Shown: piece by piece, positions 1 through 64,000 of the stretch
Layout of the letters: each line of letters begins with the position of its first letter
Position numbering within the stretch: position 1 is the stretch's first letter
IMG/VR virus record: IMGVR_UViG_3300026382_000001
Length of the DNA stretch: 64,000 bases
Direction: 5' to 3' (one strand)
DNA from: a virus
Lineage: Duplodnaviria; Heunggongvirae; Uroviricota; Caudoviricetes
The notes under the pieces: generated by a model
Database searches by the model: none
What the model was told of the DNA's origin: nothing
Seen by the model: only the letters and a program-made list of their open reading frames with translations
Program-made: the position numbers and the translations under genes

Positions 1-459
1 CACTTTATCATAATTATATAAATTACCATGAATTTTTTTAAATTTTTGTATTACTTCGGAATCAGTTTTTTTAAAATTACCACCGCATTTTGGACATCCA
101 GTACCTTTTTTATGATCATTTGGTTTCTGGAAAAAACTTCCATGTTTCGAGCAAATTATTTCTACCTTGACCATAGATGTGGAATATTTAACTTTTGAAT
201 AATCGTATCTATCCCCATGAACTTTTTTAAAATCTATTATAGTTTCGGCTCTTGATTTATTTCTATTTTTTGAACATTTTGGGCAACCACAATTTTTCCA
301 ATGATCCGAAGGGTTTTGGAAAAAACTTCCATGTTTCGAGCAAATTATTTCTACTTTTTTAAAAGTACCCTTATAATTAACCTTCGAATAATTGTATTTA
401 TTTCCATGAACTTTTTTAAAGCGTTCTAGAACTTCTTCTTGTGTTAATTTTTTGGCCAT
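1..459 (-). CDS. DUF723-type Zn-ribbon repeat protein, putative homing endonuclease (partial, runs off the window; absent from ORF track)
   Basis: My translation from ATG at 459 with AAGGA SD: MAKKLTQEEVLERFKKVHGNKYNYSKVNY...VEIICSKHGSFFQ...CGCPKC, with a second copy of the unit and the start of a third. Confidence 0.75.
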   Translation of the reverse strand, partial: MAKKLTQEEVLERFKKVHGNKYNYSKVNYKGTFKKVEIICSKHGSFFQNPSDHWKNCGCPKCSKNRNKSRAETIIDFKKVHGDRYDYSKVKYSTSMVKVEIICSKHGSFFQKPNDHKKGTGCPKCGGNFKKTDSEVIQKFKKIHGNLYNYDKV

Positions 460-489
460 AAAATTTTTCCTTTAAATTACATGCGTTTT

Positions 490-603
490 TATCTATAGAT
501 AACTATCAATGGTATAACCATGTATAGTTATCTGTATAGATAACTATATTACTATCAGTACCACGCACTATTAATAGATAACTATTAATAGTTATCTATT
601 AAT
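490..603. repeat. palindromic intergenic repeat cluster A
   Basis: ATAGATAACTAT/ATAGTTATCTAT units and TACCACGCACTAT linker. Confidence 0.85.
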
Positions 604-614
604 TTTCCAAACTT

Positions 615-1844
615 TTAAATGCTTTTACAATTAAGGAATTTAATATAACTTAGAATACTAGTAATCATAATCTTACTATAACGATATTCATTTTGAGTAC
701 TAATATGTTTAGCATCTTCATTTGGGGCATGTAATACATTAATAGCAATACTAGTATTAAATTTTTTAAGTTTATCGAAGTACTCGTCTTTTCTAGAACT
801 AGTAATTCTATTAGCTAAGACTTCCATATTCATATTACATAATTCTTCTTCTGATCTAAGTTTAAGACCATTTAAAAGCAATTCAATATAATATTTTAAA
901 TCTTCTTTATTATCATCATCGTCTAAGTAATTATCAATTTTTTGAATAACTTGATTACTTAAAAAGAATTTTTTATAAAGTGCATCTTTAATAGGACTTT
1001 TCTCAATTACTCTAGTTTTTAATAAACCGTTTTTTATAATTTTATCAGAAAGTCTTTCTATAATATTATTAAAGTGTTCTTTCTTTTCAATCATTTCACC
1101 TGAGTTTTCATAAGAAGTACTATGTAATTCATGAACTGATTCCGATTTACCAGATTCAACAGCTTTGTAATAATTAGTAGCAAGGTTTTTAAATAGTTGG
1201 TTATAACGACTTCTAATAGTAGTAATAACTCTCTTTAAACCAGCGTAATGATGAACCGGATCATTAGCAATTTCTTTAGGATAATTGTTTTCTAGAGCAG
1301 GTAAAGTAACTTTCATAATATAATTTAATGGGCTACCAGCGCTTTTAAAGGAGTGGTTTCCCTGTAATTCATAGTTCATTACATATTGACTAATCTTAGG
1401 ATCACATATATTTGGAAAGAATCTAAGTTTGTAATAATTCCATATAAGAATACTCATAAGTAATAAAGCATATTGTCGAAGTTCCTCATCATTATTATCT
1501 AGGCCTATAAGATAAGCTACACAAAGAGTCATATAATAATCTTTAGTATATACAATCGAACCTTTTAAAGAAAATTGTTCCATCTCGTGTTTAAGTTCTC
1601 TTTCGTTAATACCATAAAGTTTAAATAAAAGATTTGGTAATTTTTTAGAAACTGGGAAATAATCACAAAATGAAGTATGTTGCATACTATCTTGCATTAC
1701 TTTATGACTAGCTAATTTTAAATAACCTTCTTTAAGTAATTGATAGGCATGCTTATCAGTTTTAAATTTATCTAAAAGTGCTACCATCGTAGGACTAAGT
1801 TTGGAACGATTAAGTGTCACTGGGCTTGATTTATAGTTTGACAT
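615..1844 (-). CDS. hypothetical protein (409 aa)
   Basis: Long ORF; ATG at 1844 follows an AAAAGG SD (track start at 1850 is TTG); no recognisable motif. Confidence 0.85.
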   Translation of the reverse strand: MSNYKSSPVTLNRSKLSPTMVALLDKFKTDKHAYQLLKEGYLKLASHKVMQDSMQHTSFCDYFPVSKKLPNLLFKLYGINERELKHEMEQFSLKGSIVYTKDYYMTLCVAYLIGLDNNDEELRQYALLLMSILIWNYYKLRFFPNICDPKISQYVMNYELQGNHSFKSAGSPLNYIMKVTLPALENNYPKEIANDPVHHYAGLKRVITTIRSRYNQLFKNLATNYYKAVESGKSESVHELHSTSYENSGEMIEKKEHFNNIIERLSDKIIKNGLLKTRVIEKSPIKDALYKKFFLSNQVIQKIDNYLDDDDNKEDLKYYIELLLNGLKLRSEEELCNMNMEVLANRITSSRKDEYFDKLKKFNTSIAINVLHAPNEDAKHISTQNEYRYSKIMITSILSYIKFLNCKSI

Positions 1845-1916
1845 ATTCAACCTTTTTGTTTTGATGTTATTTTATTTATAATATCTCTTTGTTTAATATA
1901 TCTATATAAGGTGAGT

Positions 1917-1928
1917 ATAGTTATCTAT
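1917..1928. repeat. single palindromic unit (reduced cluster B)
   Basis: atagttatctat lies between terminator and next gene. Confidence 0.45.
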
Positions 1929-1967
1929 TCATCTATATAGAAATTGTATAGATATACCTTTAAACTT

Positions 1968-2006
1968 CCACAGGAAATTATTGGAGAATTTCTTCTCCAA
2001 TAATTT
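1968..2006 (-). terminator. intrinsic terminator with TTTCCTGTG tail
   Basis: 14-bp stem with GAAA loop, after 2020-2673. Confidence 0.8.
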
Positions 2007-2019
2007 ATGTTATATTATA

Positions 2020-2673
2020 TTATACTTTTTCAAATACTAAATCGTAAATAAATGAGTTAGAGAAACCATACTTAAAGGTTCCACCGTTACTAAATCGACT
2101 GATGCCGAAATCATTTTGTATTCCTAAATTTCCTAAAGTATCATTAAAAGTAATTGAATAACTTTCAATTGTTTCTTTATCTGAATGTATTCCAGATATT
2201 TCGGTACCACTTGTAACACTAACACCATTCACGAGAATTTCTTTAATGTATTCCGTTCCAGTAATATTAATTTCTTTAGAATTTGATAAATAATAAGCTC
2301 TGACATACTTTCCATCTATAATGGTCACGAATACATAGTTGGCATCGTCTGTTCGGCTTCCTTTAAATTTGAAACTCACTTTATTAGCTTCTTTAATTAA
2401 ATCTAAATCTTTCTTTAATATTCTGAAATTTGGAGTAATTTCATCTCTATGTTCATAAATAATATTTATCGAATCTAGTTCAATTTTTTTAATTTCACAT
2501 TTTTCCAATCTGTCCACAATTTTTACAAAGTTTTCTTGGATTGGTTCATTCCAATTCTCAGTTTTATTACCTATTAAATTAAGTCCTTGATAATAAACTT
2601 TTTGCCAATCGGGAACTGTTAAAATAAGTCCATCTTTATTTACTACATCAAAAACGGTATTGTTTAAAGCCAT
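2020..2673 (-). CDS. virion structural/fibre-adaptor protein with N-terminal NWNEP domain
   Basis: VPDWQKVYYQGLNLIGNKTENWNEPIQENF is shared with 36492-36677 and 50144-50707. Confidence 0.6.
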   Translation of the reverse strand: MALNNTVFDVVNKDGLILTVPDWQKVYYQGLNLIGNKTENWNEPIQENFVKIVDRLEKCEIKKIELDSINIIYEHRDEITPNFRILKKDLDLIKEANKVSFKFKGSRTDDANYVFVTIIDGKYVRAYYLSNSKEINITGTEYIKEILVNGVSVTSGTEISGIHSDKETIESYSITFNDTLGNLGIQNDFGISRFSNGGTFKYGFSNSFIYDLVFEKV

Positions 2674-2743
2674 TTTTAATCCTTTTTTATTTATTTTTTG
2701 ACGTAAGAATTACAAAAGTCTTGTTTAACTTTTGTAATTAATA

Positions 2744-4162
2744 TTAATTTTTCTTAGTTTCTATAAGTTCTTTTCCATTATCTTCGGCATCTTCTGCTTC
2801 CTTTGGATCTTCAACTTCTTTATCAACTTCAACTTCTTTATCAGTTTCAACTTCTTTATCAGCTTGTTCAATATCTTCTTTAGCTGCATCTTCCCCATCA
2901 TGTAATTCTAATGAATCCATAACTTGATCATCTATATTAGCTTCGCCATCTGCTTCTATTTCTTCCTTAGCTTCTTCATCCGAAGGAATTACTTCAGTAG
3001 CATCTTCGATATCGTCTTCGACACTTTGTTCGGCATCAACTTCGTTTGCCTCATCTTCAGCTGCCTCAGATTCATCATCTTTTAAAGCATCGCTATGATC
3101 ACCTTTAAAATCTTCTGGTAATTCCCCATGATTTTCATCTTCGTCTGGAGTACCATCTTTATCTAAATCTTCTTTGACTTCAACTTTAGAACAACCTGGA
3201 ACATCTTCATCACCAGTAATAGAACATACTTTAGCAATCGCAGAATATTTTCCAGCATCGATATCATTATCTTCTCCAAGTTCTACATTTTTATCAAATG
3301 TAGTACCAGAAAGTAAAGTAGTCAATGAATCAATTTTCTCATGTAGTTTATGGAGTAATTCTTCTGCGTTTCCTGGAATATCTTTATAATCCGGAGTCTG
3401 TGTATCTATAAAAGATTCTATTTTTTGTTGAGCCCCTTCTGGAAGCATAACATCCTTTAAATGGTCACCAAGAACATTATTAAAACCTAAAACAGTTCCC
3501 ATTTTAGCTGGATCAATTTCACCAACCTCTTCACCAAGACCTTTATCTACTGAAATTTTAATAATTTTTTTAACCGGTTCCATATTTTCTTCAAGTAATG
3601 TACCATTAAGTAGTTTAAGTCTAAAATTTTCTTCTAAAGAATTTTTAAATTTATTATCATAAATAGCAAATGCTTCTGATTCAGTTAAAGTAGTATCTAA
3701 TGCTAAAGAAGTTAATCTGGGAGTAGTGTTAGTTTCTTTATAAAGATCAGCAGCAATTACTAAAGCTTCTTCAAGAATTCTATTATAAGTTTCTTTAGTT
3801 TCTTCGAATTTAAATCCTTCTTCAAGAGATTTTAAATAAGGAAGATCAATTCTAAATTTTTCTTTAAGTTTTTCTTCACTGTATTTATCAGTACTTAAAA
3901 ATGTTTTAGATTCTTCAATTTTTTGAAGTTTCTTAGCTTTATCAGCTGCACTAAAAATAAAATCTGGGTCAAATTTAGCTGATTTAGATTCTTCAAATTT
4001 TTGAACTTGAACAGATTCTTCTAAAACATTATTTTCTTTATCACCATCTTTAATTTTTTTAAGAGCGAGTCTAGAAGACTCCTCTATACTTTTACCGAAA
4101 TTTAATAATTCATTTGAATTCAAATACGAATCCATATCTAAATTTAATTTTTTAGTTCTCAT
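2744..4162 (-). CDS. acidic head scaffold/core-like protein
   Basis: Extremely D/E-rich C-terminus; repeated [ILF]EE[SAGN] motifs resembling prohead-protease sites. Confidence 0.45.
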   Translation of the reverse strand: MRTKKLNLDMDSYLNSNELLNFGKSIEESSRLALKKIKDGDKENNVLEESVQVQKFEESKSAKFDPDFIFSAADKAKKLQKIEESKTFLSTDKYSEEKLKEKFRIDLPYLKSLEEGFKFEETKETYNRILEEALVIAADLYKETNTTPRLTSLALDTTLTESEAFAIYDNKFKNSLEENFRLKLLNGTLLEENMEPVKKIIKISVDKGLGEEVGEIDPAKMGTVLGFNNVLGDHLKDVMLPEGAQQKIESFIDTQTPDYKDIPGNAEELLHKLHEKIDSLTTLLSGTTFDKNVELGEDNDIDAGKYSAIAKVCSITGDEDVPGCSKVEVKEDLDKDGTPDEDENHGELPEDFKGDHSDALKDDESEAAEDEANEVDAEQSVEDDIEDATEVIPSDEEAKEEIEADGEANIDDQVMDSLELHDGEDAAKEDIEQADKEVETDKEVEVDKEVEDPKEAEDAEDNGKELIETKKN

Positions 4163-4178
4163 AAGTTTTCCTTAATTT

Positions 4179-7100
4179 TTATCTATCTCTTCTTGAATAA
4201 TTATCTATATATGATCTTGGATCATTTTGTATTTGTTGACGCATCCTCGTTATATTATTTGGTTGAGTTTGTATTGGATTGAGGTGAGTTCCAAAACCAC
4301 CATTAGCTCCACCGGATATATTGTTTTGATTTAGTTCTGGTCTTGATGGAGGAACATTTGGCATTTCCATAATACTAAATTTAGATTCTATTTCTTTTGA
4401 AATTTCTTCCTCTTCCATACCTTGGTTACGAAGTTCTTCGATTTTTTCTAAGTACTGTTCGTAATTAAGTTCTTCTTTCATTTTATGTTCAACTTGATCA
4501 CCAAAACCACCAGCACCATAAAAATCAGTTTTAGCATCTTTAGTAATATTTAATCCAATATTCCCTAAACCTAAATCTAACTTATTTTCTAATTCTTTTT
4601 GTCTTTTATTTAATACTTCTCGAGCACGTTTTAATTTTTCACGATTAGCAATAGTATCATTATCTTTAACATCTTTTTCTGCTTTAATTAAAGCGTCTTT
4701 TTCTTTAGTAAGATCCTGAACTTTACCATTAAAATCATAATCGTTGCTAATATTGGCTTCGGTCCACCATTTTTTAGAATCCAATTTACAAATACTTCTT
4801 AATTGACTTTGTTTAATATCACTAGTAAAAGGAATTCCAGTAATTGCTAAATAATCTGGCATACTAAGACGAACTTTCCCACCACCAATTATCCAAACGG
4901 TATTTTGACTTAAACCTAATACATTATCTAAAATATATTTAATTTTTGCTTCCGTGGTATTTAATCTGACCACCGGTTTTCTTAATAAACCATTATAAAA
5001 TAATTTTTCTTTTGTGAGAACTATTAAATCATATAAAGTTTCTAAAGTCGTTATTCCAAATATAAAAGATTTAAAGTTATTTATATTTCTAGCCATTTTT
5101 CCAAGAACTGGATGTAAATCATTTAGTTCGTGTGAATACTGTAATTCATTTTGTTCTCGTATTTGAACTCTAGATAGTTTTAATAACATTGGTTTCCAAA
5201 TATAATTACAAAGTTTTTTATAACAATCTTCCAAAAATTTAATTGTCAATTGGTCATAATCAGCTTTGCTTAGTAAAGCTTTCAATTTGTCTTCGCCCGA
5301 GTTTAACGAAGTTTGAACTCCATCAGTACTAATAGCTGAATCAATTAAATTTAAATACATATCCATAAGATATCTTAAATCTACGGTAAGCTGTTGAATT
5401 AAACTATCAAGAACTTCTAAAGATTGTTTTTCGACAGCTGTCGAAGTTTTAATCTTTAATTTAATTTCTGAAAATTTAGTTAATGAAGTATGCAAATCCA
5501 TACAATTCATATTAAACCCACTTTCACCCAAATTAAATAATTTTCTTATATCATCATTAGTAAAGAATAAATTCATCATTAATGGATTCAAGAATATATT
5601 ACTAAGATCTTCGTAAATATTTCCAAATGAAGTTACTAAAGTATCAAATTTATTTTCAATTCCGCCAAGTATTTTGTTGGTTGCGTTTTGAGCTAGAGTA
5701 TCCATTTTAGTAACTATTACAGTTCTTCTTGCTTCAACGCTCGCATAATCTTGGTTTAATCTTGCCCAAGCATCTTGTGCATCGGTTAATTGTCTTCGAG
5801 CTGCGATAATTGCTGGATTCACAATAGTATTTGCATTAACTGGAATACCTCCAGTTAATGCATCCAAATTAGCCTGTGCTAATTGAACCTGTTCTCTAAT
5901 AGTATTTATTTGATCTAAAATAGTATTTAACTCATTTTTAATTTGAGCATAATCTGGATCTTTATTGTAATTATAAAATATATTTATTTCTTTAGTTAAC
6001 TGTCTTTCTATAATAGTTCTAATAGTTCCTGAAATAAAAGTAGTACAATCATCTTGCCAACTTTTATAAGATTGATCAAATAATGGTCTATCTATGGCTC
6101 CTCTGATAGTAGTAAGATTAGCTTCTGCATTATCACCAGTTAATATAATATCTTTATTAAAATTGATATCATGGTCTTGAATAATATCTTTTAAACCTAA
6201 TTCATTATAGGCTACTAATTCTTCAAATATTTTAATAATTGGTTGATAATGATTATAATCGGCCACTAATTCCATTCTTCTATCTCTAGAATAATTTCTA
6301 TGATTTAAATCTTCAACAAAATCATTTATTTCATTATGTTCTAACATAGTTTCAACAATTTTTAAAATAATTTCGGTACTTTGAAATTCATTATTACTTG
6401 CTCTAAGTCTATTTAATTCCACGGTTATTTGAGTACTTATAATTTTTACAAGTCCTCTAAATTTAGTATCATCTGGATTAAATTTATTAACTGATCTAGA
6501 ACTTAGTCTTGAAGTAAAGTTATTAAAATTAGCCGTTTTATTTTCATCGAATTCTTGTTTAGCAAAAGATACTAAATCATATATCGCTAAAAATACAGTA
6601 ACTGGATTTAAATCAAATTTTTGAATAAGTTTATAAAATCTCATAACTTGTACTAATTGCTTTCTTTTAAAATCCGAAAAAGCAATTGGATCTCTAGATC
6701 GAGAAACATCATTAAAAAGTACATCACTTTTAAAAAGATGAATAAATATATAAAGTACATTTATTACAGCGGCTTCATCAATTACCAATTCCTTAGTTCT
6801 ATCATTAATTAAATTATTAGTCAATAAAACAAAATTAAATTTATATTGAGAACTGATTTTATTCTTTGAAGAATTATCCCGCATATATTTTTCCATATAT
6901 ATTGGATAATATACCATCCCTTTATAAAAAGGAGCTTCTGATAATTGAATATAAAATGTTTTAAGTATTTTAAAAGCTCTTTTAGTAGCTTCTACATAAT
7001 TTTTATAATCTCCAGATCGTTGTCCAGTTTCTTGATTATCTAATCTTCCAGCAGTTGTATTAGCTTTAGCATTATTCATATTATTATTAGCCATACTAGC

Positions 7101-7274
7101 AATAACTTTTTCTGGAGTAATATAAAAAGTATTTTTCATAATACTTAGATTAGTAATAGCATTTGAAAATGATATACTATCTGAAAAATGTTTAAGTAAG
7201 TACTTATCTAAACATTCATGTTCCTCTTTTCTAATTTGGACAAGAGGAAAAGAACCAAATCTGATTAATTTCAT
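4179..7274 (-). CDS. large hypothetical protein (1031 aa), probably virion-associated
   Basis: Long helical/coiled-coil ORF co-transcribed with head-type genes. Confidence 0.7.
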   Translation of the reverse strand: MKLIRFGSFPLVQIRKEEHECLDKYLLKHFSDSISFSNAITNLSIMKNTFYITPEKVIASMANNNMNNAKANTTAGRLDNQETGQRSGDYKNYVEATKRAFKILKTFYIQLSEAPFYKGMVYYPIYMEKYMRDNSSKNKISSQYKFNFVLLTNNLINDRTKELVIDEAAVINVLYIFIHLFKSDVLFNDVSRSRDPIAFSDFKRKQLVQVMRFYKLIQKFDLNPVTVFLAIYDLVSFAKQEFDENKTANFNNFTSRLSSRSVNKFNPDDTKFRGLVKIISTQITVELNRLRASNNEFQSTEIILKIVETMLEHNEINDFVEDLNHRNYSRDRRMELVADYNHYQPIIKIFEELVAYNELGLKDIIQDHDINFNKDIILTGDNAEANLTTIRGAIDRPLFDQSYKSWQDDCTTFISGTIRTIIERQLTKEINIFYNYNKDPDYAQIKNELNTILDQINTIREQVQLAQANLDALTGGIPVNANTIVNPAIIAARRQLTDAQDAWARLNQDYASVEARRTVIVTKMDTLAQNATNKILGGIENKFDTLVTSFGNIYEDLSNIFLNPLMMNLFFTNDDIRKLFNLGESGFNMNCMDLHTSLTKFSEIKLKIKTSTAVEKQSLEVLDSLIQQLTVDLRYLMDMYLNLIDSAISTDGVQTSLNSGEDKLKALLSKADYDQLTIKFLEDCYKKLCNYIWKPMLLKLSRVQIREQNELQYSHELNDLHPVLGKMARNINNFKSFIFGITTLETLYDLIVLTKEKLFYNGLLRKPVVRLNTTEAKIKYILDNVLGLSQNTVWIIGGGKVRLSMPDYLAITGIPFTSDIKQSQLRSICKLDSKKWWTEANISNDYDFNGKVQDLTKEKDALIKAEKDVKDNDTIANREKLKRAREVLNKRQKELENKLDLGLGNIGLNITKDAKTDFYGAGGFGDQVEHKMKEELNYEQYLEKIEELRNQGMEEEEISKEIESKFSIMEMPNVPPSRPELNQNNISGGANGGFGTHLNPIQTQPNNITRMRQQIQNDPRSYIDNYSRRDR

Positions 7275-7289
7275 TTTGATTCCTTATTT

Positions 7290-7646
7290 TTAATTTTGAC
7301 CAGCTTGCCATTTTTGAGTAGCCTGAGAATAATATCTTTGAAGTATTTCATTTTTAGCATGTTTCCAAGCTCCACGAAAGTGTTTTAATCTTTCGTAAAG
7401 TGGATCATGATTTTTTTTAGCTAATGAAACGGCGATTGCACCAATAGCGGCATTTTTCTTACTTTCGTAAGAACGCATTTGCATACCAGCGGTAGTAGCT
7501 TCTTCAAGCATTCCATCAATAGTTTCTAAAATTTTTAAAGTATCTTGTAAATCTTCATTTACTTCAGATTCTTGTAAAACTTCCTCAACCTTTTCAGCGG
7601 TACTAAGTTCTTTTTTAACATCTTCTAAAATTTTATTAGCTGACAT
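7290..7646 (-). CDS. small virion (head) protein
   Basis: Acidic propeptide-like N-terminus (ILED, LQES, LEEA), then AAIGAIAVSLAKKNHDPLYERL, recalled from jumbo-phage virion proteins. Confidence 0.5.
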   Translation of the reverse strand: MSANKILEDVKKELSTAEKVEEVLQESEVNEDLQDTLKILETIDGMLEEATTAGMQMRSYESKKNAAIGAIAVSLAKKNHDPLYERLKHFRGAWKHAKNEILQRYYSQATQKWQAGQN

Positions 7647-7666
7647 AGTTTTCCTTTTTAATATAA

Positions 7667-9241
7667 TTAATCATATATACTTTTAATTTTTTTTCTAGTA
7701 GAATTACCTTTTTCATAATCTCTTACATTTTTAAGTTTATGATCTTTCCAAGATTCTTCGTATTTTGGTTCTTCGCCTTTAGCAATACTATCTTTAAGTT
7801 TATTATCATCTATAACCGCTCTTTGTTTTTCAGCGGCTTCATCAAGATCCAAATAAGCTTGTTTAATTTTTTGCTTTAAGTACATATAGAATTGATCAAG
7901 ATATTTATCTTGGAATAATTCTTGTTTATTTTCTTTTAATTTTTCAGCAATTTCGTCAACACTTAAAAGAACTTTACCAACTTTATACATTAAATCATTA
8001 ATATCTCTTCCATCAGTTTTAATATGTTCAAAAATATTATAATCTTTTCTACGAGAAGCTACTTTAACTTTTTCAAGAATATCCGTAGTCGTAATATCTT
8101 GAGACATAGCTACTTTAGCATATCCCAATAAAAGATCAAAAATATGATCATAAGTACATTTACGGAATTCGAAGAAACTTTTTTGAAAACTTGGATCATT
8201 CGCATCAATATTAAATAAAAATCCTAACATACTTTTATCAGTATCTTGAGGATTACCTAACCATTGCATACGACCAGTTTTTATCCAATTAGCAAAAGAA
8301 TTAAAACTAAATTTAAAACCTTGACGTTCAGTACTATCCATTACTTGAGCATGTTTAGTCCAACAATCATTGATAATCGTTTCTCTAGTATTTTCTTTTT
8401 CCTGAATATCTTTAATAAAATCTTTGATTTCATCTTTATCTAATTCATTTGTATTTTTAAGAATTTCCCCAACTTTACCATAAGGTTTTAATAACATTTC
8501 AGCAATTGCTCTAGTAGGTGAAATTAATTCTAAAGCTTTCCCTGGTCTCGAAGTACCACTTCTACCAAGCATTTTATATTTAATATTACTTGATCCAATT
8601 AGTTGGTAAGGGCTATATAAAGCAACCACGCCAAATAAAAGAGCTTCTTTAATAGTTCTTGCTAATCCTACAGTACTTCCAACAAAGAAATTACTAATAG
8701 CATCTTCAACTTTATCATAAGCTGCACCAAGATTTTTATAACCATTTTTAAAAGAATCTAAACTTTCTTCTAGTTGCAATTTACTTGCAAAAATAATACT
8801 TTCTGTTAATTCACTTCTTTTATCTTTTGGAAAATCGTTAAATATAAAATTTTCAATAAGGTAACGAGATGTACTTTCATATTTAATTTGAGAACTAAAA
8901 TCTAAATTGAATTGAGTACCTTCTTCAATCATTTCAAATTTTTTGAGAGTAAGACTCTCTTCGAATTTTTGAAAAGCTGGTAAAATAGTATTTTCAAACA
9001 GGTACTCTTTTATAAATTTAGTTTTTTGTTCGTCCGGAATACTTATTAATTTACCATAACCACTTTTCTTATCGTAATAAAATTCTTCGAAAAGTTTATC
9101 CGCATCTATATTATATGAACCCATTGTAGTTTCAAATATCAATTCATCATTTTTCAATAATTTACCATATTCGTAATTAACTATAGATTTGAATTTATTT
9201 TCAGTTTCTTTATTAAAGAAACCTTTATGTTCGTAAGCCAT
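7667..9241 (-). CDS. hypothetical protein, probably processed head protein
   Basis: 524 aa ORF with FEES/LEES/IEEG motifs. Confidence 0.6.
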   Translation of the reverse strand: MAYEHKGFFNKETENKFKSIVNYEYGKLLKNDELIFETTMGSYNIDADKLFEEFYYDKKSGYGKLISIPDEQKTKFIKEYLFENTILPAFQKFEESLTLKKFEMIEEGTQFNLDFSSQIKYESTSRYLIENFIFNDFPKDKRSELTESIIFASKLQLEESLDSFKNGYKNLGAAYDKVEDAISNFFVGSTVGLARTIKEALLFGVVALYSPYQLIGSSNIKYKMLGRSGTSRPGKALELISPTRAIAEMLLKPYGKVGEILKNTNELDKDEIKDFIKDIQEKENTRETIINDCWTKHAQVMDSTERQGFKFSFNSFANWIKTGRMQWLGNPQDTDKSMLGFLFNIDANDPSFQKSFFEFRKCTYDHIFDLLLGYAKVAMSQDITTTDILEKVKVASRRKDYNIFEHIKTDGRDINDLMYKVGKVLLSVDEIAEKLKENKQELFQDKYLDQFYMYLKQKIKQAYLDLDEAAEKQRAVIDDNKLKDSIAKGEEPKYEESWKDHKLKNVRDYEKGNSTRKKIKSIYD

Positions 9242-9276
9242 CTGTTTACCTTATTTTAAATTTTATTGTTCAAGAT

Positions 9277-9846
9277 TTAATAATCTTCTTCTAGTAATTC
9301 TTGTTGAATACTTTGTAATAATAGTTGTCCTGAATCAGTACCTGGTAAGCCAGTTTCATCAGTATTTAACGGATTCTGCATAGAACCACCCTTTAACATT
9401 TCTTGAATATCAGCAAGAACTGTATTAATATTCTCTTCCTCTTTTTTCTCTTCTTGAAGAACAGTACTAATTCTGATTCTATTTCCAAGATCTTTTTCAT
9501 TTATTTCTAAAAGAACTTTTCGGTACTTAAAAATCATATCTTCGTATTTAATAATAATATCTTTAAGTAATCCTAGATTTTCTATTTGTTTCATAAGATT
9601 AGCTTGTGTTTGACCAACCCATTTAAAATTTCCTGGATCAATGCTTTCTAATGTAGCATTAGTTCTAGTAATTATATTATTTAACATAGTTTCTTTAATT
9701 TCTAAATCTACTAATTTTCTTTCGTGTGCCTCAATCTTAGCTTGAATAGCCTCTTTTTGAGTATTTAGATCTTGGGAATAAATATTATAATTAATATTTG
9801 GAGCTACATCTTGTTCTGTAGTATTTGATGTTTGTTGAGATGCCAT
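9277..9846 (-). CDS. coiled-coil hypothetical protein
   Basis: 189 aa ORF with SD and heptad pattern. Confidence 0.7.
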   Translation of the reverse strand: MASQQTSNTTEQDVAPNINYNIYSQDLNTQKEAIQAKIEAHERKLVDLEIKETMLNNIITRTNATLESIDPGNFKWVGQTQANLMKQIENLGLLKDIIIKYEDMIFKYRKVLLEINEKDLGNRIRISTVLQEEKKEEENINTVLADIQEMLKGGSMQNPLNTDETGLPGTDSGQLLLQSIQQELLEEDY

Positions 9847-9874
9847 TTAAATTCCTTTATTATATAGGTTTTTG

Positions 9875-10294
9875 TTAATTTCCAAAATTAACGATAAGGT
9901 TTCTCTTACTTAGAACTTCGATCTCATCTTTATTTTTTAAAACGATATCTGCTAACTGTTCTAGTTTATTCGTTAGGTCGTTTAATTTATCATCTTTTTG
10001 TTGCTGTTCTCTTTCAAATTCAAAAACCTTTTCTCTTAATGAATCGTTATCAAATCGTAAATGATTTATTTGATCCTTTAGAATTTGAAATTTCTTTTCA
10101 ATACTTCTAGAATCTAATTGATATTGAGATGAAGAATAATGATCAACGTGATCGAATTGAGGTACTTCTGGAATATTTGGTGATATCATATCATAACTAT
10201 TATCCAAACCATACGGATTTTGAATGGATATTGTATTATTTAAATTACTATCCATTGATCTAGATCTAAAACTAAATTTATTTTCGTTTGTCAT
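9875..10294 (-). CDS. coiled-coil protein with C-terminal LIxNF motif
   Basis: ATG at 10294 after AAAGGAAA; ends EVLSKRNLIVNFGN. Confidence 0.7.
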   Translation of the reverse strand: MTNENKFSFRSRSMDSNLNNTISIQNPYGLDNSYDMISPNIPEVPQFDHVDHYSSSQYQLDSRSIEKKFQILKDQINHLRFDNDSLREKVFEFEREQQQKDDKLNDLTNKLEQLADIVLKNKDEIEVLSKRNLIVNFGN

Positions 10295-10304
10295 TTTATT
10301 TCCT

Positions 10305-10520
10305 TTATTCAAATTTTGCTATTAATGGTCGCTTTTCTAATTCATTTAATTTTTCTTCCAAATAATCATTTTTAGATATAAGTGTATCTATCCTAGTAAG
10401 TACTTTATTAAGTTGTTCTTCTAAAATACTAATTCTGGTTAAATGCTCAAAATTATTTGATTCAAGAACTCGAACTTGATTCTGTAACATTTCTTTTCCC
10501 GTTTCCAATAAGGTTGTCAT
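10305..10520 (-). CDS. small coiled-coil protein with C-terminal LIxxF motif
   Basis: 71 aa with SD; ends ELEKRPLIAKFE. Confidence 0.7.
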   Translation of the reverse strand: MTTLLETGKEMLQNQVRVLESNNFEHLTRISILEEQLNKVLTRIDTLISKNDYLEEKLNELEKRPLIAKFE

Positions 10521-10535
10521 TTTATTTCCTTTAAA

Positions 10536-10967
10536 TTATTCAAAATTAATAGTTAAATCTTTTTTCTTTAATTCTTCAATCTCTTTTTCTAATTTTTTTA
10601 TATTAACATTAAGTATTTTTTTATCTTCTTTTAATTCACTTATATGATTTTGAAAAGTTTCCCGTTCTATTATACATACCGAATAACTAGTTAAAAATTC
10701 ATGATTTTTACTAAATAAGGATTTATTAATATTTATATTATTTATTACTTTAAATACTTCCTCTAATGATAATTTTATATTACATGTCTCTACTTTACCA
10801 TTTATATTTTTATTATTAAAAAATTTTAATAAATCTGTATTATTTTTAACGCCATCTAAATTTTCAATTATTAATTTTTCAATTGCTATTGTATAATCTG
10901 ATATTGATTCGTCCTCACATATATCTAATAATCTATCTATTTCTTCTTGACTTAATATATCTGCCAT
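10536..10967 (-). CDS. protein with FliM N-terminal (CheY-P binding) peptide mimic
   Basis: Starts MADILSQEEIDRLL (FliM-N consensus LSQxEIDxLL); remainder unrelated to FliM; ends KKKDLTINFE. Confidence 0.7.
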   Translation of the reverse strand: MADILSQEEIDRLLDICEDESISDYTIAIEKLIIENLDGVKNNTDLLKFFNNKNINGKVETCNIKLSLEEVFKVINNININKSLFSKNHEFLTSYSVCIIERETFQNHISELKEDKKILNVNIKKLEKEIEELKKKDLTINFE

Positions 10968-10978
10968 TTTATTTCCTA

Positions 10979-11512
10979 TTAATGCAATTCTTTTTCTAAT
11001 TCTATTGGTTTAAAATTAGTACCAGTAAAATAGGTAATGTTTTCCGGGGTTGGGTCTAATCTATATCCGCGAGTATAACGAAATTGATTCATAATACCAT
11101 GTGCAATTTGCTTATAAAATTTTCCAGGATAAATATCTAAATTCGAATTACCTATAATTAGAATAGTTAAATATTCTTTATATCCAGGCACTAAAGATTT
11201 ATACATAAATGGTCTCGTATTAATTATATATGGTTTATTATCTACAATATCGATTACATAATGCCAAGGTAAAAATAAATCCCTTTTTGAACCACCATAC
11301 ATTTCATGAAAATAATCCGACAATTTACTTGTATTAAAGGCCATCGTATCTACTTGGAATAATTCCATTTTCCAAAAAGGATTATTCCAAGTATCCATTA
11401 TTACCCAACCTTTTGGATGAGTAATGTTCATATTGTTATGTTTAAAAGAATTCTCTACATAATTTTCGTAATGGTAATTCTTCAAACCTTGATTAATTTC
11501 TTCTCTCGTCAT
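10979..11512 (-). CDS. degenerate N-acetylmuramoyl-L-alanine amidase-like protein
   Basis: PWHYVID segment and size resemble Amidase_2; the Zn-binding HH is not evident. Confidence 0.4.
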   Translation of the reverse strand: MTREEINQGLKNYHYENYVENSFKHNNMNITHPKGWVIMDTWNNPFWKMELFQVDTMAFNTSKLSDYFHEMYGGSKRDLFLPWHYVIDIVDNKPYIINTRPFMYKSLVPGYKEYLTILIIGNSNLDIYPGKFYKQIAHGIMNQFRYTRGYRLDPTPENITYFTGTNFKPIELEKELH

Positions 11513-11523
11513 TTATTTTCCTT

Positions 11524-12657
11524 TTAATTATGTTGTGCATTTAAAACTTCTCTAAGAATTATTAAATCGGTTGTTAACCCTATATTATAAAAAGCCGATT
11601 GAACCGCCGATCCAAATACAGTTGCTTGATTAGTTCTCTTATCATTAATATACTTTTGAGCCTCTATAGCTATTGGGACCGATATGGCCATTGCCCAAAT
11701 AGTTCTTGCTTGTAAAGAAGCTTTAGATGTTTCGGTATCTGTATCTTGTCCAACCGGTGGGGTCATACTTTTAAAAGTACTTTTACTTTCTTTTTCCAAT
11801 AAGTCGGTATCTGCTGGATCAGCATAAAAAACTATATTTAAAGCCCCAAGAACTTTTACTGCGATATAAATTTCGTCCATAAAACCTTCCATAGCATCTA
11901 ATAAAGTATTTAAATCCCTTAATCCCACTTCAAGTTTAGTTTTATACTTATTTATGGCATTAATAAAAGGTTCCGCATCTGCCTCATAATTAAGTTGACC
12001 TACATCCGGAACAGTATAATTATTATAATAAGCGTATGAAAGATTGGTTTTGGTATTACAATCTAAATTTGTGGCATCTTGATAATTATTATAATTAGCA
12101 TATATTTGATAATTATCAAATTGTTTTATAAAATCATTGTAAATGCTATCAAAGTACGCCATGATATTTCCATATTTAATAGCTTCCTGAATTTCTTGGA
12201 CTTGTCTAAACATTTCCATAAAATCACATTCAAATTTAGATACTTGTTTGGCCATACTATAATTTTGTAAAAAGTTCCCAACCCCTTTATCTAAGGTTGC
12301 TATTAATTTAGCAAAAACTCCATCTACTTTACCAATGGTTGGATCATATACGCCACGAGGATTTTCCTCTCCATTTAAACAATCGGTACATCTTAAAATT
12401 TTTTCGGTTAATTTTTCTACTAATGGTCCAAGAGGTTCCTCATTAAAATCTCTTTTAATAATATCCCAAAAGGTTTCGCTATAATCACAATCAGTATTTT
12501 CTATATAATCTAGAGCATCTATTCTTCCTAACATATAATTATCTATATTTTTTAAAAATTCGGTATATTTTTTAAAATGTAAGATAACGATCCAGTCAGT
12601 ATTTTGATTAAAATATAATCTGTCGTCTTTATAATCTGGGCTCATGAAGTTTATCAT
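11524..12657 (-). CDS. hypothetical baseplate-region protein
   Basis: 377 aa ORF directly downstream of PAAR; CxxC motif. Confidence 0.65.
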   Translation of the reverse strand: MINFMSPDYKDDRLYFNQNTDWIVILHFKKYTEFLKNIDNYMLGRIDALDYIENTDCDYSETFWDIIKRDFNEEPLGPLVEKLTEKILRCTDCLNGEENPRGVYDPTIGKVDGVFAKLIATLDKGVGNFLQNYSMAKQVSKFECDFMEMFRQVQEIQEAIKYGNIMAYFDSIYNDFIKQFDNYQIYANYNNYQDATNLDCNTKTNLSYAYYNNYTVPDVGQLNYEADAEPFINAINKYKTKLEVGLRDLNTLLDAMEGFMDEIYIAVKVLGALNIVFYADPADTDLLEKESKSTFKSMTPPVGQDTDTETSKASLQARTIWAMAISVPIAIEAQKYINDKRTNQATVFGSAVQSAFYNIGLTTDLIILREVLNAQHN

Positions 12658-12699
12658 TAATTTTTCCTTAAAATTTTATGTATTGTGTTATCGTAACTA

Positions 12700-13008
12700 T
12701 TACATGCTCATATTCATCGGATCGCCTGATACAATCATCGCTTGTACTATTGGACCAACTACTGTAGCACCTAATGTACTCGTTGGCATACCACTATTTA
12801 AATCCATTGGTACTCCAGTCATAATCATGGCTGAACCACATGGAAATATAACAGTATCCCCCATCCGAGCGGTTGGCATACCAGTATTAAGGCTCATTGG
12901 ATCGCCGGATACAACTATTCCAGTGGCTGGTTGAGGACCTGGTCCAGCTGGTGGAGGAGGCCAAAAACAAGTACCAAAAGCAGTATCTCCAATTCGGGTA
13001 ACTACCAT
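12700..13008 (-). CDS. PAAR-repeat spike tip protein (T4 gp5.4-like)
   Basis: 102 aa; TRIGD, GMPTARMGD and GMPTSTLGA repeats; Cys residues. Confidence 0.85.
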   Translation of the reverse strand: MVVTRIGDTAFGTCFWPPPPAGPGPQPATGIVVSGDPMSLNTGMPTARMGDTVIFPCGSAMIMTGVPMDLNSGMPTSTLGATVVGPIVQAMIVSGDPMNMSM

Positions 13009-13028
13009 ATTATTTCCTTTATATCTAG

Positions 13029-13439
13029 TTATATATCTAGTAATATAACTAATTTATTTTCTATTTCCGATATTTTTATTAAATTTTTAAAAAATTTATT
13101 TTTCGGTTTTGGAATTTTTATTTTATTATCTGAAATTTCAAATACTCTATATATTTTATGTATTGGTATTAAAATTTTTCCATATTTTTTAGTTTTAATT
13201 AACATAAGAATTTTTGCATGTTCTATTTCTATATTTTTAGAAGTCAGTCCAATTAATTTATTTAAATTAAAAACTGGAAAAATCGTATTCCGAATAATAC
13301 CAAAACCATAACTCGGAGAATTTAATTCACCCGTTTTTGTAATTTTTATATCCTGAGTTCTCATAAATTCTATTATATTTTCCGCTGGAAAAGCAAATAT
13401 TTCATCCGAATTTGGTAATTCAAAAACTGCTATTTTCAT
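13029..13439 (-). CDS. cheW: CheW-like chemotaxis coupling protein
   Basis: 136 aa; VFEL..EIFAFP..NIIE..ITK..GIIRNTIFPVFNLNKLIG..IHKIYRV..LVILLDI matches the CheW pattern. Confidence 0.7.
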   Translation of the reverse strand: MKIAVFELPNSDEIFAFPAENIIEFMRTQDIKITKTGELNSPSYGFGIIRNTIFPVFNLNKLIGLTSKNIEIEHAKILMLIKTKKYGKILIPIHKIYRVFEISDNKIKIPKPKNKFFKNLIKISEIENKLVILLDI

Positions 13440-13447
13440 ATTAATCC

Positions 13448-15586
13448 TTAATATTGAAATAATATTCCTCGGTCATTGTAAATTCCACCAACATTTTTAT
13501 AATAATTAAGAACTGGATAAAAAGATTCAAAAATTCCATTTATAATAATATCCTCTTGATATGTATCATAAAGAACTATTGGACCACATAGAGTATCGAA
13601 AGGTTTTATATATCCTTTTTTACTGAATGAATACTCCGCGTAAAAACTATTTAATTGAAATCTTTTATTTATTGCGTCTAAATTAGTCTCATCTAAATTC
13701 ATAACTTCGTTAATTTTTCTAGTACTACTTGTACTTAAAAATTCATATTCCGAAGCGGCCGATAAATTTTTATAATGTATTGTTGTATCAAACGTCTGTT
13801 TATTAAAATCATATCTTAATGTTAATTGATACCAGTTACCTGGAACAAAGTTTACAAAAATTTCAGAATGATAACCATGAAAATCAATATTTAAAGTCAT
13901 ATCTCTTTCATTATAATATATACAATTATTATTAATTGGATCGGATATTAAAACCTGTCTTGAAACATCATAATATGAATTTCTAAAACTTGTATTCATA
14001 AAAGCATTTCTTTTAAAGAAAAGAATTAAAGTAAAACTTTCATTAGTGAATTTATTCTTACAAAACATATCGTCTATTATAACATGGTTCGGAAAAGTAT
14101 AATTACCTGATTTTCTAGTTTCTAAATACCAATCTTTTCCTCTCATTGATAACGGTTTACCTAATGATTTATAAGGATAAACTTTATTATAAACGATTCT
14201 AGTTTCTTCTTTGGATTTATTAAAAAAATCATAATATGCTAAAGCTCCATATAAATCTGGAAAATAGTTTTGACCAAAGGTTATATTATTAATATCTATT
14301 CGATCTTCTTGTAGATGAACATCGTATATCTTACCACAGAATTGTTTTAACCCACTTTTATCCATACCTAAATAATATAATCCCGTTTCAGTCGTACTGG
14401 ATTCTTCATCTGTATAAGTATCGGTTCCATAAAATCTTTTTAATTCTAAAGTATGGTAATTATAATTTCTAGTATAAACCATAGTATAAATAACTTCTGG
14501 AAGTATTTTAGCATCTGGAATATCAGTAATATTAATTTCAAGTTTCTTTTTCATTGAATCTGAAATAGTTCCATCTAAATTTGAATCGACAGCTGAGCCT
14601 AAATATTGCGTAGTATTATCTACTATACTTTGACCATCAATGTATTTATCAAAATTTAGTACTTCTAATTGACCATTATTAATTTGAATAATTAAATTTC
14701 TATCTAAATTTATTTGAAGCAATGGTATTCCATAAGTTGGTAAAGAATTTTTTAATAAATCAGTTACGTGATTATTTAATGCTTCTGTGGAAGCATCTGC
14801 TACATTTACTCCAGTTTTTTCTTCGATAATATTTAATTGATTTTGAACCACTTTAGATATACCATCTTGAATTAAATTAGTATTATATTCTTCCATAGTG
14901 CTTGCACCAAGTTTTAATTTCTTCGTTTCCGTTTGAACTATATTTTTAAGTTCCGAATTATCTGGTAAATTACATAATGGTTCAGAAATAGTTGGTTCTA
15001 TATTATTTCCTGGATTAATTTTAGGTAATGCATTTAAAAAAGTTGCCTTTAAAGTTTCCTCTATTCCAGTCGCAGATTTACATATTTTAGTATTATCAGA
15101 TAAATCCATTGTAACAGTTTCTATAATTTCAGCATCCATATTTTCTATATTAATTGTTGTAGTATTTGCTTCCGAAAGAGCTTCTTTATCTTCTTCTGAA
15201 AGTTCTGGACAATCAGGTAAAGTACTTGGATCGTCTATACCATTATTTATCATATCTAAAGCATCGTTTATATCTGATTCAGCTGTATCTAAACTTTCTT
15301 TAGATACGACTCTTTGAATTGAATCTAAAAGAACTAAATCACTTAATGTTCCATCGTAACCATAATTATTTAATAACATTGATCCAAGATTATTTAAATC
15401 TAAAGTTTTATTATTTATAATTAAACCATCATCTTCATAATACGCCTGATTTGAAACTTCAAATGTAATACTTATACTAAATTTACTTTTATTTTTAAAA
15501 GTTTTAAATTGAGCTCCAAGGCCATTATAATCCATAATATTATTTACAGTTGGTGCTAATTCAAATATATTTTCTGGTACTAACAT
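13448..15586 (-). CDS. virion protein with C-terminal LamG/concanavalin-like domain
   Basis: SFTLILFFKR..GNWYQLTLRYD..GPIVLYD LamG-like pattern; first gene after a late-type promoter. Confidence 0.55.
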   Translation of the reverse strand: MLVPENIFELAPTVNNIMDYNGLGAQFKTFKNKSKFSISITFEVSNQAYYEDDGLIINNKTLDLNNLGSMLLNNYGYDGTLSDLVLLDSIQRVVSKESLDTAESDINDALDMINNGIDDPSTLPDCPELSEEDKEALSEANTTTINIENMDAEIIETVTMDLSDNTKICKSATGIEETLKATFLNALPKINPGNNIEPTISEPLCNLPDNSELKNIVQTETKKLKLGASTMEEYNTNLIQDGISKVVQNQLNIIEEKTGVNVADASTEALNNHVTDLLKNSLPTYGIPLLQINLDRNLIIQINNGQLEVLNFDKYIDGQSIVDNTTQYLGSAVDSNLDGTISDSMKKKLEINITDIPDAKILPEVIYTMVYTRNYNYHTLELKRFYGTDTYTDEESSTTETGLYYLGMDKSGLKQFCGKIYDVHLQEDRIDINNITFGQNYFPDLYGALAYYDFFNKSKEETRIVYNKVYPYKSLGKPLSMRGKDWYLETRKSGNYTFPNHVIIDDMFCKNKFTNESFTLILFFKRNAFMNTSFRNSYYDVSRQVLISDPINNNCIYYNERDMTLNIDFHGYHSEIFVNFVPGNWYQLTLRYDFNKQTFDTTIHYKNLSAASEYEFLSTSSTRKINEVMNLDETNLDAINKRFQLNSFYAEYSFSKKGYIKPFDTLCGPIVLYDTYQEDIIINGIFESFYPVLNYYKNVGGIYNDRGILFQY

Positions 15587-15608
15587 TTAATTTCCTTTAA
15601 TTTATTAT

Positions 15609-15617
15609 TATTTAGTT
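15609..15617 (-). promoter_or_regulatory. late-type promoter AACTAAATA
   Basis: Exact motif just upstream of 13448-15586; resembles T4-type late TATAAATA/CTAAATA. Confidence 0.6.
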
Positions 15618-15656
15618 CTTTAATATAGAAATAGACTTTGAAAATATTTAAGTTTT

Positions 15657-15756
15657 TATCTATAGTTAACTATCTGTACACTCACTACAGATAGTTAACT
15701 ATTGATACCATCAACTAAAGAGACAAATGTATATAGATAACTATAGTTATCCTGTT
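15657..15756. repeat. palindromic intergenic repeat cluster C
   Basis: ATAGTTAACTAT x2; 15706-15745 is 38/40 identical to the reverse complement of 36334-36373. Confidence 0.9.
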
Positions 15757-15770
15757 TTAAAATATTTTTT

Positions 15771-15815
15771 AACGACAAGAATATACCTTAATAGAGAAAT
15801 TCTCTATTAAGGTAT
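15771..15815 (-). terminator. intrinsic terminator with TTCTTGTCG tail
   Basis: 15-bp stem, after 15822-16442. Confidence 0.8.
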
Positions 15816-15821
15816 TAAATA

Positions 15822-16442
15822 TTAATTCCAAGATATTAATTCTACATCTTCCTTATTAACACATACTTCTACATCTTTCAATAATTTTTGATATTTTCCC
15901 AAAGCACTGGATTCCATAATTTTATAATCCGAAGCTTTTTCTAAAATTTTAGTTATTAATTCATCCTTGGTTTCGTCAAGATCTCTTGATACTAATAAAT
16001 TATCAATAAATGGAGTTTTTACATTATTATCTATTATATAATTATTTGCTTCGGTTTCTTGATAAATCCAAGATTCTCTTTCGTTAACCGGATAAATAAT
16101 TCTCGAATTTTCGTAATCCATTCTAAGTTCGATTATTTTATTTTCTTTAATTTGATTTAATGTTAAATTTCCTTCTTGACCTTCAGGTTGAACCCAATTA
16201 AAAGTAAGATCATGTAGGTAAGATAATTGTTCATCGGTGAGTGGTCTAGTTTCGTTATTAACGTTAGTGAAAAATTTAGTATTTAAATCACTGTCGTCAT
16301 ATTCTAAATATATATAATCTTCCGATATATCTGGAGGAGTATTTTTTCCATACACTCCATTTGGATATAAATCATTTTCTATGTAAATATTATTTACCTC
16401 ATCGTTTAAATATTCACCATAATTCCATACTATTAATTTCAT
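15822..16442 (-). CDS. tail fibre assembly chaperone-like protein
   Basis: ERESWIYQETEA..TPFIDNLL..LITKILEKA pattern typical of fibre chaperones; follows a fibre gene. Confidence 0.65.
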   Translation of the reverse strand: MKLIVWNYGEYLNDEVNNIYIENDLYPNGVYGKNTPPDISEDYIYLEYDDSDLNTKFFTNVNNETRPLTDEQLSYLHDLTFNWVQPEGQEGNLTLNQIKENKIIELRMDYENSRIIYPVNERESWIYQETEANNYIIDNNVKTPFIDNLLVSRDLDETKDELITKILEKASDYKIMESSALGKYQKLLKDVEVCVNKEDVELISWN

Positions 16443-16452
16443 TTAATTTCCT

Positions 16453-17151
16453 TTAAAATATTATTTTTACTAATCCGTTACCACCACGGCCGGTACTCAC
16501 ATTAGTATAAGCATAAGCGTAAAAACCTATACCTCCACCACCACTACCATAACCACCATTACTACCAAAACCATAACAAGCTCCACCATTACCACCATTA
16601 CTATATCCAGAAGATATACCACCATATCCATAATGGTAGGAATATTTTGCTCTAATGCCGTCTTTACTACTAGTATAACAACCATTTCTAGAACCACCAT
16701 TACCATAACCACCAGAACCAGAACCACCACTAGCGCTGTATCCACCGGCAGAAGTTGTTCCACCGGCTCCACCATTTGACCAAGTATTGGAAATAGAGTT
16801 ACCACCAGCACCAATAGAAATAACTAAAGATTGACCATCACTATAATTAATGGTCTTTGTAACTATTGTACCTGCGGTACCACCAGTAGCGGTAGTTTGT
16901 TGACCCGAACCACCACCACCTGCTCCAAGTAAACATATGGTTACATCGGTATTAGCTGGAAAATCTTTTCCAGCTATTAAAGTTTTAGAAGTTGTTACTA
17001 TGATAGGAGAAGTAAATGCTGATGGAGGAGGTGGTATATATATTTCCCAAACCTTTATTTTATTAGCATATAGTTTATTCATTTCTTTACCATTAGCTAT
17101 TAATTTTCCACCGTTTTCTGGTATAGTTATACCAAATATTTCTAAACCCAT
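16453..17151 (-). CDS. glycine-rich tail fibre/receptor-binding protein
   Basis: LLGAGGGGSG..ISIGAGG..GSGGGG..GRGGNGLVKI glycine-rich domain. Confidence 0.7.
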   Translation of the reverse strand: MGLEIFGITIPENGGKLIANGKEMNKLYANKIKVWEIYIPPPPSAFTSPIIVTTSKTLIAGKDFPANTDVTICLLGAGGGGSGQQTTATGGTAGTIVTKTINYSDGQSLVISIGAGGNSISNTWSNGGAGGTTSAGGYSASGGSGSGGYGNGGSRNGCYTSSKDGIRAKYSYHYGYGGISSGYSNGGNGGACYGFGSNGGYGSGGGGIGFYAYAYTNVSTGRGGNGLVKIIF

Positions 17152-17184
17152 AATAATCCTTTATATTAATAATAGGTGAACCCT

Positions 17185-17460
17185 TTACGCGTCTGTACCG
17201 TCATTAGTTAAATAAACTGTACCCGTATCTTCATCCACCCTCATTTTAACGACCCCACCGACAGTACTTGTAGCCCAAGTAGTTTTAGTAGCTAAGTCAT
17301 CTATACCTACTCCACTAACAGTCGCCGCATCTATACCAGAATTGGGACCATCTATTTTTAGAATTTCTTCTAATAGATTTTCAGTACTTAATTTAGTATT
17401 TCTTAAATCCTTTATATCTGCTCCAACCATCTGTCCAATAGTACTTAATGTATCTGCCAT
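17185..17460 (-). CDS. small fibre adaptor protein (MADTLSTIG N-terminus)
   Basis: N-terminus almost identical to 19642-21009; GPNSGIDAATVSG fibre motif. Confidence 0.65.
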   Translation of the reverse strand: MADTLSTIGQMVGADIKDLRNTKLSTENLLEEILKIDGPNSGIDAATVSGVGIDDLATKTTWATSTVGGVVKMRVDEDTGTVYLTNDGTDA

Positions 17461-17491
17461 AATTTTTTCCTTTATAAATCAATTTTATTAT

Positions 17492-17500
17492 TATTTAGTT
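17492..17500 (-). promoter_or_regulatory. late-type promoter AACTAAATA
   Basis: Upstream of 17185-17460; flanks nearly identical to the 15609 site. Confidence 0.6.
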
Positions 17501-17547
17501 CTTTATATAAAAATAGACAATTATTGAGGAGAGTATTGCTCCAATCA

Positions 17548-19632
17548 TTAAATTATACCATTTCGAATATCTTTTATAAGTTTTGGATATTTATAATAAA
17601 ATTTAGATTTTGTTTTATTATTAATACTTAACATTGTCATATATTTTTCATTATTATTATTAATAGTGTTATTACTACCATTTGAGAAAATACTTGAAAA
17701 TTTAATATTCGCTAATACATTATTATCTCTAATAATATCGTTTGTTAATATCGATAATTTTCTATAATCTGAAATTTGTAAAGGTATATTTATATACAAA
17801 GTTCTTTGATATACAATTGGACTAATAATCATAGTCTTTAAAGTATCTCCATCTTTCATTAATATTTTGCTATCGTACCCGCTATAATAAGTAATATTTG
17901 TATCTGTTCCATCATATGTAAATTCTCCTATTACTGTATTATTATGTTGTATATATCCAAAAATATTTTCAGTTAATGATTGAGAATAATCGATTAACAT
18001 ATCTATTATAAAAGGATTTGATTTTAATTCAAAAGTACTTGGATAATCTGTTCCAATTGGATCGTAGTAATGTATAATTTCTGGAACATTTATACCATAA
18101 GTATAACTTCTGTTAATTATAGAACCATTTTTTAATTCCACCATTATATTAATAGTGTTGTATCCTGTTGTTACCGTTTCTCCTGGAAAATTACTTGGGG
18201 TAAAAGAAGGAGTTTCTGTAATATTAATTTTAGATTCGCTTCTACCAGCGTAAATATCTTCCGAATCGGTAAGATTATTATATAATGGATGATCTCCGTA
18301 ATTGGTTCTTAAGAATCCCACATTAACGGAAGTTCTATCATAATTACCAGTAAAGTAAGCTCCAAAATTAGTAATTAATTTATTAGCTGTACAAAAGAAA
18401 GCCCCCGATTTATATGGAAAATCACTTGCCTCGGTAGAGCTAGTATAATTACCACCATGATCGGTTATAATAAATATTCCATTACCAGCTTCTCTAAATA
18501 AAAGAAGATTTGTAACAGCATTATCAGTAATTCTAGGAGTGGTTAAATATTTTGAACTCATAAATAAAACACCACAATAATCATTTAGCTCAGTTAAAGA
18601 AGGATTTAATAAACCATCGCTATAACTAGAACTCGTTTTATAAGTTAAAGTATATCCCATAATTTTAGCAACCCCAGCGAAACTAGTTCTAAAATCACTT
18701 GTTCCAGTTTCATTAATATTATAACTTTCCCCAGTGTTTGCATCACCAAGTACCAAAATATTTTTATTGCCTTGTGATACTTTATCGGTATTTGATATAA
18801 AATCCATAGCATTTGCTAAGTACCTAAAGGAAGCGTTTAAATCGGAAAAAACTTTCCAAGAGGTATTATATCGATTATTATAAAATTTTGGGAAACCTCC
18901 ATCAAACAATACATTTCCTTTACCATCTTGAACGGTTGCTATAAAAGGATTAGCTGGACTTAAATTATCGTAAGCGATGTATTTAGCTAAAGTTGGTGTT
19001 TCATTAACAGCTGATAAAACATTAATTACATCAGTAGAAAAATCAAAATATACATCTTGTTTCGTTGGGTAAATACCAGGAGGAACCGTAGGATTTAAAT
19101 AATCATTAATTGTTACTATTTTGGTAGTACTTTTAATACTATACGGAAGTGTTCCAATATTTATATATTTCTTACTATAATCACTTGAAATTATTTTAAT
19201 TTTGTCTATGTTGGTTTTAGATGTTATTTTAATACTTAAATTTTTAAAATCATTGATATTATCCATAACTAACCCATCGGTACAACAAGTATCCCATCTA
19301 AAGGTTCCTGTACAAACTCCAGTACTTGAATTAAAACTTGCTTCACCTTGATCATCCTGTACTACTAAAGAGGAATTCTTTGGTAAACCACTGATAGTAA
19401 AAGTAATATCTCCAGTCGTATTATCTTTGTATTGACTAGCAATTGCATGAATAGAAATTTTACCAGTACTTAAATCTTTATAAAAATATAAAGTAAGGCA
19501 TCTGGTTTCCTGCCACACTGGAGCGGCAGATGCTTCAAAAGTGGTATTATAACCATAATATGTTTTTGCATCTACTGTTCCGGTAAAGGATAAGGCTTCT
19601 TTGCCGTCTATATAATATTTTTGTATTTCCAT
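17548..19632 (-). CDS. virion structural/fibre-associated protein
   Basis: 694 aa beta-rich ORF (DGGFPKFYN motif) within the fibre cluster. Confidence 0.55.
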   Translation of the reverse strand: MEIQKYYIDGKEALSFTGTVDAKTYYGYNTTFEASAAPVWQETRCLTLYFYKDLSTGKISIHAIASQYKDNTTGDITFTISGLPKNSSLVVQDDQGEASFNSSTGVCTGTFRWDTCCTDGLVMDNINDFKNLSIKITSKTNIDKIKIISSDYSKKYINIGTLPYSIKSTTKIVTINDYLNPTVPPGIYPTKQDVYFDFSTDVINVLSAVNETPTLAKYIAYDNLSPANPFIATVQDGKGNVLFDGGFPKFYNNRYNTSWKVFSDLNASFRYLANAMDFISNTDKVSQGNKNILVLGDANTGESYNINETGTSDFRTSFAGVAKIMGYTLTYKTSSSYSDGLLNPSLTELNDYCGVLFMSSKYLTTPRITDNAVTNLLLFREAGNGIFIITDHGGNYTSSTEASDFPYKSGAFFCTANKLITNFGAYFTGNYDRTSVNVGFLRTNYGDHPLYNNLTDSEDIYAGRSESKINITETPSFTPSNFPGETVTTGYNTINIMVELKNGSIINRSYTYGINVPEIIHYYDPIGTDYPSTFELKSNPFIIDMLIDYSQSLTENIFGYIQHNNTVIGEFTYDGTDTNITYYSGYDSKILMKDGDTLKTMIISPIVYQRTLYINIPLQISDYRKLSILTNDIIRDNNVLANIKFSSIFSNGSNNTINNNNEKYMTMLSINNKTKSKFYYKYPKLIKDIRNGII

Positions 19633-19641
19633 AAGGATCCT

Positions 19642-21009
19642 TTATATATCTCTAATATTAATTAAAAAGATTTGATCAATATTATCGTAATTTATAAATT
19701 TGCAAGAGGTTCCATCTTTAGTTATACTAATAGTACAAACAGCTTCCGAATTAATATAAGTATCATAAGTATCTGAATCTGTTACCTGATCCAATAATTT
19801 TACGTCGTAAATTGCCTTTAATCCATTTATACCAAGACTTAATAAATCTAAATTAAAGCTTGAACTAGCCGCAATAGACACTTCGTTATTATAAGATCTT
19901 TTATTTGGAGTTAGTTTATTTATAGAACCATTTTTATAATATGTGAATAATGTATCCATATCATTTAAAATAGTATTATCTGGAATATAATTAAATAAAG
20001 TTTCTGCTAATTTTAAATAAGTTCCATCTGTTTGTAGTTTATAAGCATCATTAGTATCTAAATTAAATAAATAATTCTCTAAAGCATTAATACCTTCTGG
20101 AATGAATACATTTTTAAACGTACTATTATTTTGAGACATACATGCAAAACCGTATGGTTGGGGACCTTTAAACATTTCTAAATCAGCAGCATCATCTAAA
20201 TCAAATTCAATTAATGAATTATCGACTATCGTATTACTGTCATTTTGAGTAGTCCAACACTTGACAATATTTCCAACTCTTTGTACTTTAATGGTTGCCC
20301 CATCTTTATAATTATTCCAAGTACCACCATCAGAAATAGTATCCGATTTATCTTCGATTATTCTTTCTCCGTATTTGGATCCTTGTAAATAATTATAAAC
20401 TACTCTCCAGTTAAAACTTTCATTATCTCTTAAAGCAGATAAAGTATATTCTCTTCCGGTATTTGGATCTTTATAAAATGCTATTACCACACCCATTCTA
20501 TCATCGTCAGCTACATCAGAAGTTAACTTAGAATATAAAGTATAATCCGTGTAATATCTTTCACTAATAAATCCAATAAAAGTCCTAGAATTAATAGTAC
20601 TTTTTATAATATCGTTTGCTTCATCGTATTCCCATTGATTTAATTCGTCCTTATTTGCAGGAAAATTCCCAGAAGAATTATGAGAAAATCTATACCAATT
20701 TTTGAATACCTCTAATTGGGATTGTCCACCTGCGGCCAATCTTTCGTCTATATCTATATTTGTCGCTAATCTGGTACGGATTAAAGAAGGATATATATTA
20801 TTATGATTATGTTCTATATTTGATACTTCTATTCCATCATTTGTAAGCTTACCATTTATTTCCAAATCAGTTTGTATTATTTGCTCTCCAGTCGTTAAAT
20901 CATTTCTAATGTACTTTACATCGGCTGCGGAAATATCTTGTTTAGTAATACGCAAATCTTTTATATCTGTTCCAACCATACGTCCAATAGTACTTAATGT
21001 ATCTGCCAT
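19642..21009 (-). CDS. tail fibre/receptor-binding protein with lectin-like domain
   Basis: WYRFSH..FIGF..DDDRMGVV..YTLSALR..GPQPYGF beta-sandwich pattern. Confidence 0.55.
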   Translation of the reverse strand: MADTLSTIGRMVGTDIKDLRITKQDISAADVKYIRNDLTTGEQIIQTDLEINGKLTNDGIEVSNIEHNHNNIYPSLIRTRLATNIDIDERLAAGGQSQLEVFKNWYRFSHNSSGNFPANKDELNQWEYDEANDIIKSTINSRTFIGFISERYYTDYTLYSKLTSDVADDDRMGVVIAFYKDPNTGREYTLSALRDNESFNWRVVYNYLQGSKYGERIIEDKSDTISDGGTWNNYKDGATIKVQRVGNIVKCWTTQNDSNTIVDNSLIEFDLDDAADLEMFKGPQPYGFACMSQNNSTFKNVFIPEGINALENYLFNLDTNDAYKLQTDGTYLKLAETLFNYIPDNTILNDMDTLFTYYKNGSINKLTPNKRSYNNEVSIAASSSFNLDLLSLGINGLKAIYDVKLLDQVTDSDTYDTYINSEAVCTISITKDGTSCKFINYDNIDQIFLINIRDI

Positions 21010-21011
21010 AA

Positions 21012-21272
21012 TTATTCCTTAATTTTATCTTCGTAAGAAGACTGATTTTGTATATTTTGCTGAGTTTCGTATTTTGGAGATGTTCTCATATTTTGATAAG
21101 TATGGTTGCCAGCATAACCAAGTAATGCACCAAGGGCCAAATTAAACTCCGGGCTCAATTTTCCAAAAATAGTTAAACCAACTACCGAAATGGCTAAACC
21201 AACTACCATACCTAATACTATATTATTAGTTTTTTGTCTATGTAAATCTTTTGGAGATAATTTTTCTTCCAT
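21012..21272 (-). CDS. small two-TM membrane protein (holin-like)
   Basis: Two hydrophobic helices and a charged C-tail; own late-type promoter. Confidence 0.45.
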   Translation of the reverse strand: MEEKLSPKDLHRQKTNNIVLGMVVGLAISVVGLTIFGKLSPEFNLALGALLGYAGNHTYQNMRTSPKYETQQNIQNQSSYEDKIKE

Positions 21273-21295
21273 ATTGAAATCCTTTAATTTTATAA

Positions 21296-21304
21296 TATTT
21301 AGTT
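21296..21304 (-). promoter_or_regulatory. late-type promoter AACTAAATA
   Basis: Upstream of 21012-21272. Confidence 0.6.
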
Positions 21305-21326
21305 CGAAAAGGATATTTAAACTTTA

Positions 21327-21582
21327 AATAACTATTCATAGTGTCAACTAACCTACTATAGCCAGTTATTTCAAAAAGACAAAAAATTTTAAAACCTAAA
21401 ATTTAAGAAATAGTTAAATTTTCAATCCTTTATAACACCGGAAAATAGGGGACTTGGTTTTTGATTTTAAGTTTATTTTAAAATCTGTTAGCTAGAGATT
21501 TTAAAAACAAACAACTATTAATAGTTAACTATTGATACCACGCACTATGAATAGTTAACTAAGTATCGTATGTTAGTTATTT
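21327..21582. repeat. palindromic intergenic repeat cluster D
   Basis: atagttaactattgataccacgcactatgaatagttaact; outer inverted repeat 21330-21344/21543-21557. Confidence 0.85.
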
Positions 21583-21596
21583 ACGTTTATTTTTAG

Positions 21597-21633
21597 GACA
21601 GGAAAATACTTCTGGGATATCCCAGAAGTATTT
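21597..21633 (-). terminator. intrinsic terminator with TTTCCTGTC tail
   Basis: 13-bp stem, after 21657-23819. Confidence 0.85.
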
Positions 21634-21656
21634 AAAAGTTTTAGAGAAACTAGAGA

Positions 21657-23819
21657 TTATACTCCAGCACCACCTTCACCAGCTACACCCATTCCAGCGC
21701 CATCTTGGTCACCTTCTTTGAACATATATTGAAGTTTACATGCATAACCATCAAACTCACCAGCTGTTACTGAATCAAGTGTGATTACATTACCAGCAAC
21801 TGAAGCAACATTTACAGCAATCGCATCACCATTGTTTGGATCGTAAACGATAACTTCACCATAGATAATACCGTCAGTCATTGGAACGTAAGTTACAGTA
21901 ACATCGTCACCAGAAACAGTTAGTGAACCATCCATACCTTCAAGTTTCATCATTGGAATCCATTTGTCAGCGTAAACTTGAGCTTCATATTGAGCATTAG
22001 CAATAGAACCAACAACTGTTTTATCAGAATTAACAACATCTAATGAAGTATTAATAGCATTTTCAGCAGCCACTGCTCTATCAGTTTCAGTTTGGATTGC
22101 AGCAGTTCTATCAAGAACTTCTTGAGCTAAGTTATCAGCAATAACAGTTTCAGCAGCAAGTGCACGAGCTTCTTCAGCATCAACATCAGCAATTCTATTA
22201 GTAGTTTCAGCAGCGATAGCATCAGCGTTAACTAACTCAGCAGCAAGTGCTCTATCAGTTTCAACTTTAATACTTGAAGCTACAGAACCAGCAACAGTTT
22301 CATCACCATTAAGAATAGTGATATTTGAAGCATTAGCGGTTTCAGCTGCGACAGCTCTATCAGTTTCAACTTGAAGTGCAGTTTCAGCAGCAGTTTTATT
22401 ACTTTCAATAGTACTATTTACAGAAGCTAATTCAGTTTCCATAGTGCTTTGAATAGCAGCATCAGCAGCAGCAAATTCATCTCTTACAGTGTTGTCAGCT
22501 GTTTTGTAATCTGTAACCGTTTGAGCAATCGCATCTGCGTTTACCTGTTCAGCAGCAGCTGCACGATCAGTTTCAGAAGTAATTAGACTTTCAACTCTTG
22601 AAATTTCAGAAGTTCTAGAAGTGATTTCAGCATCAATTGCAGCTTGTAAAGCAGCTTCAGCAGCTAAAGCACGACCTTTTTCAGAAGATACTAAACCACT
22701 AAGTTCAGTAAAGTCAGCTATCTTAAGGAATGATTTTGTTGTGAAGTCAGTCGGAGTATAATCTCCACCAGTACCTTCAAGTACAACATAAACATCTTTT
22801 TCAGCAGTTACATAATAAGCTTGACCAGCAATTAAATCATCTTCAACTAAACCATCAATTGAAGTTTGATCCTCTGTTGGATTAGAAATTACATCTACAG
22901 AACCTTTCCACGCAACACCACCAACAATTGAACCTTCGACAGCATTAAGACGATCAGAAAGAGCAGTATCTGCAGAACTACGAGTACTTGCTTCAGTAGC
23001 AATAGCATTTTCAGTAGTTGTTTTATAATCGTTAGCCATTGTAGTTAAATCATCAATACGAACATCAACGCGAGAAACTTCAGTAGTTCTAGCAGTTACT
23101 TCGTTATTGATAGCAGTTGTATTAGCAGCTTCAGCAGCAAGCGCTCGAGTAGTTTCAACAGCTACAGCATCATCAGTATATGTTTTAGTAGCTACTCCTT
23201 CAGTACGAATAGCAATTTCATTATTAAGAGCCTCTTCTATACGTTGTTCTTCAGCGATTGCGCGAGATGTTTCAATAGCTATTTTAGAATCTACAGAACC
23301 AACTACAGAACTATCCCCATTAAGAACAGTTACTTTATCAGCATTAACAGTTTCAGCAGCAAGTGCACGAGCAGCTTCTGCATCAATAGCAGCAGTTAAA
23401 GAAGTATTAAGTGCGTCAACAGCAGTTGCACGATCAGTAATCTCTTGACCAATTTTAGTATCAAGAATACCTTCAGCAGCAAGTGCGCGATCAGTTTCTA
23501 CTTGAATAGCAGTATTACGGTCTTCAACTTCTTGAGCAATAGCTGCCGCGTTATCTCCACTAGCAGTTCCCACAAGAGATTCAAGTTTACCAAGAGTATT
23601 ACCATTAGTACTTGCACCATCTACGATGTCTAAATTTTGTTGAACACGGTCAGCAATTTCTACATTTAAACTAGTTTGTAAACTTTTTACAGCTTCGGCA
23701 GATGCCGGTACCGCAGTACCACCAGTAGTTGTATCATTAATAATATCCCCATAAGATACACGATCTTTAAGAAGTGGTACCGTACGAGTTCCATATTGTC
23801 TTATTTTATTTATAGCCAT
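21657..23819 (-). CDS. long coiled-coil fibre protein
   Basis: Repeats of ETDRAxAAE; codon usage resembles the capsid gene, suggesting high abundance. Confidence 0.7.
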   Translation of the reverse strand: MAINKIRQYGTRTVPLLKDRVSYGDIINDTTTGGTAVPASAEAVKSLQTSLNVEIADRVQQNLDIVDGASTNGNTLGKLESLVGTASGDNAAAIAQEVEDRNTAIQVETDRALAAEGILDTKIGQEITDRATAVDALNTSLTAAIDAEAARALAAETVNADKVTVLNGDSSVVGSVDSKIAIETSRAIAEEQRIEEALNNEIAIRTEGVATKTYTDDAVAVETTRALAAEAANTTAINNEVTARTTEVSRVDVRIDDLTTMANDYKTTTENAIATEASTRSSADTALSDRLNAVEGSIVGGVAWKGSVDVISNPTEDQTSIDGLVEDDLIAGQAYYVTAEKDVYVVLEGTGGDYTPTDFTTKSFLKIADFTELSGLVSSEKGRALAAEAALQAAIDAEITSRTSEISRVESLITSETDRAAAAEQVNADAIAQTVTDYKTADNTVRDEFAAADAAIQSTMETELASVNSTIESNKTAAETALQVETDRAVAAETANASNITILNGDETVAGSVASSIKVETDRALAAELVNADAIAAETTNRIADVDAEEARALAAETVIADNLAQEVLDRTAAIQTETDRAVAAENAINTSLDVVNSDKTVVGSIANAQYEAQVYADKWIPMMKLEGMDGSLTVSGDDVTVTYVPMTDGIIYGEVIVYDPNNGDAIAVNVASVAGNVITLDSVTAGEFDGYACKLQYMFKEGDQDGAGMGVAGEGGAGV

Positions 23820-23935
23820 AAGTTTTCCTTATTTTAAAAAATTTTTTTGGACTGTATTAAGGATAATTTCGCCCATTCATTATCCATATATATTAGTTAT
23901 TATGTTAAAGTAGTAACGTTATTCGTTATTTTTCT

Positions 23936-24346
23936 TTAACGTCTTCTACGGAACTGGTTTCTGTTAAAATCAGATTGGTTTGATTTTTTAGTCATATATA
24001 AATCGTTTTGTAATTCAAATTTTTCAAGATTACATGATTCTAATTGAGATTCTAAAATATCTATACGTTCTATAAGTTCCTCGATTACCCTATCATTAAG
24101 ATATCGGTTATTGTTATTGTTATTGTTATTGTTATTGTTATTGTTATTGTTATTTCGCTTGAATTGCATATTACTACAGTATGAATTAGTCCTTGTTTTA
24201 TCAAGGTCCCGTAATTTTTCAATTACACCTTCTGGAGCCGTTCTATTGGAACTTATACTAGATCTTTTTCTAGCATAAGTTAAATCTCCATTATCACCAC
24301 CATCTTCAAATTGTGAAATATTATAATATCTTCTTGGTAAACTCAT
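23936..24346 (-). CDS. hypothetical protein with 16-Asn tract
   Basis: (AATAAC)8 in frame; C-terminal coiled coil. Confidence 0.6.
   Translation of the reverse strand: MSLPRRYYNISQFEDGGDNGDLTYARKRSSISSNRTAPEGVIEKLRDLDKTRTNSYCSNMQFKRNNNNNNNNNNNNNNNNRYLNDRVIEELIERIDILESQLESCNLEKFELQNDLYMTKKSNQSDFNRNQFRRRR
24107..24154. repeat. (GTTATT)8 microsatellite
   Basis: Eight perfect hexamer copies. Confidence 0.95.
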
Positions 24347-24356
24347 AAGTCAATCC

Positions 24357-27300
24357 TTATTTAAGTCTTAAATAAGTACAATAAGCTGTACTATTATTTA
24401 AATTATTATCATTTAGGAATTCAATACGTTTATCCATTTGGTTAACTTTATCGTTAACTATTATCGTTTCGCTTCCAATATCAATATTTAAATCTATAAT
24501 ATCACCAACTGGAGCATTACCTAACGTTATAAAGTTAATAGATTTATCAGAGTCCCAATGAACTACACATTTATCTTTTTCAATTGTAAATGATAAAGTA
24601 CTAGTACTAGCAATTCCGTTTGGATCATTAACAGCTGTAAGATACGCCGCTTTAAAATCTTCCGCGGTTTCACCATTAAGTTTATAAGTATCTTGAGCTT
24701 TAGCGTTTATACCTAAAAATCTCTCATCTGATTCAGTTTTAGTATATCTATCTTTTTCCGCTTGTATCGCTCTTTGAACTTCTTCATTTAATAAATTAAC
24801 GGTAGTATTTATTTTAGTATCCAAATCACCTTCTGCAGATCTTGCTGTAAGAGATTCAGTCGCAATTTTAGAATCTAGTACTTCCTCTTCAGTGGTACTT
24901 CTTTGAATTTCCGTATCTAAATCATTTCTGAGTGAATCTAAATTTCGTGTAGTATTTGTAACGAAAGCTCCAAAAGCTTTGTCATTTACTATATCAACAT
25001 TATTAATTAAATCAACTATTTCTTTAAAAGAATCTGCGTCGGCTGTACTAAGATTTAATATATCACTAATACGTTTTCTTTCGACTTCTAATGAATTTTC
25101 TAATGAATTTTCTTTAAATGTAGCTCGGGATACTTCATTATTTATAGCATCCATTAAAGCATTATCCTTTTGGATACTTCTTAAAGTTTCATTATTTAAT
25201 CTTAGATTGATATCATCATGTTCTGCTTGATTACTAGAAATTAAATTATTTAATGCTTCTAATATTTCATTTTCTTTTATACTAGCTCTAGTAATTTCAT
25301 TATTTAGATTAGTATTTGAATCAGCTTCTATTTCATCTTCTCTAAGAATTGCTCTCGAAGTTTCATTTTCTAAATTAATATTAGTATTATCTATTCTTTC
25401 ACCGAGATTGGTTTCATTAATTCTTGCTGATTGTTCTTCCGCTTTTATACGAGCATTTAAATCATCAGATAATTGATTTTCTGCCGTTTTAGCTCTTGAA
25501 GTTTCGTCATTGATAGCTAATAATGTTTTAGCTTCTAATACAGAAATACTAGTATTAATGTTATTAACACTGTCTGTAAATTTAGTATCTAAAGTAGTTT
25601 CAGCTGATTTTGCTCTTGAAGTTTCGTTATTTATTTTTAAAAGTAAATCTTGTTCAACCGAAACTGCTCGTTGAATTTCATTATTTATCTTAGCATCTAA
25701 TAAAATATCTCTATCATTAGAACCTTGGTTATTATTATCAATCTGTTCTTGAAGATCTGCTTCAACTTGTTTAGCTCTAACTATTTCATTATATGTTACT
25801 TCTAAATTCGATTCTTCTTTATCGGTTGCTCTTTGAATTTCATCATCTATTTTAGTATTAAGATTATCCAAATTGGTATTAGTTTCCGATGCAAAGTTAG
25901 CAAAAGCTTGATCATTATCAGTATCAATACTATTAATTAAATCAACAATTTCTTTAAAAGAATCTAAATCAGATGAACTAAGTTTAAGTATATCATCTAT
26001 TCTAGCACGTTGTGTATCAACTCTAGCATTCAAATAATTTAATATACGTTTTTCTTCTTTATCCGCTCTAAGAATTTCTTCTGTAAGATTTTGAGCATTT
26101 ATTTTTTCAGATTCTAAAGCTCTAGCAGTTTCATCTTCTAATAATTCGATAATATCTTTTTCGGCTTTTAAAGCTCTAGTATTTTCAGCAATAATTTTAT
26201 TATTTAATCCACTTTCCGCGGTACTTGCTCTAAGTGTTTCTGTACTAATTTTTCCATCTAGAATCTTAATTTTATTAACGGTTTTAGTATTATTTGTATC
26301 TATTTGATCTTGGAGATCTTGCTCAGAATCAGTCGCTCTTTGAATTTCATCATTTAACTTATCAGTTAAAGTATTTTCAGCATCTTGAGCTCTAAAAATT
26401 TCATCGTTTAAGTTATTACTTGTATTTAATTCGGCTGCTTTAGCTCTATCAGATTCTAAACCAATTTTAGCATTAAGATTACTTTCTATTAAATCTTCAT
26501 TTGTAATAGCTCTATTGGTTTCTTCTGTTAAAGAATTAATTATTTCATTTTCCGAAACAACTGCTCTATCAATTTCATTATTTAAACTATCAGTAATATT
26601 TTTAGAAAATGTAGCTAATGCTTCGTCATTTTCTGTATCAATACTATTAATTAAATTAACGATTTCTTTAAAAGAATCTAAATCTGTCGTACTTAATTCC
26701 ATAATATCATTAATGCGTTCTTCTTGAGTTTTTAAATCTTCGTTACTAGCAAAATAAGTACTATCTTTACCATCCAATAAATCTGCATTTACCGCTGTAG
26801 CATTAATTCCTAAAAATCTATTATCCGAAATATTTTTATTATAATAACTTTTTTCATGTAAGTGGCTATCATCTAGTATTTGAACTTCTATATTTTTATC
26901 AGTACTTCCATCTAATGAAATTTCACCTTGAGCATCTCCACTAAGACTTAACTTAATTTCTTTAGCGAGACTAGTAGACGTTCTAGCATTTCCAGTTGTA
27001 TTAGCGTTAATTAAATCTGGTAATCTATCTTTATTAAGAGTACCTTGTTTAATTTTAGAAGCGTCTATGTTTGATAAATTAAAACCATCCCCATAAAGAG
27101 CTTCCGCGGTAACGTTTCTAGTAACCATTAAATTATTATAAACATAAGCATTTTTATTTTTATCAGTTTTAAATGACCAAGTTCCATCAGCATTAACGAA
27201 ACCAATTTCATCTTCTAGGGTCCATCTAACATATTCTCTAGTTACCCAAGATTCATCTGCTGTTTCAACTGATCCAAGAACTCCACCATCTTTTAAAGAT

Positions 27301-27482
27301 CTTAAAAAACGGTCTTCTCTATTTTTAGGATAAAGTACTGATCCAGTATCATCTTTCTTGCTTTCCCAATAAAGACCAGCATAGCCTTTTTGAGAATTCT
27401 GTAACCAACCATAAAAATAATTATTTTCATCTATGTAAAAATCATTATTTGGTAAATTTAGTTCTGTGCTTAATTCAGCCAT
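24357..27482 (-). CDS. long tail fibre protein
   Basis: ExxRAxxxE repeats, NADLLDGKDSTYFA fibre motif and three DSFKEIVxLIN modules. Confidence 0.75.
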   Translation of the reverse strand: MAELSTELNLPNNDFYIDENNYFYGWLQNSQKGYAGLYWESKKDDTGSVLYPKNREDRFLRSLKDGGVLGSVETADESWVTREYVRWTLEDEIGFVNADGTWSFKTDKNKNAYVYNNLMVTRNVTAEALYGDGFNLSNIDASKIKQGTLNKDRLPDLINANTTGNARTSTSLAKEIKLSLSGDAQGEISLDGSTDKNIEVQILDDSHLHEKSYYNKNISDNRFLGINATAVNADLLDGKDSTYFASNEDLKTQEERINDIMELSTTDLDSFKEIVNLINSIDTENDEALATFSKNITDSLNNEIDRAVVSENEIINSLTEETNRAITNEDLIESNLNAKIGLESDRAKAAELNTSNNLNDEIFRAQDAENTLTDKLNDEIQRATDSEQDLQDQIDTNNTKTVNKIKILDGKISTETLRASTAESGLNNKIIAENTRALKAEKDIIELLEDETARALESEKINAQNLTEEILRADKEEKRILNYLNARVDTQRARIDDILKLSSSDLDSFKEIVDLINSIDTDNDQAFANFASETNTNLDNLNTKIDDEIQRATDKEESNLEVTYNEIVRAKQVEADLQEQIDNNNQGSNDRDILLDAKINNEIQRAVSVEQDLLLKINNETSRAKSAETTLDTKFTDSVNNINTSISVLEAKTLLAINDETSRAKTAENQLSDDLNARIKAEEQSARINETNLGERIDNTNINLENETSRAILREDEIEADSNTNLNNEITRASIKENEILEALNNLISSNQAEHDDINLRLNNETLRSIQKDNALMDAINNEVSRATFKENSLENSLEVERKRISDILNLSTADADSFKEIVDLINNVDIVNDKAFGAFVTNTTRNLDSLRNDLDTEIQRSTTEEEVLDSKIATESLTARSAEGDLDTKINTTVNLLNEEVQRAIQAEKDRYTKTESDERFLGINAKAQDTYKLNGETAEDFKAAYLTAVNDPNGIASTSTLSFTIEKDKCVVHWDSDKSINFITLGNAPVGDIIDLNIDIGSETIIVNDKVNQMDKRIEFLNDNNLNNSTAYCTYLRLK

Positions 27483-27494
27483 ATTTAATCCTTA

Positions 27495-28577
27495 TTATAA
27501 TTCAGCTTCATAAGCTGTTTTGAAATCCTCGAAATTTATAGAATTTGCTAATGATTTTCCAAAAAATGAAACAGTTTCATTTATCATATCAAATTCCATT
27601 ATTTTTCCATTATATTTCCAATCATTATGTTCCTTGTCTAACCATTGGTAACTTTTTAATGTAAGAAAGTCGTTTTCATCCGATGAAAATTCATAAAATG
27701 TACCATCGTCCTTTAAATCATTTATATCAATATAAGTTGGTATAATTGATTTAAAATAAGTTGTTATGTTATAAAAATTTTTCTCTGATGTTCCAGCATT
27801 TTCATTTAAAACGAAATTATCTATATCGTGTCCTGCTAATGTTCCAGCATCATATGAAGTATCTCCAGGAATCCCTGGATCACCTTTATCACCTTTATCG
27901 CCTTTATCGCCTTTTGGTCCCACCGGACCCTCTATACCTTGAAGACCTTCTGGGCCTTGTGGACCTTCATCACCAACATCTCCTTTAATACCTTGAGGAC
28001 CTTGAGCACCTTCTGGGCCAGTAGGTCCTTGAGGACCTTGATCACCATCTTGACCAGGCAAACCTTGATCACCTTTTGGACCAATAGGACCTTGAGCACC
28101 ATCTTGACCATCTTGACCATCTTTACCTGCTGGACCAATAGGACCTTGAGGACCAGTTGGGCCCTGATCTCCTTTAGGACCATCGCTTCCACGTGGTCCT
28201 AAATTTCCCTGATCTCCTTTTGGACCAATAGGACCTTTTGGACCAATAGAACCTTGAGGACCAACTGGTCCCATATCACCCCGATCACCCTTTGGTCCAG
28301 TTAATCCAGTTTGACCTGGTTGACCTTGTGGACCGGTATCTCCTTTATCCCCTTTATCCCCTTTCGGTCCAATAAATTTGGAAAGATCGTCAAAAATAGC
28401 TATTAATTTAGCTAATGATGGATAAGTATTTTTAGTTGTACTAGTATCTTCATTTATAAAAACTATATCAACATCCGAAGTTTTATCGTCTGTAGTAAAG
28501 CGTTTAAGAAATTCTAGAATATTCCAACCATTCGATAATAATATTCTTACATTATTATTTAATTCTTGTAAATTCAT
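27495..28577 (-). CDS. collagen-like (Gly-X-Y) fibre protein
   Basis: Long [12 protein letters not shown] triplet run. Confidence 0.85.
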
Positions 28578-28586
28578 ATTAATCCT

Positions 28587-29141
28587 TTATGTTAAAGAAA
28601 ATGTTTCCGATGTTATTTCTGGTGTATCGAGAACATCTGGCAAATATATTTTATTGAGTAAAGTTGTATTTTTTGTAATTTGATTACCTAGAGTTATTAA
28701 GGTATTCAAAGATAATATTCCTTCTTCTAATTTATCAGCTGTAATAAAACTAAAATCAATTTTATCAGTAGCGTTTGTTAATTTAAATTGTATAGAGATT
28801 ACTACTCTGGTATCACTAGGTATATCTTCATTTAATACTCCAAGTAAAAATGGAATATCCTTTGTAGAATCTGGATCATCGAAGTACAGGCAAATACTTC
28901 TAGTAATATTAGTATTTTCGATCGCTTCTATAATACATGTAAATTCGACAGTATCTTTATCAATTACTCTAAATAAATCAATATTTTTTTGATACCAAAA
29001 TGAGTAATCATTTATATTTACATTTGAAAGAGCCGGAATATCATCATAACTTACTCTAAAATATTTTGGAAATGTTATTATATCTGGCTCTAGTATTTCC
29101 GCTTTTCCATCATCTAAAATAATGGTTTGTAAATTTGCCAT
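28587..29141 (-). CDS. tail-collar/baseplate fibre-attachment protein
   Basis: Beta-rich 184 aa ORF between baseplate and fibre genes. Confidence 0.45.
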   Translation of the reverse strand: MANLQTIILDDGKAEILEPDIITFPKYFRVSYDDIPALSNVNINDYSFWYQKNIDLFRVIDKDTVEFTCIIEAIENTNITRSICLYFDDPDSTKDIPFLLGVLNEDIPSDTRVVISIQFKLTNATDKIDFSFITADKLEEGILSLNTLITLGNQITKNTTLLNKIYLPDVLDTPEITSETFSLT

Positions 29142-29157
29142 ACGCTATCCTTTTTAA

Positions 29158-30894
29158 TTAAGAAATATAAATAGTACTTAAACCATAACTTGAATATACT
29201 AATCCTGAACCAGCATTTTCTTCCATTGTTTCTAATAAACTATTTATTTGAGTCTGTGTTAAATTATAATTTTTTATAATTTTTAATCTGTATTTATTTG
29301 TTTCCTTTATTGTTTCTTTCTTCTGATCTATTTTTAGTCTTGTTCCAAGACCTTCGGTATTATTATAAATAATAAAATTATTATATTCTGAATTAATTAA
29401 TATATTTTCTGGAATATTATTTGATATTGTCTTAAATAATTTAAAACTTTTATCGGTATTTGATTTACTATAAAGAGTACTGTTTATAATTTCATCCGAT
29501 TTAAATAAAGAATAATCTTCCTTATTTATTACCGGAATTAATTCTAAACGGCCTTCATTAATATTATATTGTAATATATAAATATCTGAATATATACCAG
29601 AATCATTTAAAATAAGTTTGTTGTTAAATTTTAATATTATTTGACGTTTCCCTATTTCTATTAATGCGCTATCACGAATAATGTTATAACTTATTTCCGA
29701 TGGTATTGTACTTAAATCTCTTTTTGTTCCGGTATTTGTACTTGTTTCTGAAGTACTAAAAGGAAAAATATCTAAATTTTCTATAAAATTTATTAATTTT
29801 AATTTTATAAATTTTTTCAGATTTTCTAAGTCTGGATCAAATTCATCACATAAATAATTAATCCCAGTATTTATATTTATAATATTTATATCTTCTGTTT
29901 TATTTACAAAAGTATTTAAAATAGTATCGTTAAAAATTTTATCGAACAGAAACGTATTTTCATTAGAAAAGGTTTGATAAAAGTTATTTAAATTATTTTG
30001 GATATCGTATGTATTATTTTCATAATCTATGTTATTTATGTAATCCTGAGGAATTAATTTAAGAGTACATTTATAAATTTTTTTAGAATCCCTATAATTT
30101 TTTAAATTAATATAAGTTTCTTTATTGTTTATAATTTTAAATTCATTTAAACTTAAACTATCAATAATGGTAGTCTCAGATATATTTTCGCTTAATAAAA
30201 TTCCGTTTTTAGTGCAATCCAGATTTTTAATAAGTTCTAAATTAGATAATAAAAAAGTTATTAAATCTTTTTGTAAGTATTCGAAGGTACATATAAATGA
30301 TGTTATAAATTCGGTACTAAATTTAAAACCAAAAAATAAAGTTTTTGTAAAAAATGTTTCTTTTTCGTTTACAATATTTTTAAAAGTAACATCAGTGTTA
30401 AATAAAATATTAAAATTTATTTTATTTTTAATTCCGTCTGGATTATCCAAAGCATTTAAAACATTATCTTTTTTCATTTTAATACTAGAATTCTGATAAA
30501 AAACATTATTTAAAAACCAATAATCAAAATTTTTAATAATTTTTAATTTTGTAGGATTTTGTACTCCAAATTGTTCTGGAATTGGAAGTACTAGTTCCTT
30601 AATAATAGGAATACTAGTAATATATTTAATTTCATTCTCTATGAACTCTTTTGTAGGAACAGAATATAAATTTGTATTTATATTATCAATTTCTCCAATC
30701 ATTTGATTAGATTTAAATGTTTGAGTAATTACGTTTTGTATCTTAGATTCGGAAAATTTTTCCGAATCGTATTTAATTTCAGATACTGGTTCAGAATAAT
30801 CTAAAAATAATAAATATTCCCCAAATTTTCCAGTACTTAAGTTCGAGGAACTTATATTTATAATTGGTGTTTTACCAAGTTTTTTATTTTCCAT
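29158..30894 (-). CDS. hypothetical baseplate-region protein
   Basis: 578 aa N/I/K-rich ORF in the operon. Confidence 0.65.
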   Translation of the reverse strand: MENKKLGKTPIINISSSNLSTGKFGEYLLFLDYSEPVSEIKYDSEKFSESKIQNVITQTFKSNQMIGEIDNINTNLYSVPTKEFIENEIKYITSIPIIKELVLPIPEQFGVQNPTKLKIIKNFDYWFLNNVFYQNSSIKMKKDNVLNALDNPDGIKNKINFNILFNTDVTFKNIVNEKETFFTKTLFFGFKFSTEFITSFICTFEYLQKDLITFLLSNLELIKNLDCTKNGILLSENISETTIIDSLSLNEFKIINNKETYINLKNYRDSKKIYKCTLKLIPQDYINNIDYENNTYDIQNNLNNFYQTFSNENTFLFDKIFNDTILNTFVNKTEDINIININTGINYLCDEFDPDLENLKKFIKLKLINFIENLDIFPFSTSETSTNTGTKRDLSTIPSEISYNIIRDSALIEIGKRQIILKFNNKLILNDSGIYSDIYILQYNINEGRLELIPVINKEDYSLFKSDEIINSTLYSKSNTDKSFKLFKTISNNIPENILINSEYNNFIIYNNTEGLGTRLKIDQKKETIKETNKYRLKIIKNYNLTQTQINSLLETMEENAGSGLVYSSYGLSTIYIS

Positions 30895-30903
30895 AATTTT
30901 CCT

Positions 30904-33900
30904 TTATATCATGCCAAGCTCTAACCATATATCATGAAGCTCATTATTTAATTTGACTATATTTGCAGAAGTTCCAGCTCCTATTGATAAAGTACAATCA
31001 AAAACTAATGGTGTGCTTTGGCGCACTTGTATAGTATGATCTAATATATCTTGTTCCGTTTGATTTAAAGTATTTGGTACGGTAACAATTTTTGAATATA
31101 TTATAGTATCATTAAAAGTAGCTGTTGTATTTTCATAAGTAGTTGTGTTTGAATCCATTGATGAATCTTCGGCTTGACAATATATATCATCTTGAACATT
31201 TAAAGCTATACCATCATATATTGATTTAGTATTTATAACTCCATAAATATTTCTTGAAATTGGAAAGAAATTATTACAGTTAACTATAATAGTAAATAAT
31301 CCAGATTCTTCGGAATAATGAGTATCATTTACTAAATCATCATCTTTTAAAATAATACCTGGTAATGATATAGTACCTTCTGGGGCTTTATCAAATAATA
31401 CTATACTATCAATATAGTTTTTAATTAAAAATAGATTTTGTGTGGGATCTCCATATTCATCTCTTTGCAAAATATTAAAAGATACATTTAAAGTTTCTTT
31501 ATTTTTTTCTAAAAATATTTTATAATCTGATGTTTGATAATCGCTTAATATAAATCTCATTTTCGAAGAATCTATAAAATCCAACAATATTAATTCGTCA
31601 GTATCGTATTTGATTGGTTCATCAGCAAAGCTTTTATAACTTTTTACAAGTACCTTTAATTTACCAGATAAAATAGTTTCTAATGGTATATCAACAACAT
31701 AAATTTTTTGACCATCATAAACATTTGATGGTTGATTAACTAGTTCGACGCTTGAACTATCACCAAGAATTGTGCTATCACTAAGTATTATATTTTGTAT
31801 ATCTGCACCAATATCATATTCAACTTTTATACTAACTTGGACAAATTGGGACATAGTACAATTGCTAATTTTTCTTTTATTAATATCTACAAATTCTACT
31901 GAAATATTATGTTCTCTTAATTCATCAGTGGCATCAGTAATCGATAAAGCGCTACCATCTCCTTCATTTTCTTTTTCGTATTGATCCGTAATGGCTTGTA
32001 AAGCATTATTTAATGCAGTATTAGCACAATTTTCGTATGGGTAATTATTAACACGAGTTTTTAAATTATTTAAAAAGTTTTCGTAAACTTTATCAATAAG
32101 TTTCATTGTATCACCCATATAAACTATGGACATAATACATTTTAATTTATAAATAATTAAATCTATTAATGCCTTAAGCCATTTAGGAATAAGCCAATCT
32201 AATAATAATTGTAAAAGCCAACCTAAGAAAAGATTAATATAATACATTAAATAATCGATTACCATTTGAATTAATTTACATACTATTGTATCACAACCAC
32301 AATCAATTTTTGGATAATATGTTAGGTAAAAATCATAAGCTACATTTTCTTCAAGAGCCGCGAACATAGTTAATTTATATTCTTCGCATTGGAGAATTTT
32401 AATACTATAATAAACATAATTATATTGTTGACCAGCTATCGTAATTGTTGGTAAACCGTTTATAATTGCTTCTTCTGCATTATTTAACATAGTATTTTTA
32501 TAAGCACTGTTTACATAAATCATTCCTTTGTAACTTTTAGTTATATAATTTTTATTTATAGGGTCATTAAATAAATATTCTAACATATAATTACCAAAAG
32601 GTTTTGAATAAATTTCAGAAAGTAATTTACCATAGTTTTCTTGAGCTTCCTCACTGAGCGAAGGATTTTTCATTTCGAATATTTCGGACTCCGTATTATA
32701 TTCTAAATAATAACCATAATCGAATAGATTTTTTATTAAATCCTTTGCTTCGGTAATACTTTTTTTTGCAAATTCCTTATAATTATCTCCAGTAATTTCA
32801 TCAAAATAATATAAAGCTAAACGTTTACTAATATATTCTAATGCTAACTGATAAATTGGAGTACCCATTATTTCAAAATACTGGACTAATTTTTCATATA
32901 ATCTATTATCGTAAAAATCTATATTTATATCAAATTCCAAATAGGTACTAAAAATATCCAAATACATTTGTTGTTGTTTAAATACGTTATGTGATGTATA
33001 ATCATATATAGAGTCATCCAAAGTAATTAAATCTTCGGAAACATAAATATTTAAATTTTTTATTATTACTTCTGCTTTTTGAACAGCCTCTTCCCAATTT
33101 AATTTATCTTGTACTCTAATTTTATCTAATTGTTCGATATATTTATTTTCCTTAGTACTCATATCATTAATATATGCAATAAGTTCTCTATTGGTAGCCA
33201 AAATGTCGGTAGACGATCCTGTACTTTTTGGAATATTTATATCGATAGTACCATACCAATTCCTAGTTAATACATTATTATATTCAGCAATAGTTTCTTT
33301 TATGTACTCGGCTTTATCAGTATAAGCAAATTGCATTGCTGGTAAATTGTTTATAAATTTTTTCGTAAAATCGGATGGTTCTATGTTAATCCATTCAGGA
33401 TCAATATAATTAATAAGATCATCCAATATATCTTCAGCTTTATAATAAGTTCTTGATGATCCACCACTTTTGTTATCTTTTTCCATATACCTTTTAAATT
33501 GTTCCACAAAATTTAAATCGGTGCTAATACTATCAGTAAATGTAATATTGTCATTTTTTAAATAAGTAGTCGAATTACTTAAACTTGGTATAATATCTTT
33601 ATTTTTTATAGCATACGCCGTTTCATTAGAATATTTTAATAAATCATTTCTATTTATATTATTACTTTCTAATGCATTAATTGGAAGTATTCTTATTTTA
33701 GCTTTTGGAAATTTTGGTAATTTAATTTCTAAATGGGCCATATTCATTAGACATCTGCATATACCTGTACCAGGATTTCTAATTTCTCTAAGACGGAAAG
33801 CTTCTGAGGAAGTATTCATTGGGATACTTCCTATTGGAGCAACATTTGCTAAAGTTTTCCATATTGCTATATCCTGTTCCTTTTTTGTATTAATATCGTT

Positions 33901-34812
33901 AATATTTTTATTTATTCCATCTTGTTCAGTTAGTTGAGTATTTATGTTAGATGTACTTGATATATTTTTCATAGTTATATTAGCTTTTTTAGTAAGACTA
34001 AGAATTTCATTGTCTATATTAGTATTACTAGTTTTATTTAAAATTGCTATACTTCTATTCGTTTGATTTTTAGTACAATTTTGTAAAGTTCTATTTAAAT
34101 TTTTTACTGGATCAATAATTATATCAAATAAAGAACCAGACATAATTTTATCCATAAGTTGTTCGAATGTTTGAATATATGGTCTAATTGGAGCCATCCA
34201 GTTAAAATCTATTGGTAACCAAGGGTTACCAGGAATAGGGGAGATAAGACAGAATAATGGTTCTATAGCAGTATATAATTTTGTAATATTTTTAACTACT
34301 CCGAGAATAGTTTTCATAAAATCTGAATTGCCTCCACACGATTCTCCTTTTAGATTTGGAGAATCTCCACAGTCCGTATGATCTTTCGAACTCGCGAGAA
34401 ATCTAAAAATTGGTACTACAGTTCTATTATATTCATCCGATATATGACAGCATTTCATCTGCTGAAACAGTTGGATTAAAGTATCATTTAATTCCGAAAT
34501 ATGATAACTAAATTGATCAGCTTTTATAAATAAATTTAGATTTGGTTTTGGTTTGGATAAAAAATTTGGTAAAGCAAAATCTACACTTATATTAAAATTA
34601 ATATTACAATAAAAACCAAAAGTTTCATTATCATAGGTTGGTGAACCAGTACTAGTACTACCGGCTGTTAAATCAACATTATCTAAATAAGCATTTGTAA
34701 TTGATTCATTCGTTTTGGGGGTTAAATCTATATATGCTATTTCGGCGTATCCCTCTAAAGTGGTTTCAAATGAATCGGTCCTGGTCGTATTACTATCTGT
34801 TAAATTAGCCAT
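30904..34812 (-). CDS. large baseplate hub-like protein with amphipathic/hydrophobic segment
   Basis: 1302 aa, directly after the spike gene; Cys clusters and LIQMVIDYLMYYINLFLGWLLQLLLDWLIP segment. Confidence 0.5.
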   Translation of the reverse strand: MANLTDSNTTRTDSFETTLEGYAEIAYIDLTPKTNESITNAYLDNVDLTAGSTSTGSPTYDNETFGFYCNINFNISVDFALPNFLSKPKPNLNLFIKADQFSYHISELNDTLIQLFQQMKCCHISDEYNRTVVPIFRFLASSKDHTDCGDSPNLKGESCGGNSDFMKTILGVVKNITKLYTAIEPLFCLISPIPGNPWLPIDFNWMAPIRPYIQTFEQLMDKIMSGSLFDIIIDPVKNLNRTLQNCTKNQTNRSIAILNKTSNTNIDNEILSLTKKANITMKNISSTSNINTQLTEQDGINKNINDINTKKEQDIAIWKTLANVAPIGSIPMNTSSEAFRLREIRNPGTGICRCLMNMAHLEIKLPKFPKAKIRILPINALESNNINRNDLLKYSNETAYAIKNKDIIPSLSNSTTYLKNDNITFTDSISTDLNFVEQFKRYMEKDNKSGGSSRTYYKAEDILDDLINYIDPEWINIEPSDFTKKFINNLPAMQFAYTDKAEYIKETIAEYNNVLTRNWYGTIDINIPKSTGSSTDILATNRELIAYINDMSTKENKYIEQLDKIRVQDKLNWEEAVQKAEVIIKNLNIYVSEDLITLDDSIYDYTSHNVFKQQQMYLDIFSTYLEFDINIDFYDNRLYEKLVQYFEIMGTPIYQLALEYISKRLALYYFDEITGDNYKEFAKKSITEAKDLIKNLFDYGYYLEYNTESEIFEMKNPSLSEEAQENYGKLLSEIYSKPFGNYMLEYLFNDPINKNYITKSYKGMIYVNSAYKNTMLNNAEEAIINGLPTITIAGQQYNYVYYSIKILQCEEYKLTMFAALEENVAYDFYLTYYPKIDCGCDTIVCKLIQMVIDYLMYYINLFLGWLLQLLLDWLIPKWLKALIDLIIYKLKCIMSIVYMGDTMKLIDKVYENFLNNLKTRVNNYPYENCANTALNNALQAITDQYEKENEGDGSALSITDATDELREHNISVEFVDINKRKISNCTMSQFVQVSIKVEYDIGADIQNIILSDSTILGDSSSVELVNQPSNVYDGQKIYVVDIPLETILSGKLKVLVKSYKSFADEPIKYDTDELILLDFIDSSKMRFILSDYQTSDYKIFLEKNKETLNVSFNILQRDEYGDPTQNLFLIKNYIDSIVLFDKAPEGTISLPGIILKDDDLVNDTHYSEESGLFTIIVNCNNFFPISRNIYGVINTKSIYDGIALNVQDDIYCQAEDSSMDSNTTTYENTTATFNDTIIYSKIVTVPNTLNQTEQDILDHTIQVRQSTPLVFDCTLSIGAGTSANIVKLNNELHDIWLELGMI

Positions 34813-34815
34813 TCA

Positions 34816-36201
34816 TTATCCTTTTAAAAAATTACTAGAAAGTATTGCTAAATCATTATCGGATTTAGTATTTTGAAATGATAAATTATCAATATTTGCA
34901 TAATCCACAACGGTACTTCCATAATTTATTTTATTTTCTGTATTTACTTCGTTTAAATTATTAAGGAATGTATTCTTATCATTATCTTTTTTAAAAAATA
35001 TTCCCATAAGACTTTTATCAACTGGAGTTGCTACAGAAGCAGCGTCAGCTACCGAACCATCTGTTAATACGGTTCCAACGACGGATGACGCTATATTATC
35101 GAAACTCATAAATGTTCCAAAGGCAGCGAAAGCTAATTGAAGTGAAGTACTAGTAGTAGTTAATGATGTACCAAAACTTGGAGCAACACTGGTAGCAACA
35201 CCAAGATTATTTACTATAGCACCATCATTTGCTATAGTACTAATAGCATTTGCTTGAAAGGTACTTGTTTCGGTACTCATGGTATTTTCTCTAGATTCTA
35301 AAGCACTATATGTATGTTTAATGGCTAAATTTATTTGATCATTAATTAACGATTGAGTTCTATAAAATACTTTCGATTCCAAATTTAAAGATAATCCAGC
35401 TTTAATATAAGTACTTAACCAACCTTCTATATGAATAACACTTGAATTTAAAGCAGCCTTTTGGGTACCAGTTAAATTTAAAATAGTTCCTCTTATATGA
35501 AGTTGTCCAAGACTCTGAATATTTGTACTTTCCCCACGGATATCTAATTTTTTAGTATCTATTGAAAGAAAATCTTCTCCTTTCATACTAATACCTTTGG
35601 ATGTCATATTAAAAAAAGTAGTTGAATCGGTTCCATTATTTACAGAAAACCCAGCACTATTAAAAATTAAAGTTCTTTCCCCAAAAGATACGACAAAACC
35701 ATCTTCTGATAATTCCATAAAAGATGTTACGTTGTTGCCTATATCATTCGTTTGCATAATAATACTACTTTTATCCATAAAAAAATCAGTTCTATTTGAG
35801 TTATTTATATGGAATCTGCTTTTAGAATTATCGAAATAAACTCTAGAACCATTTGGGGTTTCAGCTAATAAATAATAATCATCGGTTGGTTGTCCCGGAG
35901 GTACGGCTACGGAATCATAATGTATTCTATCTATATAACCAGATTCTATTTTATTAGTACTAAATTTAATTATTACTTTAGTATCTGGTATTAATGGAAA
36001 ATATGAACCACTGTATTGTGTTAGGTCAGTTCCTTTTCTTTTCACAGCCATATATTTATTTAATTTATTTTGTACTGGAAGTAATTCATCTTTTTTTAAA
36101 AGAGTTGGTATCCAAACATAATAATTTGTTGGATACGTTTCGTCATAATAATCTGCGATAATACCAATGAATTCTTTATCTGTTAAGGTATTTGATGCCA
36201 T
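34816..36201 (-). CDS. central spike protein (gp5/VgrG-like)
   Basis: N-terminal OB-fold-like YVWIPTL..YFPLIPDTKVIIKF followed by beta-helix-type repeats. Confidence 0.75.
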   Translation of the reverse strand: MASNTLTDKEFIGIIADYYDETYPTNYYVWIPTLLKKDELLPVQNKLNKYMAVKRKGTDLTQYSGSYFPLIPDTKVIIKFSTNKIESGYIDRIHYDSVAVPPGQPTDDYYLLAETPNGSRVYFDNSKSRFHINNSNRTDFFMDKSSIIMQTNDIGNNVTSFMELSEDGFVVSFGERTLIFNSAGFSVNNGTDSTTFFNMTSKGISMKGEDFLSIDTKKLDIRGESTNIQSLGQLHIRGTILNLTGTQKAALNSSVIHIEGWLSTYIKAGLSLNLESKVFYRTQSLINDQINLAIKHTYSALESRENTMSTETSTFQANAISTIANDGAIVNNLGVATSVAPSFGTSLTTTSTSLQLAFAAFGTFMSFDNIASSVVGTVLTDGSVADAASVATPVDKSLMGIFFKKDNDKNTFLNNLNEVNTENKINYGSTVVDYANIDNLSFQNTKSDNDLAILSSNFLKG

Positions 36202-36235
36202 AATTTTCCTTTAAAATTTGAATATGTTTAATTAT

Positions 36236-36244
36236 TATTTAGTT
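36236..36244 (-). promoter_or_regulatory. late-type promoter AACTAAATA
   Basis: Upstream of the spike gene. Confidence 0.6.
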
Positions 36245-36279
36245 TAATATTATTAAAGAAGCGTTTTAAATATCTAATA

Positions 36280-36428
36280 AACAGGATAACTATCAATAGT
36301 TAACTATCAATGGTGCGTGGTATAGATAGTAAGTATAGTTATCTATATACGTTTGTCTCTTTAGTTGATAGTACTGATAGTTAACTATTGATGGTAGGTG
36401 TACTAATAGTTAACTATTAATAGTTATT
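36280..36428. repeat. palindromic intergenic repeat cluster E
   Basis: Three ATAGTTAACTAT units with GGTGCGTGGTA-type linkers. Confidence 0.9.
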
Positions 36429-36450
36429 CGATAATTTATAGAAGATTTAT

Positions 36451-36489
36451 CGACAGGAAATTACTTCTGGAATTAACCAGAAGTAATTT
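36451..36489 (-). terminator. intrinsic terminator with TTTCCTGTCG tail
   Basis: 13-bp stem, after the sheath/tube operon. Confidence 0.85.
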
Positions 36490-36491
36490 TA

Positions 36492-36677
36492 TTAACTTAT
36501 ACCTAATTGAGCTTCTAAAACTGCAATACGGTCAATTAATTTAATAAAGTTTTGTTGAAAAGGTTCGTTCCAATTTGGAGTATCTCTACCAACAAGTTTA
36601 ATACCTTTATAATCAATTAATGTAATTGGAGGAATTGATATAGTATTTCCATCTATATCTGTAAAATTATAAGTCAT
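36492..36677 (-). CDS. stand-alone NWNEP-domain protein
   Basis: LVGRDTPNWNEPFQQNFIKL; AAGGAG SD. Confidence 0.65.
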   Translation of the reverse strand: MTYNFTDIDGNTISIPPITLIDYKGIKLVGRDTPNWNEPFQQNFIKLIDRIAVLEAQLGIS

Positions 36678-36743
36678 ATGGACTCCTTTTAATTATTTAT
36701 TGTTTCATTAATTAGTTAAAATAATTATCAAAACGTCTTTTTA

Positions 36744-37505
36744 TTAATTTTCAGTTAAATGATCAAATACGTTATAAGAATGTTTAGATAAAGTATCATC
36801 AATTACTAAAACTTCGTTGAGTTTATCAAGTGCTTCTTTTTTAACTAAATCGTTAGTTTCATCTAATGGGAAACCATCAAACGAATATTGGATATTTGGA
36901 CGAACTAAAGAGTTGTCTGTAATATTAGAATCGTAAATTGATTTGAGATCTGTTTTAGGGAAAACACCATCCATATAATCAACTTTAATGATATCATCAA
37001 TTACGAATTTATTTGCTGTATTTCCTAGAACTGGTTTAGTTTGAATAATCCAAACTTTACCTTTATAAGAACCTACTTCAAAATTAGATACTGCATCAGT
37101 TGCAGATTTCTTAATTGCCCCACCACTATATGGATCAATAATTGAAGTCCACTGACGATGAATTCTAAATATTGGAGCTCCCCAATATTCTTTGTATTGT
37201 ATACTGAAGTTGCGATCAATTTGTTGACCAGTTACGAATGTTGCATCTACTCCACCCATACCCATAATATCTTCAGTTTTTAATTGTCTATCACCAGGTG
37301 GTGTATAAGACTCAGCTGAAGATAATAAAAGATTTGATAAATTTGTTTTATCACCTTGTTCAAATACATCTGGAAATTCAAAAAGTACGTAAAAGTAACC
37401 TTTGATAAACGGATGAGCGTTTTTCTCTAAATTTGAACCACCTTGATATCTATTTCCATAGACAGCAGCGCTAACGTTACTAAAGCTAATTGCGTTAAAT
37501 GCCAT
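36744..37505 (-). CDS. tail tube protein (T4 gp19-like)
   Basis: AESYTPPG..FSIQYKEYWGAPIFRIHRQW..GVFP; directly downstream of sheath. Confidence 0.8.
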   Translation of the reverse strand: MAFNAISFSNVSAAVYGNRYQGGSNLEKNAHPFIKGYFYVLFEFPDVFEQGDKTNLSNLLLSSAESYTPPGDRQLKTEDIMGMGGVDATFVTGQQIDRNFSIQYKEYWGAPIFRIHRQWTSIIDPYSGGAIKKSATDAVSNFEVGSYKGKVWIIQTKPVLGNTANKFVIDDIIKVDYMDGVFPKTDLKSIYDSNITDNSLVRPNIQYSFDGFPLDETNDLVKKEALDKLNEVLVIDDTLSKHSYNVFDHLTEN

Positions 37506-37550
37506 AATAATTCCTTAATTTAATTTTTGGTTTTCAATAATCCAAGAGGA

Positions 37551-39593
37551 TTATTGAACTTGAATTGGAACACTAATTGTTTCAATTGTTCCAACTGGGT
37601 TAATAGTAATACTAACTACCAAGTGGTTTTCTTCTTCGATGAAATATACTTTAATTTTAATATCTTGGAAAATACCATCTTTAAGGTTGTCTGCTGAAAT
37701 TCTATAACGATCCATATATCTAGAAACTATATTCGTAATTTCGGAAATATTTGAACCAAGGGCTTTAACCTGAATAAAATCTTTAAGAAGTTTTGGGATA
37801 TCTTTTCTCATTCTATGAATAGGTTTAATAATATTAATTCTTGATAATTTAGAAGCTTTTTTATAAGCGCTAAGTTGATCAATTTCATACGTTCCGTCAG
37901 TTTCTTCAATTATCGTATTAACTTGCATATTTCTAAGAGTTTCGATACCTGCAGAAGTAATAGTATAAGATAATTTTACAGAACTTTCTAGTAAAGCACC
38001 TTTATTAATATTTGCTGGTGGTTCAGTAATACTATATTCAGAATCTATTTTAAGATTAATTAACATTGCCATATAACTATGTGGAATAGTAATATAAGAT
38101 CCAGAACCTTCATCAAAGTGTTCATCATTACATTGACCACTATAAATTAAAGTATTAAATGAATTAACATAATAATCTTGAGAACGTTTAGTAGCATCTT
38201 CTTCAACCGAATTACTGTAACCAAGAGAGGTAATAGGAATAGTAAATCCAATTTCATCGGCTAAATTAACAATACTTGTCATAACATCAAAATCATTTGT
38301 CCAATCAGGAATATAATCAAAATCATATCTAGGATACATAACTTCTCTAATTAGTGGATCACCATCAAAAAATTGAAGTAATAGTTGTTTAGCATTTGGA
38401 GCTTCTATTGAACCAGGACCTTGCATATTAAGAACATTATCTATAATAACATTTTCTCCATCAGAACCATTTACTAATTTAATAGGGTTATTAATAAGAG
38501 CGTTATATACATCGTAACGCATAAAATTAATTACTTCTGTGGCAAGAGTTTCATTTTCATCGATAAATAATTTATAGAAGGCCTTTTCTCCATTAATATT
38601 TAATGAAAGAGTTCCTTCGGTATTTCCATAATAAGCTGTAGTATTAATTTGAGAATCATTTACAGTAATACTATATTTTTTAGTAACGACTGTACCATTA
38701 GCATCTGTTTGAATAAGTTGAAGAATTTCTTCTTCTAATCCTTCTAGTTGAGTAGCTTTAATACTTAACCCTTCGTCTTTATTAACATAAAATTCGAAGT
38801 TAACTCCAGTAGTTTGATCTTTAAGAATTACTTTACGGCCCTGTTCTTCAATTAGATTACTTAAACCCATATATTTATAAAGATCTGGTAATTTATATTC
38901 ATTTGTACTAATTTCAATGAATTCGTTATTCATTGTAAATTTTTTATCTACGAATAATTCTTTACCTGTATTCATATTAAGAATTGGAACACCAGTTTCT
39001 GGATCTCTATCAATTAGCGAAACTAGGATATCAGAAGCTCTAAGAACTGGACCTTTAGAAGTATTTTCATAAATGCTTGCATTTAAGAAGTTAAATTTAT
39101 AATCTAAATCACCTTCATCATTAGCATATAACTTTTCGAAGTTAACTGCTGGAGCAAATACAATACTTAAATCATTATAACCAAGACCACGATCTTTAGC
39201 TAAAATTTTAATAATGTTATCTAAACCATTAATTTTTAAATTGTTATCAGTAAGAATTTTTTTATCTGTAGTAGTAATTGCTCCAAATTTATAATCTTCT
39301 GTAAGAATTACATTTGCATAAGTAGCGTCGTTAGCCACCAAACGTTTCCAAAGTACTTTATTAGTACGAGTTAGAGCACCTTTAACATATTTAATACCTA
39401 AACCAAATTTCTTTATATTTTCCAAACCAAGTTTAGCAGTTACCTGCTTTACATCATTAAACATAAATAAATCTTCGGTACCGTATTTACTAAAACCTGC
39501 TATTAGTACTGATCTACCAGATGCCACATTTGTTGCCAAGTAAGAATTATCAATTAAACTAGTTGTAATTCCTGGAATATTATATGTTGCCAT
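37551..39593 (-). CDS. tail sheath protein
   Basis: PGITTSLIDNS N-terminus; LSRINI and VSITINPVGTIETISV C-terminal sheath motifs. Confidence 0.85.
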   Translation of the reverse strand: MATYNIPGITTSLIDNSYLATNVASGRSVLIAGFSKYGTEDLFMFNDVKQVTAKLGLENIKKFGLGIKYVKGALTRTNKVLWKRLVANDATYANVILTEDYKFGAITTTDKKILTDNNLKINGLDNIIKILAKDRGLGYNDLSIVFAPAVNFEKLYANDEGDLDYKFNFLNASIYENTSKGPVLRASDILVSLIDRDPETGVPILNMNTGKELFVDKKFTMNNEFIEISTNEYKLPDLYKYMGLSNLIEEQGRKVILKDQTTGVNFEFYVNKDEGLSIKATQLEGLEEEILQLIQTDANGTVVTKKYSITVNDSQINTTAYYGNTEGTLSLNINGEKAFYKLFIDENETLATEVINFMRYDVYNALINNPIKLVNGSDGENVIIDNVLNMQGPGSIEAPNAKQLLLQFFDGDPLIREVMYPRYDFDYIPDWTNDFDVMTSIVNLADEIGFTIPITSLGYSNSVEEDATKRSQDYYVNSFNTLIYSGQCNDEHFDEGSGSYITIPHSYMAMLINLKIDSEYSITEPPANINKGALLESSVKLSYTITSAGIETLRNMQVNTIIEETDGTYEIDQLSAYKKASKLSRINIIKPIHRMRKDIPKLLKDFIQVKALGSNISEITNIVSRYMDRYRISADNLKDGIFQDIKIKVYFIEEENHLVVSITINPVGTIETISVPIQVQ

Positions 39594-39645
39594 ATTGTCT
39601 TTCCTTATTTTAAATTTTATTTTTTGTATTTTCTATTTTTTATTT

Positions 39646-40386
39646 TTAAACTAAAATATTCCATTCGATTACAATTCCGTCATGAATATCTAAATATTTA
39701 TCCAGAGTTGTAAATCTTGCAAATAAAATATGGTTAGTTTTACTTGGGATACCATTTATATATTCTACCGCATATAATCCAGCTTCATTAAATTTAACTG
39801 GTTTATCTACTGGTTCATCTTTTTGAATAATAATATTATATGTAATTACAGTTTGTGCAGAAACCGTAACTTGACCACTTGGTCCATTGATTGTATGATC
39901 TTCGCTAGATACTACAATACTTCCATCAGATTGAATACGTTTTAAATACCCATCTCCAACATATTTATAATCATTGGTAGCAGTATCACTATCTTCAGTT
40001 CTGGCAATTGGAACCGGATTGGCTAAAACTGTATCATTATCAAATGGTCCAACTGTACTTGGAACACCATTATTACTATCAGTTCCACCAGTTCCAATGC
40101 TTACATAATTAATTTTATAATTACTAAGTTCCGGAGCCATTCCAGAAATTAAGGCGGCCACAATTTCACGTCCTCCCATAACAACTAGATTTTCTTCCTC
40201 TGCTAAAAGATTACCATCGAGATCATAAACTTTTGGTCTACCAATAATTCTCTTAGTTTTATTACCAAGATCACCATTTTCAACCATACTAGTTTCTTCA
40301 ATAATACTTACTCTATCTTCCGGTTCGAGAGTACTACTATCTAAGATATGTAACTTTTTCATTTCACCTAAATTTTCGTTTTTCAT
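39646..40386 (-). CDS. baseplate wedge/tail-collar protein
   Basis: ENLVVMGGRE..YVSIGTGG..FNEAGLY..LFARFT pattern. Confidence 0.6.
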   Translation of the reverse strand: MKNENLGEMKKLHILDSSTLEPEDRVSIIEETSMVENGDLGNKTKRIIGRPKVYDLDGNLLAEEENLVVMGGREIVAALISGMAPELSNYKINYVSIGTGGTDSNNGVPSTVGPFDNDTVLANPVPIARTEDSDTATNDYKYVGDGYLKRIQSDGSIVVSSEDHTINGPSGQVTVSAQTVITYNIIIQKDEPVDKPVKFNEAGLYAVEYINGIPSKTNHILFARFTTLDKYLDIHDGIVIEWNILV

Positions 40387-40404
40387 TAATTTTTCCTTAT
40401 ATTG

Positions 40405-40412
40405 TATTAGTT
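40405..40412 (-). promoter_or_regulatory. late-type promoter variant AACTAATA
   Basis: Upstream of 39646-40386 and the sheath; the same variant is at 23891-23898. Confidence 0.45.
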
Positions 40413-40433
40413 ATATAGTTTCTAAGAACCTTT

Positions 40434-42422
40434 TTAATAATTATAAAATAAATAATTATTTATATTTGATAGTTTCGTCTTTTTTAAATAAATATAATCT
40501 TCTAATGGAGTAATACTACTATTTCCAAAATGTCCATATATTTCTTTATCTATATCAATCTGTTTAGTAATTCCCAAATTTCTTTCTAATTTCCAAATAT
40601 AACTTTTAATATGGTCGTCTGTAGATATATCTTGTAAAAAATTATATTTATTATCAAGTACTGTAAATTTATCTGTTGTATTATTGGTATCGGTATTTTG
40701 TTTATTAATAATAATATTGGGTTTTTTTATTCTGGTATTTAATCGATATTCATCCTTATTAATAATATCCAATAAAATACTTACTATATTTTTATAAAAT
40801 ATATTTTTATCGGTTAGATCTTTCATTATCGTAATTGTATGATCATGTTTCGTTAAGTATCTTGGAGAATTAAAATCGGAATAAATAGTAGTATTTATTT
40901 TATTACATGGTAAATATCTTGTATCCATAAAACAACTTTTTAAATTCATATATGTATTACTTTCTACAAAGACCGCTTCAAATTTATCTTTGATAATTAC
41001 TTTAGCACTAGATGCTGAAATATAATCCATATTTCCTGGCATAAAATAATTTACAAATAATTTAAATACTGGAGTAAAGAAGTAATTAATAAATATATTA
41101 GAATTTAATATATTTTGAAAAATACCATTGATCGATAATTCTACGAATTCATTACCGTCAGAAATATTATTTAAAACATTAATATATAAATTCATAATAA
41201 AATTTATATAATCAGTTTTAGTTACTTCTACAATCTCTTCTGGTAAAAGATTTTCAATTTGAATTGAACTATATAAACCTGGATCACTTTCAAAAGAATC
41301 AAATAAAGCTTTAAATTTTGGATATTTTTTTATCATAAAATTATCTAGATCCTGAAAATTTTTAAATACTTTATTATCATTATAATTACTTTGTAAAAGA
41401 AATTGCCATCTTCTTGACAAATCTTTTACTTTTTTTGGATCCCGTCCTTCTAAGTTTTTATATTCAATTAAAAGAATTTCTATAGTATCTAACATATTTT
41501 CATCGAATATTAAAGAGGACGATACCGGAGATGAAAGTTTATAATCAATTTCATATAATTCTTCCGTCCAGGACGAATCTAATTTCATTCTACCAATTTG
41601 AGAATATCTTATAAACCTAGTATTAAAATATTGTAGAATAATATCTAAATCTCTAACTTGTAAATCATTTAACATATTTAAAAAGATATCATCCTCAAAA
41701 TTAATAATAGTTTCTTGATGTTTAGTCATTGTAAAAGCAATGGCTCCGTTAATAAAATATTTATCAGAATGTAATAAATAACTAGAATCTATAAAATCAA
41801 TATATAAAAGATTTGTATCCATTGGGAATACTTTAAATTTTTCAAATTGTTCTAATTTCATTAAGTACTTACCAGTCAGATCTATTTTAAAATTTGGAAA
41901 ATATTTAAGTAATTCTGGTTTTGATATAATAATAGGTTTAAGAAAATAACTAAGTATATATTTTCTTTTGGCACTTGCTGGATCTAATGGATCCAATTCT
42001 CCAGGAGGTATAGCAACACCATTTAATTTATAAGGTAATTTATTTACAGAGATTCCATAATAATTTATATCTTTAAAAAAGTCTATAAAAAGTTCAGAAA
42101 TAATTTTTAAATTATCTATAGATCCTTTTTGTTGAAAAAGAATTTCTAGATAATAAATAAGTTTTCTTTTAATAATCGGATTAAGTTTTTCATAGTACTC
42201 TGGAAGAATACCGTAATTAAGAAAGGTACTTTGTAAAATTTTTTCATTTGGATTATTTCTAAAATTTTCCAGAATTTCTTCTGGTTCGTTTATATACACA
42301 TCTTCCATTAAATTGGAAAATATATTTTTAAATTCGGAATTTGTATTTAAATCCTTTAATTGTGGGACATTCATTAATAAGTCTAACCCAGAACTTATAT
42401 CTCCCTTTGTAATTTCAATCAT
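40434..42422 (-). CDS. baseplate wedge-like protein
   Basis: LFQQKGSIDNL resembles the wedge KGT motif; position in operon. Confidence 0.5.
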   Translation of the reverse strand: MIEITKGDISSGLDLLMNVPQLKDLNTNSEFKNIFSNLMEDVYINEPEEILENFRNNPNEKILQSTFLNYGILPEYYEKLNPIIKRKLIYYLEILFQQKGSIDNLKIISELFIDFFKDINYYGISVNKLPYKLNGVAIPPGELDPLDPASAKRKYILSYFLKPIIISKPELLKYFPNFKIDLTGKYLMKLEQFEKFKVFPMDTNLLYIDFIDSSYLLHSDKYFINGAIAFTMTKHQETIINFEDDIFLNMLNDLQVRDLDIILQYFNTRFIRYSQIGRMKLDSSWTEELYEIDYKLSSPVSSSLIFDENMLDTIEILLIEYKNLEGRDPKKVKDLSRRWQFLLQSNYNDNKVFKNFQDLDNFMIKKYPKFKALFDSFESDPGLYSSIQIENLLPEEIVEVTKTDYINFIMNLYINVLNNISDGNEFVELSINGIFQNILNSNIFINYFFTPVFKLFVNYFMPGNMDYISASSAKVIIKDKFEAVFVESNTYMNLKSCFMDTRYLPCNKINTTIYSDFNSPRYLTKHDHTITIMKDLTDKNIFYKNIVSILLDIINKDEYRLNTRIKKPNIIINKQNTDTNNTTDKFTVLDNKYNFLQDISTDDHIKSYIWKLERNLGITKQIDIDKEIYGHFGNSSITPLEDYIYLKKTKLSNINNYLFYNY

Positions 42423-42441
42423 TTATTTTCCTTTTAATTTG

Positions 42442-44244
42442 CTAGTTAACATCTGGATTATATATATCTCGGTATTGAACCCCATACTGAAATGATAAAG
42501 CTATTGGTAATCCTAAATCCCCAATAGGAAGAACTATGTTATTTATATAATCTATAATAATACCTTTATTATTCCAATAAAAATTCCCACTTGTATCAGT
42601 ACTTTCTGATAAAGTACTTGGAATAACATCGGGATTAATAATACAATTAAAAATATTATAATACTTAACTCCAGTTATTTTAGAAGAATTTACAAAACGA
42701 TTTCTTTCGGTTTCTAAATCTTCCGGAAATTTAATATATTCTTTATCGCAGTATGCTAATTCATATATCGTATTTAAATAATTAAAAAGCATTAAATAAA
42801 TATCAAAATTATTTTGAATAATTATTTGTACTTTATTTAAAGATAATATTTCTTCTTGATAACCAGATAAAATTGGATCATTATTAATAATATATTTAGG
42901 TAATGTCATAATATAATTTAAATTATCTATTATTACAAATTCATTACTTCTTAAATCTTTATCTATAAATCCAATAATATTCTCAGTTTGATATTTATTA
43001 ACGATTTCTAAAAATATTTCTTCCTTGGTTAAAGGATTTAGAAATCTTTCTAAATCTTCTGGAATAATATAATTATTTAACTTAGAGTATAAAATACTAT
43101 CATGACAATCTTTATATAGAAAATAATAAAACAGATATAAATATAAAGTATTTTTTATTAAAAATGTACTGTTCCCTTCTAAGGTAAATAACCTTTTTAA
43201 ATTAATAAGTACTTTATCATCTTGGGTTAAATTTTGTATTTGCTCATCTGTTAATAAATTAATATTAATTGGAGCGGTTTGTTCATCTAGTACTACCGGT
43301 TTTAATAACAATTCCTGAAAATTATTATCGTCGGATAAACCAAGAAATTCTTCAATACTTAAATTGGTACTAATGTTTTTTACTGGTTTTAATCTAGATT
43401 GATTATAAGTACTATCTTGAATTCTTTTAATAAGATTGTTGAAAATTAAAGGTACTTTTTTATCTATAAATGGAGAACCAGCTTTATTTATATTTAAAGT
43501 ATTAAATTCATAATACGCTTTATCTTTATTGTAATTTTTATTTATTAATTTAAATTTATCATTATCGTTTGATATAATTTGATAATTATCCCAACATTTG
43601 GAACTTGTAAAATTATTTTGAAGATTATCATAAAAGAATATTTCATTTATACTAAACTTTTTAAGATTTTCATATAATATATTTGCTGTTTTAAATTCCA
43701 GTTGATAAATTGGTAAAATATCATTACTAGTTCTTTGCATTTGAATACTGGTAACTTGAAAAATTTCCGTTTGGTCTACAACATTATTACCGTACTTATC
43801 TCGTTTAGCATAATAAGTAAATAAATCTCCAACCTTTGGTCTATCAATAGTCATAAGAGACATACTTCCAGAGATACCATCATTATTATCACTATTTGGA
43901 GAGTACTGAAAAGGACTCATTTCGATTACTGGAGTAAATTCGAAAATATCATAAGTAAAGTTTTCAAATTTATCAAACATACCTGTACCATGTATAGCCG
44001 AAGTATTACTAGCAGTATAATCTTGTTGATTAATATCATCATCTCCCGAAGTAGGAACGTTTTGTGGAAAAAGTACATCTACTTGATCAATATTATTACT
44101 AAGAGCTAAATTAATACTAAAATATTTAATTACTAATTCGGGATTATTTGAATAAAGTAAAGAATTCTTTTTTATCTGTTGAAGTTGTTCTTGATATAAA
44201 CCGTACTGATAATCGTTTTGATTAGTTCTATTTAATTTAAACAT
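42442..44244 (-). CDS. neck/head-completion-like protein (gp14-like N-terminus)
   Basis: VIKYFSIN..FEFTPV..PKVGDLF..IFQVT pattern. Confidence 0.5.
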   Translation of the reverse strand: MFKLNRTNQNDYQYGLYQEQLQQIKKNSLLYSNNPELVIKYFSINLALSNNIDQVDVLFPQNVPTSGDDDINQQDYTASNTSAIHGTGMFDKFENFTYDIFEFTPVIEMSPFQYSPNSDNNDGISGSMSLMTIDRPKVGDLFTYYAKRDKYGNNVVDQTEIFQVTSIQMQRTSNDILPIYQLEFKTANILYENLKKFSINEIFFYDNLQNNFTSSKCWDNYQIISNDNDKFKLINKNYNKDKAYYEFNTLNINKAGSPFIDKKVPLIFNNLIKRIQDSTYNQSRLKPVKNISTNLSIEEFLGLSDDNNFQELLLKPVVLDEQTAPININLLTDEQIQNLTQDDKVLINLKRLFTLEGNSTFLIKNTLYLYLFYYFLYKDCHDSILYSKLNNYIIPEDLERFLNPLTKEEIFLEIVNKYQTENIIGFIDKDLRSNEFVIIDNLNYIMTLPKYIINNDPILSGYQEEILSLNKVQIIIQNNFDIYLMLFNYLNTIYELAYCDKEYIKFPEDLETERNRFVNSSKITGVKYYNIFNCIINPDVIPSTLSESTDTSGNFYWNNKGIIIDYINNIVLPIGDLGLPIALSFQYGVQYRDIYNPDVN

Positions 44245-44245
44245 A

Positions 44246-45067
44246 TCAATCCTTCACTATGACATTAAATATATTTATATCACCATTAATATCTAAATTA
44301 ATTACAATTTCTATTCCATAGTGACTTATTATATTTATTCTAACATCTTTTAATGTAACTAAGTCTGTATAATTTTTTGAAAAATCTTCAAAAAATAAAA
44401 CAATATTATTTCTAACATTATTTAATTTAACTATTATATTTTTTTCTTGAATTAATTCTTTTAACGAATTTCCATAACCTGGAGCAAATGGAATAGTATT
44501 TCCAGTCGTTCTAATCCAATTATTAAATATATTTATTACAAAATTAATATCTTCTGGTACTTTATTATAATGATGCATATTTAAATCAACATCTGTTAAA
44601 TTTTCAGAATATTGAATATATTTTTGGGAATCCTCTGTACTACTATATCGGGAATAAAAATAATAAGTAATTAAAAGTAAAAGAAAACCATCCGATATAA
44701 ATTCCATCAAATATAATTGAGTTTCCGAATCTTGTTCGTAATAATAATTTGGGTTTAATTTAGATATTTCGTAATTTAAATTTTCTTGTATTTCATATTT
44801 CTCGAAAAAAGTTTTAAAATTTAAATATTGATTCTCTCCAATCCAAGATATATATCCATAATAATTAAAAAATATTTTTCCTATATCTAATTTCACCTGA
44901 TCAGGGAATTCATCGAATACCAATTTATTATTATTTAAATAAGAAACATTTACATACTTCTTTAATTCCGGCATATTTATTAAATCAATAGTAGTGATTA
45001 TAAATTGCCCATCTAATTCGGATTTAAAATATTTTTTATCTATAGATAAATAGGGATTCGTAGCCAT
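44246..45067 (-). CDS. baseplate wedge protein with C-terminal gp25-like domain
   Basis: GNTIPFAPGYGNSL motif. Confidence 0.6.
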   Translation of the reverse strand: MATNPYLSIDKKYFKSELDGQFIITTIDLINMPELKKYVNVSYLNNNKLVFDEFPDQVKLDIGKIFFNYYGYISWIGENQYLNFKTFFEKYEIQENLNYEISKLNPNYYYEQDSETQLYLMEFISDGFLLLLITYYFYSRYSSTEDSQKYIQYSENLTDVDLNMHHYNKVPEDINFVINIFNNWIRTTGNTIPFAPGYGNSLKELIQEKNIIVKLNNVRNNIVLFFEDFSKNYTDLVTLKDVRINIISHYGIEIVINLDINGDINIFNVIVKD

Positions 45068-45126
45068 AAATTTCCTTTACTTTTATTTTAATTCTTTGTT
45101 AATCTTATATAAACTGTCCTATATTT

Positions 45127-45165
45127 AACGACAGGAAAAAAATATCCCCGAGGGGATATTTTTTT
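45127..45165 (-). terminator. intrinsic terminator with TTTCCTGTCG tail
   Basis: ATATCCC/GGGATAT stem, after the gp51-like gene. Confidence 0.85.
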
Positions 45166-45186
45166 TGTTGTTTAAACTTTAATTAA

Positions 45187-45363
45187 TTATCTACCTTGAG
45201 ATTGTTTTAATTGTTGTTTCGTTTTACGATCAAATTCTTTTTCACACAGTACATAAATTTCCTCAATCATAAATAATGGCATATTCATTAATTCATCATA
45301 TGAAAAAGGTATATCCGTAGTACTACTAAAAATAATATAATTTTCTAAATTCTTTGACCACAT
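45187..45363 (-). CDS. baseplate hub assembly catalyst (T4 gp51-like), 58 aa, absent from ORF track
   Basis: My translation: MWSKNLENYIIFSSTTDIPFSYDELMNMPLFMIEEIYVLCEKEFDRKTKQQLKQSQGR; follows the gp26-like gene as in T4. Confidence 0.7.
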   Translation of the reverse strand: MWSKNLENYIIFSSTTDIPFSYDELMNMPLFMIEEIYVLCEKEFDRKTKQQLKQSQGR

Positions 45364-45373
45364 TTCCCTTCTA

Positions 45374-46294
45374 TCATACCTCTGCGAGGAGTAGAAGGGA
45401 TTTACGAAAAAATGAGGTTTCGATATTTACAGGAATCTTATTTAACTTATGGCATCTAGTACATTTACATTCCTGATAAAGATTTGGCATGTATTTATCA
45501 AAAATAGTTAAATCTATTTCTTGTAATACCATATCTTTAATTTTTAATGGAAGGTTTTGTAAAAATGGAAGAATTTCTTTTTCAAGATCTTCTAGAACTT
45601 CATCATCCCCGTTTTCATCAGGAACCACAATACTAGCAGTTAAAAATGAAATAGTTTCAATAATACCAAAGATACCATTACTTTCTTCCATATTCTGTTC
45701 TATCTTTCCTTCGAGAAAATCCATTAATTTTAATCTGTCTTCTTCGGTTGGAAGCTTTAAGTTAAATATTAAACCACCACCAAGAAGTGTTTGAGTATTA
45801 ATATATTCAAATGGACTTTGTTTTCCTTTTGTAAGATCCCAAGGAGCAGGTACGCTATCATCATGCCATAATTCTTCCGTATTTATATCTACTGGAAATT
45901 TTTCTTCACAATGTTCACATACGTGACCAACTGTCCCAAGAGTACTAAAAGTACTTAATGACAATGCGTAAATAATTAATGATTTATCTTGAGGGGTCAA
46001 ATACTTAAGAAAATCTTCATATGATTTAATTTTACTTTTTGGTCCAAATTCACATTTCTCATAAAGTAATTTATTAAAATTTTTAATAAATGTATTCAAT
46101 GTTACATTTTGAGTTTTTAAAGCTTGTTCCTCATGTCCAGTTACAGGACTAACAGAAACTTTTTCTTTAAGTATTACCAAATCAGTTTCTTGTTTATTAA
46201 TATTATTGACTGCATTAATTTTATTTAACGCTTTCATATAATTTGGTAAATTATCTTGTTCTTCTTTTGTTAAAATGACTTCTTCTTTTGCCAT
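45374..46294 (-). CDS. baseplate hub assembly chaperone (T4 gp26-like)
   Basis: Two Zn-finger-like motifs, CEHC and CTRCHKLNKIPV; ends SFFR. Confidence 0.75.
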   Translation of the reverse strand: MAKEEVILTKEEQDNLPNYMKALNKINAVNNINKQETDLVILKEKVSVSPVTGHEEQALKTQNVTLNTFIKNFNKLLYEKCEFGPKSKIKSYEDFLKYLTPQDKSLIIYALSLSTFSTLGTVGHVCEHCEEKFPVDINTEELWHDDSVPAPWDLTKGKQSPFEYINTQTLLGGGLIFNLKLPTEEDRLKLMDFLEGKIEQNMEESNGIFGIIETISFLTASIVVPDENGDDEVLEDLEKEILPFLQNLPLKIKDMVLQEIDLTIFDKYMPNLYQECKCTRCHKLNKIPVNIETSFFRKSLLLLAEV

Positions 46295-46323
46295 AAATAT
46301 TCCTTTAAATTTATTTTAGTAAT

Positions 46324-46659
46324 TTAATACTTTGGAGGATAATCGTAATTATTTCCAACTTCTTTATTATTCTTTTTCATTTGATTATGTATTACATGAC
46401 CAATTCCAGCACCAGCGGCACCTATTACACCACCACCAATAATACTAGCGGGAAGTCCATCACCATCATTAAGCATGTTAGTTAGCATAGCTCCACCACC
46501 CAATAGTCCTCCAGTGAGCATACCACCGTTAGAAAGTATTTTATCTCTAGTAGTATTAAGATCGGTGTTTTTAACAGTATCTGTAACTTTTCCAATAGTT
46601 TTACCAACCATATCAAATACTTCAGTTAATATAACTTCTTTATTTATTTTAAGATTCAA
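46324..46659 (-). CDS. small glycine-zipper protein with shared N-terminal peptide (internal head protein?)
   Basis: TTG start after GGAGG; NLKINKEVILTE; GGMLTGGLLGGG and GGGVIGAAGAGIG helices. Confidence 0.6.
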   Translation of the reverse strand: MNLKINKEVILTEVFDMVGKTIGKVTDTVKNTDLNTTRDKILSNGGMLTGGLLGGGAMLTNMLNDGDGLPASIIGGGVIGAAGAGIGHVIHNQMKKNNKEVGNNYDYPPKY

Positions 46660-46700
46660 AACAATCCTCCAAAATTTTTATTCATATGGATTGGTTATCT

Positions 46701-46967
46701 TTACTTTTTAAGGTCTTTTGTAAATACTCCAATATGCATTTTATACATAGCTCCAATACCTAACACTAATCCAGTATTAACCATAATCATTCCTAATAAA
46801 TCTCCATGTAAATATGAATTAGTACTCCAACATAAATCAGCCAATACATAAGTCCAAGAACTATAATAAATCTTTCCTAAGAACATAAATAAAGCACCAA
46901 GTATTAAAAGTAACCCACCAATAGTAATTATATTACAAGTAATATAATTTAAAAATAATTCTATCAT
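46701..46967 (-). CDS. small membrane protein (PnuC-like fragment?)
   Basis: Three hydrophobic segments; overlaps the stop of the upstream P-loop gene. Confidence 0.5.
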   Translation of the reverse strand: MIELFLNYITCNIITIGGLLLILGALFMFLGKIYYSSWTYVLADLCWSTNSYLHGDLLGMIMVNTGLVLGIGAMYKMHIGVFTKDLKK

Positions 46968-47551
46968 TTTAAAAACTTTTTTACTTTTTTAAAACAGTAT
47001 TTATTAATACTATTTGAATAGGTGCTATTTATTTTTTTATAAGATATTTTATTATTCTTTAGTAAATTTTTAATCATAAAATTTATATTGGATGATTCTA
47101 ATTTAGTTTCATTTCTACCAACCGGATTATAAGATATATTCGAATTATCTAAAAATATATTTATATTTTTAAATATAAAATCTTTATTTAATTCTGGTAA
47201 AAATTTAGAAAATACTATATCTTTTAAAGATTTATCAAAAATACCAGTATTGAATTCATAAAAAGCTAATCCAATTATAATTGGACTATCCATTATTAAA
47301 ATTCCCTTTTCCCCAATACTATCCCAGTAATCAATCACTTTAAATATTTCTTGGTATTGAGAAGCACTTATAAAAAATTGATTATTAATAGCTCTTGATC
47401 TAGAATAAGTTAAATCTTTTGCTACTTCGGGAGCTAGTTCACAATTATAACCATTCTTTTTAAAATAATTAAATAAGCCAGCGGCTACCGTACTTTTTCC
47501 AGAACCTGGTCCAGCAAATAAATTAATTATTATATGTTTTTTTAATTCCAA
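46964..47551 (-). CDS. P-loop nucleotide kinase/ATPase (AAA_28/NadR-like)
   Basis: IINLFAGPGSGKST Walker A; PEVAKDL; IMDSP. Confidence 0.75.
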   Translation of the reverse strand: MELKKHIIINLFAGPGSGKSTVAAGLFNYFKKNGYNCELAPEVAKDLTYSRSRAINNQFFISASQYQEIFKVIDYWDSIGEKGILIMDSPIIIGLAFYEFNTGIFDKSLKDIVFSKFLPELNKDFIFKNINIFLDNSNISYNPVGRNETKLESSNINFMIKNLLKNNKISYKKINSTYSNSINKYCFKKVKKFLK

Positions 47552-47579
47552 AATTTCTCCTTATTTAGGATTAATTAGA

Positions 47580-47588
47580 ATATCTATA
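47580..47588 (-). promoter_or_regulatory. second promoter class TATAGATAT
   Basis: 29 bp upstream of the P-loop kinase start. Confidence 0.45.
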
Positions 47589-47605
47589 TAGCTATTAAGA
47601 TAATA

Positions 47606-47693
47606 TGAGTTAACTATTCATAGTATGTGGTACTGATAGTAATATAGTTATCTATCAACTAATGGTACCAATAGTTAACTATTAATAGTTATT
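47606..47693. repeat. palindromic intergenic repeat cluster F
   Basis: 47620-47655 is 34/36 identical to the reverse complement of 536-571. Confidence 0.9.
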
Positions 47694-47694
47694 C

Positions 47695-47773
47695 GCTAAT
47701 TAATAATATAGTATTTATTAACTACTAATATCATTATAAAAACGAGTTAATAAATACTATATTATTAATTAGC
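47695..47773. repeat. perfect 29-bp inverted repeat with 21-nt loop
   Basis: gctaattaataatatagtatttattaact / agttaataaatactatattattaattagc. Confidence 0.95.
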
Positions 47774-47800
47774 AGAATAGATTAAGATTATCCTAAAATT

Positions 47801-47862
47801 AACGACATGAGGTGGGATACTAAGAAAGTACTTAAAGAGTAAAAGTACTAAAATAGTATCCC
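47801..47862 (-). terminator. long hairpin with variant CTCATGTCG tail (end of tRNA transcript?)
   Basis: GGGATACTA/TAGTATCCC outer stem; inner AGTACT pair. Confidence 0.5.
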
Positions 47863-48015
47863 GAAAGAGTGTGAGTTTTTTCGCGCGAATTTAATCAAAG
47901 GTTAAAAATGTTATATGAGTCTATATTTATTTAAAGGAGGCGACTCAATTACAAACAAAACATCTAAAAGCATAAGACATTTAATGGATAAAGGAATAAC
48001 AGTTTTTAAAGAAAG

Positions 48016-48097
48016 GGGAAACATTTGGAGTTGCACCAAATTATTAAAGAAGTGAGAGAGTCTTCTTCAACGTCTTACTAATATAAACGATATTTCC
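48016..48097 (-). ncRNA. tRNA-like RNA with 9-bp anticodon arm
   Basis: GGAAATA/TGTTTCC acceptor, GTTT/AGAC D-stem, TTGAAGAAG/CTTCTTTAA long arm, TTTGG-TGCAACT-CCAAA T-arm. Confidence 0.6.
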
Positions 48098-48104
48098 ATA
48101 ATTT

Positions 48105-48265
48105 AACATGCCTACTCCCAAGAATTTTAATTTCCTCTAACTTCGTGCTTTATTTCTAAAGGCGTGTTATAGTAGGCTTCTTGGTTTCGTTGGTTTTTCC
48201 TCAGATACCCTACTGCGGTCTTACGGATTTTTAAGTCTCCCGAAGTTACATAAAAGTAAGACTAT
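48105..48265 (-). ncRNA. candidate structured ncRNA between tRNA-Ile and the tRNA-like element
   Basis: Three 7-bp complementary pairs, a GAAA-capped hairpin and cUUCGg; no credible ORF. Confidence 0.4.
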
Positions 48266-48288
48266 TGGTGCCTAAAAATAGACATATT

Positions 48289-48365
48289 TGGTTGTCCTTA
48301 CTAGACTTGAACTAGTGACTCCATCCTTATCAGGGATGTACTCTAACCAACTGAGCTAAAGGACA
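48289..48365 (-). tRNA. tRNA-Ile (GAT)
   Basis: Full cloverleaf; CATCC-CTGATAA-GGATG; encoded CCA. Confidence 0.95.
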
Positions 48366-48374
48366 ATAATTAAT

Positions 48375-48450
48375 TGGTGCCGACAAGAAGATTTGAACTC
48401 CTGGCATCTTCATTACAAGTGAAGTGCTCTACCATCTGAGCTATGTCGGC
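48375..48450 (-). tRNA. tRNA-Thr (TGT)
   Basis: CTTCA-CTTGTAA-TGAAG; encoded CCA. Confidence 0.95.
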
Positions 48451-48462
48451 AAATGTTTATAA

Positions 48463-48537
48463 TGGTGACCTCACAGAGAATTGAACTCTGGTAACCAGAA
48501 TGAAAATCTGGGATCCTAACCACTAGACGATGAGGCC
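48463..48537 (-). tRNA. tRNA-Glu (TTC)
   Basis: CCAGA-TTTTCAT-TCTGG; encoded CCA. Confidence 0.95.
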
Positions 48538-48557
48538 ATTTTATAATTTTGAAAATG

Positions 48558-48632
48558 TGGCTCCGGATACTGGATTCGAACCAGTGACCAAGTGATTAAC
48601 AGTCACCTACTCTACCGCTGAGCTAATCCGGA
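48558..48632 (-). tRNA. tRNA-Asn (GTT)
   Basis: Loop CTGTTAA; G73; encoded CCA. Confidence 0.95.
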
Positions 48633-48708
48633 ATGTTTGAATCAAAGAATTTCTCCTATGATTATATTAAGGATATCTATACTTTTATTAATAGATATTT
48701 CTTAAATA

Positions 48709-48783
48709 TGGAAGAGGTAGAGGGATTCGAACCCCCGAATATCTGCCCCAAAAACAGATGCCTTACCGCTTGGCGATACCTCT
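48709..48783 (-). tRNA. tRNA-Gln (TTG)
   Basis: TCTGT-TTTTGGG-GCAGA; Gln-type D-arm GCCAAGCGGTAAGGC; encoded CCA. Confidence 0.9.
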
Positions 48784-48801
48784 AAATTATATGGTGTTAT
48801 A

Positions 48802-48877
48802 TGGTGGGCTGAGTAGAATTCGAATCTACGACCACTCCGTTATGAGCGGAGGACTCTAACCACTGAGTTACCAGCCC
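48802..48877 (-). tRNA. tRNA with CAT anticodon (elongator Met or Ile2)
   Basis: CTCCG-CTCATAA-CGGAG; paired 1-72, so not an initiator; encoded CCA. Confidence 0.9.
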
Positions 48878-48881
48878 ATAG

Positions 48882-49169
48882 TATCCTAAAATATCAGCTT
48901 AGTACAAAACCAAGGATTTAATTAATCCAAAAATAATTCTAAGATTTAATATTATTTATTCTTTAGTTATTAAAATTTAATACTTAAAATTTATTATTTA
49001 TTTTTTAAAATTTAGTTTTTAATCGTTAATCGTTTAGATCAGTCTTATTAAGACAACGTATTTTTATACGATCATGTTCTCCAAATTTTATTAAAATTTA
49101 AAATAATTTAATTTAGTGGTTATGGACCACTGGCCAAATTAAATTAAGGTTTTTCGATATTTTAGGATA
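48882..49169 (-). other. 288-nt non-coding segment closed by a 14-bp inverted repeat (tRNA leader or ncRNA)
   Basis: tatcctaaaatatc at 48882-48895 and gatattttaggata at 49156-49169, plus internal hairpins. Confidence 0.45.
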
Positions 49170-49175
49170 GTTTAT

Positions 49176-49412
49176 TTATTGAGAAATAATTGGATAATAT
49201 ACCCAAATGTATTCTGATTCTTTATTTGGAATTATTAATTTATTAATATCTCCATTTTTTTCAGAATCGTTTAATATGAAATCATATTTCTCAAATGGTT
49301 TTATAATATTTTTTTGGGTAGTTTCTAATGGAAATTTTTCAATTTCACTAAAATCAAAACCCAAATCTAAAGCGATTTGTTTCGGAATAGAAACACTTCT
49401 GATATCAGCCAT
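49176..49412 (-). CDS. small hypothetical protein
   Basis: 78 aa ORF with AAGGA SD. Confidence 0.6.
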   Translation of the reverse strand: MADIRSVSIPKQIALDLGFDFSEIEKFPLETTQKNIIKPFEKYDFILNDSEKNGDINKLIIPNKESEYIWVYYPIISQ

Positions 49413-49431
49413 ATTAAATCCTTATTAAAGG

Positions 49432-50082
49432 TTAAACATCTATAAATGTATTAGCATTAGATATACTAAGTACTACATCGACATCCGTTTCAAAACGTTC
49501 TATACGCTCTCTAAGATCTTCTATAACACTTCCAAGATTGATTGGATCCATTAAAGTAGGGTTATAAATACTAGCAAGTTCTTTAGCAAGTACTTCGGAA
49601 TTACTATTTTTATTACTATCCGAAGATAATTTTGCATTAAGAAGTTCAGTAATCTTTTCTCTAGCTTCTTCAGACTCTTCTTGGAAGTTTCCTTGAATAG
49701 TACTATAAATTCCTTCGAGAATTCTTAGTAAGTCTTTATCTTGCTGAATACTATTTTTATATTCAATACATTCAACAATACTCATTTTGGTATCTGCGAT
49801 AGTAACTTCGGTGATAGCATTACTAAGAGCTATTTTAGCTTTAAGAGTTCTTCTATTTTTAATAATGTTTGTTACACTATCTAACGAACCTTGAGCTTTC
49901 TTTTGTAACTCTTCAGAAGTTAATAAAGTATATTCACCTTTAGTACTATTACCAATTTTAAAATCTATTGGATAATTATTACTTTTTTGAAGCTCTTGTA
50001 ATTTTTTAGTTACTTTTTTATCTAGTAATTTTAATGTACTAAGCGCTTCGGTAATAGTTATAGCTTGTTTTTCTTTAGACAT
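49432..50082 (-). CDS. conserved coiled-coil hypothetical protein
   Basis: ATG at 50082 after AAAGGG; ITEALSTLK..LSISNANTFIDV. Confidence 0.7.
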   Translation of the reverse strand: MSKEKQAITITEALSTLKLLDKKVTKKLQELQKSNNYPIDFKIGNSTKGEYTLLTSEELQKKAQGSLDSVTNIIKNRRTLKAKIALSNAITEVTIADTKMSIVECIEYKNSIQQDKDLLRILEGIYSTIQGNFQEESEEAREKITELLNAKLSSDSNKNSNSEVLAKELASIYNPTLMDPINLGSVIEDLRERIERFETDVDVVLSISNANTFIDV

Positions 50083-50143
50083 TTTAAACCCTTTAATGTT
50101 TTGATACATATTATATCTATTGTATCTAAGGGCCGTTATTTAG

Positions 50144-50707
50144 TTAACTATTTTCTATCATATAAAAATTTAATAATCCTAAATTACTAGAAATATTAAT
50201 GTCTTCTTGATTAGATACAAATAAAGCATTAACTGGAGAATCTAATAAATTTAATAATCCTAAATTACTAGAAATATTAATGTCTTCTTGATTAGATACA
50301 AATAAAGCATTAACTGGAGAATCTAATAAATTTAATAATCCTAAATTACTAGAAATATTAATGTCTTCTTGATTGGATACAAATAAAGCATTAACTGGAG
50401 AATCTAATAAATTTAATAATCCTAAATTACTAGAAATATTAATGTCTTCTTGATTGGATACAAATAAAGCATCGACTGGCGAATCTAATAAATTTAATAA
50501 TCCTAAATTACTAGAAATATTAATATCTGGTATTGCTAATAAATCTTCTATTCTTTTAAGACGATCGGCAATTTTTAAAAAATTTTCCTGGATTGGTTCA
50601 TTCCAATTCATAGTTTTTTTACCAATTAATGTCAAATCTTTATAATATATTTTTTGCCAATCTGGGACTTGTATAGAAGTCCCAGATTCATTTATTAAAT
50701 AATACAT
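50144..50707 (-). CDS. NWNEP-domain protein with 27-aa tandem repeats
   Basis: N-terminal NWNEPIQENF; DINISSNLGLLNLLDSPVNALFVSNQE x4 plus a partial copy. Confidence 0.7.
   Translation of the reverse strand: MYYLINESGTSIQVPDWQKIYYKDLTLIGKKTMNWNEPIQENFLKIADRLKRIEDLLAIPDINISSNLGLLNLLDSPVDALFVSNQEDINISSNLGLLNLLDSPVNALFVSNQEDINISSNLGLLNLLDSPVNALFVSNQEDINISSNLGLLNLLDSPVNALFVSNQEDINISSNLGLLNFYMIENS
50166..50524. repeat. 81-bp tandem repeat, about 4.4 copies
   Basis: taataatcctaaattactag recurs at 50171, 50252, 50333, 50414 and 50495. Confidence 0.9.
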
Positions 50708-50716
50708 TATTTGTTC

Positions 50717-52555
50717 CTATTTAGAATTATTTTTTAACACATTAATATCATAAATATAAACTGATCCAGCATCAACCGTTCCAGTATCTTCTACATATGC
50801 TCCAACAACTAAAGTATCATTTGAAATAGATACATTGAATCCAAAATAATCGATCCCTTGACCATCAATAGCTTGAATTTTTATTTCAGATGCCATGATA
50901 CTATCACTATCAAATTTCGTTAAATCATACATATAAACCGACCCAGCATCCGTCCCATTAGTATCTTGCCAAGGCGACGAAACAACTAAAGTATCATTTA
51001 AAATAGCTACATTGTATCCAAACTGGTCCCGGATATTTATATCGCTCGAGATAATTTTTATTTCGGATGCCTTGATACTATCAATATCAAAGTTCGTTAA
51101 ATCATAAATATAAGCTGATCCGGCAAGTGTCCCATTAGTACTGTTTGCATGTGCTCCAACAACTAAAGTATCATTTGAAATAGATACATTGTATCCAAAA
51201 TAACCACGTGTTTGCACCACACTAGCATGAATTTTTATTTCAGATGCTTGGATACTATCAATATCAAAGTCCGTTAAATCATAAATATAAACTGCTCCAG
51301 CATCAGTAGTCCCAGCATCTTCTGCATATGCTCCAACAACTAAAGTATCATTTGAAATAGATACATTGAATCCAAAATAATCACCAGATTGTGCATCACT
51401 AGATCGAATTTTTATTTCAGATGCTTTGATACTATCAATATCAAAGTTCGTTAAATCATAAATATAAACTGCTCCAGCAACATCTTCTCCATATGCTCCA
51501 ACAACTAAAGTATCATTTGAAATAGTTACATTGTATCCAAAATAGTCATTAGCTCGAATATCATTAGATTGAATTTTTATTTCAGATGCTTTGATACTAT
51601 CAATATCAAAGTTCGTTAAATCATAAATATAAACTGATCCAGCAGACGATCCAGTAGTATCTTCTCCATATGCTCCAACAACTAAAGTATTATTTGAAAT
51701 AGATACAGTGTATCCAAAATAGTCCGACTTTTGAGCATTACTAGCTTGAATTTTTATTTCTAAATCTTTTTCAATATCATAAATATAAACTGATCCAGCA
51801 TCGGTTTCAGTGGTATCTTCATTAGGTGCCCCAACAACAATATATTTATCGGTATTACATACAGAACGCCCAAAATAGTCTTTACTTTGAGCATCACTAG
51901 CTTGAAGTTTAATACTATTATAAAATTGAGTTTTTTTAAGAATAAAATTTTCATTTTCTTTATCAGTACTGAATAAATTAATAATATTATTATAGTTATT
52001 AAATTTTAAAGCAGATAGACTATCACCAACTTCAGGATCTCTAAAATTTAAATAAATTTCTTTATTATCGATTGGGATAATTGAAAATGGTTTAGTAATA
52101 TCTAGTACCATATTTCCAGATGTACCAATAGTACTAAAAACTCCATTAATAACATAATTCAACTCTGGAGCATCGGTACGAGCATTAATAGTAATATCTA
52201 AATCTCCAGATTTAATAATACCTGAATCTGTTACATCATCAACGTTATAATTATTTACGAATGATTCATTCGTAATGCTAAAAGATATTTCCGAAGTTTC
52301 CGTCATAGTTATTTCTGGAATTATTAAAGTATTAAGGTATCTTAATGAACCATTTGCCATTTTACCATTAATTTTCTCATTTATGTTAACCGCTTCTGTA
52401 TTATTAATACTAACAATTACAGTAATTCTTTGATTTACAAAATCTGGTAAATAAATATCCTTTAATCCTTCCCCAATAAAAGAATCTGGAAAAGTAGTAC
52501 TAAAAGGATTATTCACCATAAAAGCATTGGCTTGTATATTTTTATTTAAATTCAT
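50717..52555 (-). CDS. FG-GAP repeat seven-bladed beta-propeller protein
   Basis: Seven repeats of the type DYFGxxVxISNDTLVVGAxxED..AGxVYIYD. Confidence 0.85.
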   Translation of the reverse strand: MNLNKNIQANAFMVNNPFSTTFPDSFIGEGLKDIYLPDFVNQRITVIVSINNTEAVNINEKINGKMANGSLRYLNTLIIPEITMTETSEISFSITNESFVNNYNVDDVTDSGIIKSGDLDITINARTDAPELNYVINGVFSTIGTSGNMVLDITKPFSIIPIDNKEIYLNFRDPEVGDSLSALKFNNYNNIINLFSTDKENENFILKKTQFYNSIKLQASDAQSKDYFGRSVCNTDKYIVVGAPNEDTTETDAGSVYIYDIEKDLEIKIQASNAQKSDYFGYTVSISNNTLVVGAYGEDTTGSSAGSVYIYDLTNFDIDSIKASEIKIQSNDIRANDYFGYNVTISNDTLVVGAYGEDVAGAVYIYDLTNFDIDSIKASEIKIRSSDAQSGDYFGFNVSISNDTLVVGAYAEDAGTTDAGAVYIYDLTDFDIDSIQASEIKIHASVVQTRGYFGYNVSISNDTLVVGAHANSTNGTLAGSAYIYDLTNFDIDSIKASEIKIISSDINIRDQFGYNVAILNDTLVVSSPWQDTNGTDAGSVYMYDLTKFDSDSIMASEIKIQAIDGQGIDYFGFNVSISNDTLVVGAYVEDTGTVDAGSVYIYDINVLKNNSK

Positions 52556-52565
52556 TATTTATTCC

Positions 52566-52964
52566 TTATATTTTTATAAATAGTTTTTGCAAATTATTTT
52601 CAATAGTTGTATCTAGATTATAATCTTGAATTACTATATGGTTAGACATATCATTTAATATTACTATTTCGTTTAAAGAATCTTTTGGTGCAACTGTACA
52701 CCAAGTACACTCTCCGGATACATCTGGTGTAAACGAGATTGGATCTACTCCGTCAATAACGCTGTCAAATTCTCCATTTACTAAAGTTACAGAAACTTCT
52801 CCAAGTTTATCAGAAATTCTATTACCATTTAGAAAAGTATTCATTTCTTCTCTAGTTGGTTGAACTCCAGTAAAAAATTGGATTAGAAGTTCTGAACTAT
52901 TAATACGATTATTTAATTCATTTTTAAAATCGTTTATAAACGAATCTGTTAGTTTTGTAGTCAT
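52566..52964 (-). CDS. hypothetical virion-type protein
   Basis: IQFFTGVQP..SGECTW pattern; 132 aa. Confidence 0.5.
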   Translation of the reverse strand: MTTKLTDSFINDFKNELNNRINSSELLIQFFTGVQPTREEMNTFLNGNRISDKLGEVSVTLVNGEFDSVIDGVDPISFTPDVSGECTWCTVAPKDSLNEIVILNDMSNHIVIQDYNLDTTIENNLQKLFIKI

Positions 52965-52992
52965 TTTTATTCCTTGTTTTTATAATAAATTA

Positions 52993-53754
52993 TCAAGCTT
53001 TATTTAATTCAAAATTATTAAAATGATGTATTAAATTTTGTCTCGTGTAATTTAATTTAAATTTTTGTTTAGTACATTCCCAACCATATTGTTGAAAATA
53101 TTTAAATTTTTGTTTAAATATTTTGTACTTCCTTAATTTGTTATCTAATTTTTTTTGTTTTTTTAGAAAGTCTTTTTCAATATCTTTTTTACGTTTGTTA
53201 AAATCGATACACCTGCCTTTAATATAACCTAAAGATATATAATCATTTAAAAATACTTTTGGTATTTTTAAATTTTCTTCTTTCTCTAAATGATATACCC
53301 ATATATTCCCATATGAACCATTATCTTTACCATATAATTTATTTTTCTTTTGTAATTTATTAACTTTTATTTTATTGTACTGAAACATAATTCCAGTTAC
53401 TTTTTCTCGCTCACCGTTATTATTTGGGGAAGTTTTCATATAGTTAAAAGCATATATCATTTTATGTTTATTTTGACCTGTACAAAATTTAGTTAATAAT
53501 AAATGGCATATATAATGTTCTTTGGCCGTTAAAAAAACTAAATTATTTTTAAAATTAAAATTAAATTCGTTTAATTTTAATTTCTTAAAAGAAGATGGGA
53601 TTATGTGATGGCACTCCAAATAAGCATAATAATTCAGTTTCCTTCGTTTAGCATTATTTATTATGTTAAAATACCAAGTACGATATTTATTTTTTAAAAA
53701 TAATTGATTAGACATATTCAACCTTAATAATAAATTATTAATATTTAGTTTCAC
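52993..53754 (-). CDS. HNH homing endonuclease
   Basis: YLECHHIIP..NLVFLTAKEHYICHLLL; basic C-terminus. Confidence 0.85.
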   Translation of the reverse strand: MKLNINNLLLRLNMSNQLFLKNKYRTWYFNIINNAKRRKLNYYAYLECHHIIPSSFKKLKLNEFNFNFKNNLVFLTAKEHYICHLLLTKFCTGQNKHKMIYAFNYMKTSPNNNGEREKVTGIMFQYNKIKVNKLQKKNKLYGKDNGSYGNIWVYHLEKEENLKIPKVFLNDYISLGYIKGRCIDFNKRKKDIEKDFLKKQKKLDNKLRKYKIFKQKFKYFQQYGWECTKQKFKLNYTRQNLIHHFNNFELNKA

Positions 53755-53789
53755 ATGGGTATAATTACTTTAAAATAAGAATAACTTTA

Positions 53790-53798
53790 TATAGATAT
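53790..53798 (+). promoter_or_regulatory. second promoter class TATAGATAT
   Basis: On the plus strand, upstream of the sole plus-strand gene. Confidence 0.45.
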
Positions 53799-53870
53799 CT
53801 TATAATCGATATAAAGAATACAATACGTAAGTATTTTTTATTTTCAAATAAATATAAAAAGGAGTCTTAA

Positions 53871-55103
53871 ATGACAAATGCGAGAATAATGGAGTTATTA
53901 AATAACAACAGTAGAACTGGAATATCAGAGGTATTAAACTATCTTCGAAAAATTAGTATTACTGGTTTAAATATTAATGAGAATGGGTTAAATGAAATAT
54001 TAGAAAGAGTAAACGAAATTGATGAACAACAAAGAAAATATTTAATGGACGTAGATTTATTTAAATTATTTACTAGTAATCGAAATCGTATTACACCAAC
54101 TTTATCAAGTACTTGGAAAATAGATTATCGAAACACCGATGTATATTCTGGTTATATGGTTTTAGAAAATGATGAAGGTATTAGAATTCAACGAGTACCT
54201 TCAAGTAATTTTTTTAAAACTATGAAAAAAGGTTTACTTAATGAAAATGGTGAGCCGGAAGAACTTAAGATAATTGGTGGTAATTTAGAAGGGAGATTTA
54301 TAGTTAATCATCATAGACAACTTTTTTCAGAAGGTTTTTATAATCTTTGGCGAAAAATACATTTTCCAGAAACAGAAGAGGAAGATAACAACGAAGTTAA
54401 TAAAGATAATATAGAAGTTGGAAAATATTACTTGGCTAATAAAGATTTAAATGGGATATATTTGGAGAAGTTCTTAGGTGCCAAATACATTGTTAAATAT
54501 AAAATAATAGCTGGAGAATTGGTTCCTCATATTAGTAAACAAAAATTGGCTTTACAAATATATTTAGGTAATTATACTTTAAGTCATAATATGAATGTTA
54601 ACACATGTGGAAAAATTAAAATTTTAAGTCCTTATAAAAAATTAAAATATTATGAGGAATTTAATAATCTTCCTTTTTTAAGATCGATGTCCGAAGAAGA
54701 GGAACGAAAAAAAATATCATCCCATTATAATTATCAAGATAACATAATTGATATTTTAGATGAGTTACCGGCTTCTAAAAAGGAAATTGGTTTTAAATTA
54801 GTCCCATCAGATTACGATGATATTATTAACGTTATTAAGATACAGGGTAAGTATGTGTTAATTAACAATATTCGTGTACCTAGAGGTAATACTCATATTC
54901 AGCGATGTCGTCCAAAAGGAATTATTCGTCCAGATATAAATACTATTGGAAAAATACATATCGATCGAGAACAAGTAGGTAATAATTTTGATAGAGAGGA
55001 ATTTTTAATAGCTAATGATCTATCCGATGCGTATAAAATACAAGTTACTCCATTTATAAATAATGGTATACAATTAAATATTATAGACGATATTATTGGT
55101 TAA
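53871..55103 (+). CDS. hypothetical protein (only credible plus-strand gene)
   Basis: 410 aa; AAGGAG SD; convergent terminator downstream. Confidence 0.8.
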   Translation: MTNARIMELLNNNSRTGISEVLNYLRKISITGLNINENGLNEILERVNEIDEQQRKYLMDVDLFKLFTSNRNRITPTLSSTWKIDYRNTDVYSGYMVLENDEGIRIQRVPSSNFFKTMKKGLLNENGEPEELKIIGGNLEGRFIVNHHRQLFSEGFYNLWRKIHFPETEEEDNNEVNKDNIEVGKYYLANKDLNGIYLEKFLGAKYIVKYKIIAGELVPHISKQKLALQIYLGNYTLSHNMNVNTCGKIKILSPYKKLKYYEEFNNLPFLRSMSEEEERKKISSHYNYQDNIIDILDELPASKKEIGFKLVPSDYDDIINVIKIQGKYVLINNIRVPRGNTHIQRCRPKGIIRPDINTIGKIHIDREQVGNNFDREEFLIANDLSDAYKIQVTPFINNGIQLNIIDDIIG

Positions 55104-55115
55104 ATAGTTTTAAAG

Positions 55116-55147
55116 GACAGGAAAAGAAAGGCTAACGCCTTTCTTTT
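55116..55147. terminator. bidirectional terminator with TTTCCTGTC tail on the minus side
   Basis: 11-bp stem between convergent genes. Confidence 0.85.
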
Positions 55148-56053
55148 TTATTCGAAATTAAAATAGATTTTTGAAGATTTTAAAAAATAGTTTAATTTTA
55201 TTCGTTTAAAATTTTTTGGTTTTATTTTTTTATTATGTAAATAATATTCTTCTTTTTCTTCGTTAATAATAGCTGGCCCATCTTCTCTATGTAATTCCCC
55301 ATTTTTATAATATTTTTGTTGATAATTTTCTACCCATGCTGGACCATCTTCTCTATGCAGTAATCCATCTTTATAATATCTTTCTTCAAAAGAATGACTA
55401 ATTTTACATAGTTTTTTATACGCTGGTTGAAATTCATCAGATATTACTTTAGAATCTAATTCAGAATATTTATTAAAATGACATTCGAGAATGTCCAAAT
55501 GATTTATTAAAATAAAATTATAATTTTCTTCTTCTCTAATTATATATTCTTGAAATTTATTTATAATAATTTCTAGATTTATATCACTTTCTTTAAGTGA
55601 AGTATTGGATAAAAAATGATAAAATATATCAGAATGTTCGTTAAAATCATCTAAGAATTTTTCTTTTGGGAATTTCTTATCTTCTGGTTTTAAAAAATAT
55701 CTTAATCTTAATTGCAATAATGATTCATAAGAGGTATTATTATTTAAAGAAGTACTATAAAGTATTTTAAATCTTTTAATAGTATTTAAGTATTTATATA
55801 ATTTATTTTTGGTATCTTTAAATAAAAAATATGAAATATTTATATCATAACCTATATGTATTTTATTACTATCATAATATGGAACCATTTTTATTATTCC
55901 ATTAATTTTATTATCTTTATATAAAAATAATTTTTTATTTTTATTTTTATTAAATTTATTATAAAAGAATACCTTCATATTAAGGTATTGTTTATTTAAC
56001 CAATTATCAAACTTTTCTAATTGTTTTGAAAATTCACATTTTATAATTGCCAT
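55148..56053 (-). CDS. hypothetical protein with LHREDGPA repeats
   Basis: YYKDGLLHREDGPA and YYKNGELHREDGPA MORN-like repeats common in phages. Confidence 0.75.
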   Translation of the reverse strand: MAIIKCEFSKQLEKFDNWLNKQYLNMKVFFYNKFNKNKNKKLFLYKDNKINGIIKMVPYYDSNKIHIGYDINISYFLFKDTKNKLYKYLNTIKRFKILYSTSLNNNTSYESLLQLRLRYFLKPEDKKFPKEKFLDDFNEHSDIFYHFLSNTSLKESDINLEIIINKFQEYIIREEENYNFILINHLDILECHFNKYSELDSKVISDEFQPAYKKLCKISHSFEERYYKDGLLHREDGPAWVENYQQKYYKNGELHREDGPAIINEEKEEYYLHNKKIKPKNFKRIKLNYFLKSSKIYFNFE

Positions 56054-56083
56054 AGTATACCTTTAATTATTTTTATAATTAAG

Positions 56084-56092
56084 ATATCTATA
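56084..56092 (-). promoter_or_regulatory. second promoter class TATAGATAT
   Basis: 31 bp upstream of 55148-56053; also at 1898-1906 and 48673-48681. Confidence 0.45.
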
Positions 56093-56103
56093 ATCGCTTA
56101 GAA

Positions 56104-56170
56104 CAAGATAACTATTAATAGTTAACTATTCATAGTGTGTGTACTGATAGTTAACTATTAATAGTTATTC
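56104..56170. repeat. palindromic intergenic repeat cluster G
   Basis: gataactattaatagttaactattcatagtgtgtgtactgatagttaactattaatagttatt. Confidence 0.9.
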
Positions 56171-56218
56171 TCTTTTTTTTGCTAAGTAAAATAGATTTTT
56201 GAAATTACCTAAATTTTT

Positions 56219-56253
56219 CGACAGGAAATTCTAGAAGCTTAGGCTTCTAGAAT
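56219..56253 (-). terminator. intrinsic terminator with TTTCCTGTCG tail
   Basis: 11-bp stem, after the major capsid gene. Confidence 0.85.
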
Positions 56254-56281
56254 AAATTTAAAGGTTTATATAATCCAAGGA

Positions 56282-57835
56282 TTATACGTTAACGAAACCT
56301 TCGTAATTTTTGATACGGATTGTACCAATACCTTCTTGACGAACTATACCAATCCAAGTTCTTGATTTGATAAATGTACGTTTGATACTATTAGTAGTCT
56401 CAGTAATGATATAAAGAGGTTTAAATAGTACTTCAACAAGTGAACTTTGGTTAGTAGCAGGTGCAGTAAGAACTAAGTGTAATAGATCATCAGCAATTGC
56501 ATAAGACTCAACGATTTCAAGTTTATTGAAACCTGATTGAACTCCACCCTGAACAGAATAGTTACCATTCATTTTTTCCATAGATACAGCGAACTCTTGA
56601 AGAGATTTAAGTACTACAGCTACATCAACACCACAAGCAAGATATTGAACTTCCATATTGTTTGTTTTACGCATTTTCTCTACTAGAGACATAATTGTAG
56701 GAACAATATTTTTGAAGATATCTTGGATATTTGAAGGTTTGAAACCATCAGCAGATCCAAATCTTGAGAAGTCTACTTCTTTATATTGACCAATTGATTG
56801 AGCAAATGGAATATTAGATTCAAGTAGTTCAGCAATCTCGAAATCTCTATTTAACTTGATTTGACCTTTTACAAAGTTTTTAAGCTCTGAAATGATATCA
56901 AGTTTATAAATTGCTGACCAATCTTGAATTACTTCTTCAATATTTTCAACTTCGAAAGAATCTTCGATATCTGCATTAACGTCAATGATTTCTTGTTTTG
57001 GAGCTGACTTAACAACACCACGACCATTACCATTACCAAAAAGTCTGAATTTAATTTCAATAGTATCTTCAGTTACAGTTTTGTCACCTGGTTCAATAGT
57101 AATTACAGAAGATGTAATTGAACCTGATTCAAAGTCAACAGAACCTTGAAGTTTATAAACACCACCAGTTACACCTGGAACAACAAAAGAATCAACTGTA
57201 AAGTTACCACGAGCACCTGCGATAGCAGTTACTGGAACATTTTCAACAGTAGTGTTTGTACCATCATCAACAACAACGTCGATACTTACAACTTTGAAAT
57301 TTCTTTTAGAAAGTCTGAAATCACCTTTAGCAATACCAAGTTCGCTATAAAGATTTGCAGATTGAGCAACTTTGAATTGTTTGAAATCTGGACGAATCAT
57401 TGAAGTAGCAGTTGGGAACATGTACTCAGTAACTCCACCTTTTTCATCAATTACTTTAGATACCCATTTGATTCTAGAAATAGAAAGAGTTGGCATATCA
57501 GTTGGAACTGTTGTAACGATTTTGCTAAGTTGTGGCTCAGCATAGATGTTAATAAGCATTGGAATAGTAGTTACAGCATATGCAATAGCTTCTGGAGAAG
57601 TTAAAAGAGCTGAACTTTCCTCAATAAACATTTTACGTTCACGATCAAGTACTGGAAGAATTTTAGCAACAACGCTTTCTTCTAGACCTTTAGTAAGACT
57701 TGATACATACATATCAAAGTAAGAATCATCAAAGATGATCTCAGCTGGTGTTTTTGCTTCTTCGAAAAGATTCGAGTGATCTTTCGTAAACATATCATAG
57801 TTCTCGAGGATTAAATTATCAATTAATTTAGCCAT
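56282..57835 (-). CDS. major capsid protein precursor (HK97 fold, gp23-like)
   Basis: 517 aa; acidic propeptide with xEE sites; QDWSAIYKLD..QIKLNRDFEI and TFIKSR segments; strong codon bias; own promoter and terminator. Confidence 0.8.
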   Translation of the reverse strand: MAKLIDNLILENYDMFTKDHSNLFEEAKTPAEIIFDDSYFDMYVSSLTKGLEESVVAKILPVLDRERKMFIEESSALLTSPEAIAYAVTTIPMLINIYAEPQLSKIVTTVPTDMPTLSISRIKWVSKVIDEKGGVTEYMFPTATSMIRPDFKQFKVAQSANLYSELGIAKGDFRLSKRNFKVVSIDVVVDDGTNTTVENVPVTAIAGARGNFTVDSFVVPGVTGGVYKLQGSVDFESGSITSSVITIEPGDKTVTEDTIEIKFRLFGNGNGRGVVKSAPKQEIIDVNADIEDSFEVENIEEVIQDWSAIYKLDIISELKNFVKGQIKLNRDFEIAELLESNIPFAQSIGQYKEVDFSRFGSADGFKPSNIQDIFKNIVPTIMSLVEKMRKTNNMEVQYLACGVDVAVVLKSLQEFAVSMEKMNGNYSVQGGVQSGFNKLEIVESYAIADDLLHLVLTAPATNQSSLVEVLFKPLYIITETTNSIKRTFIKSRTWIGIVRQEGIGTIRIKNYEGFVNV

Positions 57836-57982
57836 ATTATTTTTCCTTGTTAAAAAAATTATTTATTTTTTTGATTTTTTTTATTTATTTAATTAAATAA
57901 ATACTTAAATCGTTAAGTATTTAGAAAGTTTTGGTGGGATCTTACAACCCGAGAAAATCATAATTAAATAAATTTATTTCCT

Positions 57983-57991
57983 TATTTAGTT
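57983..57991 (-). promoter_or_regulatory. late-type promoter AACTAAATA
   Basis: Upstream of the major capsid gene. Confidence 0.6.
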
Positions 57992-58017
57992 ATATGTGGA
58001 TTTTCTTATTGTTTAAT

Positions 58018-58797
58018 TTATCTACGTACTTGGTTATATACCAAAGTATCGCCAGATGTTGTTGTTGGACTAGCAACGGTTCTTTTAATATTTTCAATAC
58101 CACCAGAAACATGACCAACTAAGGTACCCATTGGACCAGAAGTTAAAGGATTTAAATAAGATTGAACTGGATGGTCTGCTCTGATCTGAGCTAAATCGTC
58201 TGTATAATTATTATACGAAGCTCTTACAACATCTTTTTCAGCATTCCAAGGATTATTAGTAACATCTGCCGCTACAGTAACTTTATTACTTATATCTGGA
58301 GAATCAGTATCCTTCAATATTTTATATGCGCCTTTTTCAATGGAACCCATTCCTTTTATAATACCATGAGATAATGGTCCACCTACAAAAGGATTTAATA
58401 AATAATGACCCGTATTTTTATCAAAATTTTGAGACATTACATTATCCATATTATTATAGATTTGTCCTCTTGCTCTCATTGATTTATCCCAAGCACCATC
58501 CTCCTCAAGAGTTTTATCAGTACTTTCTTTAAGAATCTGTTGAGGTTGAGGTTGAGGTTGACCAGCATTTGGAATAGTACTTTGGCTTAATTCATATGGG
58601 TTTTGTCTACGACCATAATAAGCTAAAGCTCCATAAGGTGTTGCTAACATCGGTCCACCCAGAATAGCTGCGCCAATTACCGAACCAGCAGTATTCATAC
58701 CACTATTATGATTACTTAAACCCACCTCGTTAGCGTTTGGAGCCATTACTACTTGAGCTTCTTCTAAAATAGCTTTTTTATTTATTTCTAATACCAT
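58018..58797 (-). CDS. putative internal head/ejection protein
   Basis: MVLEINKKAILEE N-terminus; glycine-zipper helix; internal duplicated LLNPFxGGP/YLNPLTSGP module. Confidence 0.55.
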   Translation of the reverse strand: MVLEINKKAILEEAQVVMAPNANEVGLSNHNSGMNTAGSVIGAAILGGPMLATPYGALAYYGRRQNPYELSQSTIPNAGQPQPQPQQILKESTDKTLEEDGAWDKSMRARGQIYNNMDNVMSQNFDKNTGHYLLNPFVGGPLSHGIIKGMGSIEKGAYKILKDTDSPDISNKVTVAADVTNNPWNAEKDVVRASYNNYTDDLAQIRADHPVQSYLNPLTSGPMGTLVGHVSGGIENIKRTVASPTTTSGDTLVYNQVRR

Positions 58798-58813
58798 TTG
58801 AATTCCTTAATTT

Positions 58814-59617
58814 TTATTTGCGTTGAGATGCTTTATACAGAGCCGCTCCACCAAGTCCTAAACCAGCTACACCAAGACCAGTATTAATATTCGCTCGCAT
58901 TGTATTACTTGCGCCAACTTTAGCATTATTTTGAATACCAGTTCGATTTTGAGAAATTTCTTCCTCATTCATAGCACCAGTTGCTTCATTATCATCTACT
59001 CTACTATTTGTATTGGCAATATTTGTAAGATTTTTAGCAATTGCTTTATGATTATCAGTACCAGTTTGAGAATTTACTTTAATATCTTCTTGGTTAGTAT
59101 GTATGTCGTTATCTTGGTGCATATTATGCTGAGAGTTCGCAAACGATCTCATTTTATTTGTAGTTATATTATGTTCATTTTGAGCTACACCAGAAGCATT
59201 TTGAGCTACACCAGAAGCATTTTGAGCTACACCAGAAGCATTTTGAGCTATATCATTATTAACCGATTCGGGTACTAAACCTTCTTTAACTCCCTCGACA
59301 CTATTATGATAAGCAGCCGAAGTACGTTCAGCTCCTTGCATAAAAGCTGGTTTAATTGTATGGTAAGCATTTTGTCCAACTGATTGCATATTATTATAAA
59401 CCTTTTTTCCTTGCGCTACAATATCATCATGCAATTGGCTATTTGGACCACCAGCCGTATATTGATCAATAGCATCTACTTTTGGCGTTACTGTATTATT
59501 CCACCAATTAGATACTCCTTCACCAATCTTTGAAAATTGTTCTCCAACTCCTGGAATTTCTTCCCCAAGAGCATTTATATCTTCTAAAAGTAACTTTTTA
59601 TTTATTTCTAATATCAT
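58814..59617 (-). CDS. putative internal head/ejection protein
   Basis: MILEINKKLLLED N-terminus; AQNASGV repeats; C-terminal GLGVAGLGLGGAALY helix. Confidence 0.55.
   Translation of the reverse strand: MILEINKKLLLEDINALGEEIPGVGEQFSKIGEGVSNWWNNTVTPKVDAIDQYTAGGPNSQLHDDIVAQGKKVYNNMQSVGQNAYHTIKPAFMQGAERTSAAYHNSVEGVKEGLVPESVNNDIAQNASGVAQNASGVAQNASGVAQNEHNITTNKMRSFANSQHNMHQDNDIHTNQEDIKVNSQTGTDNHKAIAKNLTNIANTNSRVDDNEATGAMNEEEISQNRTGIQNNAKVGASNTMRANINTGLGVAGLGLGGAALYKASQRK
59176..59250. repeat. 21-bp in-frame tandem repeat, about 3.6 copies
   Basis: cattttgagctacaccagaag x3 plus a partial copy. Confidence 0.9.
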
Positions 59618-59671
59618 TGTATTTCCTATTTTATTTGTATTATTGTTTTGTTCTATCCAATTTTCAGTAAT

Positions 59672-59697
59672 ATATTTATTAGCATGCTAATAAATAT
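59672..59697. repeat. perfect 26-bp palindrome
   Basis: atatttattagcatgctaataaatat. Confidence 0.85.
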
Positions 59698-59920
59698 CTT
59701 TTAAAAATCCGAACTATTTGAGTGAACCAATGGAGTATCGTTTTTAACATATTCATGCTTACTAGAGAAAGCTTTTTTTATTTTAGAGTCAATATACCAA
59801 ACCATTTAGATAATGTATGTATTGCTTCATCGCCATGATTGGGTCGAAAATATTTTCCAATATTTATATTTGGTTTTATTTATAGTTTAGTTAGTTTATT
59901 ATTAATTTGTATAAATAAAA

Positions 59921-59951
59921 GACAGGAGATTCTTGGTATTAGCCAAGAATT
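59921..59951 (-). terminator. intrinsic terminator with TCTCCTGTC tail
   Basis: 10-bp stem directly after the porin gene. Confidence 0.75.
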
Positions 59952-61141
59952 TAAAATAAATAATCTAATCTAAAATATATTCTTTTATCGTATTGATCTG
60001 TTTTTACTACAGCGTTACCACCTTTTAATTTTTGATAATTAATATCAGAGTACTTAAAATTAATACCAATATTTAATTTTGGCGTTAAACTAACGCCTGT
60101 ATAAAATTTATAAATATTCCCAAGATCTCCCCAAGAATAACTATCTTTATTATACTCATCTGTTACAGCCGATACCCAATATTTACTACTATGAAAATAT
60201 TCAATTCCATAATAAATATCTTTTTTAATAATTGGTAAATAATTTATTTTTTTAGCTCCTAAAAAAATACTATAACCATATCTAGAACCTTCGTTTGTGA
60301 ACGAAGCTCCTGGACTAGTTGGATCGGTAAATCCTGGTGGGAGAATTAATGGTTGTTCATTTGGTGTTAATTTAGTTCCATCGAAATCTGTTTTTGAACC
60401 GGCTATAATACCATATAAAGAATAATCAGGAGTATCATAGGATATTCCAATCCCAAACATATATAAATAACCTAAACTAACATCTTCGTCCCCAGATATA
60501 TTTTCATAAACTATGTCAGAAATACTCGTATTAAATTTAAATTTTAAATCATTGTTTAAATAATTTTTACTAGCAAATAAAAAGGCAATGTTTGATCCTG
60601 GTACAGTATGTTCATATCGATTTGTTGGTGATAATTCGTATTTTGTTCGTTCCGCATACCCCAGTTGTATTTTTCCATTATCAAAATGATGAGTATAAAA
60701 TACTCCAGGTAATGTTAAATAATACATAGTATATAAAGCATCCGATTGTTCTAGTCCTATTTTAGAATATTCCGACATACTTCCATACTTAAAAGATAAT
60801 AACCCAATAGTTAATATATCATCGTTGGTTATAAATGTATTTAAAGCCAATTCTGAAAATTCTAATTGAGTCCCTTCCTGAATTATATGATTATACGTTC
60901 TAGAATAACTTTCAGAATACTTAGAGAAATATATAGTACTAGTAATACTAAAATTATCAAATATAAAATCATTAAATGTCGTTATATCTATTAAATGACG
61001 AGAGCCAATATATTCACCGTTATTTTCCGAACTTGTGATAGTTCCATATACCACTTCTAAATAATTAGTATTCTTATATTCGAATGCCATAGCTAACTGA
61101 ACAACTATGCTTAATACCAAAATAATTTTAATTATCTTCAT
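59951..61141 (-). CDS. outer-membrane beta-barrel (porin-like) protein
   Basis: Signal peptide ending AMA; alternating aromatic strands; C-terminal beta-signal FRLDYLF. Confidence 0.75.
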   Translation of the reverse strand: MKIIKIILVLSIVVQLAMAFEYKNTNYLEVVYGTITSSENNGEYIGSRHLIDITTFNDFIFDNFSITSTIYFSKYSESYSRTYNHIIQEGTQLEFSELALNTFITNDDILTIGLLSFKYGSMSEYSKIGLEQSDALYTMYYLTLPGVFYTHHFDNGKIQLGYAERTKYELSPTNRYEHTVPGSNIAFLFASKNYLNNDLKFKFNTSISDIVYENISGDEDVSLGYLYMFGIGISYDTPDYSLYGIIAGSKTDFDGTKLTPNEQPLILPPGFTDPTSPGASFTNEGSRYGYSIFLGAKKINYLPIIKKDIYYGIEYFHSSKYWVSAVTDEYNKDSYSWGDLGNIYKFYTGVSLTPKLNIGINFKYSDINYQKLKGGNAVVKTDQYDKRIYFRLDYLF

Positions 61142-61505
61142 AATTATTCTCCTTTCTATTCTGTATTATAGAGCTTTTATTTTTTTTATCTCCAATACTT
61201 CTTTGGTATTTTTCTATTTTAAAACCATTATTAATTAGACAATCCGATAACTTTTTTTCATTTTTCGTACTTAAGTAGTGTATATGTAAATAATTTGTTA
61301 GAGCTCCTTCTTTATAAATACGATACCATCCTTTAGGGGAACGAACTTCTGGATCTATATCATATTCTTTAAAAAGTACAGTACAAGTACCATTTGAATA
61401 ATCTTTATTAATATTTTTAATCCTTTCTCGAGCGATTAAATTAGAATTTAATAATAAAAATATATAAAAAAATAATGTTGGTTTGCCCAAAAATAGTTTT
61501 TTCAT
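61128..61505 (-). CDS. small secreted/periplasmic protein
   Basis: Signal-like MKKLFLGKPTLFFYIFLLLNSNLIA; overlaps the porin start. Confidence 0.55.
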   Translation of the reverse strand: MKKLFLGKPTLFFYIFLLLNSNLIARERIKNINKDYSNGTCTVLFKEYDIDPEVRSPKGWYRIYKEGALTNYLHIHYLSTKNEKKLSDCLINNGFKIEKYQRSIGDKKNKSSIIQNRKENNYEDN

Positions 61506-61519
61506 ATTTCAACCTTATG

Positions 61520-62995
61520 TTAATAATTTTCTTTTTTTGCTTTAATTCCTGGAATCGTAATTTCAAAAACAGTTCCTTTTTCGGAGGTTTCCCTTAATTT
61601 TAAATTTCCATGATTATCCCGTAATAATTCCTTATTTAAATATAATCCTACTCCTCTTGCGTTATCTTCTTTAACTGGTTCTGGTGCTATTTTTAAAAAT
61701 CGATTTGTTTTAGTAAATTTCGTTTTTAAAATATGTACTAAATCTAAAATATAACCTTTTGAATTATAAATTTTAGATTTTCCATTTTTATTTTTAGAAC
61801 TGTAATAATCTTTAAAAATATTTTGATATTTTGATGGAGATAGTAATAATCCAGTATCTGGATCTCTAAGACCAGTCCCATTATCAATTATAAATATATG
61901 TATTAATTTTATTTTTTCATTTTTAGTATCAGATACTTTTAGCTGTAGATGTATTTTTGTGGCACTGGCTTCTATACTATTTCTTAAATGATTAGAAATT
62001 ATATTTAATAAATCAGCATTTTTTAAATATCCATCTCCATGTTTAAGACTCCATTCCTCAAATGCTGGATCAATTATAATTTCAAAATAAGAAGCTTTAT
62101 AAATACTCATAGAATTAGCCGAATAATTTAAAATATCAAATAATGTTTTATTACCATTACTGTATTTGAGATTTTTAAAATTACTCATTCTTTCTAGTAC
62201 TGTACCAATTTGATCAATACTCGAATAAATCATGTCAAAATCTATTCCTTTAAATTGTTCGGTTAATGCACATGTTTTAAAACAATTTTTCGAAATATCA
62301 TATTGTCTTTTTAAAGATTGTTCTATTTTTAAAACAGATCCTTGAATAATAGCTACTGGAGTATTTAATTCATGATGTATATTTTCAGTAAGTATTTGCA
62401 TATTCTTTTCTCTAAGAATACTGCTAGTATTTATAACATCTAAAGCTTTTCGTCTTGATAATTTAAATTCATATATAAAAAATATAAAAGTAATAGGTAT
62501 TATAAATATAACATAAATATAAAAATACCCTTTTAGTAATTCGCTTAACGTATAATAACTATTACTTGATAAATACAAATTATATTTTGGTAAAGTTATT
62601 ATAATATTTTTATGTAGGTCTTCGTTAAAAGCTGTATTAACAGTATTTTCTATTATTGGAATTTTATTCAATTTCCAATAAATATTAATTATTTTACGAT
62701 TATTATTTTTTATTAATTTGCCATCTTTTAATACGTATGATTTATTTCTATTTATAAAACCAATTTGAGAACAGTTTGAAATAGTACAAATATGTTGTAA
62801 ATCTATTTCGTGATATTCTTCAATTGTTTTTACTACGGTGTTTTTTAAATTTTCTTTATACATGTGAACTATATTGTGAAAATTATTACCAAGTACTGCT
62901 CCCATTAATAAAGTATATATAGTTATTAAACCAAGATACTTAAAAAATATTGATCCAGAAGCATGATATAAACTTCCCATTTTAGAGGTTTCCAT
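61520..62995 (-). CDS. membrane sensor histidine kinase
   Basis: Two TM segments; H-box NIHHELNTP; N-box NHLRNSIEA; G1 IIDNGTG; G2 RGVGLYL. Confidence 0.9.
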   Translation of the reverse strand: METSKMGSLYHASGSIFFKYLGLITIYTLLMGAVLGNNFHNIVHMYKENLKNTVVKTIEEYHEIDLQHICTISNCSQIGFINRNKSYVLKDGKLIKNNNRKIINIYWKLNKIPIIENTVNTAFNEDLHKNIIITLPKYNLYLSSNSYYTLSELLKGYFYIYVIFIIPITFIFFIYEFKLSRRKALDVINTSSILREKNMQILTENIHHELNTPVAIIQGSVLKIEQSLKRQYDISKNCFKTCALTEQFKGIDFDMIYSSIDQIGTVLERMSNFKNLKYSNGNKTLFDILNYSANSMSIYKASYFEIIIDPAFEEWSLKHGDGYLKNADLLNIISNHLRNSIEASATKIHLQLKVSDTKNEKIKLIHIFIIDNGTGLRDPDTGLLLSPSKYQNIFKDYYSSKNKNGKSKIYNSKGYILDLVHILKTKFTKTNRFLKIAPEPVKEDNARGVGLYLNKELLRDNHGNLKLRETSEKGTVFEITIPGIKAKKENY

Positions 62996-63004
62996 ATTGT
63001 ATCC

Positions 63005-63724
63005 TTAATTTACTAAATCGTATTTGGTGTTTTCAAAGACTCCGTCTTGTTTACCAATAATAAATTTGTCAAAATAATTATGTAGTGTTAATTCTATTAA
63101 TTCTTTACGATTACTAGTTTTATTTATAACATGTTTATAAATTTTAATATCTCCATTATTACTACTTGAAGTTTCTTCGATTTCATCCATTTTTACTTTA
63201 AAGGTGGTTTCAAATTTATGAATAAATTTAAATATTTCCGGATTATGTTTATTAAGAGTATGTCCAGTTACAAATTTAATTAAACAATCTGGATTACGTT
63301 CTTTTAAAAGAATTGCAATATCTATACCATCTAATTCTTCACCATTAATAATACCACCTAAAGTAATATCTAAAAAAGCTATATCTATAATTAAATCTGG
63401 ATTACTCATTAATAAATTTCTTATACTAAAACCAGCAAATATTCCAGTACTTACTATTATATTAAAATATTCTTTTACATTACAGCATCTTGCCTGATAT
63501 AATTCATCCTTGATTAATTCAGCCATTCCATCGAAATCATCCATAATAAATATTGTTTTAAGATCTTTATTAAATATAGCTTCTTTGTTTATATTTATTT
63601 CTGGTATTTCTATTTTATAATTATTTGAACCAAGATCCATTGGTTTAAGATAATCGAGTTCTTCTTGTTCTTCTTCTTGTTCTTCTTCTATAAAATAACT
63701 TTTTATTTTTTCAAAAATATTCAT
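63005..63724 (-). CDS. receiver-domain response regulator without DNA-binding output (CheY-like)
   Basis: IFIMDD acidic pocket; AFLDI phosphoacceptor; DGIDIA; FVTG; no HTH output domain evident. Confidence 0.8.
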   Translation of the reverse strand: MNIFEKIKSYFIEEEQEEEQEELDYLKPMDLGSNNYKIEIPEININKEAIFNKDLKTIFIMDDFDGMAELIKDELYQARCCNVKEYFNIIVSTGIFAGFSIRNLLMSNPDLIIDIAFLDITLGGIINGEELDGIDIAILLKERNPDCLIKFVTGHTLNKHNPEIFKFIHKFETTFKVKMDEIEETSSSNNGDIKIYKHVINKTSNRKELIELTLHNYFDKFIIGKQDGVFENTKYDLVN

Positions 63725-63736
63725 TTGTTTTCCTAT

Positions 63737-63982
63737 TTATTTTTTAAATTCTTCGATTGCTAACATTATATGATCTATAATAGCGGTATATGCGGTTGAG
63801 TCAATTTCGTATAGTAATAATAATACCGCTATAGTACTTCCAAGAAGTACTGGTATTTTAAATAAATTTGACCAAGTATGCCATTCTTTTTTAGGTTTTG
63901 GTTTATTAAATTTACCAGAGTTTTTTTCTATAGTTAATAAATAATTATATAATTCTGTATCAGCTTGAATACTCTTATCCAT
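63737..63982 (-). CDS. small single-TM membrane protein
   Basis: IPVLLGSTIAVLLLLY helix; same operon as the two-component genes. Confidence 0.6.
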   Translation of the reverse strand: MDKSIQADTELYNYLLTIEKNSGKFNKPKPKKEWHTWSNLFKIPVLLGSTIAVLLLLYEIDSTAYTAIIDHIMLAIEEFKK

Positions 63983-64000
63983 TAAAGTAAGTATTTGATT

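Follow-up and report, generated by a model that had tools for sequence, protein, structure and literature searches.

How transcription units are controlled and kept apart in giant phages that carry their own RNA polymerases is little known (PMC7598289). Within a stretch of 64,000 nucleotides of a Caudoviricetes genome (here referred to as the window), clusters of a short palindrome recur between the genes, which raises the question of what these clusters are built of and what they are there for. The initial annotation of the window had listed seven such intergenic loci, and all seven were found in place (Table 1). Two of the entries need correcting. The locus at 1917 exists but is weak, with one unit beside promoter-like boxes. 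The locus at 21327 is the degenerate end (21327-21365) of a cassette of approximately 235 bp, whose intact arm lies at 21521-21562.

Table 1. Palindromic arrays and associated junction elements in the window
Feature	Position	Strand	Composition	Context
Array A	490..603		units 495, 536, 574, 588; degenerate unit 523	immediately upstream of zinc-ribbon homing-endonuclease-like gene (1-459, minus strand)
Weak locus B	1899..1958		one unit (1917-1928) amid TATAGATA-type boxes	upstream of gene 615-1850
Array C	15657..15751		composite 93-nt block (repeat I1)	upstream of 712-aa structural gene
Long cassette D	21325..21562		unit-N17/18-unit arms flanking conserved AT-rich core of ~180 bp	
Array E	36280..36430		four units, both linker types; 93-nt block in orientation opposite to array C	
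Array F	47606..47694			upstream of 195-aa P-loop protein gene, downstream of tRNA array
Array G	56104..56170		unit-N17-unit module, 23-bp inverted arms; 17-bp linker 56130-56146	
Terminator-like hairpin (example)	56220..56253	minus	hairpin with TTTCCTGTCG tail	
Other terminator-like hairpins	~1968-2003, 15773-15815, 21597-21633, 36452-36488, 45130-45166, 55116-55147, 59921-59950		hairpin with tail	
Promoter-like box	56084..56092, 47580-47588, 1898-1906	minus	TATAGATAT	
Promoter-like box	53790-53798	plus	TATAGATAT	
Late-type box	15609..15616	minus	ACTAAATA	
Late-type box	21296-21303, 36236-36243		ACTAAATA	

Composition of the palindromic arrays

The palindrome ATAGTTAACTAT, with one mismatch at most, was matched 22 times in the window. 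The expectation was 0.84 +/- 1.0 (100 dinucleotide shuffles), and none of the shuffles reached 22. When the window was taken together with five related records, 73 of 86 matches were intergenic, a 66-fold enrichment given that approximately 8% of the bases are intergenic. The observation of the initial annotation was thus confirmed. Four lone one-mismatch matches inside genes of the window (11163, 24450, 31276 and 50140) look like chance. The literal 12-mer was not found in the literature searched, and the motif was not found in 50 kb of Salicola phage SCTP-2, the closest cultured phage. A search bearing on host origin gave 0 matches to unit-NN-unit across 185,579 species genomes. The unit contains GTTAAC, and a reading as restriction site was rejected since coding DNA was only mildly depleted of it (65 vs ~87 expected).

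The repeat is more than a 12-bp palindrome. Its basic element is the pentamer ATAGT/ACTAT, which alternates in orientation with a step of exactly 7 bp. Runs consist of 2-6 pentamers, and a small number of linkers, used repeatedly, connect them. Pairs spaced by 7 bp were arranged head to head in 52 cases and tail to tail in 65, compared with none in a Markov control. In 48 of the 52 head-to-head pairs the spacer was TA, whereas it varied in the tail-to-tail pairs. Mismatches were confined mainly to two symmetric positions of the palindrome: among 26 one-mismatch variants of the 12-mer, position 5/8 accounted for 19 and position 1/12 for 5. The palindromic units had no strand bias (63 vs 64).

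Both linkers named in the initial annotation were recovered, in both orientations: GTGCGTGGTA is located at 36313 and its reverse complement at 559 and 21537, TTTGTCTCTTTAGTTGAT at 36352 and its reverse complement at 15708. Whole clusters were likewise found in both orientations, as the stretch 15657-15749 is the reverse complement of 36330-36422 with 83% identity over 93 nt. The blocks of 36-40 bp with ~95% identity that had been described between distant loci were not reproduced, the best blocks being 31-36 bp at 92-94%. Within arrays the units follow each other at steps of 14 and 27-30 bp, and linkers are reused rather than being unique spacers, so the arrays are not CRISPR, as had been stated. 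The DNA hairpin or cruciform potential of the arrays was high, with z-scores from -3.4 to -8.1 (array A, -8.1) and predicted perfect stems of 17-24 bp.

The long cassette was found in four copies in G001, where it is present at all three major divergent junctions, and in one copy in G005. Its orientation was independent of the flanking genes. The inverted arms span 41 bp or more, and in G005 the unit-N17-unit arms are exact reverse complements. The core is highly conserved and contains an invariant stretch of 30 nt. It gave no RNA structure signal (folding z-scores -1.4 and +0.2, alignment without useful covariation). A search for known RNA families found none in the long cassette, and only six tRNAs in the window.

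Arrangement of terminator-like hairpins, arrays and promoter-like boxes

The arrays are part of a larger cassette with the usual order of a terminator-like hairpin with TTTCCTGTCG tail, the array, a promoter-like box and a ribosome-binding site. On the coding strand most arrays sit downstream of the hairpin and TTTCCTGTCG and upstream of TATAGATAT or AACTAAATA. The location between a terminator and the next promoter that had been noted for most clusters applies to five of the seven window loci. However, arrays also occupy divergent and convergent junctions, including positions between two convergent terminators.

The predicted terminators are GC-rich hairpins found after operon ends, and their TTTCCTGTCG tail is directional (31 sense vs 2 antisense). 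A simple terminator scan, which requires a T-run, overlooks this phage-type tail. An RTTATC element lies approximately 16 nt upstream of the TATAGATAT box and is provided by the last half-site of the array. The late-type box ACTAAATA was located 30-42 nt ahead of the ATG of structural genes. A TAGATAT box was directional as well (51 vs 16), with a median distance of 54 nt to the ATG that follows. A scan with the sigma-70 consensus remained at chance level (154 sites vs 151 +/- 14 in shuffles).

Genes of many classes follow arrays, among them those for structural, RNA polymerase beta-like, RecJ-like, SNF2 helicase, dUTPase, ClpB-like and homing-endonuclease-like proteins. Array F is followed by the gene of the 195-aa P-loop protein, whose Walker A motif is ordinary and whose AAA_28 and CbiA matches, the only ones, are weak. 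A tie to the homing-endonuclease family was dropped, since an array was upstream at only 2 independent loci of approximately 10 paralogues. The sharply defined cis-element, the conserved terminator tail and the two promoter-like boxes together provide a readable operon map for the clade.

Conservation and rearrangement among relatives

The motif was conserved in relatives. Array A has orthologous arrays in G003 and G004, locus B was kept in the same two records and array F in G002 and G005; array positions were kept between genomes of 73-80% DNA identity. In orthologous arrays 200 of 204 unit positions were identical (98%), in contrast to 659 of 899 positions (73%) elsewhere in these spacers (p = 3e-19). 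The records G001-G003 together amount to ~98% of a genome (CheckV). The carriers of arrays form a small clade of uncultured giant phages. The array family was absent from a 97%-complete relative, and G006, which is closer than this array-free relative, carried a different palindromic element in three 100%-identical copies of 47 nt. Array E was missing at the orthologous junction of G005, where the terminator tail lies directly beside the late box. Based on this junction and on the array-free relative, the arrays are not needed for basic expression.

The earlier proposal of recombination points for module shuffling was supported by comparison with the relatives. As judged from these alignments, the arrays are recombination substrates in which loops flip and blocks invert, and both arrays and the gene modules beside them have been acquired, lost or exchanged. 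The 17-bp linker of array G is inverted with respect to its G002 orthologue (4 of 17 positions identical in direct orientation, 15 of 17 as reverse complement). A segment of the capsid gene shares 94% identity with G002, and the well-conserved stretch continues through the terminator and the array, the array spacer aligning closely except for the flipped linker; the gene downstream of this stretch is unrelated. Arrays were present or absent at orthologous junctions among the relatives, and G002 carried an extra gene between duplicated terminators. Breakpoints coincide with arrays C, D and G or fall within them; several other indels lie away from arrays. In G002 paralogous blocks were 89-95% alike, while orthologues and non-orthologues both reached ~84%; paralogous blocks are homogenised within this one genome. 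The arrays mark where giant-phage genomes break and rejoin.

Composite terminator/promoter cassettes are known from T4-type phages as promoter-early stem-loops, PeSLs (PMC2839356, PMC4122927). Both PeSLs and the arrays are small repeated intergenic cassettes combining a stem-loop terminator with a promoter (each of them predicted here). Both lie next to variable genes and offer patches of homology at which gene modules can be acquired, lost or exchanged (PMC2839356, PMC4122927). PeSLs, however, have early promoters of the sigma-70 type, whereas here sigma-70-like sites are at chance level and the boxes are TATAGATAT and AACTAAATA; as described, PeSLs are also directional and without an iterated palindrome array, in contrast to the two orientations and the convergent and divergent junctions found here (PMC2839356, PMC4122927). 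The arrays are a palindrome-bearing variant of these already known phage intergenic cassettes.

Putative role of the arrays

The reading we favour, to which we give about an even chance, is that the clusters are arrays of putative binding sites for a sequence-specific DNA-binding protein of this phage clade, placed inside modular junction cassettes. It is favoured because the palindrome positions are so much better conserved than their surroundings between orthologous arrays. The sites for a dimeric protein suggested by the initial annotation gain indirect support from the same conservation, from one invariant and one variable spacer and from the two symmetric mismatch positions. Dimers would coat each pentamer run, either singly or as a cooperative chain. 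The -35-like RTTATC of the predicted TATAGATAT promoters comes from the last half-site, so the protein would affect how these promoters are used. It may also insulate neighbouring transcription units, as arrays in either orientation are found at convergent as well as divergent junctions. Against the binding-site reading, searches for a binder yielded none, homogenisation of paralogous blocks could explain part of the conservation without selection, and a plain operator role is at odds with arrays between convergent terminators.

The omega repressor of plasmid pSM19035 binds heptad arrays that are operator and centromere at once. The arrays share with them contiguous 7-bp repeats, direct or inverted, which form runs of differing length ahead of promoters. 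Their core word is a different one, however, no ParA partner was found, and six-frame searches gave no match to RHH_1 (ribbon-helix-helix, PF01402); HTH_3 had none above cut-off either. With neither ParA nor ParB seen, the parS-like organisation proposed earlier is not supported. A protein with sub-threshold zinc ribbon plus helix-turn-helix (P0002) is a poor candidate for the binder since a homologue is present in the array-free relative. The array clade, the sister lineage with its different palindrome and the array-free relative, when compared, offer a practical route to the binding protein.

Another reading, in our view rather unlikely, takes the arrays for REP- or MITE-like palindromic repeats, selfish or neutral, which were spread and homogenised by the recombination machinery of the phage and tolerated only at operon junctions, where they do no damage. 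Presence or absence at orthologous junctions, occurrence in either orientation, the long inverted arms of the cassette, the greater likeness of paralogues than of orthologues in G002, the identical copies of another element in G006 and the nearly complete relative without arrays are consistent with it. In enterobacteria, REP/BIME elements are located inside 3' untranslated regions; their short extragenic palindromes cluster with alternating orientation and are joined by a limited repertoire of linkers that are used again and again. The arrays have the palindromes, the alternation and the reusable linkers in common with them. They differ in following terminator hairpins and in being carried by a phage instead of a bacterial chromosome, and no cognate RAYT (Y1) transposase (PF01797) was matched above cut-off in G001-G005. 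Terminal inverted repeats are a MITE feature of the long cassette, and together with presence and absence they make a weak case for the non-autonomous mobile element considered in the initial annotation. However, a serine recombinase was not found in the five records either, and comparison of the empty site (G005) with filled sites (window, G002) gave no flanking direct repeat and hence no target-site duplication. Against this reading, too, array positions are maintained across diverged genomes, and conserved units amid variable linkers and tail-to-tail spacers would be unexpected under wholesale gene conversion.

We consider it improbable that the arrays, chiefly the long cassette, would act like hr elements, as origins of replication or as enhancers that work in either orientation. 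In the lambda origin, repeats adjoin an AT-rich region, and the hr elements of baculoviruses are dispersed clusters of repeated, imperfect palindromes with conserved linkers, bound by the viral dimeric protein IE-1. The long cassette, with palindrome arms flanking an AT-rich core, resembles both layouts. Compared by architecture, the arrays are like hr elements dispersed, linked by conserved sequences, independent of orientation and coincident with points of recombination and rearrangement; they share no homology with them, have a much shorter unit in 7-bp register and belong to a prokaryotic virus. The conserved core devoid of RNA structure signal, the cassette at each major divergent junction of G001, its orientation unlinked to the flanking genes and the strong cruciform potential point to such a role. 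This evidence is purely architectural, though, approximately 7 arrays per 64 kb would be a large number of origins, an initiator gene was not found and promoters are needed at divergent junctions anyway. Enhancer-, insulator- or origin-like arrays would represent a new regulatory principle for phages; otherwise the arrays illustrate cleanly how cassettes evolve through recombination.

A function at the RNA level is the least probable and appears very unlikely. Arrays transcribed within leaders or through read-through would fold into long AU-rich hairpins and serve as processing or stabilising sites of RNase III type, comparable to the intergenic R sites of phage T7, which are of this type. The long perfect stems, intergenic arrays inside long co-directional gene trains and the flipping of hairpin loops between orthologues, typical of stem-loops, agree with this. 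However, most arrays follow a terminator-like hairpin and precede a promoter-like box, some even lie between convergent terminators, the exact word is conserved beyond mere pairing, and covariation was not detected.

The arrays might also act through structure and sequence together, as cruciforms bound or stabilised by a clade-specific HU-family protein and working as orientation-independent enhancers, insulators or initiation sites. We consider this as doubtful as the origin or enhancer role. If true, the arrays would be the counterpart of baculovirus hr elements in a prokaryotic virus, here a giant phage whose transcription relies on a multisubunit RNA polymerase of its own. When 142 small ORFs of a near-complete relative were searched with Pfam, only an HU-family protein was found. 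Its gene was absent from the array-free complete relative and was directly followed by a large array in 5 of the 5 contigs examined, with HU proteins 77-100% identical.

Composition of the palindrome arrays

The 12-bp palindrome ATAGTTAACTAT was found 22 times in the window with at most one mismatch, compared with 0.84 matches expected. These matches grouped at the seven loci which the initial annotation had proposed as clusters, and the linkers named there were present as well. Its claim of two cluster orientations was confirmed by a 93-nt composite block, of which the copies at 15657-15749 and 36330-36422 are reverse complements of each other. Within six records, 73 of 86 unit matches were located in the 8% of bases lying between genes (66-fold enrichment).

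The repeat consists of a pentamer (ATAGT/ACTAT) of alternating orientation with a step of exactly 7 bp. At this distance 52 neighbours were arranged head-to-head and 65 tail-to-tail (Markov control: 0). The head-to-head spacer was TA in 48/52 cases; the tail-to-tail spacer was variable. Runs comprised 2-6 cores and began with a core in either orientation, which together with the pentamer register indicates that the 12-mer is one view of a heptad array. A second module, unit-N17-unit, showed a step of 29 bp in 11/17 cases, and its linker was found in either direction relative to transcription (9 vs 7). Four copies of the long cassette, an element of the type found at array D (21327), were present in the related record G001 and one in G005. 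DNA hairpin or cruciform potential was strong in all arrays (z-scores -3.4 to -8.1).

In orthologous arrays the unit positions were 98% identical (200/204), compared with 73% (659/899) elsewhere in the same spacers (p = 3e-19). Unit variants affected position 5/8 in 19 and position 1/12 in 5 of 26 cases. This position-specific pattern, combined with one invariant and one variable spacer, is our main argument for a candidate sequence-specific protein.

Location at gene junctions

Words enriched between genes formed four groups (see table). The hairpin tail was directional on the coding strand (31 sense vs 2 antisense) and may represent a termination signal of a phage polymerase. The word TAGATAT was directional on the coding strand as well (51 vs 16), with a median distance of 54 nt upstream of the ATG, and ACTAAATA was located 30-34 nt upstream of the ATG of structural genes. 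The palindromes were without direction (63 vs 64). The usual order at junctions was hairpin and tail, array, promoter-like box and ribosome-binding site. An RTTATC element was located ~16 nt 5' of TATAGATAT, and is provided by the last half-site of an array. Matches to sigma-70-type promoters were at chance level only. Early promoters of such phages were reviewed as conserved AT-rich words of ~10 nt near -10 (PMC7598289), and TATAGATAT fits this type.

The long cassette was present at 3/3 major divergent junctions of G001, and in G003 and G004 an array lay between two terminators at the convergent junction. Arrays are not confined to promoters. Many gene classes were found downstream of them.

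Features of the window and of related IMG/VR records (G numbers; L numbers are loci cut from such records)
Feature	Location	Observation
Intergenic word group 1		TTCCTGTCG(TTAA), directly 3' of GC-rich hairpins
Intergenic word group 2		Palindrome and its linkers
Intergenic word group 3		Ribosome-binding site AAAGGAAA
Intergenic word group 4		TATAGATA(T)
Terminator-like hairpins	window 1968-59950, e.g. 56220-56253, 36452-36488, 45130-45166	Sequence-specific tail TTTCCTGTCG(TTAA), replacing a U-tract
Long cassette, ~235 bp	window 21325-21562	Conserved AT-rich core, with unit-N17-unit modules forming inverted arms on either side
Perfect inverted repeat, 29 bp	window 47695-47773	21-nt spacer; adjoins array F, between tRNA array and next operon
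tRNA genes (6)	window 48289-48877, minus strand	Ile, Thr, Glu, Asn, Gln, Met
Clade-specific HU-family gene	G001 66102-66362 (L027:6102-6362); also L004, L008, L010, L018	One of the largest arrays within ~80 bp downstream
Palindromic element, 47 nt	G006 18310-18356, 35000-35050, 61650-61696 (L056-L059)	Built of ATAGCT/AGCTAT; gene junctions, both orientations; three copies 100% identical
Major head protein	window 56282-57835	99% amino acid identity among window, G002 and G005; neighbouring proteins 35-90%
Extra 98-aa gene	G002 26295-26896 (L020)	Flanked on each side by a near-identical copy of the hairpin and tail of the capsid terminator
Zinc-ribbon family gene	window 1-459 (incomplete, extends past window end)	Tandem treble-clef modules (DUF4379, DUF723-like); multi-copy, paralogues in G001-G005
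RNA polymerase beta-like gene	G001 45097-48210 (L026:5097-8210)	Rpb2 domains 3 and 6; preceded by long cassette and late-type box
FG-GAP repeat protein	window 50717-52555	Encoded by 177-bp tandem DNA repeats
9-bp-periodic DNA repeat	window 27856-28289	G+C-rich triplets inside a 360-aa gene

Distribution and exchange of modules

The window has a G+C content of 27%, and its minus strand carries nearly all genes. Most of its proteins had no Pfam family; PHROG matches comprised tail sheath, major head protein and virion structural proteins. The best cultured match was Salicola phage SCTP-2, with phiKZ-like phages of Pseudomonas and Ralstonia next. An RNA polymerase beta-like protein is encoded on a related contig, so the window belongs to a giant phage that carries its own multisubunit polymerase; the product of the G001 gene may be a virion polymerase subunit. 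G002 (81 kb) and G005 were syntenic with the window at ~80% and ~73% DNA identity, respectively. G001, G002 and G003 derive from a common sample and together represent ~98% of one genome (CheckV). The 9-bp-periodic repeat may encode a collagen-like stretch.

About 15 contigs of IMG/VR, representing 7 metagenomes, carried the palindrome family; it had no match in 185,579 species genomes or in 50 kb of SCTP-2. G006, of a sister lineage (capsid 82% identical), has kept the terminator tail (TTCCTGTCGTAG) but carries a different palindromic element. In G007 (capsid 62% identical, 97% complete) the tail is changed (TTTTGTCGTTAGAAA), the promoter-like word differs and no dominant intergenic palindrome was found. 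These differences indicate that the arrays are a clade-specific addition with fast turnover.

Outside the unit columns, paralogues of the composite block were 89-95% alike within G002, window-to-G002 pairs 84%, orthologous or not, and the two window paralogues 72%. Copies at different loci therefore exchange sequence. The 17-bp linker of array G (56104) matched its G002 orthologue at 4/17 positions directly and at 15/17 as reverse complement, with both flanking units identical. Array D is missing from G002, where other genes occupy 6.6 kb of this junction and four genes found there in the window are lacking. In G005 the tail directly abuts the late box, the promoter-like word before structural genes, where the window and G002 have an array of ~190 bp; no target duplication was found at this junction.

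The capsid gene shared 94% DNA identity with G002, and terminator and array aligned closely except for the flipped linker. The gene following the capsid array was unrelated, which places a breakpoint at the promoter box. The contrast in identity between the major head protein and its neighbours points to a capsid module, bounded by junction cassettes, that was recently exchanged or swept. The extra 98-aa gene of G002 resembles a cassette that entered through recombination between terminators, and the zinc-ribbon family probably represents homing endonucleases.

Candidate binder and alternative explanations

Among 142 small ORFs the sole classical DNA-binding protein belonged to the HU family; HTH_3 gave no match above cut-off and RHH_1 none. 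At five loci a large array was located directly 3' of the HU-family gene, whose products were 77-100% identical; these loci represent at least three clearly distinct phages. The array-free G007 had no homologue of this gene. As a candidate array binder, the HU-family protein is a lead.

As best reading, for which we see about an even chance, the arrays are candidate protein-binding sites within modular junction cassettes, where they would modulate or insulate neighbouring transcription units. In this reading their inverted-repeat structure also makes them hot spots of recombination. That they are selfish palindromic repeats seems unlikely: the search for a mover in five records yielded no Y1 transposase or serine recombinase. 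A role as hr-like origins or enhancers, which would chiefly concern the long cassette, is still less probable. Least of all do we favour RNA hairpins, a very improbable explanation.

The word AGTACT showed no intergenic enrichment and occurred 376 times in the coding DNA of six records, compared with ~70 expected from dinucleotide composition.

Follow-up and report, generated by a model that had tools for sequence, protein, structure and literature searches.

The Late Baseplate/PAAR Operon

The window analyzed here, a stretch of 64,000 nucleotides taken as a whole, belongs to a giant phage, uncultured and known from a hydrothermal vent metagenome, whose host is probably a member of the Campylobacterota. 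Virion proteins, a tail sheath, tail fibers and six tRNAs are encoded on its 281-kb contig, which confirms the phage context, and no INPHARED phage matched it by DNA, by the CheW-like protein or by the receiver. The same annotation had described four chemotaxis-type parts in this DNA. All four ORFs are present, on the minus strand, and the description holds for the FliM-peptide and CheW ORFs but not for the kinase, which is of the HisKA type rather than a CheA, nor for the receiver, which is a generic REC domain.

The late baseplate/PAAR operon opens with the gene of a 712-aa backbone protein (13448..15586, minus strand), 73% identical in G001, the closest relative (about 75% identity). The region upstream of this gene (15587-15821) is intergenic, with a hairpin and abundant repeats. 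The CheW-like ORF (13029..13439, minus strand) lies between the 712-aa gene and that of a PAAR-like spike-tip protein of 102 aa (12700..13008, minus strand), which belongs to the operon backbone, matches PAAR_motif with 18.8 bits, below the cut-off, and has a 99-aa homolog in G001. Beyond the FliM-like ORF (10536..10967, minus strand) are found a 71-aa coiled-coil ORF (10305..10520, minus strand), missing from G001, and a 145-aa coiled-coil protein ending in ..LIVNFGN (9875..10312, minus strand), again part of the backbone, with a 147-aa homolog in that relative. The C-terminal tail of the 71-aa ORF weakly resembles those of its 143-aa and 145-aa neighbors; paralogy of the three ORFs was considered and not upheld, the similarity being confined to 14 C-terminal residues (E 0.02). 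Single-protein searches of IMG/VR and JGI contigs found no relatives of the 377-aa and 694-aa proteins.

The FliM-peptide and CheW genes share one strand and this operon, with gaps of 8-42 bp. They are its most AT-rich genes (18.3% and 20.7% GC), and both are orphans. No CheA, receptor or CheV gene was found near the phage CheW.

A FliM Docking Peptide at a Free N-Terminus

The 143-aa protein begins MADILSQEEIDRLL, reproducing at its N-terminus about 20 residues of the "EIDAL" docking peptide of Campylobacterota FliM, and continues as a helical/coiled-coil body. Its residues 1-11 and 13-15 are identical to those of Campylobacterota FliM (14/15, a single mismatch within the CheY-binding peptide) and are followed by a similar acidic stretch; against Sulfurimonas FliM N-termini, 17 of the first 24 residues are identical. 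A six-frame translation of the window contains the motif a single time; the strict pattern was recovered in 0/200 shuffles and the loose one at 0.005 per shuffle. The same 14-residue start opens FliM in Campylobacterota genomes; among the matches listed for ORFs with such an N-terminus, 70 of the 80 genomes are Campylobacterota, and a sampled Sulfurimonas ORF with this start is FliM by Pfam (PF02154, 255 bits; PF01052, 65 bits). The best PDB match of the 143-aa protein is the FliM peptide of 4IGA_B. The FliM N-peptide protein of the initial annotation is thus borne out as regards the peptide; the body is not that of FliM, since neither the middle CheC-like domain (PF02154) nor the C-terminal SpoA domain (PF01052) was found in the ORF by Pfam at E values up to 1. 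Judged from its sequence, the ORF is not a member of the FliM family and carries FliM's peptide only. Lacking the middle and SpoA domains, its product cannot form part of the C ring.

As regards its origin, the protein found only itself among 5.8 billion proteins. A Protein Atlas search gave a low-confidence model and no usable match, and a single-protein search of IMG/VR and JGI contigs found no relatives. Recent capture of the 5′ end of a host fliM was rejected, as no more than 46 of 66 nucleotides agree and upstream similarity is absent.

It has been established that the EIDAL peptide of FliM is the CheY-binding site (PMC6946799). In FliM and FliY the same peptide docks CheY-P and FlhG, and the phage copy has the extreme N-terminal placement seen in those proteins and in CheY-FliM-N complexes (e.g., 4IGA chain B); unlike FliM, it is phage-encoded. 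[quoted passage not shown] The copy might accordingly target FlhG instead of CheY, with steering left untouched and the disturbance falling on the number of flagella, on the assembly of the C ring or, as in Campylobacter, on the control of polar division. We consider this unlikely: FlhG binding in Campylobacterota was not found established in the literature searched, and the nearby CheW speaks for the chemotaxis pathway. CheY and FlhG can nevertheless both be served by one peptide, so the two readings are compatible.

A Stand-Alone CheW Domain

The CheW-like ORF encodes a 136-aa orphan consisting of a stand-alone CheW domain. It matches the Pfam CheW family (PF01584) with 36.0 bits against a curated cut-off of 23.5, over profile positions 9-130 of 138, that is, as a whole-domain match. 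Its AF2 model, built from an alignment composed of CheW domains, has a pLDDT of 88 and adopts the two-subdomain beta-barrel fold of CheW and CheA-P5; CheW and CheA-P5 account for all of the top 18 PDB matches, with a TM of 0.79 to 2qdl. The family-invariant Gly45 and Arg50 are kept. Profile and structural search together uphold the CheW-like protein first noticed here, and on these grounds the ORF is a true CheW domain, which may bind CheA-P5 and the receptor tips.

Compared with cellular CheW, the phage copy is very divergent and is placed in a baseplate operon. A homolog search returned only the protein itself, the best non-self match elsewhere having an E of 5e-8 (triple-CheW and CheV proteins), and a single-protein search of IMG/VR and JGI contigs found no relatives. 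Identity to cellular CheW domains is 20-30%. Likeness to CheW domains encoded in candidate host genomes is remote (E about 0.01), so the protein may not fit host arrays. The closest phage counterpart in kind is gp489 of Salicola phage SCTP-2, an unannotated CheW-domain protein with 32% identity over 56 residues; like the cellular family (PF01584), both are about 136-139 aa long and consist of one CheW domain with the same fold and with the Gly and Arg kept. According to the part of PMC4718596 that cites Cardozo 2010, high CheW levels break up receptor trimers and polar arrays.

The Receiver and the Adjoining Kinase

Some 50 kb away, the receiver (63005..63724, minus strand) is a stand-alone REC protein of 239 aa, extended by 55 residues at its N-terminus and carrying an inserted beta-hairpin ahead of beta5. 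It is a core gene of a jumbo-phage clade, with 58 homologs, many of them on contigs of 200-295 kb. Although its Pfam PF00072 match (16.9 bits) falls below the cut-off of 30.2, the canonical phosphorylation residues D63, D119, T153 and K202 are invariant among 20 homologs, with D62 retained in 90% or more. The model has the REC fold, and the fold search gave only REC domains among the 50 matches listed (target TM about 0.7). The receiver without an output domain reported for this position therefore withstands scrutiny, its sub-threshold Pfam match notwithstanding. Its likeness to CheY in the fold search is no better than that to the receivers of HupR, NtrC1 or NtrX. CheY takes up FliM-N on its alpha4-beta5-alpha5 face, and the insertion in the phage receiver comes just ahead of the beta5 of this face.

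The adjoining histidine kinase (61520..62995, minus strand; 491 aa) is of the HisKA/HATPase_c type. The HATPase_c domain scores 35.9 bits and HisKA 17.3 bits, the latter below cut-off. Its H, N, G1 and G2 boxes (H207/H208, N335/N339, D371-G373-G375 and G448-G450) do not vary among five phage homologs and, with the HATPase_c match, sustain the kinase assignment of the initial annotation. The N-terminal sensor region carries conserved cysteines and is probably periplasmic. Pfam found neither an Hpt (P1) nor a C-terminal CheW-like P5 match in the kinase, which has an HisKA-type H box instead; by its domain make-up it is a classical sensor kinase, not a CheA. Downstream in the same operon (59951..61505, minus strand) are genes for a 125-aa protein, whose hydrophobic N-terminal segment may be a signal peptide, and for a 396-aa DUF3373 protein (PF11853, 27.3 bits); presence varies among relatives. 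As a host marker, DUF3373 gave no usable match in genome contigs or in five candidate host genomes.

Like classical two-component systems that pair HisKA/HATPase_c kinases with stand-alone receivers (e.g., CheY, Spo0F), the phage genes are adjacent and keep the catalytic motifs; they differ in coming from a lytic-type jumbo clade and in the extension and insertion of the receiver. By their motifs and position, the two are an intact but generic two-component pair. Having no output domain, the receiver must act by protein contacts. One such contact could be with the FliM-N peptide, which would then dock on the phage's own phosphorylated receiver. The REC fold with its intact phosphorylation site would allow this, but the receiver family is kept in relatives without the peptide protein and the peptide tracks host FliM closely, as fits a host partner; we regard this docking as highly improbable. 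In a complex prediction, residues 1-45 of FliM-N and the receiver (alignment A1) reached a score of 0.02, which supports neither binding nor non-binding. Equally little credence is given to the broader idea that the kinase senses an envelope cue and the receiver-only regulator feeds the flagellar switch or the FliM-N/CheW pair, so that the phage steers or stops the infected cell on its own signal. If true, this would be a virus-owned sensory-motor circuit, in which parts mimicking the host had been joined to a phage two-component system of older date.

Distribution in Relatives and in Other Phages

The receiver and kinase genes are adjacent in 5/6 relatives examined (G001-G004 and L003), with 35-77% identity of the receiver. 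The search for CheW and the peptide covered G001-G004, with L003 and L005 left out and with G001-G003 being fragments, 23-65% complete; neither CheW nor the exact FliM-peptide pattern was found in these four. In G001 both genes are cleanly absent from exactly syntenic sites, with clean junctions, although joint presence in one phage against joint absence in one relative amounts to a single comparison. The co-conservation of the four genes in relatives, without which the initial annotation would count its circuit refuted, is therefore contradicted: the kinase and receiver are kept in searchable relatives without CheW or peptide.

A second source of evidence is phrog_8774, found in 29 Campylobacter phage records as a protein of 121-128 aa that starts MAQILSQEEIDALL or MAMILSQEEIDALL. 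Its members, all annotated as hypothetical, include those of the Eucampyvirinae CP220, CP20, vB_CjeM_WX1 (gene 0109), NCTC12673 (gp148), CP81 and PC14. Like the 143-aa protein, these are small phage proteins with the FliM peptide first and a helical body after it; the bodies, however, are not homologous, and the Campylobacter phages belong to another lineage, in whose complete genomes with a FliM-N protein no CheW was found. The FliM-N gene lies close to PAAR in WX1 and not in NCTC12673, and this proximity is probably a coincidence. The FliM-peptide start in cultured Campylobacter phages and the unannotated CheW of SCTP-2 are both new here. The literature searched describes no phage protein copying the FliM docking peptide and no phage CheW, the nearest precedent being viral motA/motB genes (PMC8290583).

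These patterns bear on the proposal that kinase and receiver form one circuit with the CheW and FliM-N proteins, the kinase sensing a cue and phosphorylating the receiver so that the four parts rewire swimming. One genome holds all four genes intact, and a receiver acting by protein contacts would suit such a scheme. The pair is nonetheless in a different operon, nothing in it is chemotaxis-specific, and both the relatives and the complete Campylobacter phage genomes separate the genes that the circuit would join; we judge it very unlikely.

The late-operon position of the FliM-peptide and CheW genes is odd for host takeover, and they could instead have a virion role. The CheW fold would then serve anew as a component of the baseplate or of assembly, and the FliM-like start would be what is left of a captured gene fragment on a structural coiled-coil protein. 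Both genes lie inside the operon without promoters of their own, and the common C-terminal tail of the 143-, 71- and 145-aa neighbors suggests a shared docking site. Against this, G001 makes a virion with neither gene present, the peptide is retained in the protein sequence with no trace of recent capture in the DNA, and unrelated Campylobacter phages carry the same peptide at the same terminus. The absence of any motility role has a low probability, comparable to that of FlhG as the sole target.

Two Separate Modules as the Favored Reading

The explanation that we favor, by a little better than even chances, is that the span holds two unrelated modules, a chemotaxis-damping pair and an older envelope-sensing system. 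Phages block or exploit motility organelles, and we infer, with support from the peptide copy and the CheW domain, that two genes of this phage are directed at the chemotaxis/flagellar switch pathway of the host. The suggestion of the initial annotation that the phage may rewire host swimming survives to this extent, without kinase and receiver in the same circuit.

The first module (10.3-13.4 kb) would comprise accessory genes recently gained within the late baseplate/PAAR operon. The 143-aa protein would be a soluble decoy that shows a Sulfurimonas-like FliM peptide at its free N-terminus on a helical body, capturing phosphorylated CheY, and possibly also the flagellar-number ATPase FlhG, and so keeping them off the motor. 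The stand-alone CheW would enter, or compete for, receptor-CheA contacts and lower the output of CheA, an effect that CheW in excess has in enteric bacteria. Decoy and CheW would then act in one direction, with less CheY-P at the switch, fewer reversals and loss of steering. For the decoy body and for CheW, both without homologs, the intact reading frames are the sole evolutionary sign of selection. As the FliM-peptide copy recurs in unrelated Campylobacterota phages, including cultured phages of Campylobacter jejuni, chemotaxis silencing by phages is directly testable in the laboratory.

The second module (59.9-63.7 kb) would be an older, clade-wide phage two-component system in which the membrane sensor kinase phosphorylates the receiver-only regulator, its operon also holding small membrane-associated proteins and the DUF3373 protein. 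Its probable role is to relay a cue from the envelope or periplasm to some phage process. This clade-wide system is of interest in itself, now set apart from the chemotaxis-like genes.

A flagellar-switch peptide in a phage protein

The initial annotation proposed that four genes of the window, encoding a FliM N-peptide protein, a CheW-like protein, a receiver and a histidine kinase, form one motility and chemotaxis circuit. All four ORFs are found where it placed them, on the minus strand. The first, of 143 aa (10536-10967), begins with MADILSQEEIDRLL, and a Pfam search detected no domain in it. A six-frame translation of the window contains the FliM motif a single time, and the motif arose in 0 of 200 shuffles. 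When the ORF-start pattern M-x-D-I-L-S-Q-E-E-I-D-x-L-L was scanned in one genome per species, 70 of the 80 loci among the matches listed belonged to Campylobacterota, including Sulfurimonas, Sulfuricurvum, Campylobacter, Helicobacter, Nautiliales and Hydrogenimonas. The cellular ORFs with this start are 350-370 aa long, and the one tested is FliM according to PF02154 and PF01052. As the initial annotation had recognized, the phage protein resembles FliM at its N-terminus: 17 of its first 24 residues are identical to those of Sulfurimonas FliM, including the acidic stretch that follows the motif. Judged from the sequence, the phage peptide is a genuine copy; nothing in the DNA indicates that it was captured recently, and no relatives of the protein were found among 5.8 billion proteins. 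In bacteria, the FliM N-terminal peptide is the docking site for CheY (PMC6946799), and FlhG acts on FliM through the same peptide (PMC12826062).

An orphan CheW domain in the same operon

The identification of a CheW-like protein was likewise borne out. The 136-aa ORF at 13029-13439 corresponds to a CheW domain at full length (36 bits against a Pfam cut-off of 23.5), its model reaches a pLDDT of 88, and the first 18 matches to solved structures are all CheW or CheA-P5. It retains both the Gly and the Arg that the CheW alignment shows to be invariant. No relatives of this protein were found among 5.8 billion proteins, and its top non-self match among 1.8 billion representatives has an E-value of 5e-8. 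The best non-self matches include proteins of ~510-600 aa in which three separate CheW stretches were matched; Pfam assigns three CheW domains to each of the two that were tested, P0060 and P0061.

The genomic placement of both genes can be read against G001, the closest relative, an 80.8-kb IMG/VR fragment with ~75% protein identity. There, genes for proteins of 712 aa, PAAR, 377 aa, 177 aa, 147 aa, 187 aa and 524 aa follow one another with short, clean junctions. The window shares this order and carries three genes more. One, for the CheW-like protein, separates the 712-aa gene from the PAAR gene; the other two, for the FliM-N and 71-aa proteins, separate the 177-aa gene from the 145-aa gene. 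The CheW-like and FliM-N genes are the most AT-rich of the operon and share a single transcription unit, in which the gaps measure 8-42 bp. A CheW domain is absent from all four IMG/VR relatives, and none of the four is among the contigs with the exact peptide pattern. The receiver and kinase genes are adjacent in all four of these relatives and in a 286-kb ENA contig (L003), and a more distant relative (L005) has the receiver without an adjoining kinase. This pattern of presence and absence means that the four genes are not co-conserved, an outcome that the initial annotation had itself set against its proposal, and the single four-part circuit is therefore unsupported.

Three neighbouring small coiled-coil ORFs at 9875-10967 end in similar tails (..LIVNFGN, ..LIAKFE and ..LTINFE), and the G001 homologue ends in ..LTVNFGN. 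This common tail, whose statistics are weak, may represent a docking tail or a tandem duplication.

The receiver and the kinase

The 239-aa ORF at 63005-63724 scores below the Pfam receiver cut-off. Its family comprises 58 proteins, many of them from contigs of 200-295 kb. Within this family the phospho-acceptor Asp, the Thr and the Lys do not vary; of the two acidic-pair residues, one is likewise invariant and the other is conserved in 90% or more. In the model of the 239-aa protein, the REC fold is extended at the N-terminus and carries an inserted beta-hairpin, and CheY is one among many equally good matches. The 491-aa ORF at 61520-62995 is a HisKA/HATPase_c kinase and not CheA; its H, N, G1 and G2 boxes do not vary among five phage homologues with 42-77% identity. 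Nothing about this pair is chemotaxis-specific. The description of all four parts as chemotaxis-type thus holds for the FliM-N and CheW proteins and fails for the other two, and the initial observation was largely right.

Two cysteines (C70 and C75) are invariant in the kinase's N-terminal sensor region, and one more kept cysteine (C238) lies past the H box; it is possible that the kinase responds to a redox or disulfide cue. A DUF3373 gene (59951-61141) follows the kinase gene and is also present in L003 and in the IMG/VR relative G002; it was not found in G001 or G003 and is a variable add-on of the kinase operon. In L005 (8694-10708), the receiver lies two genes past an endolysin (Glyco_hydro_108 and PG_binding_3), a position that may point to a connection of the receiver with lysis genes.

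Proposed mechanism

We propose that the CheW-like and FliM-N proteins would deliver two independent blows against chemotaxis output. The FliM-N protein would act as a soluble decoy and capture the binding partners of FliM-N, and the stray phage CheW would bind into receptor-kinase arrays and perturb them. Excess CheW is described as perturbing these arrays in enteric bacteria (PMC4718596), and by analogy the phage protein would do so in its host. Given their late-operon placement, both proteins may be active late in infection, or they may be carried in the virion. The receiver and kinase would constitute a separate envelope-sensing system belonging to the phage clade. Mimicry of the flagellar-switch peptide by this phage, which also has an orphan CheW, is plausible and provides a testable case.

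The phage and its likely host

The window encodes a tail sheath, tail-fibre proteins, a phrog_11065 virion protein (43% identity to its counterpart in Salicola phage SCTP-2 and 31-49% to those of phiKZ-like phages) and a cluster of six tRNAs. Its G+C content is 27%, nearly all of its genes lie on the minus strand, and its proteins are found on a 281-kb contig. Deposited phage genomes include no close match, and scanning IMG/VR with proteins of the window revealed no close copy. The window is a portion of an uncultured jumbo phage genome. Since the FliM peptide resembles that of Sulfurimonas, the DNA comes from hydrothermal vent metagenomes and G+C is low, the evidence points to a Sulfurimonas-like host. 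A 612-aa protein at 50717-52555 contains seven FG-GAP repeats (315 bits).

Similar parts in other phages

The cultured 440-kb jumbo phage SCTP-2 encodes an unannotated CheW-domain protein of 139 aa (gp489, gene 489; L172:6759-7178; 64 bits). BFVD contains only one viral protein with a CheW fold, which has the length of gp489 (139 aa) and may be the same protein. SCTP-2 lacks the LSQxEIDxLL motif and has no protein that convincingly belongs to the receiver family.

An IMG/VR peptide scan and a short protein search of deposited phages led to Campylobacter myophages, 29 records of which contain a phrog_8774 protein of 121-128 aa, annotated as hypothetical in every record. It starts with MAQILSQEEIDALL or MAMILSQEEIDALL, i.e., the FliM docking peptide, and its carriers include CP220, CP20, vB_CjeM_WX1 (gene 0109; L167:4001-4363), NCTC12673 (gp148; L169:4001-4387), CP81 and PC14, with further loci at L151, L155, L156, L160, L161 and L164. 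While its peptide resembles that of the FliM-N protein of the window, the bodies of the two proteins are unrelated, and no CheW was found in the complete genomes of these Campylobacter phages. One IMG/VR contig contains both a full phrog_8774 copy and a truncated copy of 45 aa.

Follow-up and report, generated by a model that had tools for sequence, protein, structure and literature searches.

The window, the whole 64,000-nt stretch of DNA that we analyzed, is part of an uncultured myophage of ∼281 kb and 27% GC, and nearly every gene in it lies on the minus strand. Its genes include those for the tail sheath and tail fibres, and one virion protein is distant kin of the counterparts in Salicola phage SCTP-2 and phiKZ-like phages. 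The ORF of interest encodes the protein P0001 and belongs to a gene string that spans ∼15586 down to ∼4179, where it is placed between baseplate-type genes, such as that for PAAR, and large structural-looking ORFs. As shown in Table 1, AGGAAA, a good ribosome-binding site, overlaps the stop of the upstream gene, indicating that P0001 is a translationally coupled member of this tight string. A sigma-70 promoter scan gave no usable signal in DNA this rich in AT. The N terminus of P0001 reads MADILSQEEIDRLLDICEDE (MADILSQEEIDRLLDICEDESIS).

Table 1. Coordinates of P0001, its parts and other features of the window
Feature	Position	Strand	Remarks
145-aa ORF (139 aa from first ATG), NPYGLD near N terminus	9875..10312	-	Same coiled coil and tail as P0001 (...KRNLIVNFGN); 28% identical to the L002 counterpart
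71-aa coiled-coil ORF, ends ...KRPLIAKFE	10305..10520	-	C-terminal module in common with P0001; absent from syntenic L002
P0001, 143-aa ORF	10536..10967	-	FliM_N-like tip, poorly predicted helical middle, C-terminal coiled coil, short hydrophobic tail
P0001 residues 101-143 and stop codon	10536..10667	-	Coiled-coil helix, tail KKDLTINFE; 23/43 identical to P0003
P0001 codons 1-18, MADILSQEEIDRLLDICE	10914..10967	-	Copy of the Campylobacterota FliM CheY-P docking peptide and start of the acidic linker
Shine-Dalgarno-like AGGAAA	10972..10977	-	4 nt before the P0001 ATG, overlapping the upstream gene's stop (read directly)
PAAR gene	12700-13008	-	
CheW-like ORF, 136 aa	13029..13439	-	Pfam CheW E 6.6e-9, above cut-off; T. 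maritima CheW chains E ∼1e-4, full length
Six-tRNA cluster (Ile, Thr, Glu, Asn, Gln, Met)	48289-48877	-	
FG-GAP repeat protein, 612 aa	50717-52555	-	E 6e-96; unusual for a phage
Porin-like ORF	59951-61141	-	DUF3373 match E 2.4e-6
PhoR-type histidine kinase	61520-62995	-	HATPase_c; NCBIfam PhoR E 2e-7
Receiver-like ORF, 239 aa	63005-63724	-	Pfam Response_reg E 0.007, below cut-off; DD, D and T motifs visible

Of the window's 79 ORFs with 50 aa or more, only 3 have a coiled coil followed by an L[TIV][IVA][NK]F tail, and these three lie in tandem (9875-10967, minus strand). Because the tail is restricted to them, we consider P0001 and the next two downstream genes to be a local family with a common coiled-coil/tail module. 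From the coiled coil and the common tail we suspect that P0001 forms oligomers, perhaps together with the two neighboring proteins. Compared with the related contig L002, the islet at 9875-10967 is hypervariable: identity drops to 36% in the FliM-tip gene and to 28% in the gene after it, against 94% and 90% in the flanking genes, and L002 has no counterpart of the 71-aa member. The NPYGLD of the 145-aa ORF was considered as a copy of a host peptide and rejected, as it had no match in five Campylobacterota genomes.

The same gene string holds the CheW-like ORF, 2 kb upstream of P0001 and directly upstream of the PAAR gene. Judged by its sequence, this ORF is a second chemotaxis-type part of the phage. 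A word-indexed search of 5.8 billion proteins returned no relative. By sequence, neither the histidine kinase nor the receiver-like ORF, which lie toward the opposite end of the window, is CheA- or CheY-like, and we treat this pair as a matter separate from the FliM_N tip. The porin-like ORF was weighed as a pointer to the host and set aside as uninformative: its sole match, a weak one, came from an Arcobacter MAG (E 1e-4), and five non-Campylobacterota genomes gave nothing.

The first-pass annotation had described the start of P0001 as a near-perfect FliM N-terminal peptide of the Campylobacterota type. Bacterial FliM starts were taken from genomes by scanning one genome per prokaryotic species for back-translated ILSQEEIDxLL, which yielded at least 120 loci. 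Among the matches listed, 107 gave the peptide upon translation, nearly all of them at the start of FliM/FliY-type frames of 320–390 aa. Campylobacterota FliM proteins (350–370 aa among the matches listed) start MADILSQEEIDALL and continue with [DE]VV[DE][DE]E, and the Helicobacter/Campylobacter start that the annotation had given agrees with these genome sequences. The best ∼45 of the matches listed to the phage tip all come from Campylobacterota; the genera and groups represented among them are Sulfuricurvum, Sulfurimonas, Campylobacter, Helicobacter including H. pylori, Sulfurospirillum, Arcobacter and Nautiliales.

The P0001 start is identical to the Sulfurimonas and Sulfuricurvum FliM starts at 17 of 26 residues, including all of residues 1–11, whereas the variable position 12 is R where FliM has A. 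After the core, P0001 reads LLDICEDE versus LLDVVEDE in FliM of these two genera, so the match extends past the docking core for CheY-P into the first part of the acidic linker that is specific to the lineage. P0001 thus carries the LSQxEIDxLL-type CheY-P binding peptide of FliM at its N terminus, and the description as near-perfect is supported. At the DNA level, the first 60 nt of P0001 are identical to fliM genes at 36–44 positions. The back-translated ILSQEEIDxLL pattern occurs once in the 64-kb window and in 0 of 100 shuffles. The resemblance of the P0001 start to FliM, as a matter of sequence, is far beyond chance.

The tip, with D15 and the EDE linker, fits Campylobacterota and, among the matches listed, fits best with Sulfurimonadaceae-type FliM. 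For the phage itself, the Campylobacterota host proposed in the annotation is supported but not proven: the lineage-specific linker fits, and the case rests on ∼20 residues.

Beyond the tip, P0001 does not resemble FliM. At E≤0.1, Pfam gave no match in P0001 to the CheC-like middle domain of FliM (PF02154), nor was FliMN_C/SpoA (PF01052) matched in this 143-aa protein, which ends in a coiled coil. As a control, true FliM frames from viral and genome contigs scored E 1e-18 to 1e-79 with the same tool, which recognized both domains. The earlier statement that the remainder of the ORF is devoid of FliM domains is borne out by these searches. Comparison of the body with Pfam, PHROGs, NCBIfam and PDB sequences returned coiled-coil noise only, and the ESM Atlas held no usable match. 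In the word-indexed protein search the query itself was the sole match of P0001; an IMG/VR protein-pattern search found no relatives, and megablast of the region against the phage collection gave no match. A homologue of the whole protein in a non-chemotaxis family, which would make the FliM-like start a coincidence, was sought in these family and protein databases and was not found.

We modeled P0001 with AF2 from a two-sequence alignment, and the model is poor overall (pLDDT 59.5). It places a helix at residues 7–18, with low confidence up to ∼residue 66 and pLDDT below 50 for residues 16–37, and ends in a long helix that is confident (∼90) only at residues 110–130. A helix at residues 7–18 followed by a low-confidence linker is as expected of a tethered docking peptide. 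In the model, the motif lies within the first ∼15 residues, is helical and is followed by a flexible linker, the three properties by which we recognized a docking peptide. Through its predicted coiled coil at the C terminus, P0001 is probably oligomeric and stable.

When 1.8 billion representatives were searched exhaustively with HMMER, a single relative emerged, P0003 (138 aa, E 7.5e-14, full length), which sits on short contigs syntenic with the window, L002 among them. When P0001 and P0003 were compared by segment, 13 of 18 residues were kept in the tip, 16 of 82 in the middle and 23 of 43 in the C-terminal module; at the rate of the middle, 13 of 18 in the tip has a binomial P of ∼2e-6. 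Because the tip is kept while the body diverges, with flanks that stay 90–94% identical, the tip appears, from this comparison, to be under selection.

A more distant relative is encoded on L183, a jumbo phage contig of 290 kb and 27% GC, as a 114-aa protein that is 46% identical to P0001 residues 1–58 (pairwise E 1e-8). P0003 and this protein are similar to P0001 over the body and/or the coiled coil and were counted as members of its family. The FliM_N-tip gene of L183 is surrounded by small non-structural genes. At L183:1002-2280 (plus strand) the tip gene follows 114-aa and 192-aa ORFs in an array of small early-type genes, a setting quite unlike that in the window; the adjoining ORF looks CYTH-like by eye.

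The same tip was found on phage proteins unrelated to P0001. When 50,697 phage records were searched by tblastn with residues 1–30, one match appeared, at the start of a 121-aa hypothetical protein (MAQILSQEEIDKLLDD...) of Campylobacter phage vB_CjeM_WX1. This WX1-type tip family is present in about 29 (at least 28) Campylobacter phage records; for comparison, a gp5-like hub gene was counted in 46. Its members come from Firehammervirus (CP220, CPt10, CP21 and IBB_35), from Fletchervirus (NCTC12673, CP81, CP8, PC14 and the F-series) and from DA10, an unrelated 35-kb Campylobacter phage. The WX1-type body is unrelated to that of P0001, as BLASTP from residue 20 to the end gave E>1.

Pattern scans of IMG/VR with M-x3/4-LSQxEIDxLL added five more small Pfam-less proteins (114–168 aa), encoded on contigs of 94–290 kb and 27–51% GC with phage-type neighbors; the L183 homologue described above is one of the five. 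In an alignment of ten phage proteins, the invariant columns were I4, L5, S6, Q7, E9, I10, D11 and L14 only, which is the docking motif, and conservation was confined to columns 1–14.

Several other occurrences of similar peptides were set aside. Phage lysozymes with an internal IF[TS]QEEID and terminases that start with FSQEEIDLLL are unrelated look-alikes, and small HTH proteins that the scans returned were discounted as well. Two full-length FliM genes on IMG/VR "viral" contigs, L194:5960-6982 (plus strand, 89,930-bp contig) and L207:2231-3232 (plus strand, 32,875-bp contig), contain PF02154 and PF01052 and were discounted too; they represent host DNA included in prophage calls or else fliM carried by phages.

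Some members of the Campylobacter phage family are truncated. The IMG/VR copy of CPt10 has two FliM_N-tip genes (L174:909-949 and L180:1016-1056), a full 121-aa copy of the Firehammervirus type and a truncated 45-aa copy of the Fletchervirus type, and L176 has a truncated copy of 33 aa. Such truncated copies probably explain the 35-position phrog_31201, which probably covers them.

Synteny between the window and the Campylobacter phages was considered and rejected: in WX1, the gene that precedes PAAR does not resemble CheW, and the "transketolase-like" neighbor has no relation to the window's upstream ORF of 177 aa. In IBB_35 the counterpart, gene 1-31, was listed as "hypothetical, no homologs" and was missing from the set of 38 proteins that mass spectrometry identified in the virion (PMC3322345). 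Delivery of the tip protein with the virion is unsupported, as the IBB_35 gene product is outside the virion proteome and the L183 homologue is encoded among non-structural genes.

Taken together, these data led us to the following proposal. P0001 would act in the cytoplasm as a small phage protein whose free N terminus displays a copy of the N-terminal peptide of host FliM (FliM_N), which in bacteria docks CheY-P with high affinity. In an infected host of the Campylobacterota type, the tip would bind the alpha4-beta5-alpha5 face of CheY-P and compete for it with the FliM_N tethers of the C-ring, so that chemotactic control of motor reversal would be blunted or lost, the simplest outcome being a cheY-like phenotype. 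Each motor has ∼34 FliM_N tethers. In E. coli, the FliM_N peptide binds CheY-P with an affinity of only tens of micromolar, so that titration of CheY-P would need high expression of P0001.

We estimate the probability of a decoy role, in which P0001 captures host CheY-P and upsets the switching of the motor, at roughly 0.55. Binding, the way in which the motor responds and the gain for the phage are what we infer from the identity, conservation and recurrence of the peptide. Since the same tip is carried by unrelated small proteins of Campylobacter phages and other large phages, these phages probably tamper with host steering.

The genomic setting bears on this proposal in two ways, the CheW-like gene in the same phage counting for a decoy and the position of P0001 within a string of structural (tail/baseplate) genes counting against it. 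For a predicted complex we used Sulfuricurvum CheY (L146:1492-1863), an orthologue of H. pylori CheY1 (3GWG, E 7e-64); tip residues 1–45 with this protein scored 0.28 versus a mark of 0.32 in one uncontrolled prediction, which we count neither for nor against binding. Complexes of CheY with FliM peptides have been solved, 1F4V being an example.

According to PMC7957414, which cites Welch 1993 and Bren & Eisenbach 1998, FliM_N is the chief CheY-P docking site on the switch. The same study reported that FliM_N both tethers and potentiates CheY, that FliM_N fused to CheY potentiates clockwise rotation and that this potentiation is independent of tethering (PMC7957414). Because FliM_N potentiates CheY, a soluble FliM_N could also give the motor a different bias, even an opposite or more complex one.

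This property leads to another reading, in which P0001 is an adaptor or modulator rather than a sink. The tip would bind CheY-P or another host receiver (CheV, CheA-Y) and recruit or localize it to a coiled-coil phage assembly, built with the two neighboring paralogues and perhaps the CheW-like protein, or it would preload and potentiate CheY and so reverse the bias. The coiled coil and tail common to three adjacent ORFs only, of 79, fit such an assembly, as do the CheW-like gene in the string of P0001 and the potentiation of CheY by FliM_N apart from tethering (PMC7957414). However, the Campylobacter phage proteins and the other viral tip proteins have quite different bodies without this tail. 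Because the tip alone is common to the viral proteins, we favor the simplest, competitive role and regard an adaptor as unlikely.

We are still more doubtful that the tip binds a partner other than host CheY or has no function. The phage does encode a PhoR-type kinase, which could feed a receiver-like protein, and the weak match of the latter (below the Pfam cut-off) makes it a candidate partner; but this receiver is not CheY-like by sequence, and no receiver gene was noted in the portions of the Campylobacter phage records examined. An old capture is likewise possible, given how many of the first 60 nt agree with fliM genes; the tip would then be what is left, without function, of an acquired fliM 5' end. 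Such a remnant would not, however, keep 13 of 18 tip residues while the rest falls to ∼20% identity, nor would it recur on unrelated bodies across many phages.

That P0001 is an ordinary structural or assembly protein of the tail or baseplate, with a FliM-like start that arose by chance, we judge very improbable. The 11/11 identical start and the matching linker are far beyond chance, the distant L183 homologue lies among small non-structural genes, and gene 1-31 of IBB_35 is outside the mass-spectrometry virion set (PMC3322345), although the place of the gene between baseplate-type and structural-looking ORFs and the coiled-coil C terminus would suit a structural role.

The decoy proposal could be extended. 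The tip is found in both T4-like Campylobacter phage genera, DA10, this jumbo lineage and other large uncultured phages, and we suggest, tentatively, that copying of the FliM/FliY docking peptide may be a general, repeatedly evolved phage strategy against chemotaxis output. In the present phage, the tip might then be one "bait" on a modular tandem coiled-coil/tail family, alongside a phage CheW.

Phages use flagella as receptors. The full-text literature searched yielded no account of a FliM_N tip on a phage protein, nor of a phage protein that binds CheY or is aimed at the chemotaxis signal itself; the FliM_N peptide is known, and its viral use is new. If the tip binds CheY-P, phages would switch off or re-bias host steering during infection, which would bear on superinfection, on plaque expansion and on how infected cells spread. 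The tip is present in cultured, genetically studied Campylobacter phages (NCTC 12673, CP220, CP81 and DA10), so the idea is directly testable in an existing laboratory system. The tip also doubles as a host marker, pointing to Campylobacterota, for an uncultured 281-kb phage.

Among known systems, P0001 is closest to Campylobacterota FliM_N (H. pylori, Sulfurimonas/Sulfuricurvum), with which it shares the extreme N-terminal position, identical first 11 residues, the LSQEEIDxLL core and an LLDVVEDE-type acidic linker. Unlike FliM, it is phage-encoded, has only 143 aa, is without the CheC-like and SpoA/FliMN_C domains and carries an orphan coiled-coil body. The Campylobacter phage tip family (WX1 gp0109, CP220 gp071, IBB_35 gene 1-31, NCTC12673 ORF149, CP81 ORF072 and DA10 QGK89688) resembles P0001 in that its proteins are small (121–128 aa), start MA[QMH]ILSQEEIDxLL, are encoded by phages of Campylobacterota hosts and were never annotated; in contrast to P0001, its bodies are dissimilar and without the LTINF-type tail, and its linker after LL departs from FliM.

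Use of the docking motif on differing protein bodies is also seen in FliY/FliN-type peptides and in small cellular adaptors with a FliM_N peptide. Frames of 387–392 aa starting MSDG[IV]LSQEEIDALL, among the matches listed, were read as FliY-type by their length. These proteins and adaptors, unlike the viral P0001, belong to the motor or chemotaxis machinery of cells, and their genes lie with motility genes. In logic only, P0001 is analogous to phage sponges and decoys that neutralize a signaling molecule or protein of the host, such as Tad/Acb-type and DNA-mimic proteins, as a small protein that would act by binding and competing and not by catalysis. Unlike theirs, its target would be a motility response regulator, reached by copying the short linear motif of the regulator's partner.

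Follow-up and report, generated by a model that had tools for sequence, protein, structure and literature searches.

The window, i.e., the whole 64-kb stretch of DNA analyzed here, has a GC content of 27%, carries six tRNA genes and is part of a 281-kb contig of an uncultured jumbo phage. CheW, the subject of this analysis, is the adaptor protein by which chemoreceptors of bacteria are coupled to their kinase. The region of interest, 12700-13439, consists of two open reading frames (ORFs) on the minus strand. One encodes a 136-aa stand-alone CheW-domain protein, P0001 (13029..13439), recognized by its match to the Pfam CheW family, by an AF2 model and by Foldseek; the other encodes a 102-aa PAAR-like spike-tip protein (12700..13008), recognized by Pfam PAAR_motif matches in its orthologues. 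Immediately upstream lies the gene of a conserved 712-aa protein with a LamG/ConA-like C-terminal part (13448..15586, minus strand), and all genes in the region around the CheW ORF are on this same strand. The stop codon of the 712-aa gene is 8 bp from the ATG of the CheW gene, whose own stop codon is 20 bp from the ATG of the PAAR gene; the original prediction, which had placed a CheW-like ORF between a LamG gene and PAAR with gaps of 8 and 20 bp, was thus exact in both positions and spacing. Each of the three genes is preceded by an AAGGA-type ribosome-binding site (RBS). The CheW frame is intact, and the chance of a 136-codon open frame at the base composition of the window is about 2e-7. 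It is the only ORF with a CheW domain in the window.

The identity of the neighboring genes was assessed by homology and profile searches. The 712-aa protein has nine homologues (54-86% identity), and the searches of Pfam and of PDB sequences gave no match; its LamG assignment comes from language-model features only (ESM-Atlas 0.97, with 59 of 100 matches in Laminin_G_3 clusters). It is probably a fibre or baseplate-periphery protein. The PAAR-like protein matches PAAR_motif (PF05488) with an E-value of 0.002 and 18.8 bits, which is under the cut-off of 27, and the same profile is matched by seven of its eight orthologues at E<=0.1, the best at 2e-5; a weak profile match to the CIS tip protein SalCis10 was also found (E 0.39). 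The GC content of the PAAR-like gene is 45%, in a genome of 27% GC. Because the orthologues share this feature, we attribute it to the Gly/Pro-rich sequence of the protein (PPPPAGPGPQP) and not to a foreign origin. Tail-fibre and virion PHROGs match genes at 16-28 kb, and the 377-, 177-, 524- and 1031-aa neighbors have no family by Pfam, PHROGs or Atlas, so the term 'baseplate' is a reading of the surroundings. That is, of the late baseplate operon originally proposed, a tightly packed tail or structural operon stands, while both 'late' and 'baseplate' derive from the neighboring genes.

A motif scan located the promoter-like motif AACTAAATA at 15609..15617 (minus strand), where a promoter motif upstream of the CheW gene had been anticipated; the ATG of the 712-aa gene, the first gene after the motif, follows at a distance of 23 nt. 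There are seven occurrences of AACTAAATA in the window relative to 5.2 expected, a number that is not significant alone. All seven are on the coding strand, each 15-40 nt before an RBS and ATG, and ACTAAATA occurs seven times on the minus strand and once on the plus strand. Strand bias and spacing fit a promoter, which we would tentatively call late. A scan for sigma-70 promoters was uninformative in this AT-rich DNA (119 matches vs 124 expected). An extended form of the motif, (G/A)AACTAAATA(A/T)TA, is found on the minus strand at 15609, 17492, 21296, 36236, 50137, 53742 and 57983, before genes of structural type; we regard it as a candidate promoter of the phage, and it resembles the T4 late TATAAATA box.

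Two hairpins mark the probable limits of transcription. One, with a 15-bp stem (15783..15815, minus strand), is terminator-like and closes the preceding transcription unit, and the other, palindromic and with a 14-bp stem (1975..2006), is where the unit carrying the CheW gene probably ends. The gene would therefore be transcribed as part of a unit some 13.6 kb long. Immediately upstream of the 712-aa gene, the cassette at 15822-17151 differs from those of related phages (L006:3391-5738, L008:2197-5696 and L013:2704-3418), the variants including Gly_rich_2, a glycosyltransferase 2, a Peptidase_S74 chaperone domain and various small ORFs. This cassette appears to be a variable fibre or host-range module beside a conserved core.

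Comparison with related phages

Seven distinct relatives of the window phage were available for comparison (L003/L008, L006/L007, L010, L011/L012, L013, L014 and L015), at least some of them from hydrothermal-vent metagenomes. In all seven, the 712-aa gene is followed directly by a 99-103-aa PAAR-like gene, and then by genes of 363-377 aa and 177-180 aa; none of them (L003, L006-L015) has a CheW gene at the junction between the 712-aa and PAAR genes. In an alignment with the DNA of L003, a clean indel of some 430 bp separates the stop codon of the 712-aa gene from the RBS of the PAAR gene. This alignment, the gene orders and a tree of the 712-aa proteins together delimit a lineage-specific insert at 13009..13447 (minus strand), which consists of the CheW ORF and its own RBS. 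In that tree, P0030 is the sister of the window phage (100/100), and the two fall within a starred five-member clade. No CheW domain was found in an 81-kb contig of a further relative (G003, 29% complete). Two other contigs, L001 and L002, do carry the CheW gene and are 100% identical to the window, so the gene is represented by one genotype only.

Because the window phage is nested among relatives that lack the gene, one gain on a terminal branch is far more parsimonious than repeated loss, and the insertion was recent and single. The consequences for the role of the protein are direct. The original prediction allowed for a CheW fold co-opted as a structural part, and conserved presence at the locus in related phages is what would be expected of a virion structural protein; seven relatives keep the block of 712-aa, PAAR, 375-aa and 177-aa genes without CheW, and so the virion evidently assembles in the absence of this protein. 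A recent insertion that is missing from the relatives thus argues against a structural role. Judging from these gene orders, the CheW gene is an accessory gain and probably does not encode a part of the virion.

The edges of the insert are near-identical modules comprising an RBS and a start, with AAGGAttAATATG upstream (13440-13447) and AAAGGAAATAATATG downstream (13009-13028). Such similar modules would fit the gain of a cassette by microhomology recombination at gene boundaries.

Fold and ancestry of the CheW domain

The 136-aa protein matches the Pfam CheW profile (PF01584) with an E-value of 6.6e-9 and 36 bits, over residues 12-136 of 136 and profile positions 9-130 of 138. This score is above the curated cut-off of 23.5 bits and far below that of a typical CheW protein, which is at least 100 bits. 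A phmmer search matched the phage protein to the T. maritima CheW chains 3JA6 and 1K0S at an E-value of 1e-4. A structural model that AF2 built from alignment A1, with 24 rows of CheW domains, has a pLDDT of 89.8, a pTM of 0.82 and 12 strands, and displays the two intertwined five-stranded beta-barrel subdomains of the CheW fold; the single-sequence model was unusable (pLDDT 40). In Foldseek, the AF2 model is most similar to 2QDL, 2CH4 chain Y and 6S1K chain C (TM 0.79-0.80), and then to CheA P5 domains. Among Swiss-Prot models of the AFDB, the best 30 structural matches are all CheW, CheV, CheA-P5, FrzA or PilI, the second best being H. pylori CheV1 (TM 0.80). Because the model was guided by the alignment, the evidence from the fold is not independent of that from the sequence. 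The Pfam score, the matched PDB chains and the predicted fold together bear out the proposed CheW identity.

The phage protein consists of the CheW domain alone, lacking REC and any extension at the N-terminus, and it ends at the last strand (LLDI-stop). The receiver of a CheV was found neither in the 136-aa protein, where Pfam Response_reg has no match, nor in the next gene, which is PAAR-like. Relative to the solved CheW proteins (PF01584; T. maritima 1K0S/2CH4, T. tengcongensis 2QDL, E. coli 2HO9/6S1K), it is alike in being a single domain of about 140 aa with the two-barrel fold (TM 0.8). It differs from them in its sequence, with an identity of 14-23% only, and in its setting, as its gene is that of a phage and has neither cheA nor an MCP gene in its vicinity.

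To evaluate the binding interfaces, we examined the conserved hallmark set G57, R62, G63 and E38, in E. coli numbering (PMC3828127). [quoted passage not shown] G57, R62 and E38 are kept in the phage protein, as G45, R50 and E24, whereas the position of G63 is occupied by N51. Two further features of CheW are altered: G37 stands in place of the usual conserved proline, and IPIH in place of the 'VD' motif that follows the third conserved glycine. Some of these changes recur in the closest relatives described below, with D or N in place of G63 in P0005 and P0016, and the IPIH-type motif in P0005, P0016 and two Campylobacterota CheV proteins. P18 and E24, on the other hand, are CheW/P5-like and not CheV-like; the CheV proteins of Campylobacterota have N and mostly A/S, respectively, at these positions.

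The charge of the protein is likewise unusual. Its pI of 9.67 is the most basic among 61 CheW domains compared, whose median is about 5.2, and the neighboring phage proteins are acidic (pI 4-6), as are known CheW proteins. With the loss of G63, of the proline and of VD, and with this odd pI, the phage protein may no longer bind the usual partners. A predicted complex with a stand-in CheA P5 domain, taken from the Campylobacterota genome G222, had a score of 0.01 and was counted neither way. The GC content of the CheW gene is 20.7% (GC3 9.5%), and that of a FliM-N-like gene further downstream is 18.3% (GC3 7.6%); these are the two lowest values in the operon, the other genes near CheW being at 26-30%. 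The AT-richness shared by 10536-10967 and 13029-13439 suggests a common foreign or less constrained history.

A search of 1.84 billion representative proteins with the phage protein yielded 22 proteins at E<=1e-3, the best non-self match having an E-value of 4.8e-8; identity to any of these approximately 1.8 billion proteins is 35% at most. The best single-domain matches are P0005, a 310-aa CheW-REC protein of CheV type (35% identity, 46.6 bits), and P0016, a REC-less protein of 196 aa, which is also the only relative of near length among 5.8 billion proteins. P0016 shares with the phage protein the R-N and IPVEKIYRIF motifs in addition to the absence of REC, and differs from it in having a tail longer by 60 aa and an identity of 31%. 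It is encoded on a 4594-bp Logan contig of a metagenome (SRR28520291), where a DUF350 gene and three genes of no Pfam family precede it.

P0005 leads to the Campylobacterota, as its closest genomic relative is the CheV of a metagenome-assembled genome (MAG) of this group. A profile of the kin of the phage protein matches 261 of 301 Campylobacterota genomes, and the top matches are all in frames of 300-360 aa. When the phage protein alone was scored against Campylobacterota ORFs, CheV proteins reached 19-22 bits, CheA-P5 domains 5-7 bits and CheW 1.8 bits. A maximum-likelihood tree of 61 domains places the phage protein inside the CheV clade (100/98), beside P0005. The branch leading to it is long (2.15 changes per site), and a position outside the CheV clade is not rejected by the AU test (p 0.18). 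Because of that result, and of the CheW/P5-like residues P18 and E24, these comparisons make an origin from CheV probable, and no more than that. Most likely, the gene derives from that of a CheV-type adaptor, taken from a Campylobacterota-like host or from another phage that carried such a gene. With the Campylobacterota CheV proteins (H. pylori CheV1, O24864; metagenomic P0005), the phage protein shares M(Q/K)IAVF, R-(N/D) and (F/I)P(V/I)xKI; it differs from them in lacking the N-terminal extension and the receiver domain, and is therefore not regulable by phosphorylation. Two divergent CheV proteins of 308-356 aa and about 50 Pfam bits, L032 (G222:C3:129679-130083) and L033 (G077:C14:473967-474359), are the closest genomic relatives of the phage protein and share with it the FPVKKI motif. 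Their genomes, with 11-12 CheW-domain genes each, may point to the host lineage.

CheW genes are rare in phages. Searches of a collection of 50,697 phage records with the locus and the protein (blastn and tblastn) gave no DNA or protein match, and tblastn of a typical CheW against the same collection retrieved nine short, unannotated fragment records, which are probably host contamination. No relative was found in a scan of IMG/VR with the phage protein, no match in a profile search of genome contigs with alignment A2, and none at E<=0.01 in single-protein searches of the Campylobacterota genomes G001 and G002 and the phage contig G003. Another viral stand-alone protein with the CheW fold is A0A248SKJ8 of BFVD (139 aa), which belongs to a large phage and has no che partners either; its identity to the phage protein described here is 16%, and the two look like independent acquisitions. 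Full-text searches of the literature for CheW paired with phage terms gave no paper on phage CheW genes among the matches examined, which came down to the surname Chewapreecha.

A possible decoy adaptor and the competing explanations

A second gene of the operon bears on the function of the insert. About 2 kb downstream of the CheW gene, at 10536..10967 on the minus strand, is the gene of a 143-aa protein that starts with MADILSQEEIDRLLD, a FliM-N-like CheY-P docking peptide. A FliM-N-like N-terminus is found at the same position in four relatives (L006, L010, L011 and L013), and this mimic appears, from its sequence, to be widespread in the group of the window phage. Thus, the operon already held a chemotaxis-directed accessory gene before CheW was gained, and the FliM-N mimic points at the same pathway as CheW.

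As the best-supported reading, to which we assign a little less than an even chance, we tentatively propose that the phage protein serves as a decoy adaptor and disconnects CheA from the receptors of the host. A one-gene cassette, acquired recently and inserted between two conserved tail genes, would be transcribed with the structural operon from the promoter-like AACTAAATA site, and its own RBS would serve for translation. Once in the cytoplasm, the protein would occupy receptor tips, the CheA P5 domain or both, in place of the host CheW or CheV, without relaying control. With receptors uncoupled from the kinase, CheY-P would be lowered and the motor frozen in its default mode; the FliM-N mimic would soak up the CheY-P left over, such that the pathway would come under attack at two points, one for each protein. 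For the phage, the benefit might be, for example, to block flagellum-dependent superinfection or to fix swimming behavior before lysis. The binding partners, the direction of the effect, the time of expression and this benefit are as we infer them.

There is a precedent for a simple dosage or decoy mechanism. Where PMC4718596 cites Cardozo et al. (2010), an excess of CheW in E. coli/Salmonella is described as disrupting receptor trimers and polar arrays and abolishing chemotaxis. That case concerns the host's own protein at an unnatural dosage, whereas here a virus would supply a foreign, diverged domain. Poisoning of chemoreceptor arrays, as originally suggested, is a plausible activity for a protein that keeps these hallmark residues and has the FliM-N mimic in its operon; for the nucleation of arrays, suggested alongside it, we found no specific support. 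Several observations count against the decoy adaptor, namely the divergence of the domain (36 Pfam bits), its lost motifs and its basic pI, and also its presence in one genotype only. The position in a putatively late operon is odd for a protein that acts on the infected cell, unless it acts late or is packaged. A fuller version of the decoy scheme takes up the latter option: in a two-point shutdown of chemotaxis from the tail operon, a REC-less, CheV-derived decoy would block the array while the FliM-N mimic captures CheY-P, with the CheW protein perhaps packaged and ejected, and acting from the first minute of infection. We consider this version unlikely.

Several of the same observations would be expected if the gene were a neutral or decaying passenger, i.e., picked up recently by microhomology recombination at the RBS modules and drifting since, with no benefit to the phage. 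The single genotype, the very long branch (2.15 changes per site), the low Pfam score, the loss of G63, proline and VD, the odd pI and a GC content that is the lowest of the operon save the FliM-N gene all suit such a history. However, the frame is intact and the RBS good, residues that determine the fold and the hallmark residues of the interfaces are kept, and the model made with the CheW alignment is confident. Moreover, IP(V/I)xKIYR(I/V)F and the R-N/D substitutions are common to P0005 and P0016, and are therefore traits of a lineage, not signs of decay. We thus regard the passenger as quite unlikely.

The location of the gene raises the alternative that the protein is associated with the virion, either packaged and ejected with the DNA onto arrays at the start of infection, or serving the PAAR/baseplate region as an accessory, either a decoration or an adaptor. 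The gene does sit inside the structural operon, directly before PAAR, under a promoter-like motif common to structural genes, and a pI of 9.67 among neighbors of pI 4-6 is one hint of packaging. Ejected proteins that associate with DNA are typically basic, e.g., the internal proteins of T4. What makes this alternative rather improbable is that all seven relatives build the same module without CheW; in addition, PHROGs revealed no likeness to virion proteins, BFVD gave just the one other CheW-fold protein, and a cargo bound to the tip would presumably reach the periplasm, not the arrays in the cytoplasm.

Retention of the hallmark residues of both interfaces could also mean that the protein works as a coupling protein, and that it is a supportive auxiliary gene which, in the manner of metabolic auxiliary genes, keeps the chemotaxis or energy taxis of the host running during infection, so that the infected cell stays in a favorable chemical zone. 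Some of the relatives come from hydrothermal vents, where taxis along gradients would matter. Yet a FliM-N mimic that docks CheY-P should damp signalling, not sustain it, and the phage protein lacks the REC found in its closest relatives, from which it is also set apart by a very different charge. We consider such a supportive role improbable as well.

It is very improbable that the protein is a scaffold linking the phage's own two-component pair (histidine kinase, 61520-62995, HATPase_c 35.9 bits; a weak receiver, 63005-63724) to host receptors: though both are in the window, they are 48 kb from CheW, the kinase is of HisKA type with no P5 or CheW-like domain, the window has a single CheW-domain ORF, and the receiver is unrelated to that of P0005. 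This receiver was also considered as a detached CheV receiver, and was rejected for its lack of similarity to the P0005 receiver.

Implications and related genes of the operon

On balance, the phage CheW protein probably interferes with the steering of the host and is not a building block of the virus particle. Few signalling machines of bacteria are understood as well as chemoreceptor arrays, and we know of no viral protein that targets them; a two-point shutdown, if true, would be the first case described of a viral effector directed against the chemosensory array of bacteria. Although the domain itself is known, neither its role nor its setting here has been described, and the signs that it was acquired recently are unusually clear. 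The domain acquired is minimal, in that hallmarks of the interfaces are kept and regulation is lost, and it is accompanied in its operon by a second gene aimed at the same pathway. Near-isogenic phages with and without CheW constitute a clean natural experiment. If the protein is active, phages would manipulate the steering of their hosts, and it would provide a small, naturally occurring probe or inhibitor of the CheW/CheV-dependent assembly of arrays in systems of the Campylobacterota type.

The small coiled-coil genes that follow the conserved 177-aa gene have a C-terminal motif in common, L-[TIM]-[VI]-[NK]-F-x (e.g., LTVNFGN, LTINFE, LIAKFE), and form one family. Its members are found at 9875-10967 in the window and in six relatives (L003:12179-12622; L006:10183-10599; L010:4447-5216; L011:8708-9070; L013:7908-8384; L014:4097-4531). 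Their N-termini are interchangeable, being FliM-N-like (MAxILSQxEIDxLLD) in some members and of an 'NNPYG' type in others. The family thus looks modular, with a head peptide, a coiled coil and a common anchor.

Follow-up and report, generated by a model that had tools for sequence, protein, structure and literature searches.

To our knowledge, the decisions of phages known so far are made through repressors, peptide signals or direct protein binding. In T4 lysis inhibition, the periplasmic RI antiholin acts on the holin T, and this is direct protein binding rather than phosphotransfer. Two-component genes on phage genomes are nevertheless not unprecedented (PHROG 10912; PMC10987575): phoR and phoB auxiliary genes were described in soil and public viral genomes, where phylogenetic trees placed them among bacterial reference proteins from various phyla, and it was proposed that the phage itself manipulates signaling (PMC10987575). 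Outer-membrane barrels of huge phages have also been surveyed, and the main text of that survey mentions no histidine kinase, two-component system or response regulator (bioRxiv 10.64898/2026.10.24.761521). Proteins of the DUF3373 family (TCDB 1.B.62) are listed in TCDB with 18 strands and about 505 aa (PMC4827864).

The window analyzed here, a stretch of 64,000 nucleotides of Caudoviricetes DNA, contains five closely spaced minus-strand ORFs (intergenic gaps of 12, 9 and 14 nt, then a 14-nt overlap) which, taken as a whole, are on balance best explained as a phage-lineage-specific, self-contained two-component signaling operon of an uncultured giant phage. Its features, in the order of transcription, are as follows:

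63737..64000 up to the window edge (63982-63737 as called), minus strand: ORF 1, the C-terminal part of p150
63005..63724, minus strand: receiver gene, 239 aa
61520..62995, minus strand: kinase gene, 491 aa
61128..61505, minus strand: s125 gene, 125 aa
59951..61141, minus strand: barrel gene, 396 aa
59917..59950, minus strand: terminator-like element at the operon end, hairpin AUUCUUGG-CUAAUA-CCAAGAAU, then CUCCUGUCUUUU

The operon is predicted from its sequence signals to be a transcription unit of its own. The hairpin closing it (8 bp, 59950-59929; dG -8.7 kcal/mol, z -3.6) is followed by CTCCTGTCTTTT. Exact TTTCCTGTC was present in the window in five copies, all intergenic and on the coding strand; a hairpin stood directly before each of the two copies inspected (45130 and 55116), and the element at the operon end has the same architecture. 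Elements consisting of a hairpin plus (T)TTCCTGTC flank the operon, upstream of the first gene and downstream of the last; such an element also precedes the first operon gene both in L032, another assembly of the window's phage, and in L001, its closest relative. The upstream gap contains a promoter-like motif found nowhere else; AACTAAATA, a motif recurrent in the window phage, was absent. The GC content of the operon matches that of the remainder of the window, and in the phage of the window itself, prohead-core genes flank the operon on one side and a capsid gene on the other. Thus, the first-pass annotation, which described five tightly linked genes with a phage-type terminator, was borne out by gaps of 9-14 nt and a 3' end formed by a hairpin plus TCTCCTGTC.

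The kinase has two membrane helices (16-35 and 153-180) flanking a domain of about 117 aa, presumably periplasmic, with a conserved Cys pair, C70/C75. The DHp domain follows the second helix directly, without HAMP, and carries the H box IHHELNTP (H208), whereas the CA domain contains the N, G1 and G2 boxes together with a long, variable ATP-lid insert. In an alignment of 26 family members with identity as low as 23%, residues T203, E204, H208, E209, L210 and P213 of the H box, N339 of the N box, D371, G373 and G375 of G1, and G448 and G450 of G2 were invariant. Pfam HATPase_c (PF02518) matched with 35.9 bits (cut-off 26.4), whereas HisKA (PF00512) reached 17.3 bits against a cut-off of 26.9 and covered 20 residues. 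The kinase family profile matched HK853, SrrB, ZraS, FixL and WalK in the PDB, aligning DHp plus CA to HK853 and related chains with E-values of 6e-8 to 3e-6; HK853 structures were among its best matches. By its motifs and profile matches, it is an orthodox membrane kinase of the HisKA type.

The receiver is a divergent, stand-alone CheY-like protein, extended at its N-terminus by 55 aa and with an additional beta-hairpin ahead of strand 5; family and fold searches revealed no output domain and hence no DNA-binding domain. Among 27 homologues, D63, D119 and T153 were invariant and D62 and K202 nearly so (at least 90%), and each of these pocket residues caps strand 1, 3, 4 or 5 of the AlphaFold2 model, which has a (beta-alpha)5 fold (pLDDT 84). 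All 50 Foldseek PDB matches listed were receiver domains (target-normalized TM up to 0.75). Pfam Response_reg (PF00072) scored 16.9 bits on the window receiver, below the cut-off of 30.2; it matched 14 of the 27 family members at E ≤ 0.01 (best 3.5e-5) and was the sole recurrent match. The receiver is placed in PF00072 as a divergent member by its modeled fold and motifs, not by a curated score, and D119 is its predicted phospho-acceptor.

The window holds the C-terminal 87 codons of p150, the start of the gene lying outside it. In L032, which is 100% identical to the window across the overlap, the full gene (L032:9116-9568) encodes 150 aa: a helical and presumably cytoplasmic N-terminal part, a single membrane helix at 107-130 (full-length numbering) and a short tail with conserved YEID..AY. 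Orthologues of 149-185 aa with a like layout stand immediately 5' of the receiver in most related loci. No match to p150 was found in Pfam or NCBIfam, and none that was significant in PHROG.

The predicted periplasmic protein s125 begins with a signal peptide (start MKKLFLGKPTLFFYIFLLLNSNLIA; inspection and hydropathy), has no lipobox and has the conserved core C..LFKEYDIDPEVRS..GW.R ... CLI..GF.I with two conserved Cys; searches of the family libraries and of the Atlas gave no match. Its orthologues were found directly 3' of the kinase in L001, L002, L004, L007, L014, L016-L018, L021 and L027, that of L015 being diverged. The barrel protein also has a signal peptide (start MKIIKIILVLSIVVQLAMA, likewise by inspection and hydropathy) and ends in ...RLDYLF, where F396 is invariant and all orthologues terminate in F or Y. 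Pfam DUF3373 (PF11853) matched it marginally (27.3 bits, cut-off 26.1) and was precomputed for nine of 11 homologues. Its AF2 model (pLDDT 79, pTM 0.78) has 16 long strands and matched OmpT, AlgE, OprB and OmpF-type porins in Foldseek (E 1e-12 to 1e-9), as well as AFDB clusters named porin or DUF3373. On this modeled fold, the protein is a DUF3373-class outer-membrane protein and a putative porin.

It should be noted that most gene-level features of the first-pass annotation held: the H, N, G1 and G2 boxes proved invariant across the 26 kinases, the receiver has an invariant Asp (D119) in a CheY-like fold with no DNA-binding domain, and the signal peptides and C-terminal beta-signal were found on s125 and the barrel, the latter with its terminal Phe. 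The "81-aa membrane peptide" does have a membrane helix, but its length resulted from the window edge cutting the p150 gene.

Three additional assemblies, made from different runs, contain the identical operon block with the same flanks. The core of p150, receiver and kinase is present in about 25 diverged phage contigs (kinase identity 25-77%), many of which also retain s125 and the barrel. The relatives counted amounted to 103 for the kinase, 58 for the receiver and 51 clusters for p150 (at 50% identity; 1.84 billion proteins searched). The order p150-receiver-kinase was present in 18 of the 21 loci compared, which were drawn from IMG/VR, ENA, Logan, JGI and NCBI assemblies; the remaining three had receiver and kinase, with p150 undetectable. 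Phage genes surround the related loci, namely, those for tail tube, a T4 gp13-like protein, prohead protease, major capsid protein, RNA polymerase beta, ribonucleotide reductase and Apyc1; the longest recorded contig with this kinase is about 281 kb. In the closest relative, the operon occupies the same place and adjoins a capsid protein of 99.4% identity. Pairwise identities of the kinase correlated with those of the receiver (Mantel r 0.76, reached in 0 of 2000 permutations) and of p150 (Mantel r 0.72), both values being inflated by common ancestry. The dN/dS ratios relative to the closest relative (p150 0.18, receiver 0.26, kinase 0.20, s125 0.41) were well below 1, indicating purifying selection on these four genes. 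A scan of 185,579 species-representative genomes revealed no counterpart of the operon on bacterial chromosomes; it gave three matches, on 1.4-5.8 kb MAG contigs from three unrelated phyla, with the same receiver-kinase order in both contigs having sequence 5' of the kinase. The homologue and synteny search proposed in the first-pass annotation therefore came out in favor of phages. Within the limits of these searches, the operon is, as read from its genes, an intact two-component system that is phage-borne and phage-restricted.

The group-wide conservation in giant phages and the absence of a chromosomal copy make it probable that the virus monitors the condition of the host cell envelope, perhaps to set the moment of lysis. 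The kinase would lie in the inner membrane with its Cys-pair sensor domain in the periplasm, where a periplasmic or envelope cue would lead to autophosphorylation of H208 and phosphoryl transfer to D119 of the receiver; the intact HELNT motif suggests that the kinase can also dephosphorylate the receiver. Since the receiver has no DNA-binding domain, it must work through binding some other protein. The third core part, p150, may be this target or, alternatively, may modulate the kinase from within the membrane, and s125 and the barrel may form an accessory input module, which travels with the sensor-domain type and can be lost. Two loci count against this scheme in its strict form: in the L004 phage, about 120 kb separates the receiver and p150 from the kinase, s125 and barrel, so that strict operon coupling is dispensable, and L013 has two additional canonical receivers, so that phosphoryl flow may exceed a single pair.

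The favored output, put forward tentatively and as possible rather than likely, is control of lysis timing or of another late-infection envelope event. A GH108 endolysin and a GTA_holin_3TM holin stand immediately 5' of p150 in L019 and L022, and a GH108 endolysin immediately 5' of p150 and the receiver in the L004 phage; these belong to separate branches of the kinase tree. Because lysis genes adjoin the core in two lineages independently, lysis timing is the foremost guess, and to this extent the neighborhood agrees with the lysis-timing role suggested in the first-pass annotation. However, holin/endolysin linkage was recorded in L019, L022 and L030 and not in the window phage or most other loci (adjacency was seen in 3 of about 21), the operon of the window lying between prohead-core and capsid genes.

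The barrel and s125 might instead be a separate module that shares a transcript with the signaling core and serves outer-membrane remodeling, receptor masking or superinfection exclusion, roles of a sort proposed for other outer-membrane proteins of huge phages (bioRxiv 10.64898/2026.10.24.761521). In many relatives, the core stands without the barrel and s125: the barrel is shortened to 41 codons in L001 and absent from L006, L008, L013, L019, L022, L025, L026 and L028, and is therefore dispensable. As the core persists through the same losses, the channel from outside to cytoplasm envisaged initially is not supported as an obligatory path through all five proteins. Whenever present, however, s125 and the barrel are always immediately 3' of the kinase, with frames overlapping or nearly touching, in at least five deep branches, and in L004 they stay by the kinase although the receiver has moved away. 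Moreover, their presence follows the type of kinase sensor domain: where the N-terminal sensor region of the kinase aligns to that of the window, at least 12 of 15 loci had s125, whereas none of the seven other loci had it (Fisher p 7e-4, inflated by common ancestry and uncorrected for relatedness). Two unrelated modules thus appear unlikely, and the two genes are better read as accessory to the sensor.

A takeover of motility, in which the receiver would steer or stop the infected cell by acting like CheY, either on the flagellar switch of the host or on phage mimics of it, has a slim chance. The window encodes a CheW-domain protein (13029-13439; 36 bits, cut-off 23.5) and a protein (10536-10967) starting with MADILSQEEIDRLL, which we take to resemble the CheY-binding N-terminal peptide of FliM; the receiver is a single domain, and CheY structures were among the fold matches listed. 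The kinase, however, is not CheA, having two membrane helices and matches to HisKA and HATPase_c only, while the receiver is about 15% identical to CheY and carries its beta-hairpin on the side with which CheY faces FliM. About 50 kb separates the operon from the genes for the CheW-like and FliM-like proteins, neither of which was detected in the closest relative, whose record, at 81 kb, is only a fragment. A wider scheme is hardly probable, namely, that the phage operates a full sensory route of its own across the entire envelope, in which the kinase receives its input from the barrel and the periplasmic Cys protein, the receiver, once phosphorylated, acts on host behavior as well as the lysis machinery, and the system, together with the CheW-like protein and FliM look-alike, controls swimming of the infected cell.

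Also very unlikely is an auxiliary role in nutrient sensing, such as a kinase that detects phosphate in the manner of PhoR while the barrel serves for uptake, through which host physiology would be tuned to the supply of resources. PhoR and PnpS were the best NCBIfam matches of the kinase, a PhoH-like gene stands immediately 5' of the core in L013, OprO was among the barrel fold matches listed, and phoR and phoB are on record from phages (PMC10987575). The NCBIfam matches, however, cover only the generic catalytic core (30 bits, far below cut-offs of 334-400), no pst genes are close to the operon, the searches placed no bacterial Pho kinase close to the family, and the receiver, having no DNA-binding domain, cannot act as PhoB. 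Finally, a mis-joined host fragment, the chimera scenario of the first-pass annotation, or a decaying, functionless remnant is barely credible: nothing but the bacterial flavor of the domains speaks for it, and it is contradicted by the three further identical assemblies, the same placement in the closest relative, the synteny in diverged phages, the window-like GC, the invariant catalytic residues, the dN/dS values and the lack of a chromosomal counterpart in the scanned genomes.

If the signaling reading is true, a phage-owned His-Asp phosphorelay that selection maintains throughout a broad group of giant phages, and of which no cellular version was found, would let a virus read its host by a different route. 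Lysis timing as output would add a signaling layer to the lysis control of large phages, and s125 and the barrel, if they feed the sensor, would form a virus-built input route across the outer membrane. The family is open to direct testing, its parts being small and its catalytic residues known.

In comparison with known systems, the operon resembles T4 lysis inhibition in that the phage would read a periplasmic signal and adjust lysis timing with small secreted and membrane proteins; the likeness is one of gene neighborhood, lysis genes adjoining the core in some relatives, and no homology of the operon proteins to RI or T was detected. Like the huge-phage barrels (bioRxiv 10.64898/2026.10.24.761521) and DUF3373/TCDB 1.B.62 (PMC4827864), the barrel protein combines a large barrel with a signal peptide and an aromatic residue at the C-terminus, and it too is encoded by a huge phage, but it differs from the latter listing in its 396 aa and 16 modeled strands, being about 100 residues shorter than typical DUF3373 members. 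The Thermotoga maritima pair HK853-RR468, an orthodox HisKA system, has a similar H-E-x-x-T-P DHp box, the N, G1 and G2 boxes in its CA domain and a cognate single-domain receiver encoded beside the kinase; in contrast, the present family is specific to phages, the searches having given no close cellular relatives, has a periplasmic Cys-pair sensor without HAMP and a receiver with a 55-aa extension and an inserted beta-hairpin, and has the conserved, tail-anchored p150, s125 and the barrel attached. The phage phoR/phoB genes (PMC10987575) are alike in being two-component genes on phage genomes; however, PhoB binds DNA, whereas the receiver described here has no output domain, and the kinase, receiver and p150 of the operon form a phage lineage of their own with a shared history.

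The signalling operon very likely works as a phage-encoded two-component system that senses the envelope. Its five minus-strand genes, encoding the membrane-anchored protein p150, the receiver, the kinase, the small secreted Cys protein s125 and the beta-barrel protein, spanned positions 63982-59951 of the window, with spacings of 12, 9 and 14 nt and a 14-nt overlap between the last pair, as tightly linked as the first-pass annotation had stated. The first product, described there as an 81-aa membrane peptide, proved to be only the end of a longer one, its gene being cut at the window edge. Contig L032, the same phage in another assembly, reaches 9.3 kb beyond this edge (100% identity over the overlap), and there the full p150 is 150 aa long, its N-terminal part helical and its only membrane helix C-terminal. 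At the 3' end of the operon, a hairpin (z −3.6) was followed by CTCCTGTCTTTT, which bears out the terminator proposed earlier. Five exact copies of TTTCCTGTC were found in the window (21597, 36452, 45130, 55116 and 56220), all on the coding strand (−) and in intergenic gaps, with a hairpin directly 5' of the motif in both copies inspected (2 of 5). The same terminator type was detected just upstream of p150 in L032 and in L001, the closest distinct relative; since a terminator also follows the barrel gene, the five genes form a discrete transcription unit. The sequence AACTAAATA, which may be a phage promoter, occurred in seven copies in the window (15609, 17492, 21296, 36236, 50137, 53742 and 57983), each on the coding strand (−) and most of them shortly before a gene; it was absent from window positions 58000-64000, which contain the operon, and from upstream of p150 in L001. 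The palindrome ATAGTTAACTAT was present upstream of the operon in L001 (8676-8687), and in the gap before the operon the two closest phages shared a conserved motif, with no recurrence elsewhere in the window. A sigma-70 promoter scan for the operon gave matches equal to the shuffled expectation and was hence uninformative.

The kinase (491 aa) scored above the Pfam cut-off for HATPase_c and weakly for HisKA. When 26 relatives with identities as low as 23% were aligned, the H box residues T203, E204, H208, E209, L210 and P213 were invariant, as were N339, the G1 residues D371, G373 and G375 and the G2 residues G448 and G450, so that the H, N, G1 and G2 boxes are intact as had been claimed; the periplasmic C70 and C75 were at least 90% conserved in the same relatives. 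Hydropathy placed membrane helices at residues 16-35 and 153-180. The solved HisKA kinases matched by the family profile were HK853, SrrB, ZraS, FixL and WalK, and PHROGs includes a kinase family matching the catalytic end of the protein. The named matches of its periplasmic part in the ESM Atlas were bacterial extracytoplasmic sensor families (Cache-like, HK_sensor; scores 0.86-0.88), which is a lead only. The receiver (239 aa) was very divergent, with a Pfam score below the cut-off; D63, D119 and T153 were invariant among its relatives and D62 and K202 nearly invariant, in agreement with the intact receiver Asp (D119) reported earlier. Response_reg was matched by 14 of 27 receiver relatives, and no other family recurred. 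The receiver model (pLDDT 84) had a (beta-alpha)5 fold, extended at the N-terminus and with a beta-hairpin inserted ahead of strand 5, and the PDB matches listed for it were all receiver domains; the protein had no output domain, and the earlier statement that it lacks a DNA-binding domain therefore stands. In PHROGs and NCBIfam, no match was found for the receiver, s125 or the barrel, and p150 had only a marginal PHROG match (E 0.009); p150 and s125 gave no usable match in the ESM Atlas. The predicted complex of the receiver with the cytoplasmic part of p150 scored 0.25 against a mark of 0.32, which counts neither for nor against it.

A host-derived assembly chimera, named at the outset as what would undermine the observation, was rejected, as an identical receiver gene with the same gene order and matching gene lengths was found in three further assemblies, two of them short contigs covering part of the block. 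Look-ups of diverged kinase relatives and a profile scan of IMG/VR yielded approximately 25 distinct loci on contigs of up to 287 kb, all with phage neighbours. The kinase relatives found numbered 103, all of similar length. According to an HMM survey, the order p150-receiver-kinase was present in 18 of the 21 loci compared, with kinase identities as low as 25%; in the other three the receiver and kinase were kept and p150 was not detectable. In the L004 phage, a 236-aa gene before the kinase was considered as a receiver and rejected (hhalign probability 0.3%); its true receiver is located about 120 kb from the kinase. The examined loci were all phage-like in context except three short MAG contigs (1.4-5.8 kb; Gracilibacteria, Cloacimonadota and Woesearchaeota), the three kinase matches obtained by pattern scanning in 185,579 species-representative genomes, a method that detects only sequences sharing conserved peptide patterns, so that distant cellular relatives could escape. 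Both MAG contigs having sequence upstream of the kinase shared the receiver-kinase order, and the three matches therefore fit mis-binned phage fragments. Thus, within the limits of these searches, the signalling family is phage-specific.

The window was AT-rich (GC 23-37%), with coding nearly all on the minus strand, six tRNA genes and PHROGs matches to a tail sheath, a virion structural protein and a capsid-like protein; the longest contig in the protein record of the kinase was 281,328 bp. No DNA or protein match to the block, kinase, barrel or capsid protein was found among GenBank phages, and the window's phage is therefore an uncultured jumbo phage. Its operon lies between the prohead protease (Peptidase_S77) and the capsid gene, amid the following paralogues:

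Window 58018-59617, minus strand, and L032:8449-9024: three paralogues (191, 267 and 259 aa), all starting with M(I/V)LEINK and flanking the operon.

Their probable role is that of prohead core or scaffold proteins whose N-terminus is cleaved by a protease. The 267-aa paralogue carries tandem VAQNASG units, and L032, otherwise identical, is 14 residues shorter in this gene, consistent with two fewer units.

In L001, the capsid protein was 99.4% identical to that of the window and the operon occupied the same place, but the operon proteins were only 57-80% identical. Relative to L001, dN/dS in the operon genes ranged from 0.18 to 0.41, compared with 0.06 in the capsid gene; the corresponding dS values were 0.6-0.9 and 0.14, from which it was concluded that the operon alleles split much earlier than the structural genes (mosaic exchange). 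Homing-endonuclease-type genes (PHROG 3339; DUF723, DUF4379, DUF7487) flanked the operon in L001 (6897-8615 and 12920-14702) and in L032 (6690-8420) and may explain why the operon exceeds the adjacent capsid gene four- to sixfold in dS. Identities of the kinase co-varied with those of the receiver (Mantel r 0.76, 0 of 2000 permutations) and of p150 (Mantel r 0.72), which shows co-inheritance, not interaction.

A signal peptide and two conserved cysteines were found in s125 (125 aa); the barrel protein (396 aa; above the Pfam DUF3373 cut-off) likewise had a signal peptide, and its terminal Phe was invariant, confirming the signal peptides and C-terminal beta-signal first described. The barrel model had 16 strands (pLDDT 79) and matched porins and AlgE/OprB-type channels. 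Neither a single-sequence scan of IMG/VR nor a profile scan of species genomes detected barrel relatives. DUF3373, looked for with the idea that a periplasmic protein and an Omp50-like porin might have been captured together from a host, was not found in 14 control genomes or two further records. Both genes were located directly 3' of the kinase in the window and in L002, L007, L004, L014, L015, L016, L018, L021 and L027, whereas L001 and L017 had s125 without a complete barrel, the remnant in L001 being its first 41 codons. At L017:11630-12400, non-coding tandem repeats fill the expected place of the barrel gene after s125. In the tree of the cytoplasmic kinase part, barrel loci fell in several deep branches, and the well-supported branches force at least three changes; thus, the five-gene form is old and has been repeatedly trimmed. 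Of 15 loci with a kinase sensor region alignable to that of the window, at least 12 had the s125 gene, versus 0 of 7 without (p = 7 × 10−4, loci treated as independent despite shared ancestry). Since its presence follows the sensor type, s125 and the barrel fit an input module for the window's type of kinase sensor; on a rival reading, the barrel would have an independent role.

As for the output, the best contextual clue, from neighbouring genes, is lysis. A GH108 endolysin and a three-helix holin lay immediately upstream of p150 in L019 and L022, and a GH108 endolysin immediately upstream of p150 and the receiver in the L004 phage, on a separate branch of the kinase tree. Since a phage has a few lysis genes out of several hundred in all, chance is unlikely to account for two independent adjacencies (about 2% expected, a rough estimate). 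Most loci, including the window's phage, had no lysis-gene neighbour. Lysis or envelope timing through p150 is the favoured but tentative output, in our assessment less likely than not, and control of motility and nutrient sensing are rival readings. The first observation was confirmed and its interpretation partly supported: the phage-borne two-component system stands, lysis control has neighbour-gene hints in some relatives, and the barrel of the proposed envelope-spanning channel is lost or cut in some relatives.

Several other genes should be noted. A 143-aa protein (window 10536-10967, minus strand) starts with MADILSQEEIDRLL, which we take to resemble closely the CheY-binding N-terminal peptide of FliM; the remainder is coiled-coil-like, with no FliM domains, and PDB and literature searches with this N-terminus gave nothing. 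This protein might serve as a CheY-P decoy or as a partner of the phage's own receiver. A 136-aa protein (window 13029-13439, minus strand) matched Pfam CheW (36 bits, cut-off 23.5); its gene belongs to the tail and baseplate region and adjoins a PAAR-like gene (12700-13008). Neither protein was found in the 81-kb record of L001, a fragment 29% complete and hence uninformative. In a 40%-identity relative (L013:8174-8978), two canonical single-domain receivers (Response_reg 38 and 23 bits) stand in place of s125 and the barrel, an arrangement suggestive of a phosphate sink or of a phosphorelay with branches; the gene directly 5' of the p150-receiver-kinase core in this relative is of PIN-PhoH type. 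Actin-like genes (ALP_N / MreB-like_C) were located one to three genes from the kinase at L004:8385-9290 and L006:11910-12860.

The signalling operon merits biochemical follow-up. Earlier reports of two-component genes in phages concern host-like phoR/phoB auxiliary genes (PMC10987575). In a survey covering 224 jumbo phages (PMC7824862), the only component described was a divergent receiver, which in no case was linked to kinases. The terms two-component and kinase are not used in the huge-phage papers searched, and the searched kinase terms are absent from the preprint in which beta-barrel proteins of huge phages are catalogued (bioRxiv 10.64898/2026.10.24.761521). By motif and fold, the kinase and receiver of the operon are classical members of their superfamilies, with the receiver and DHp below the Pfam curated scores.
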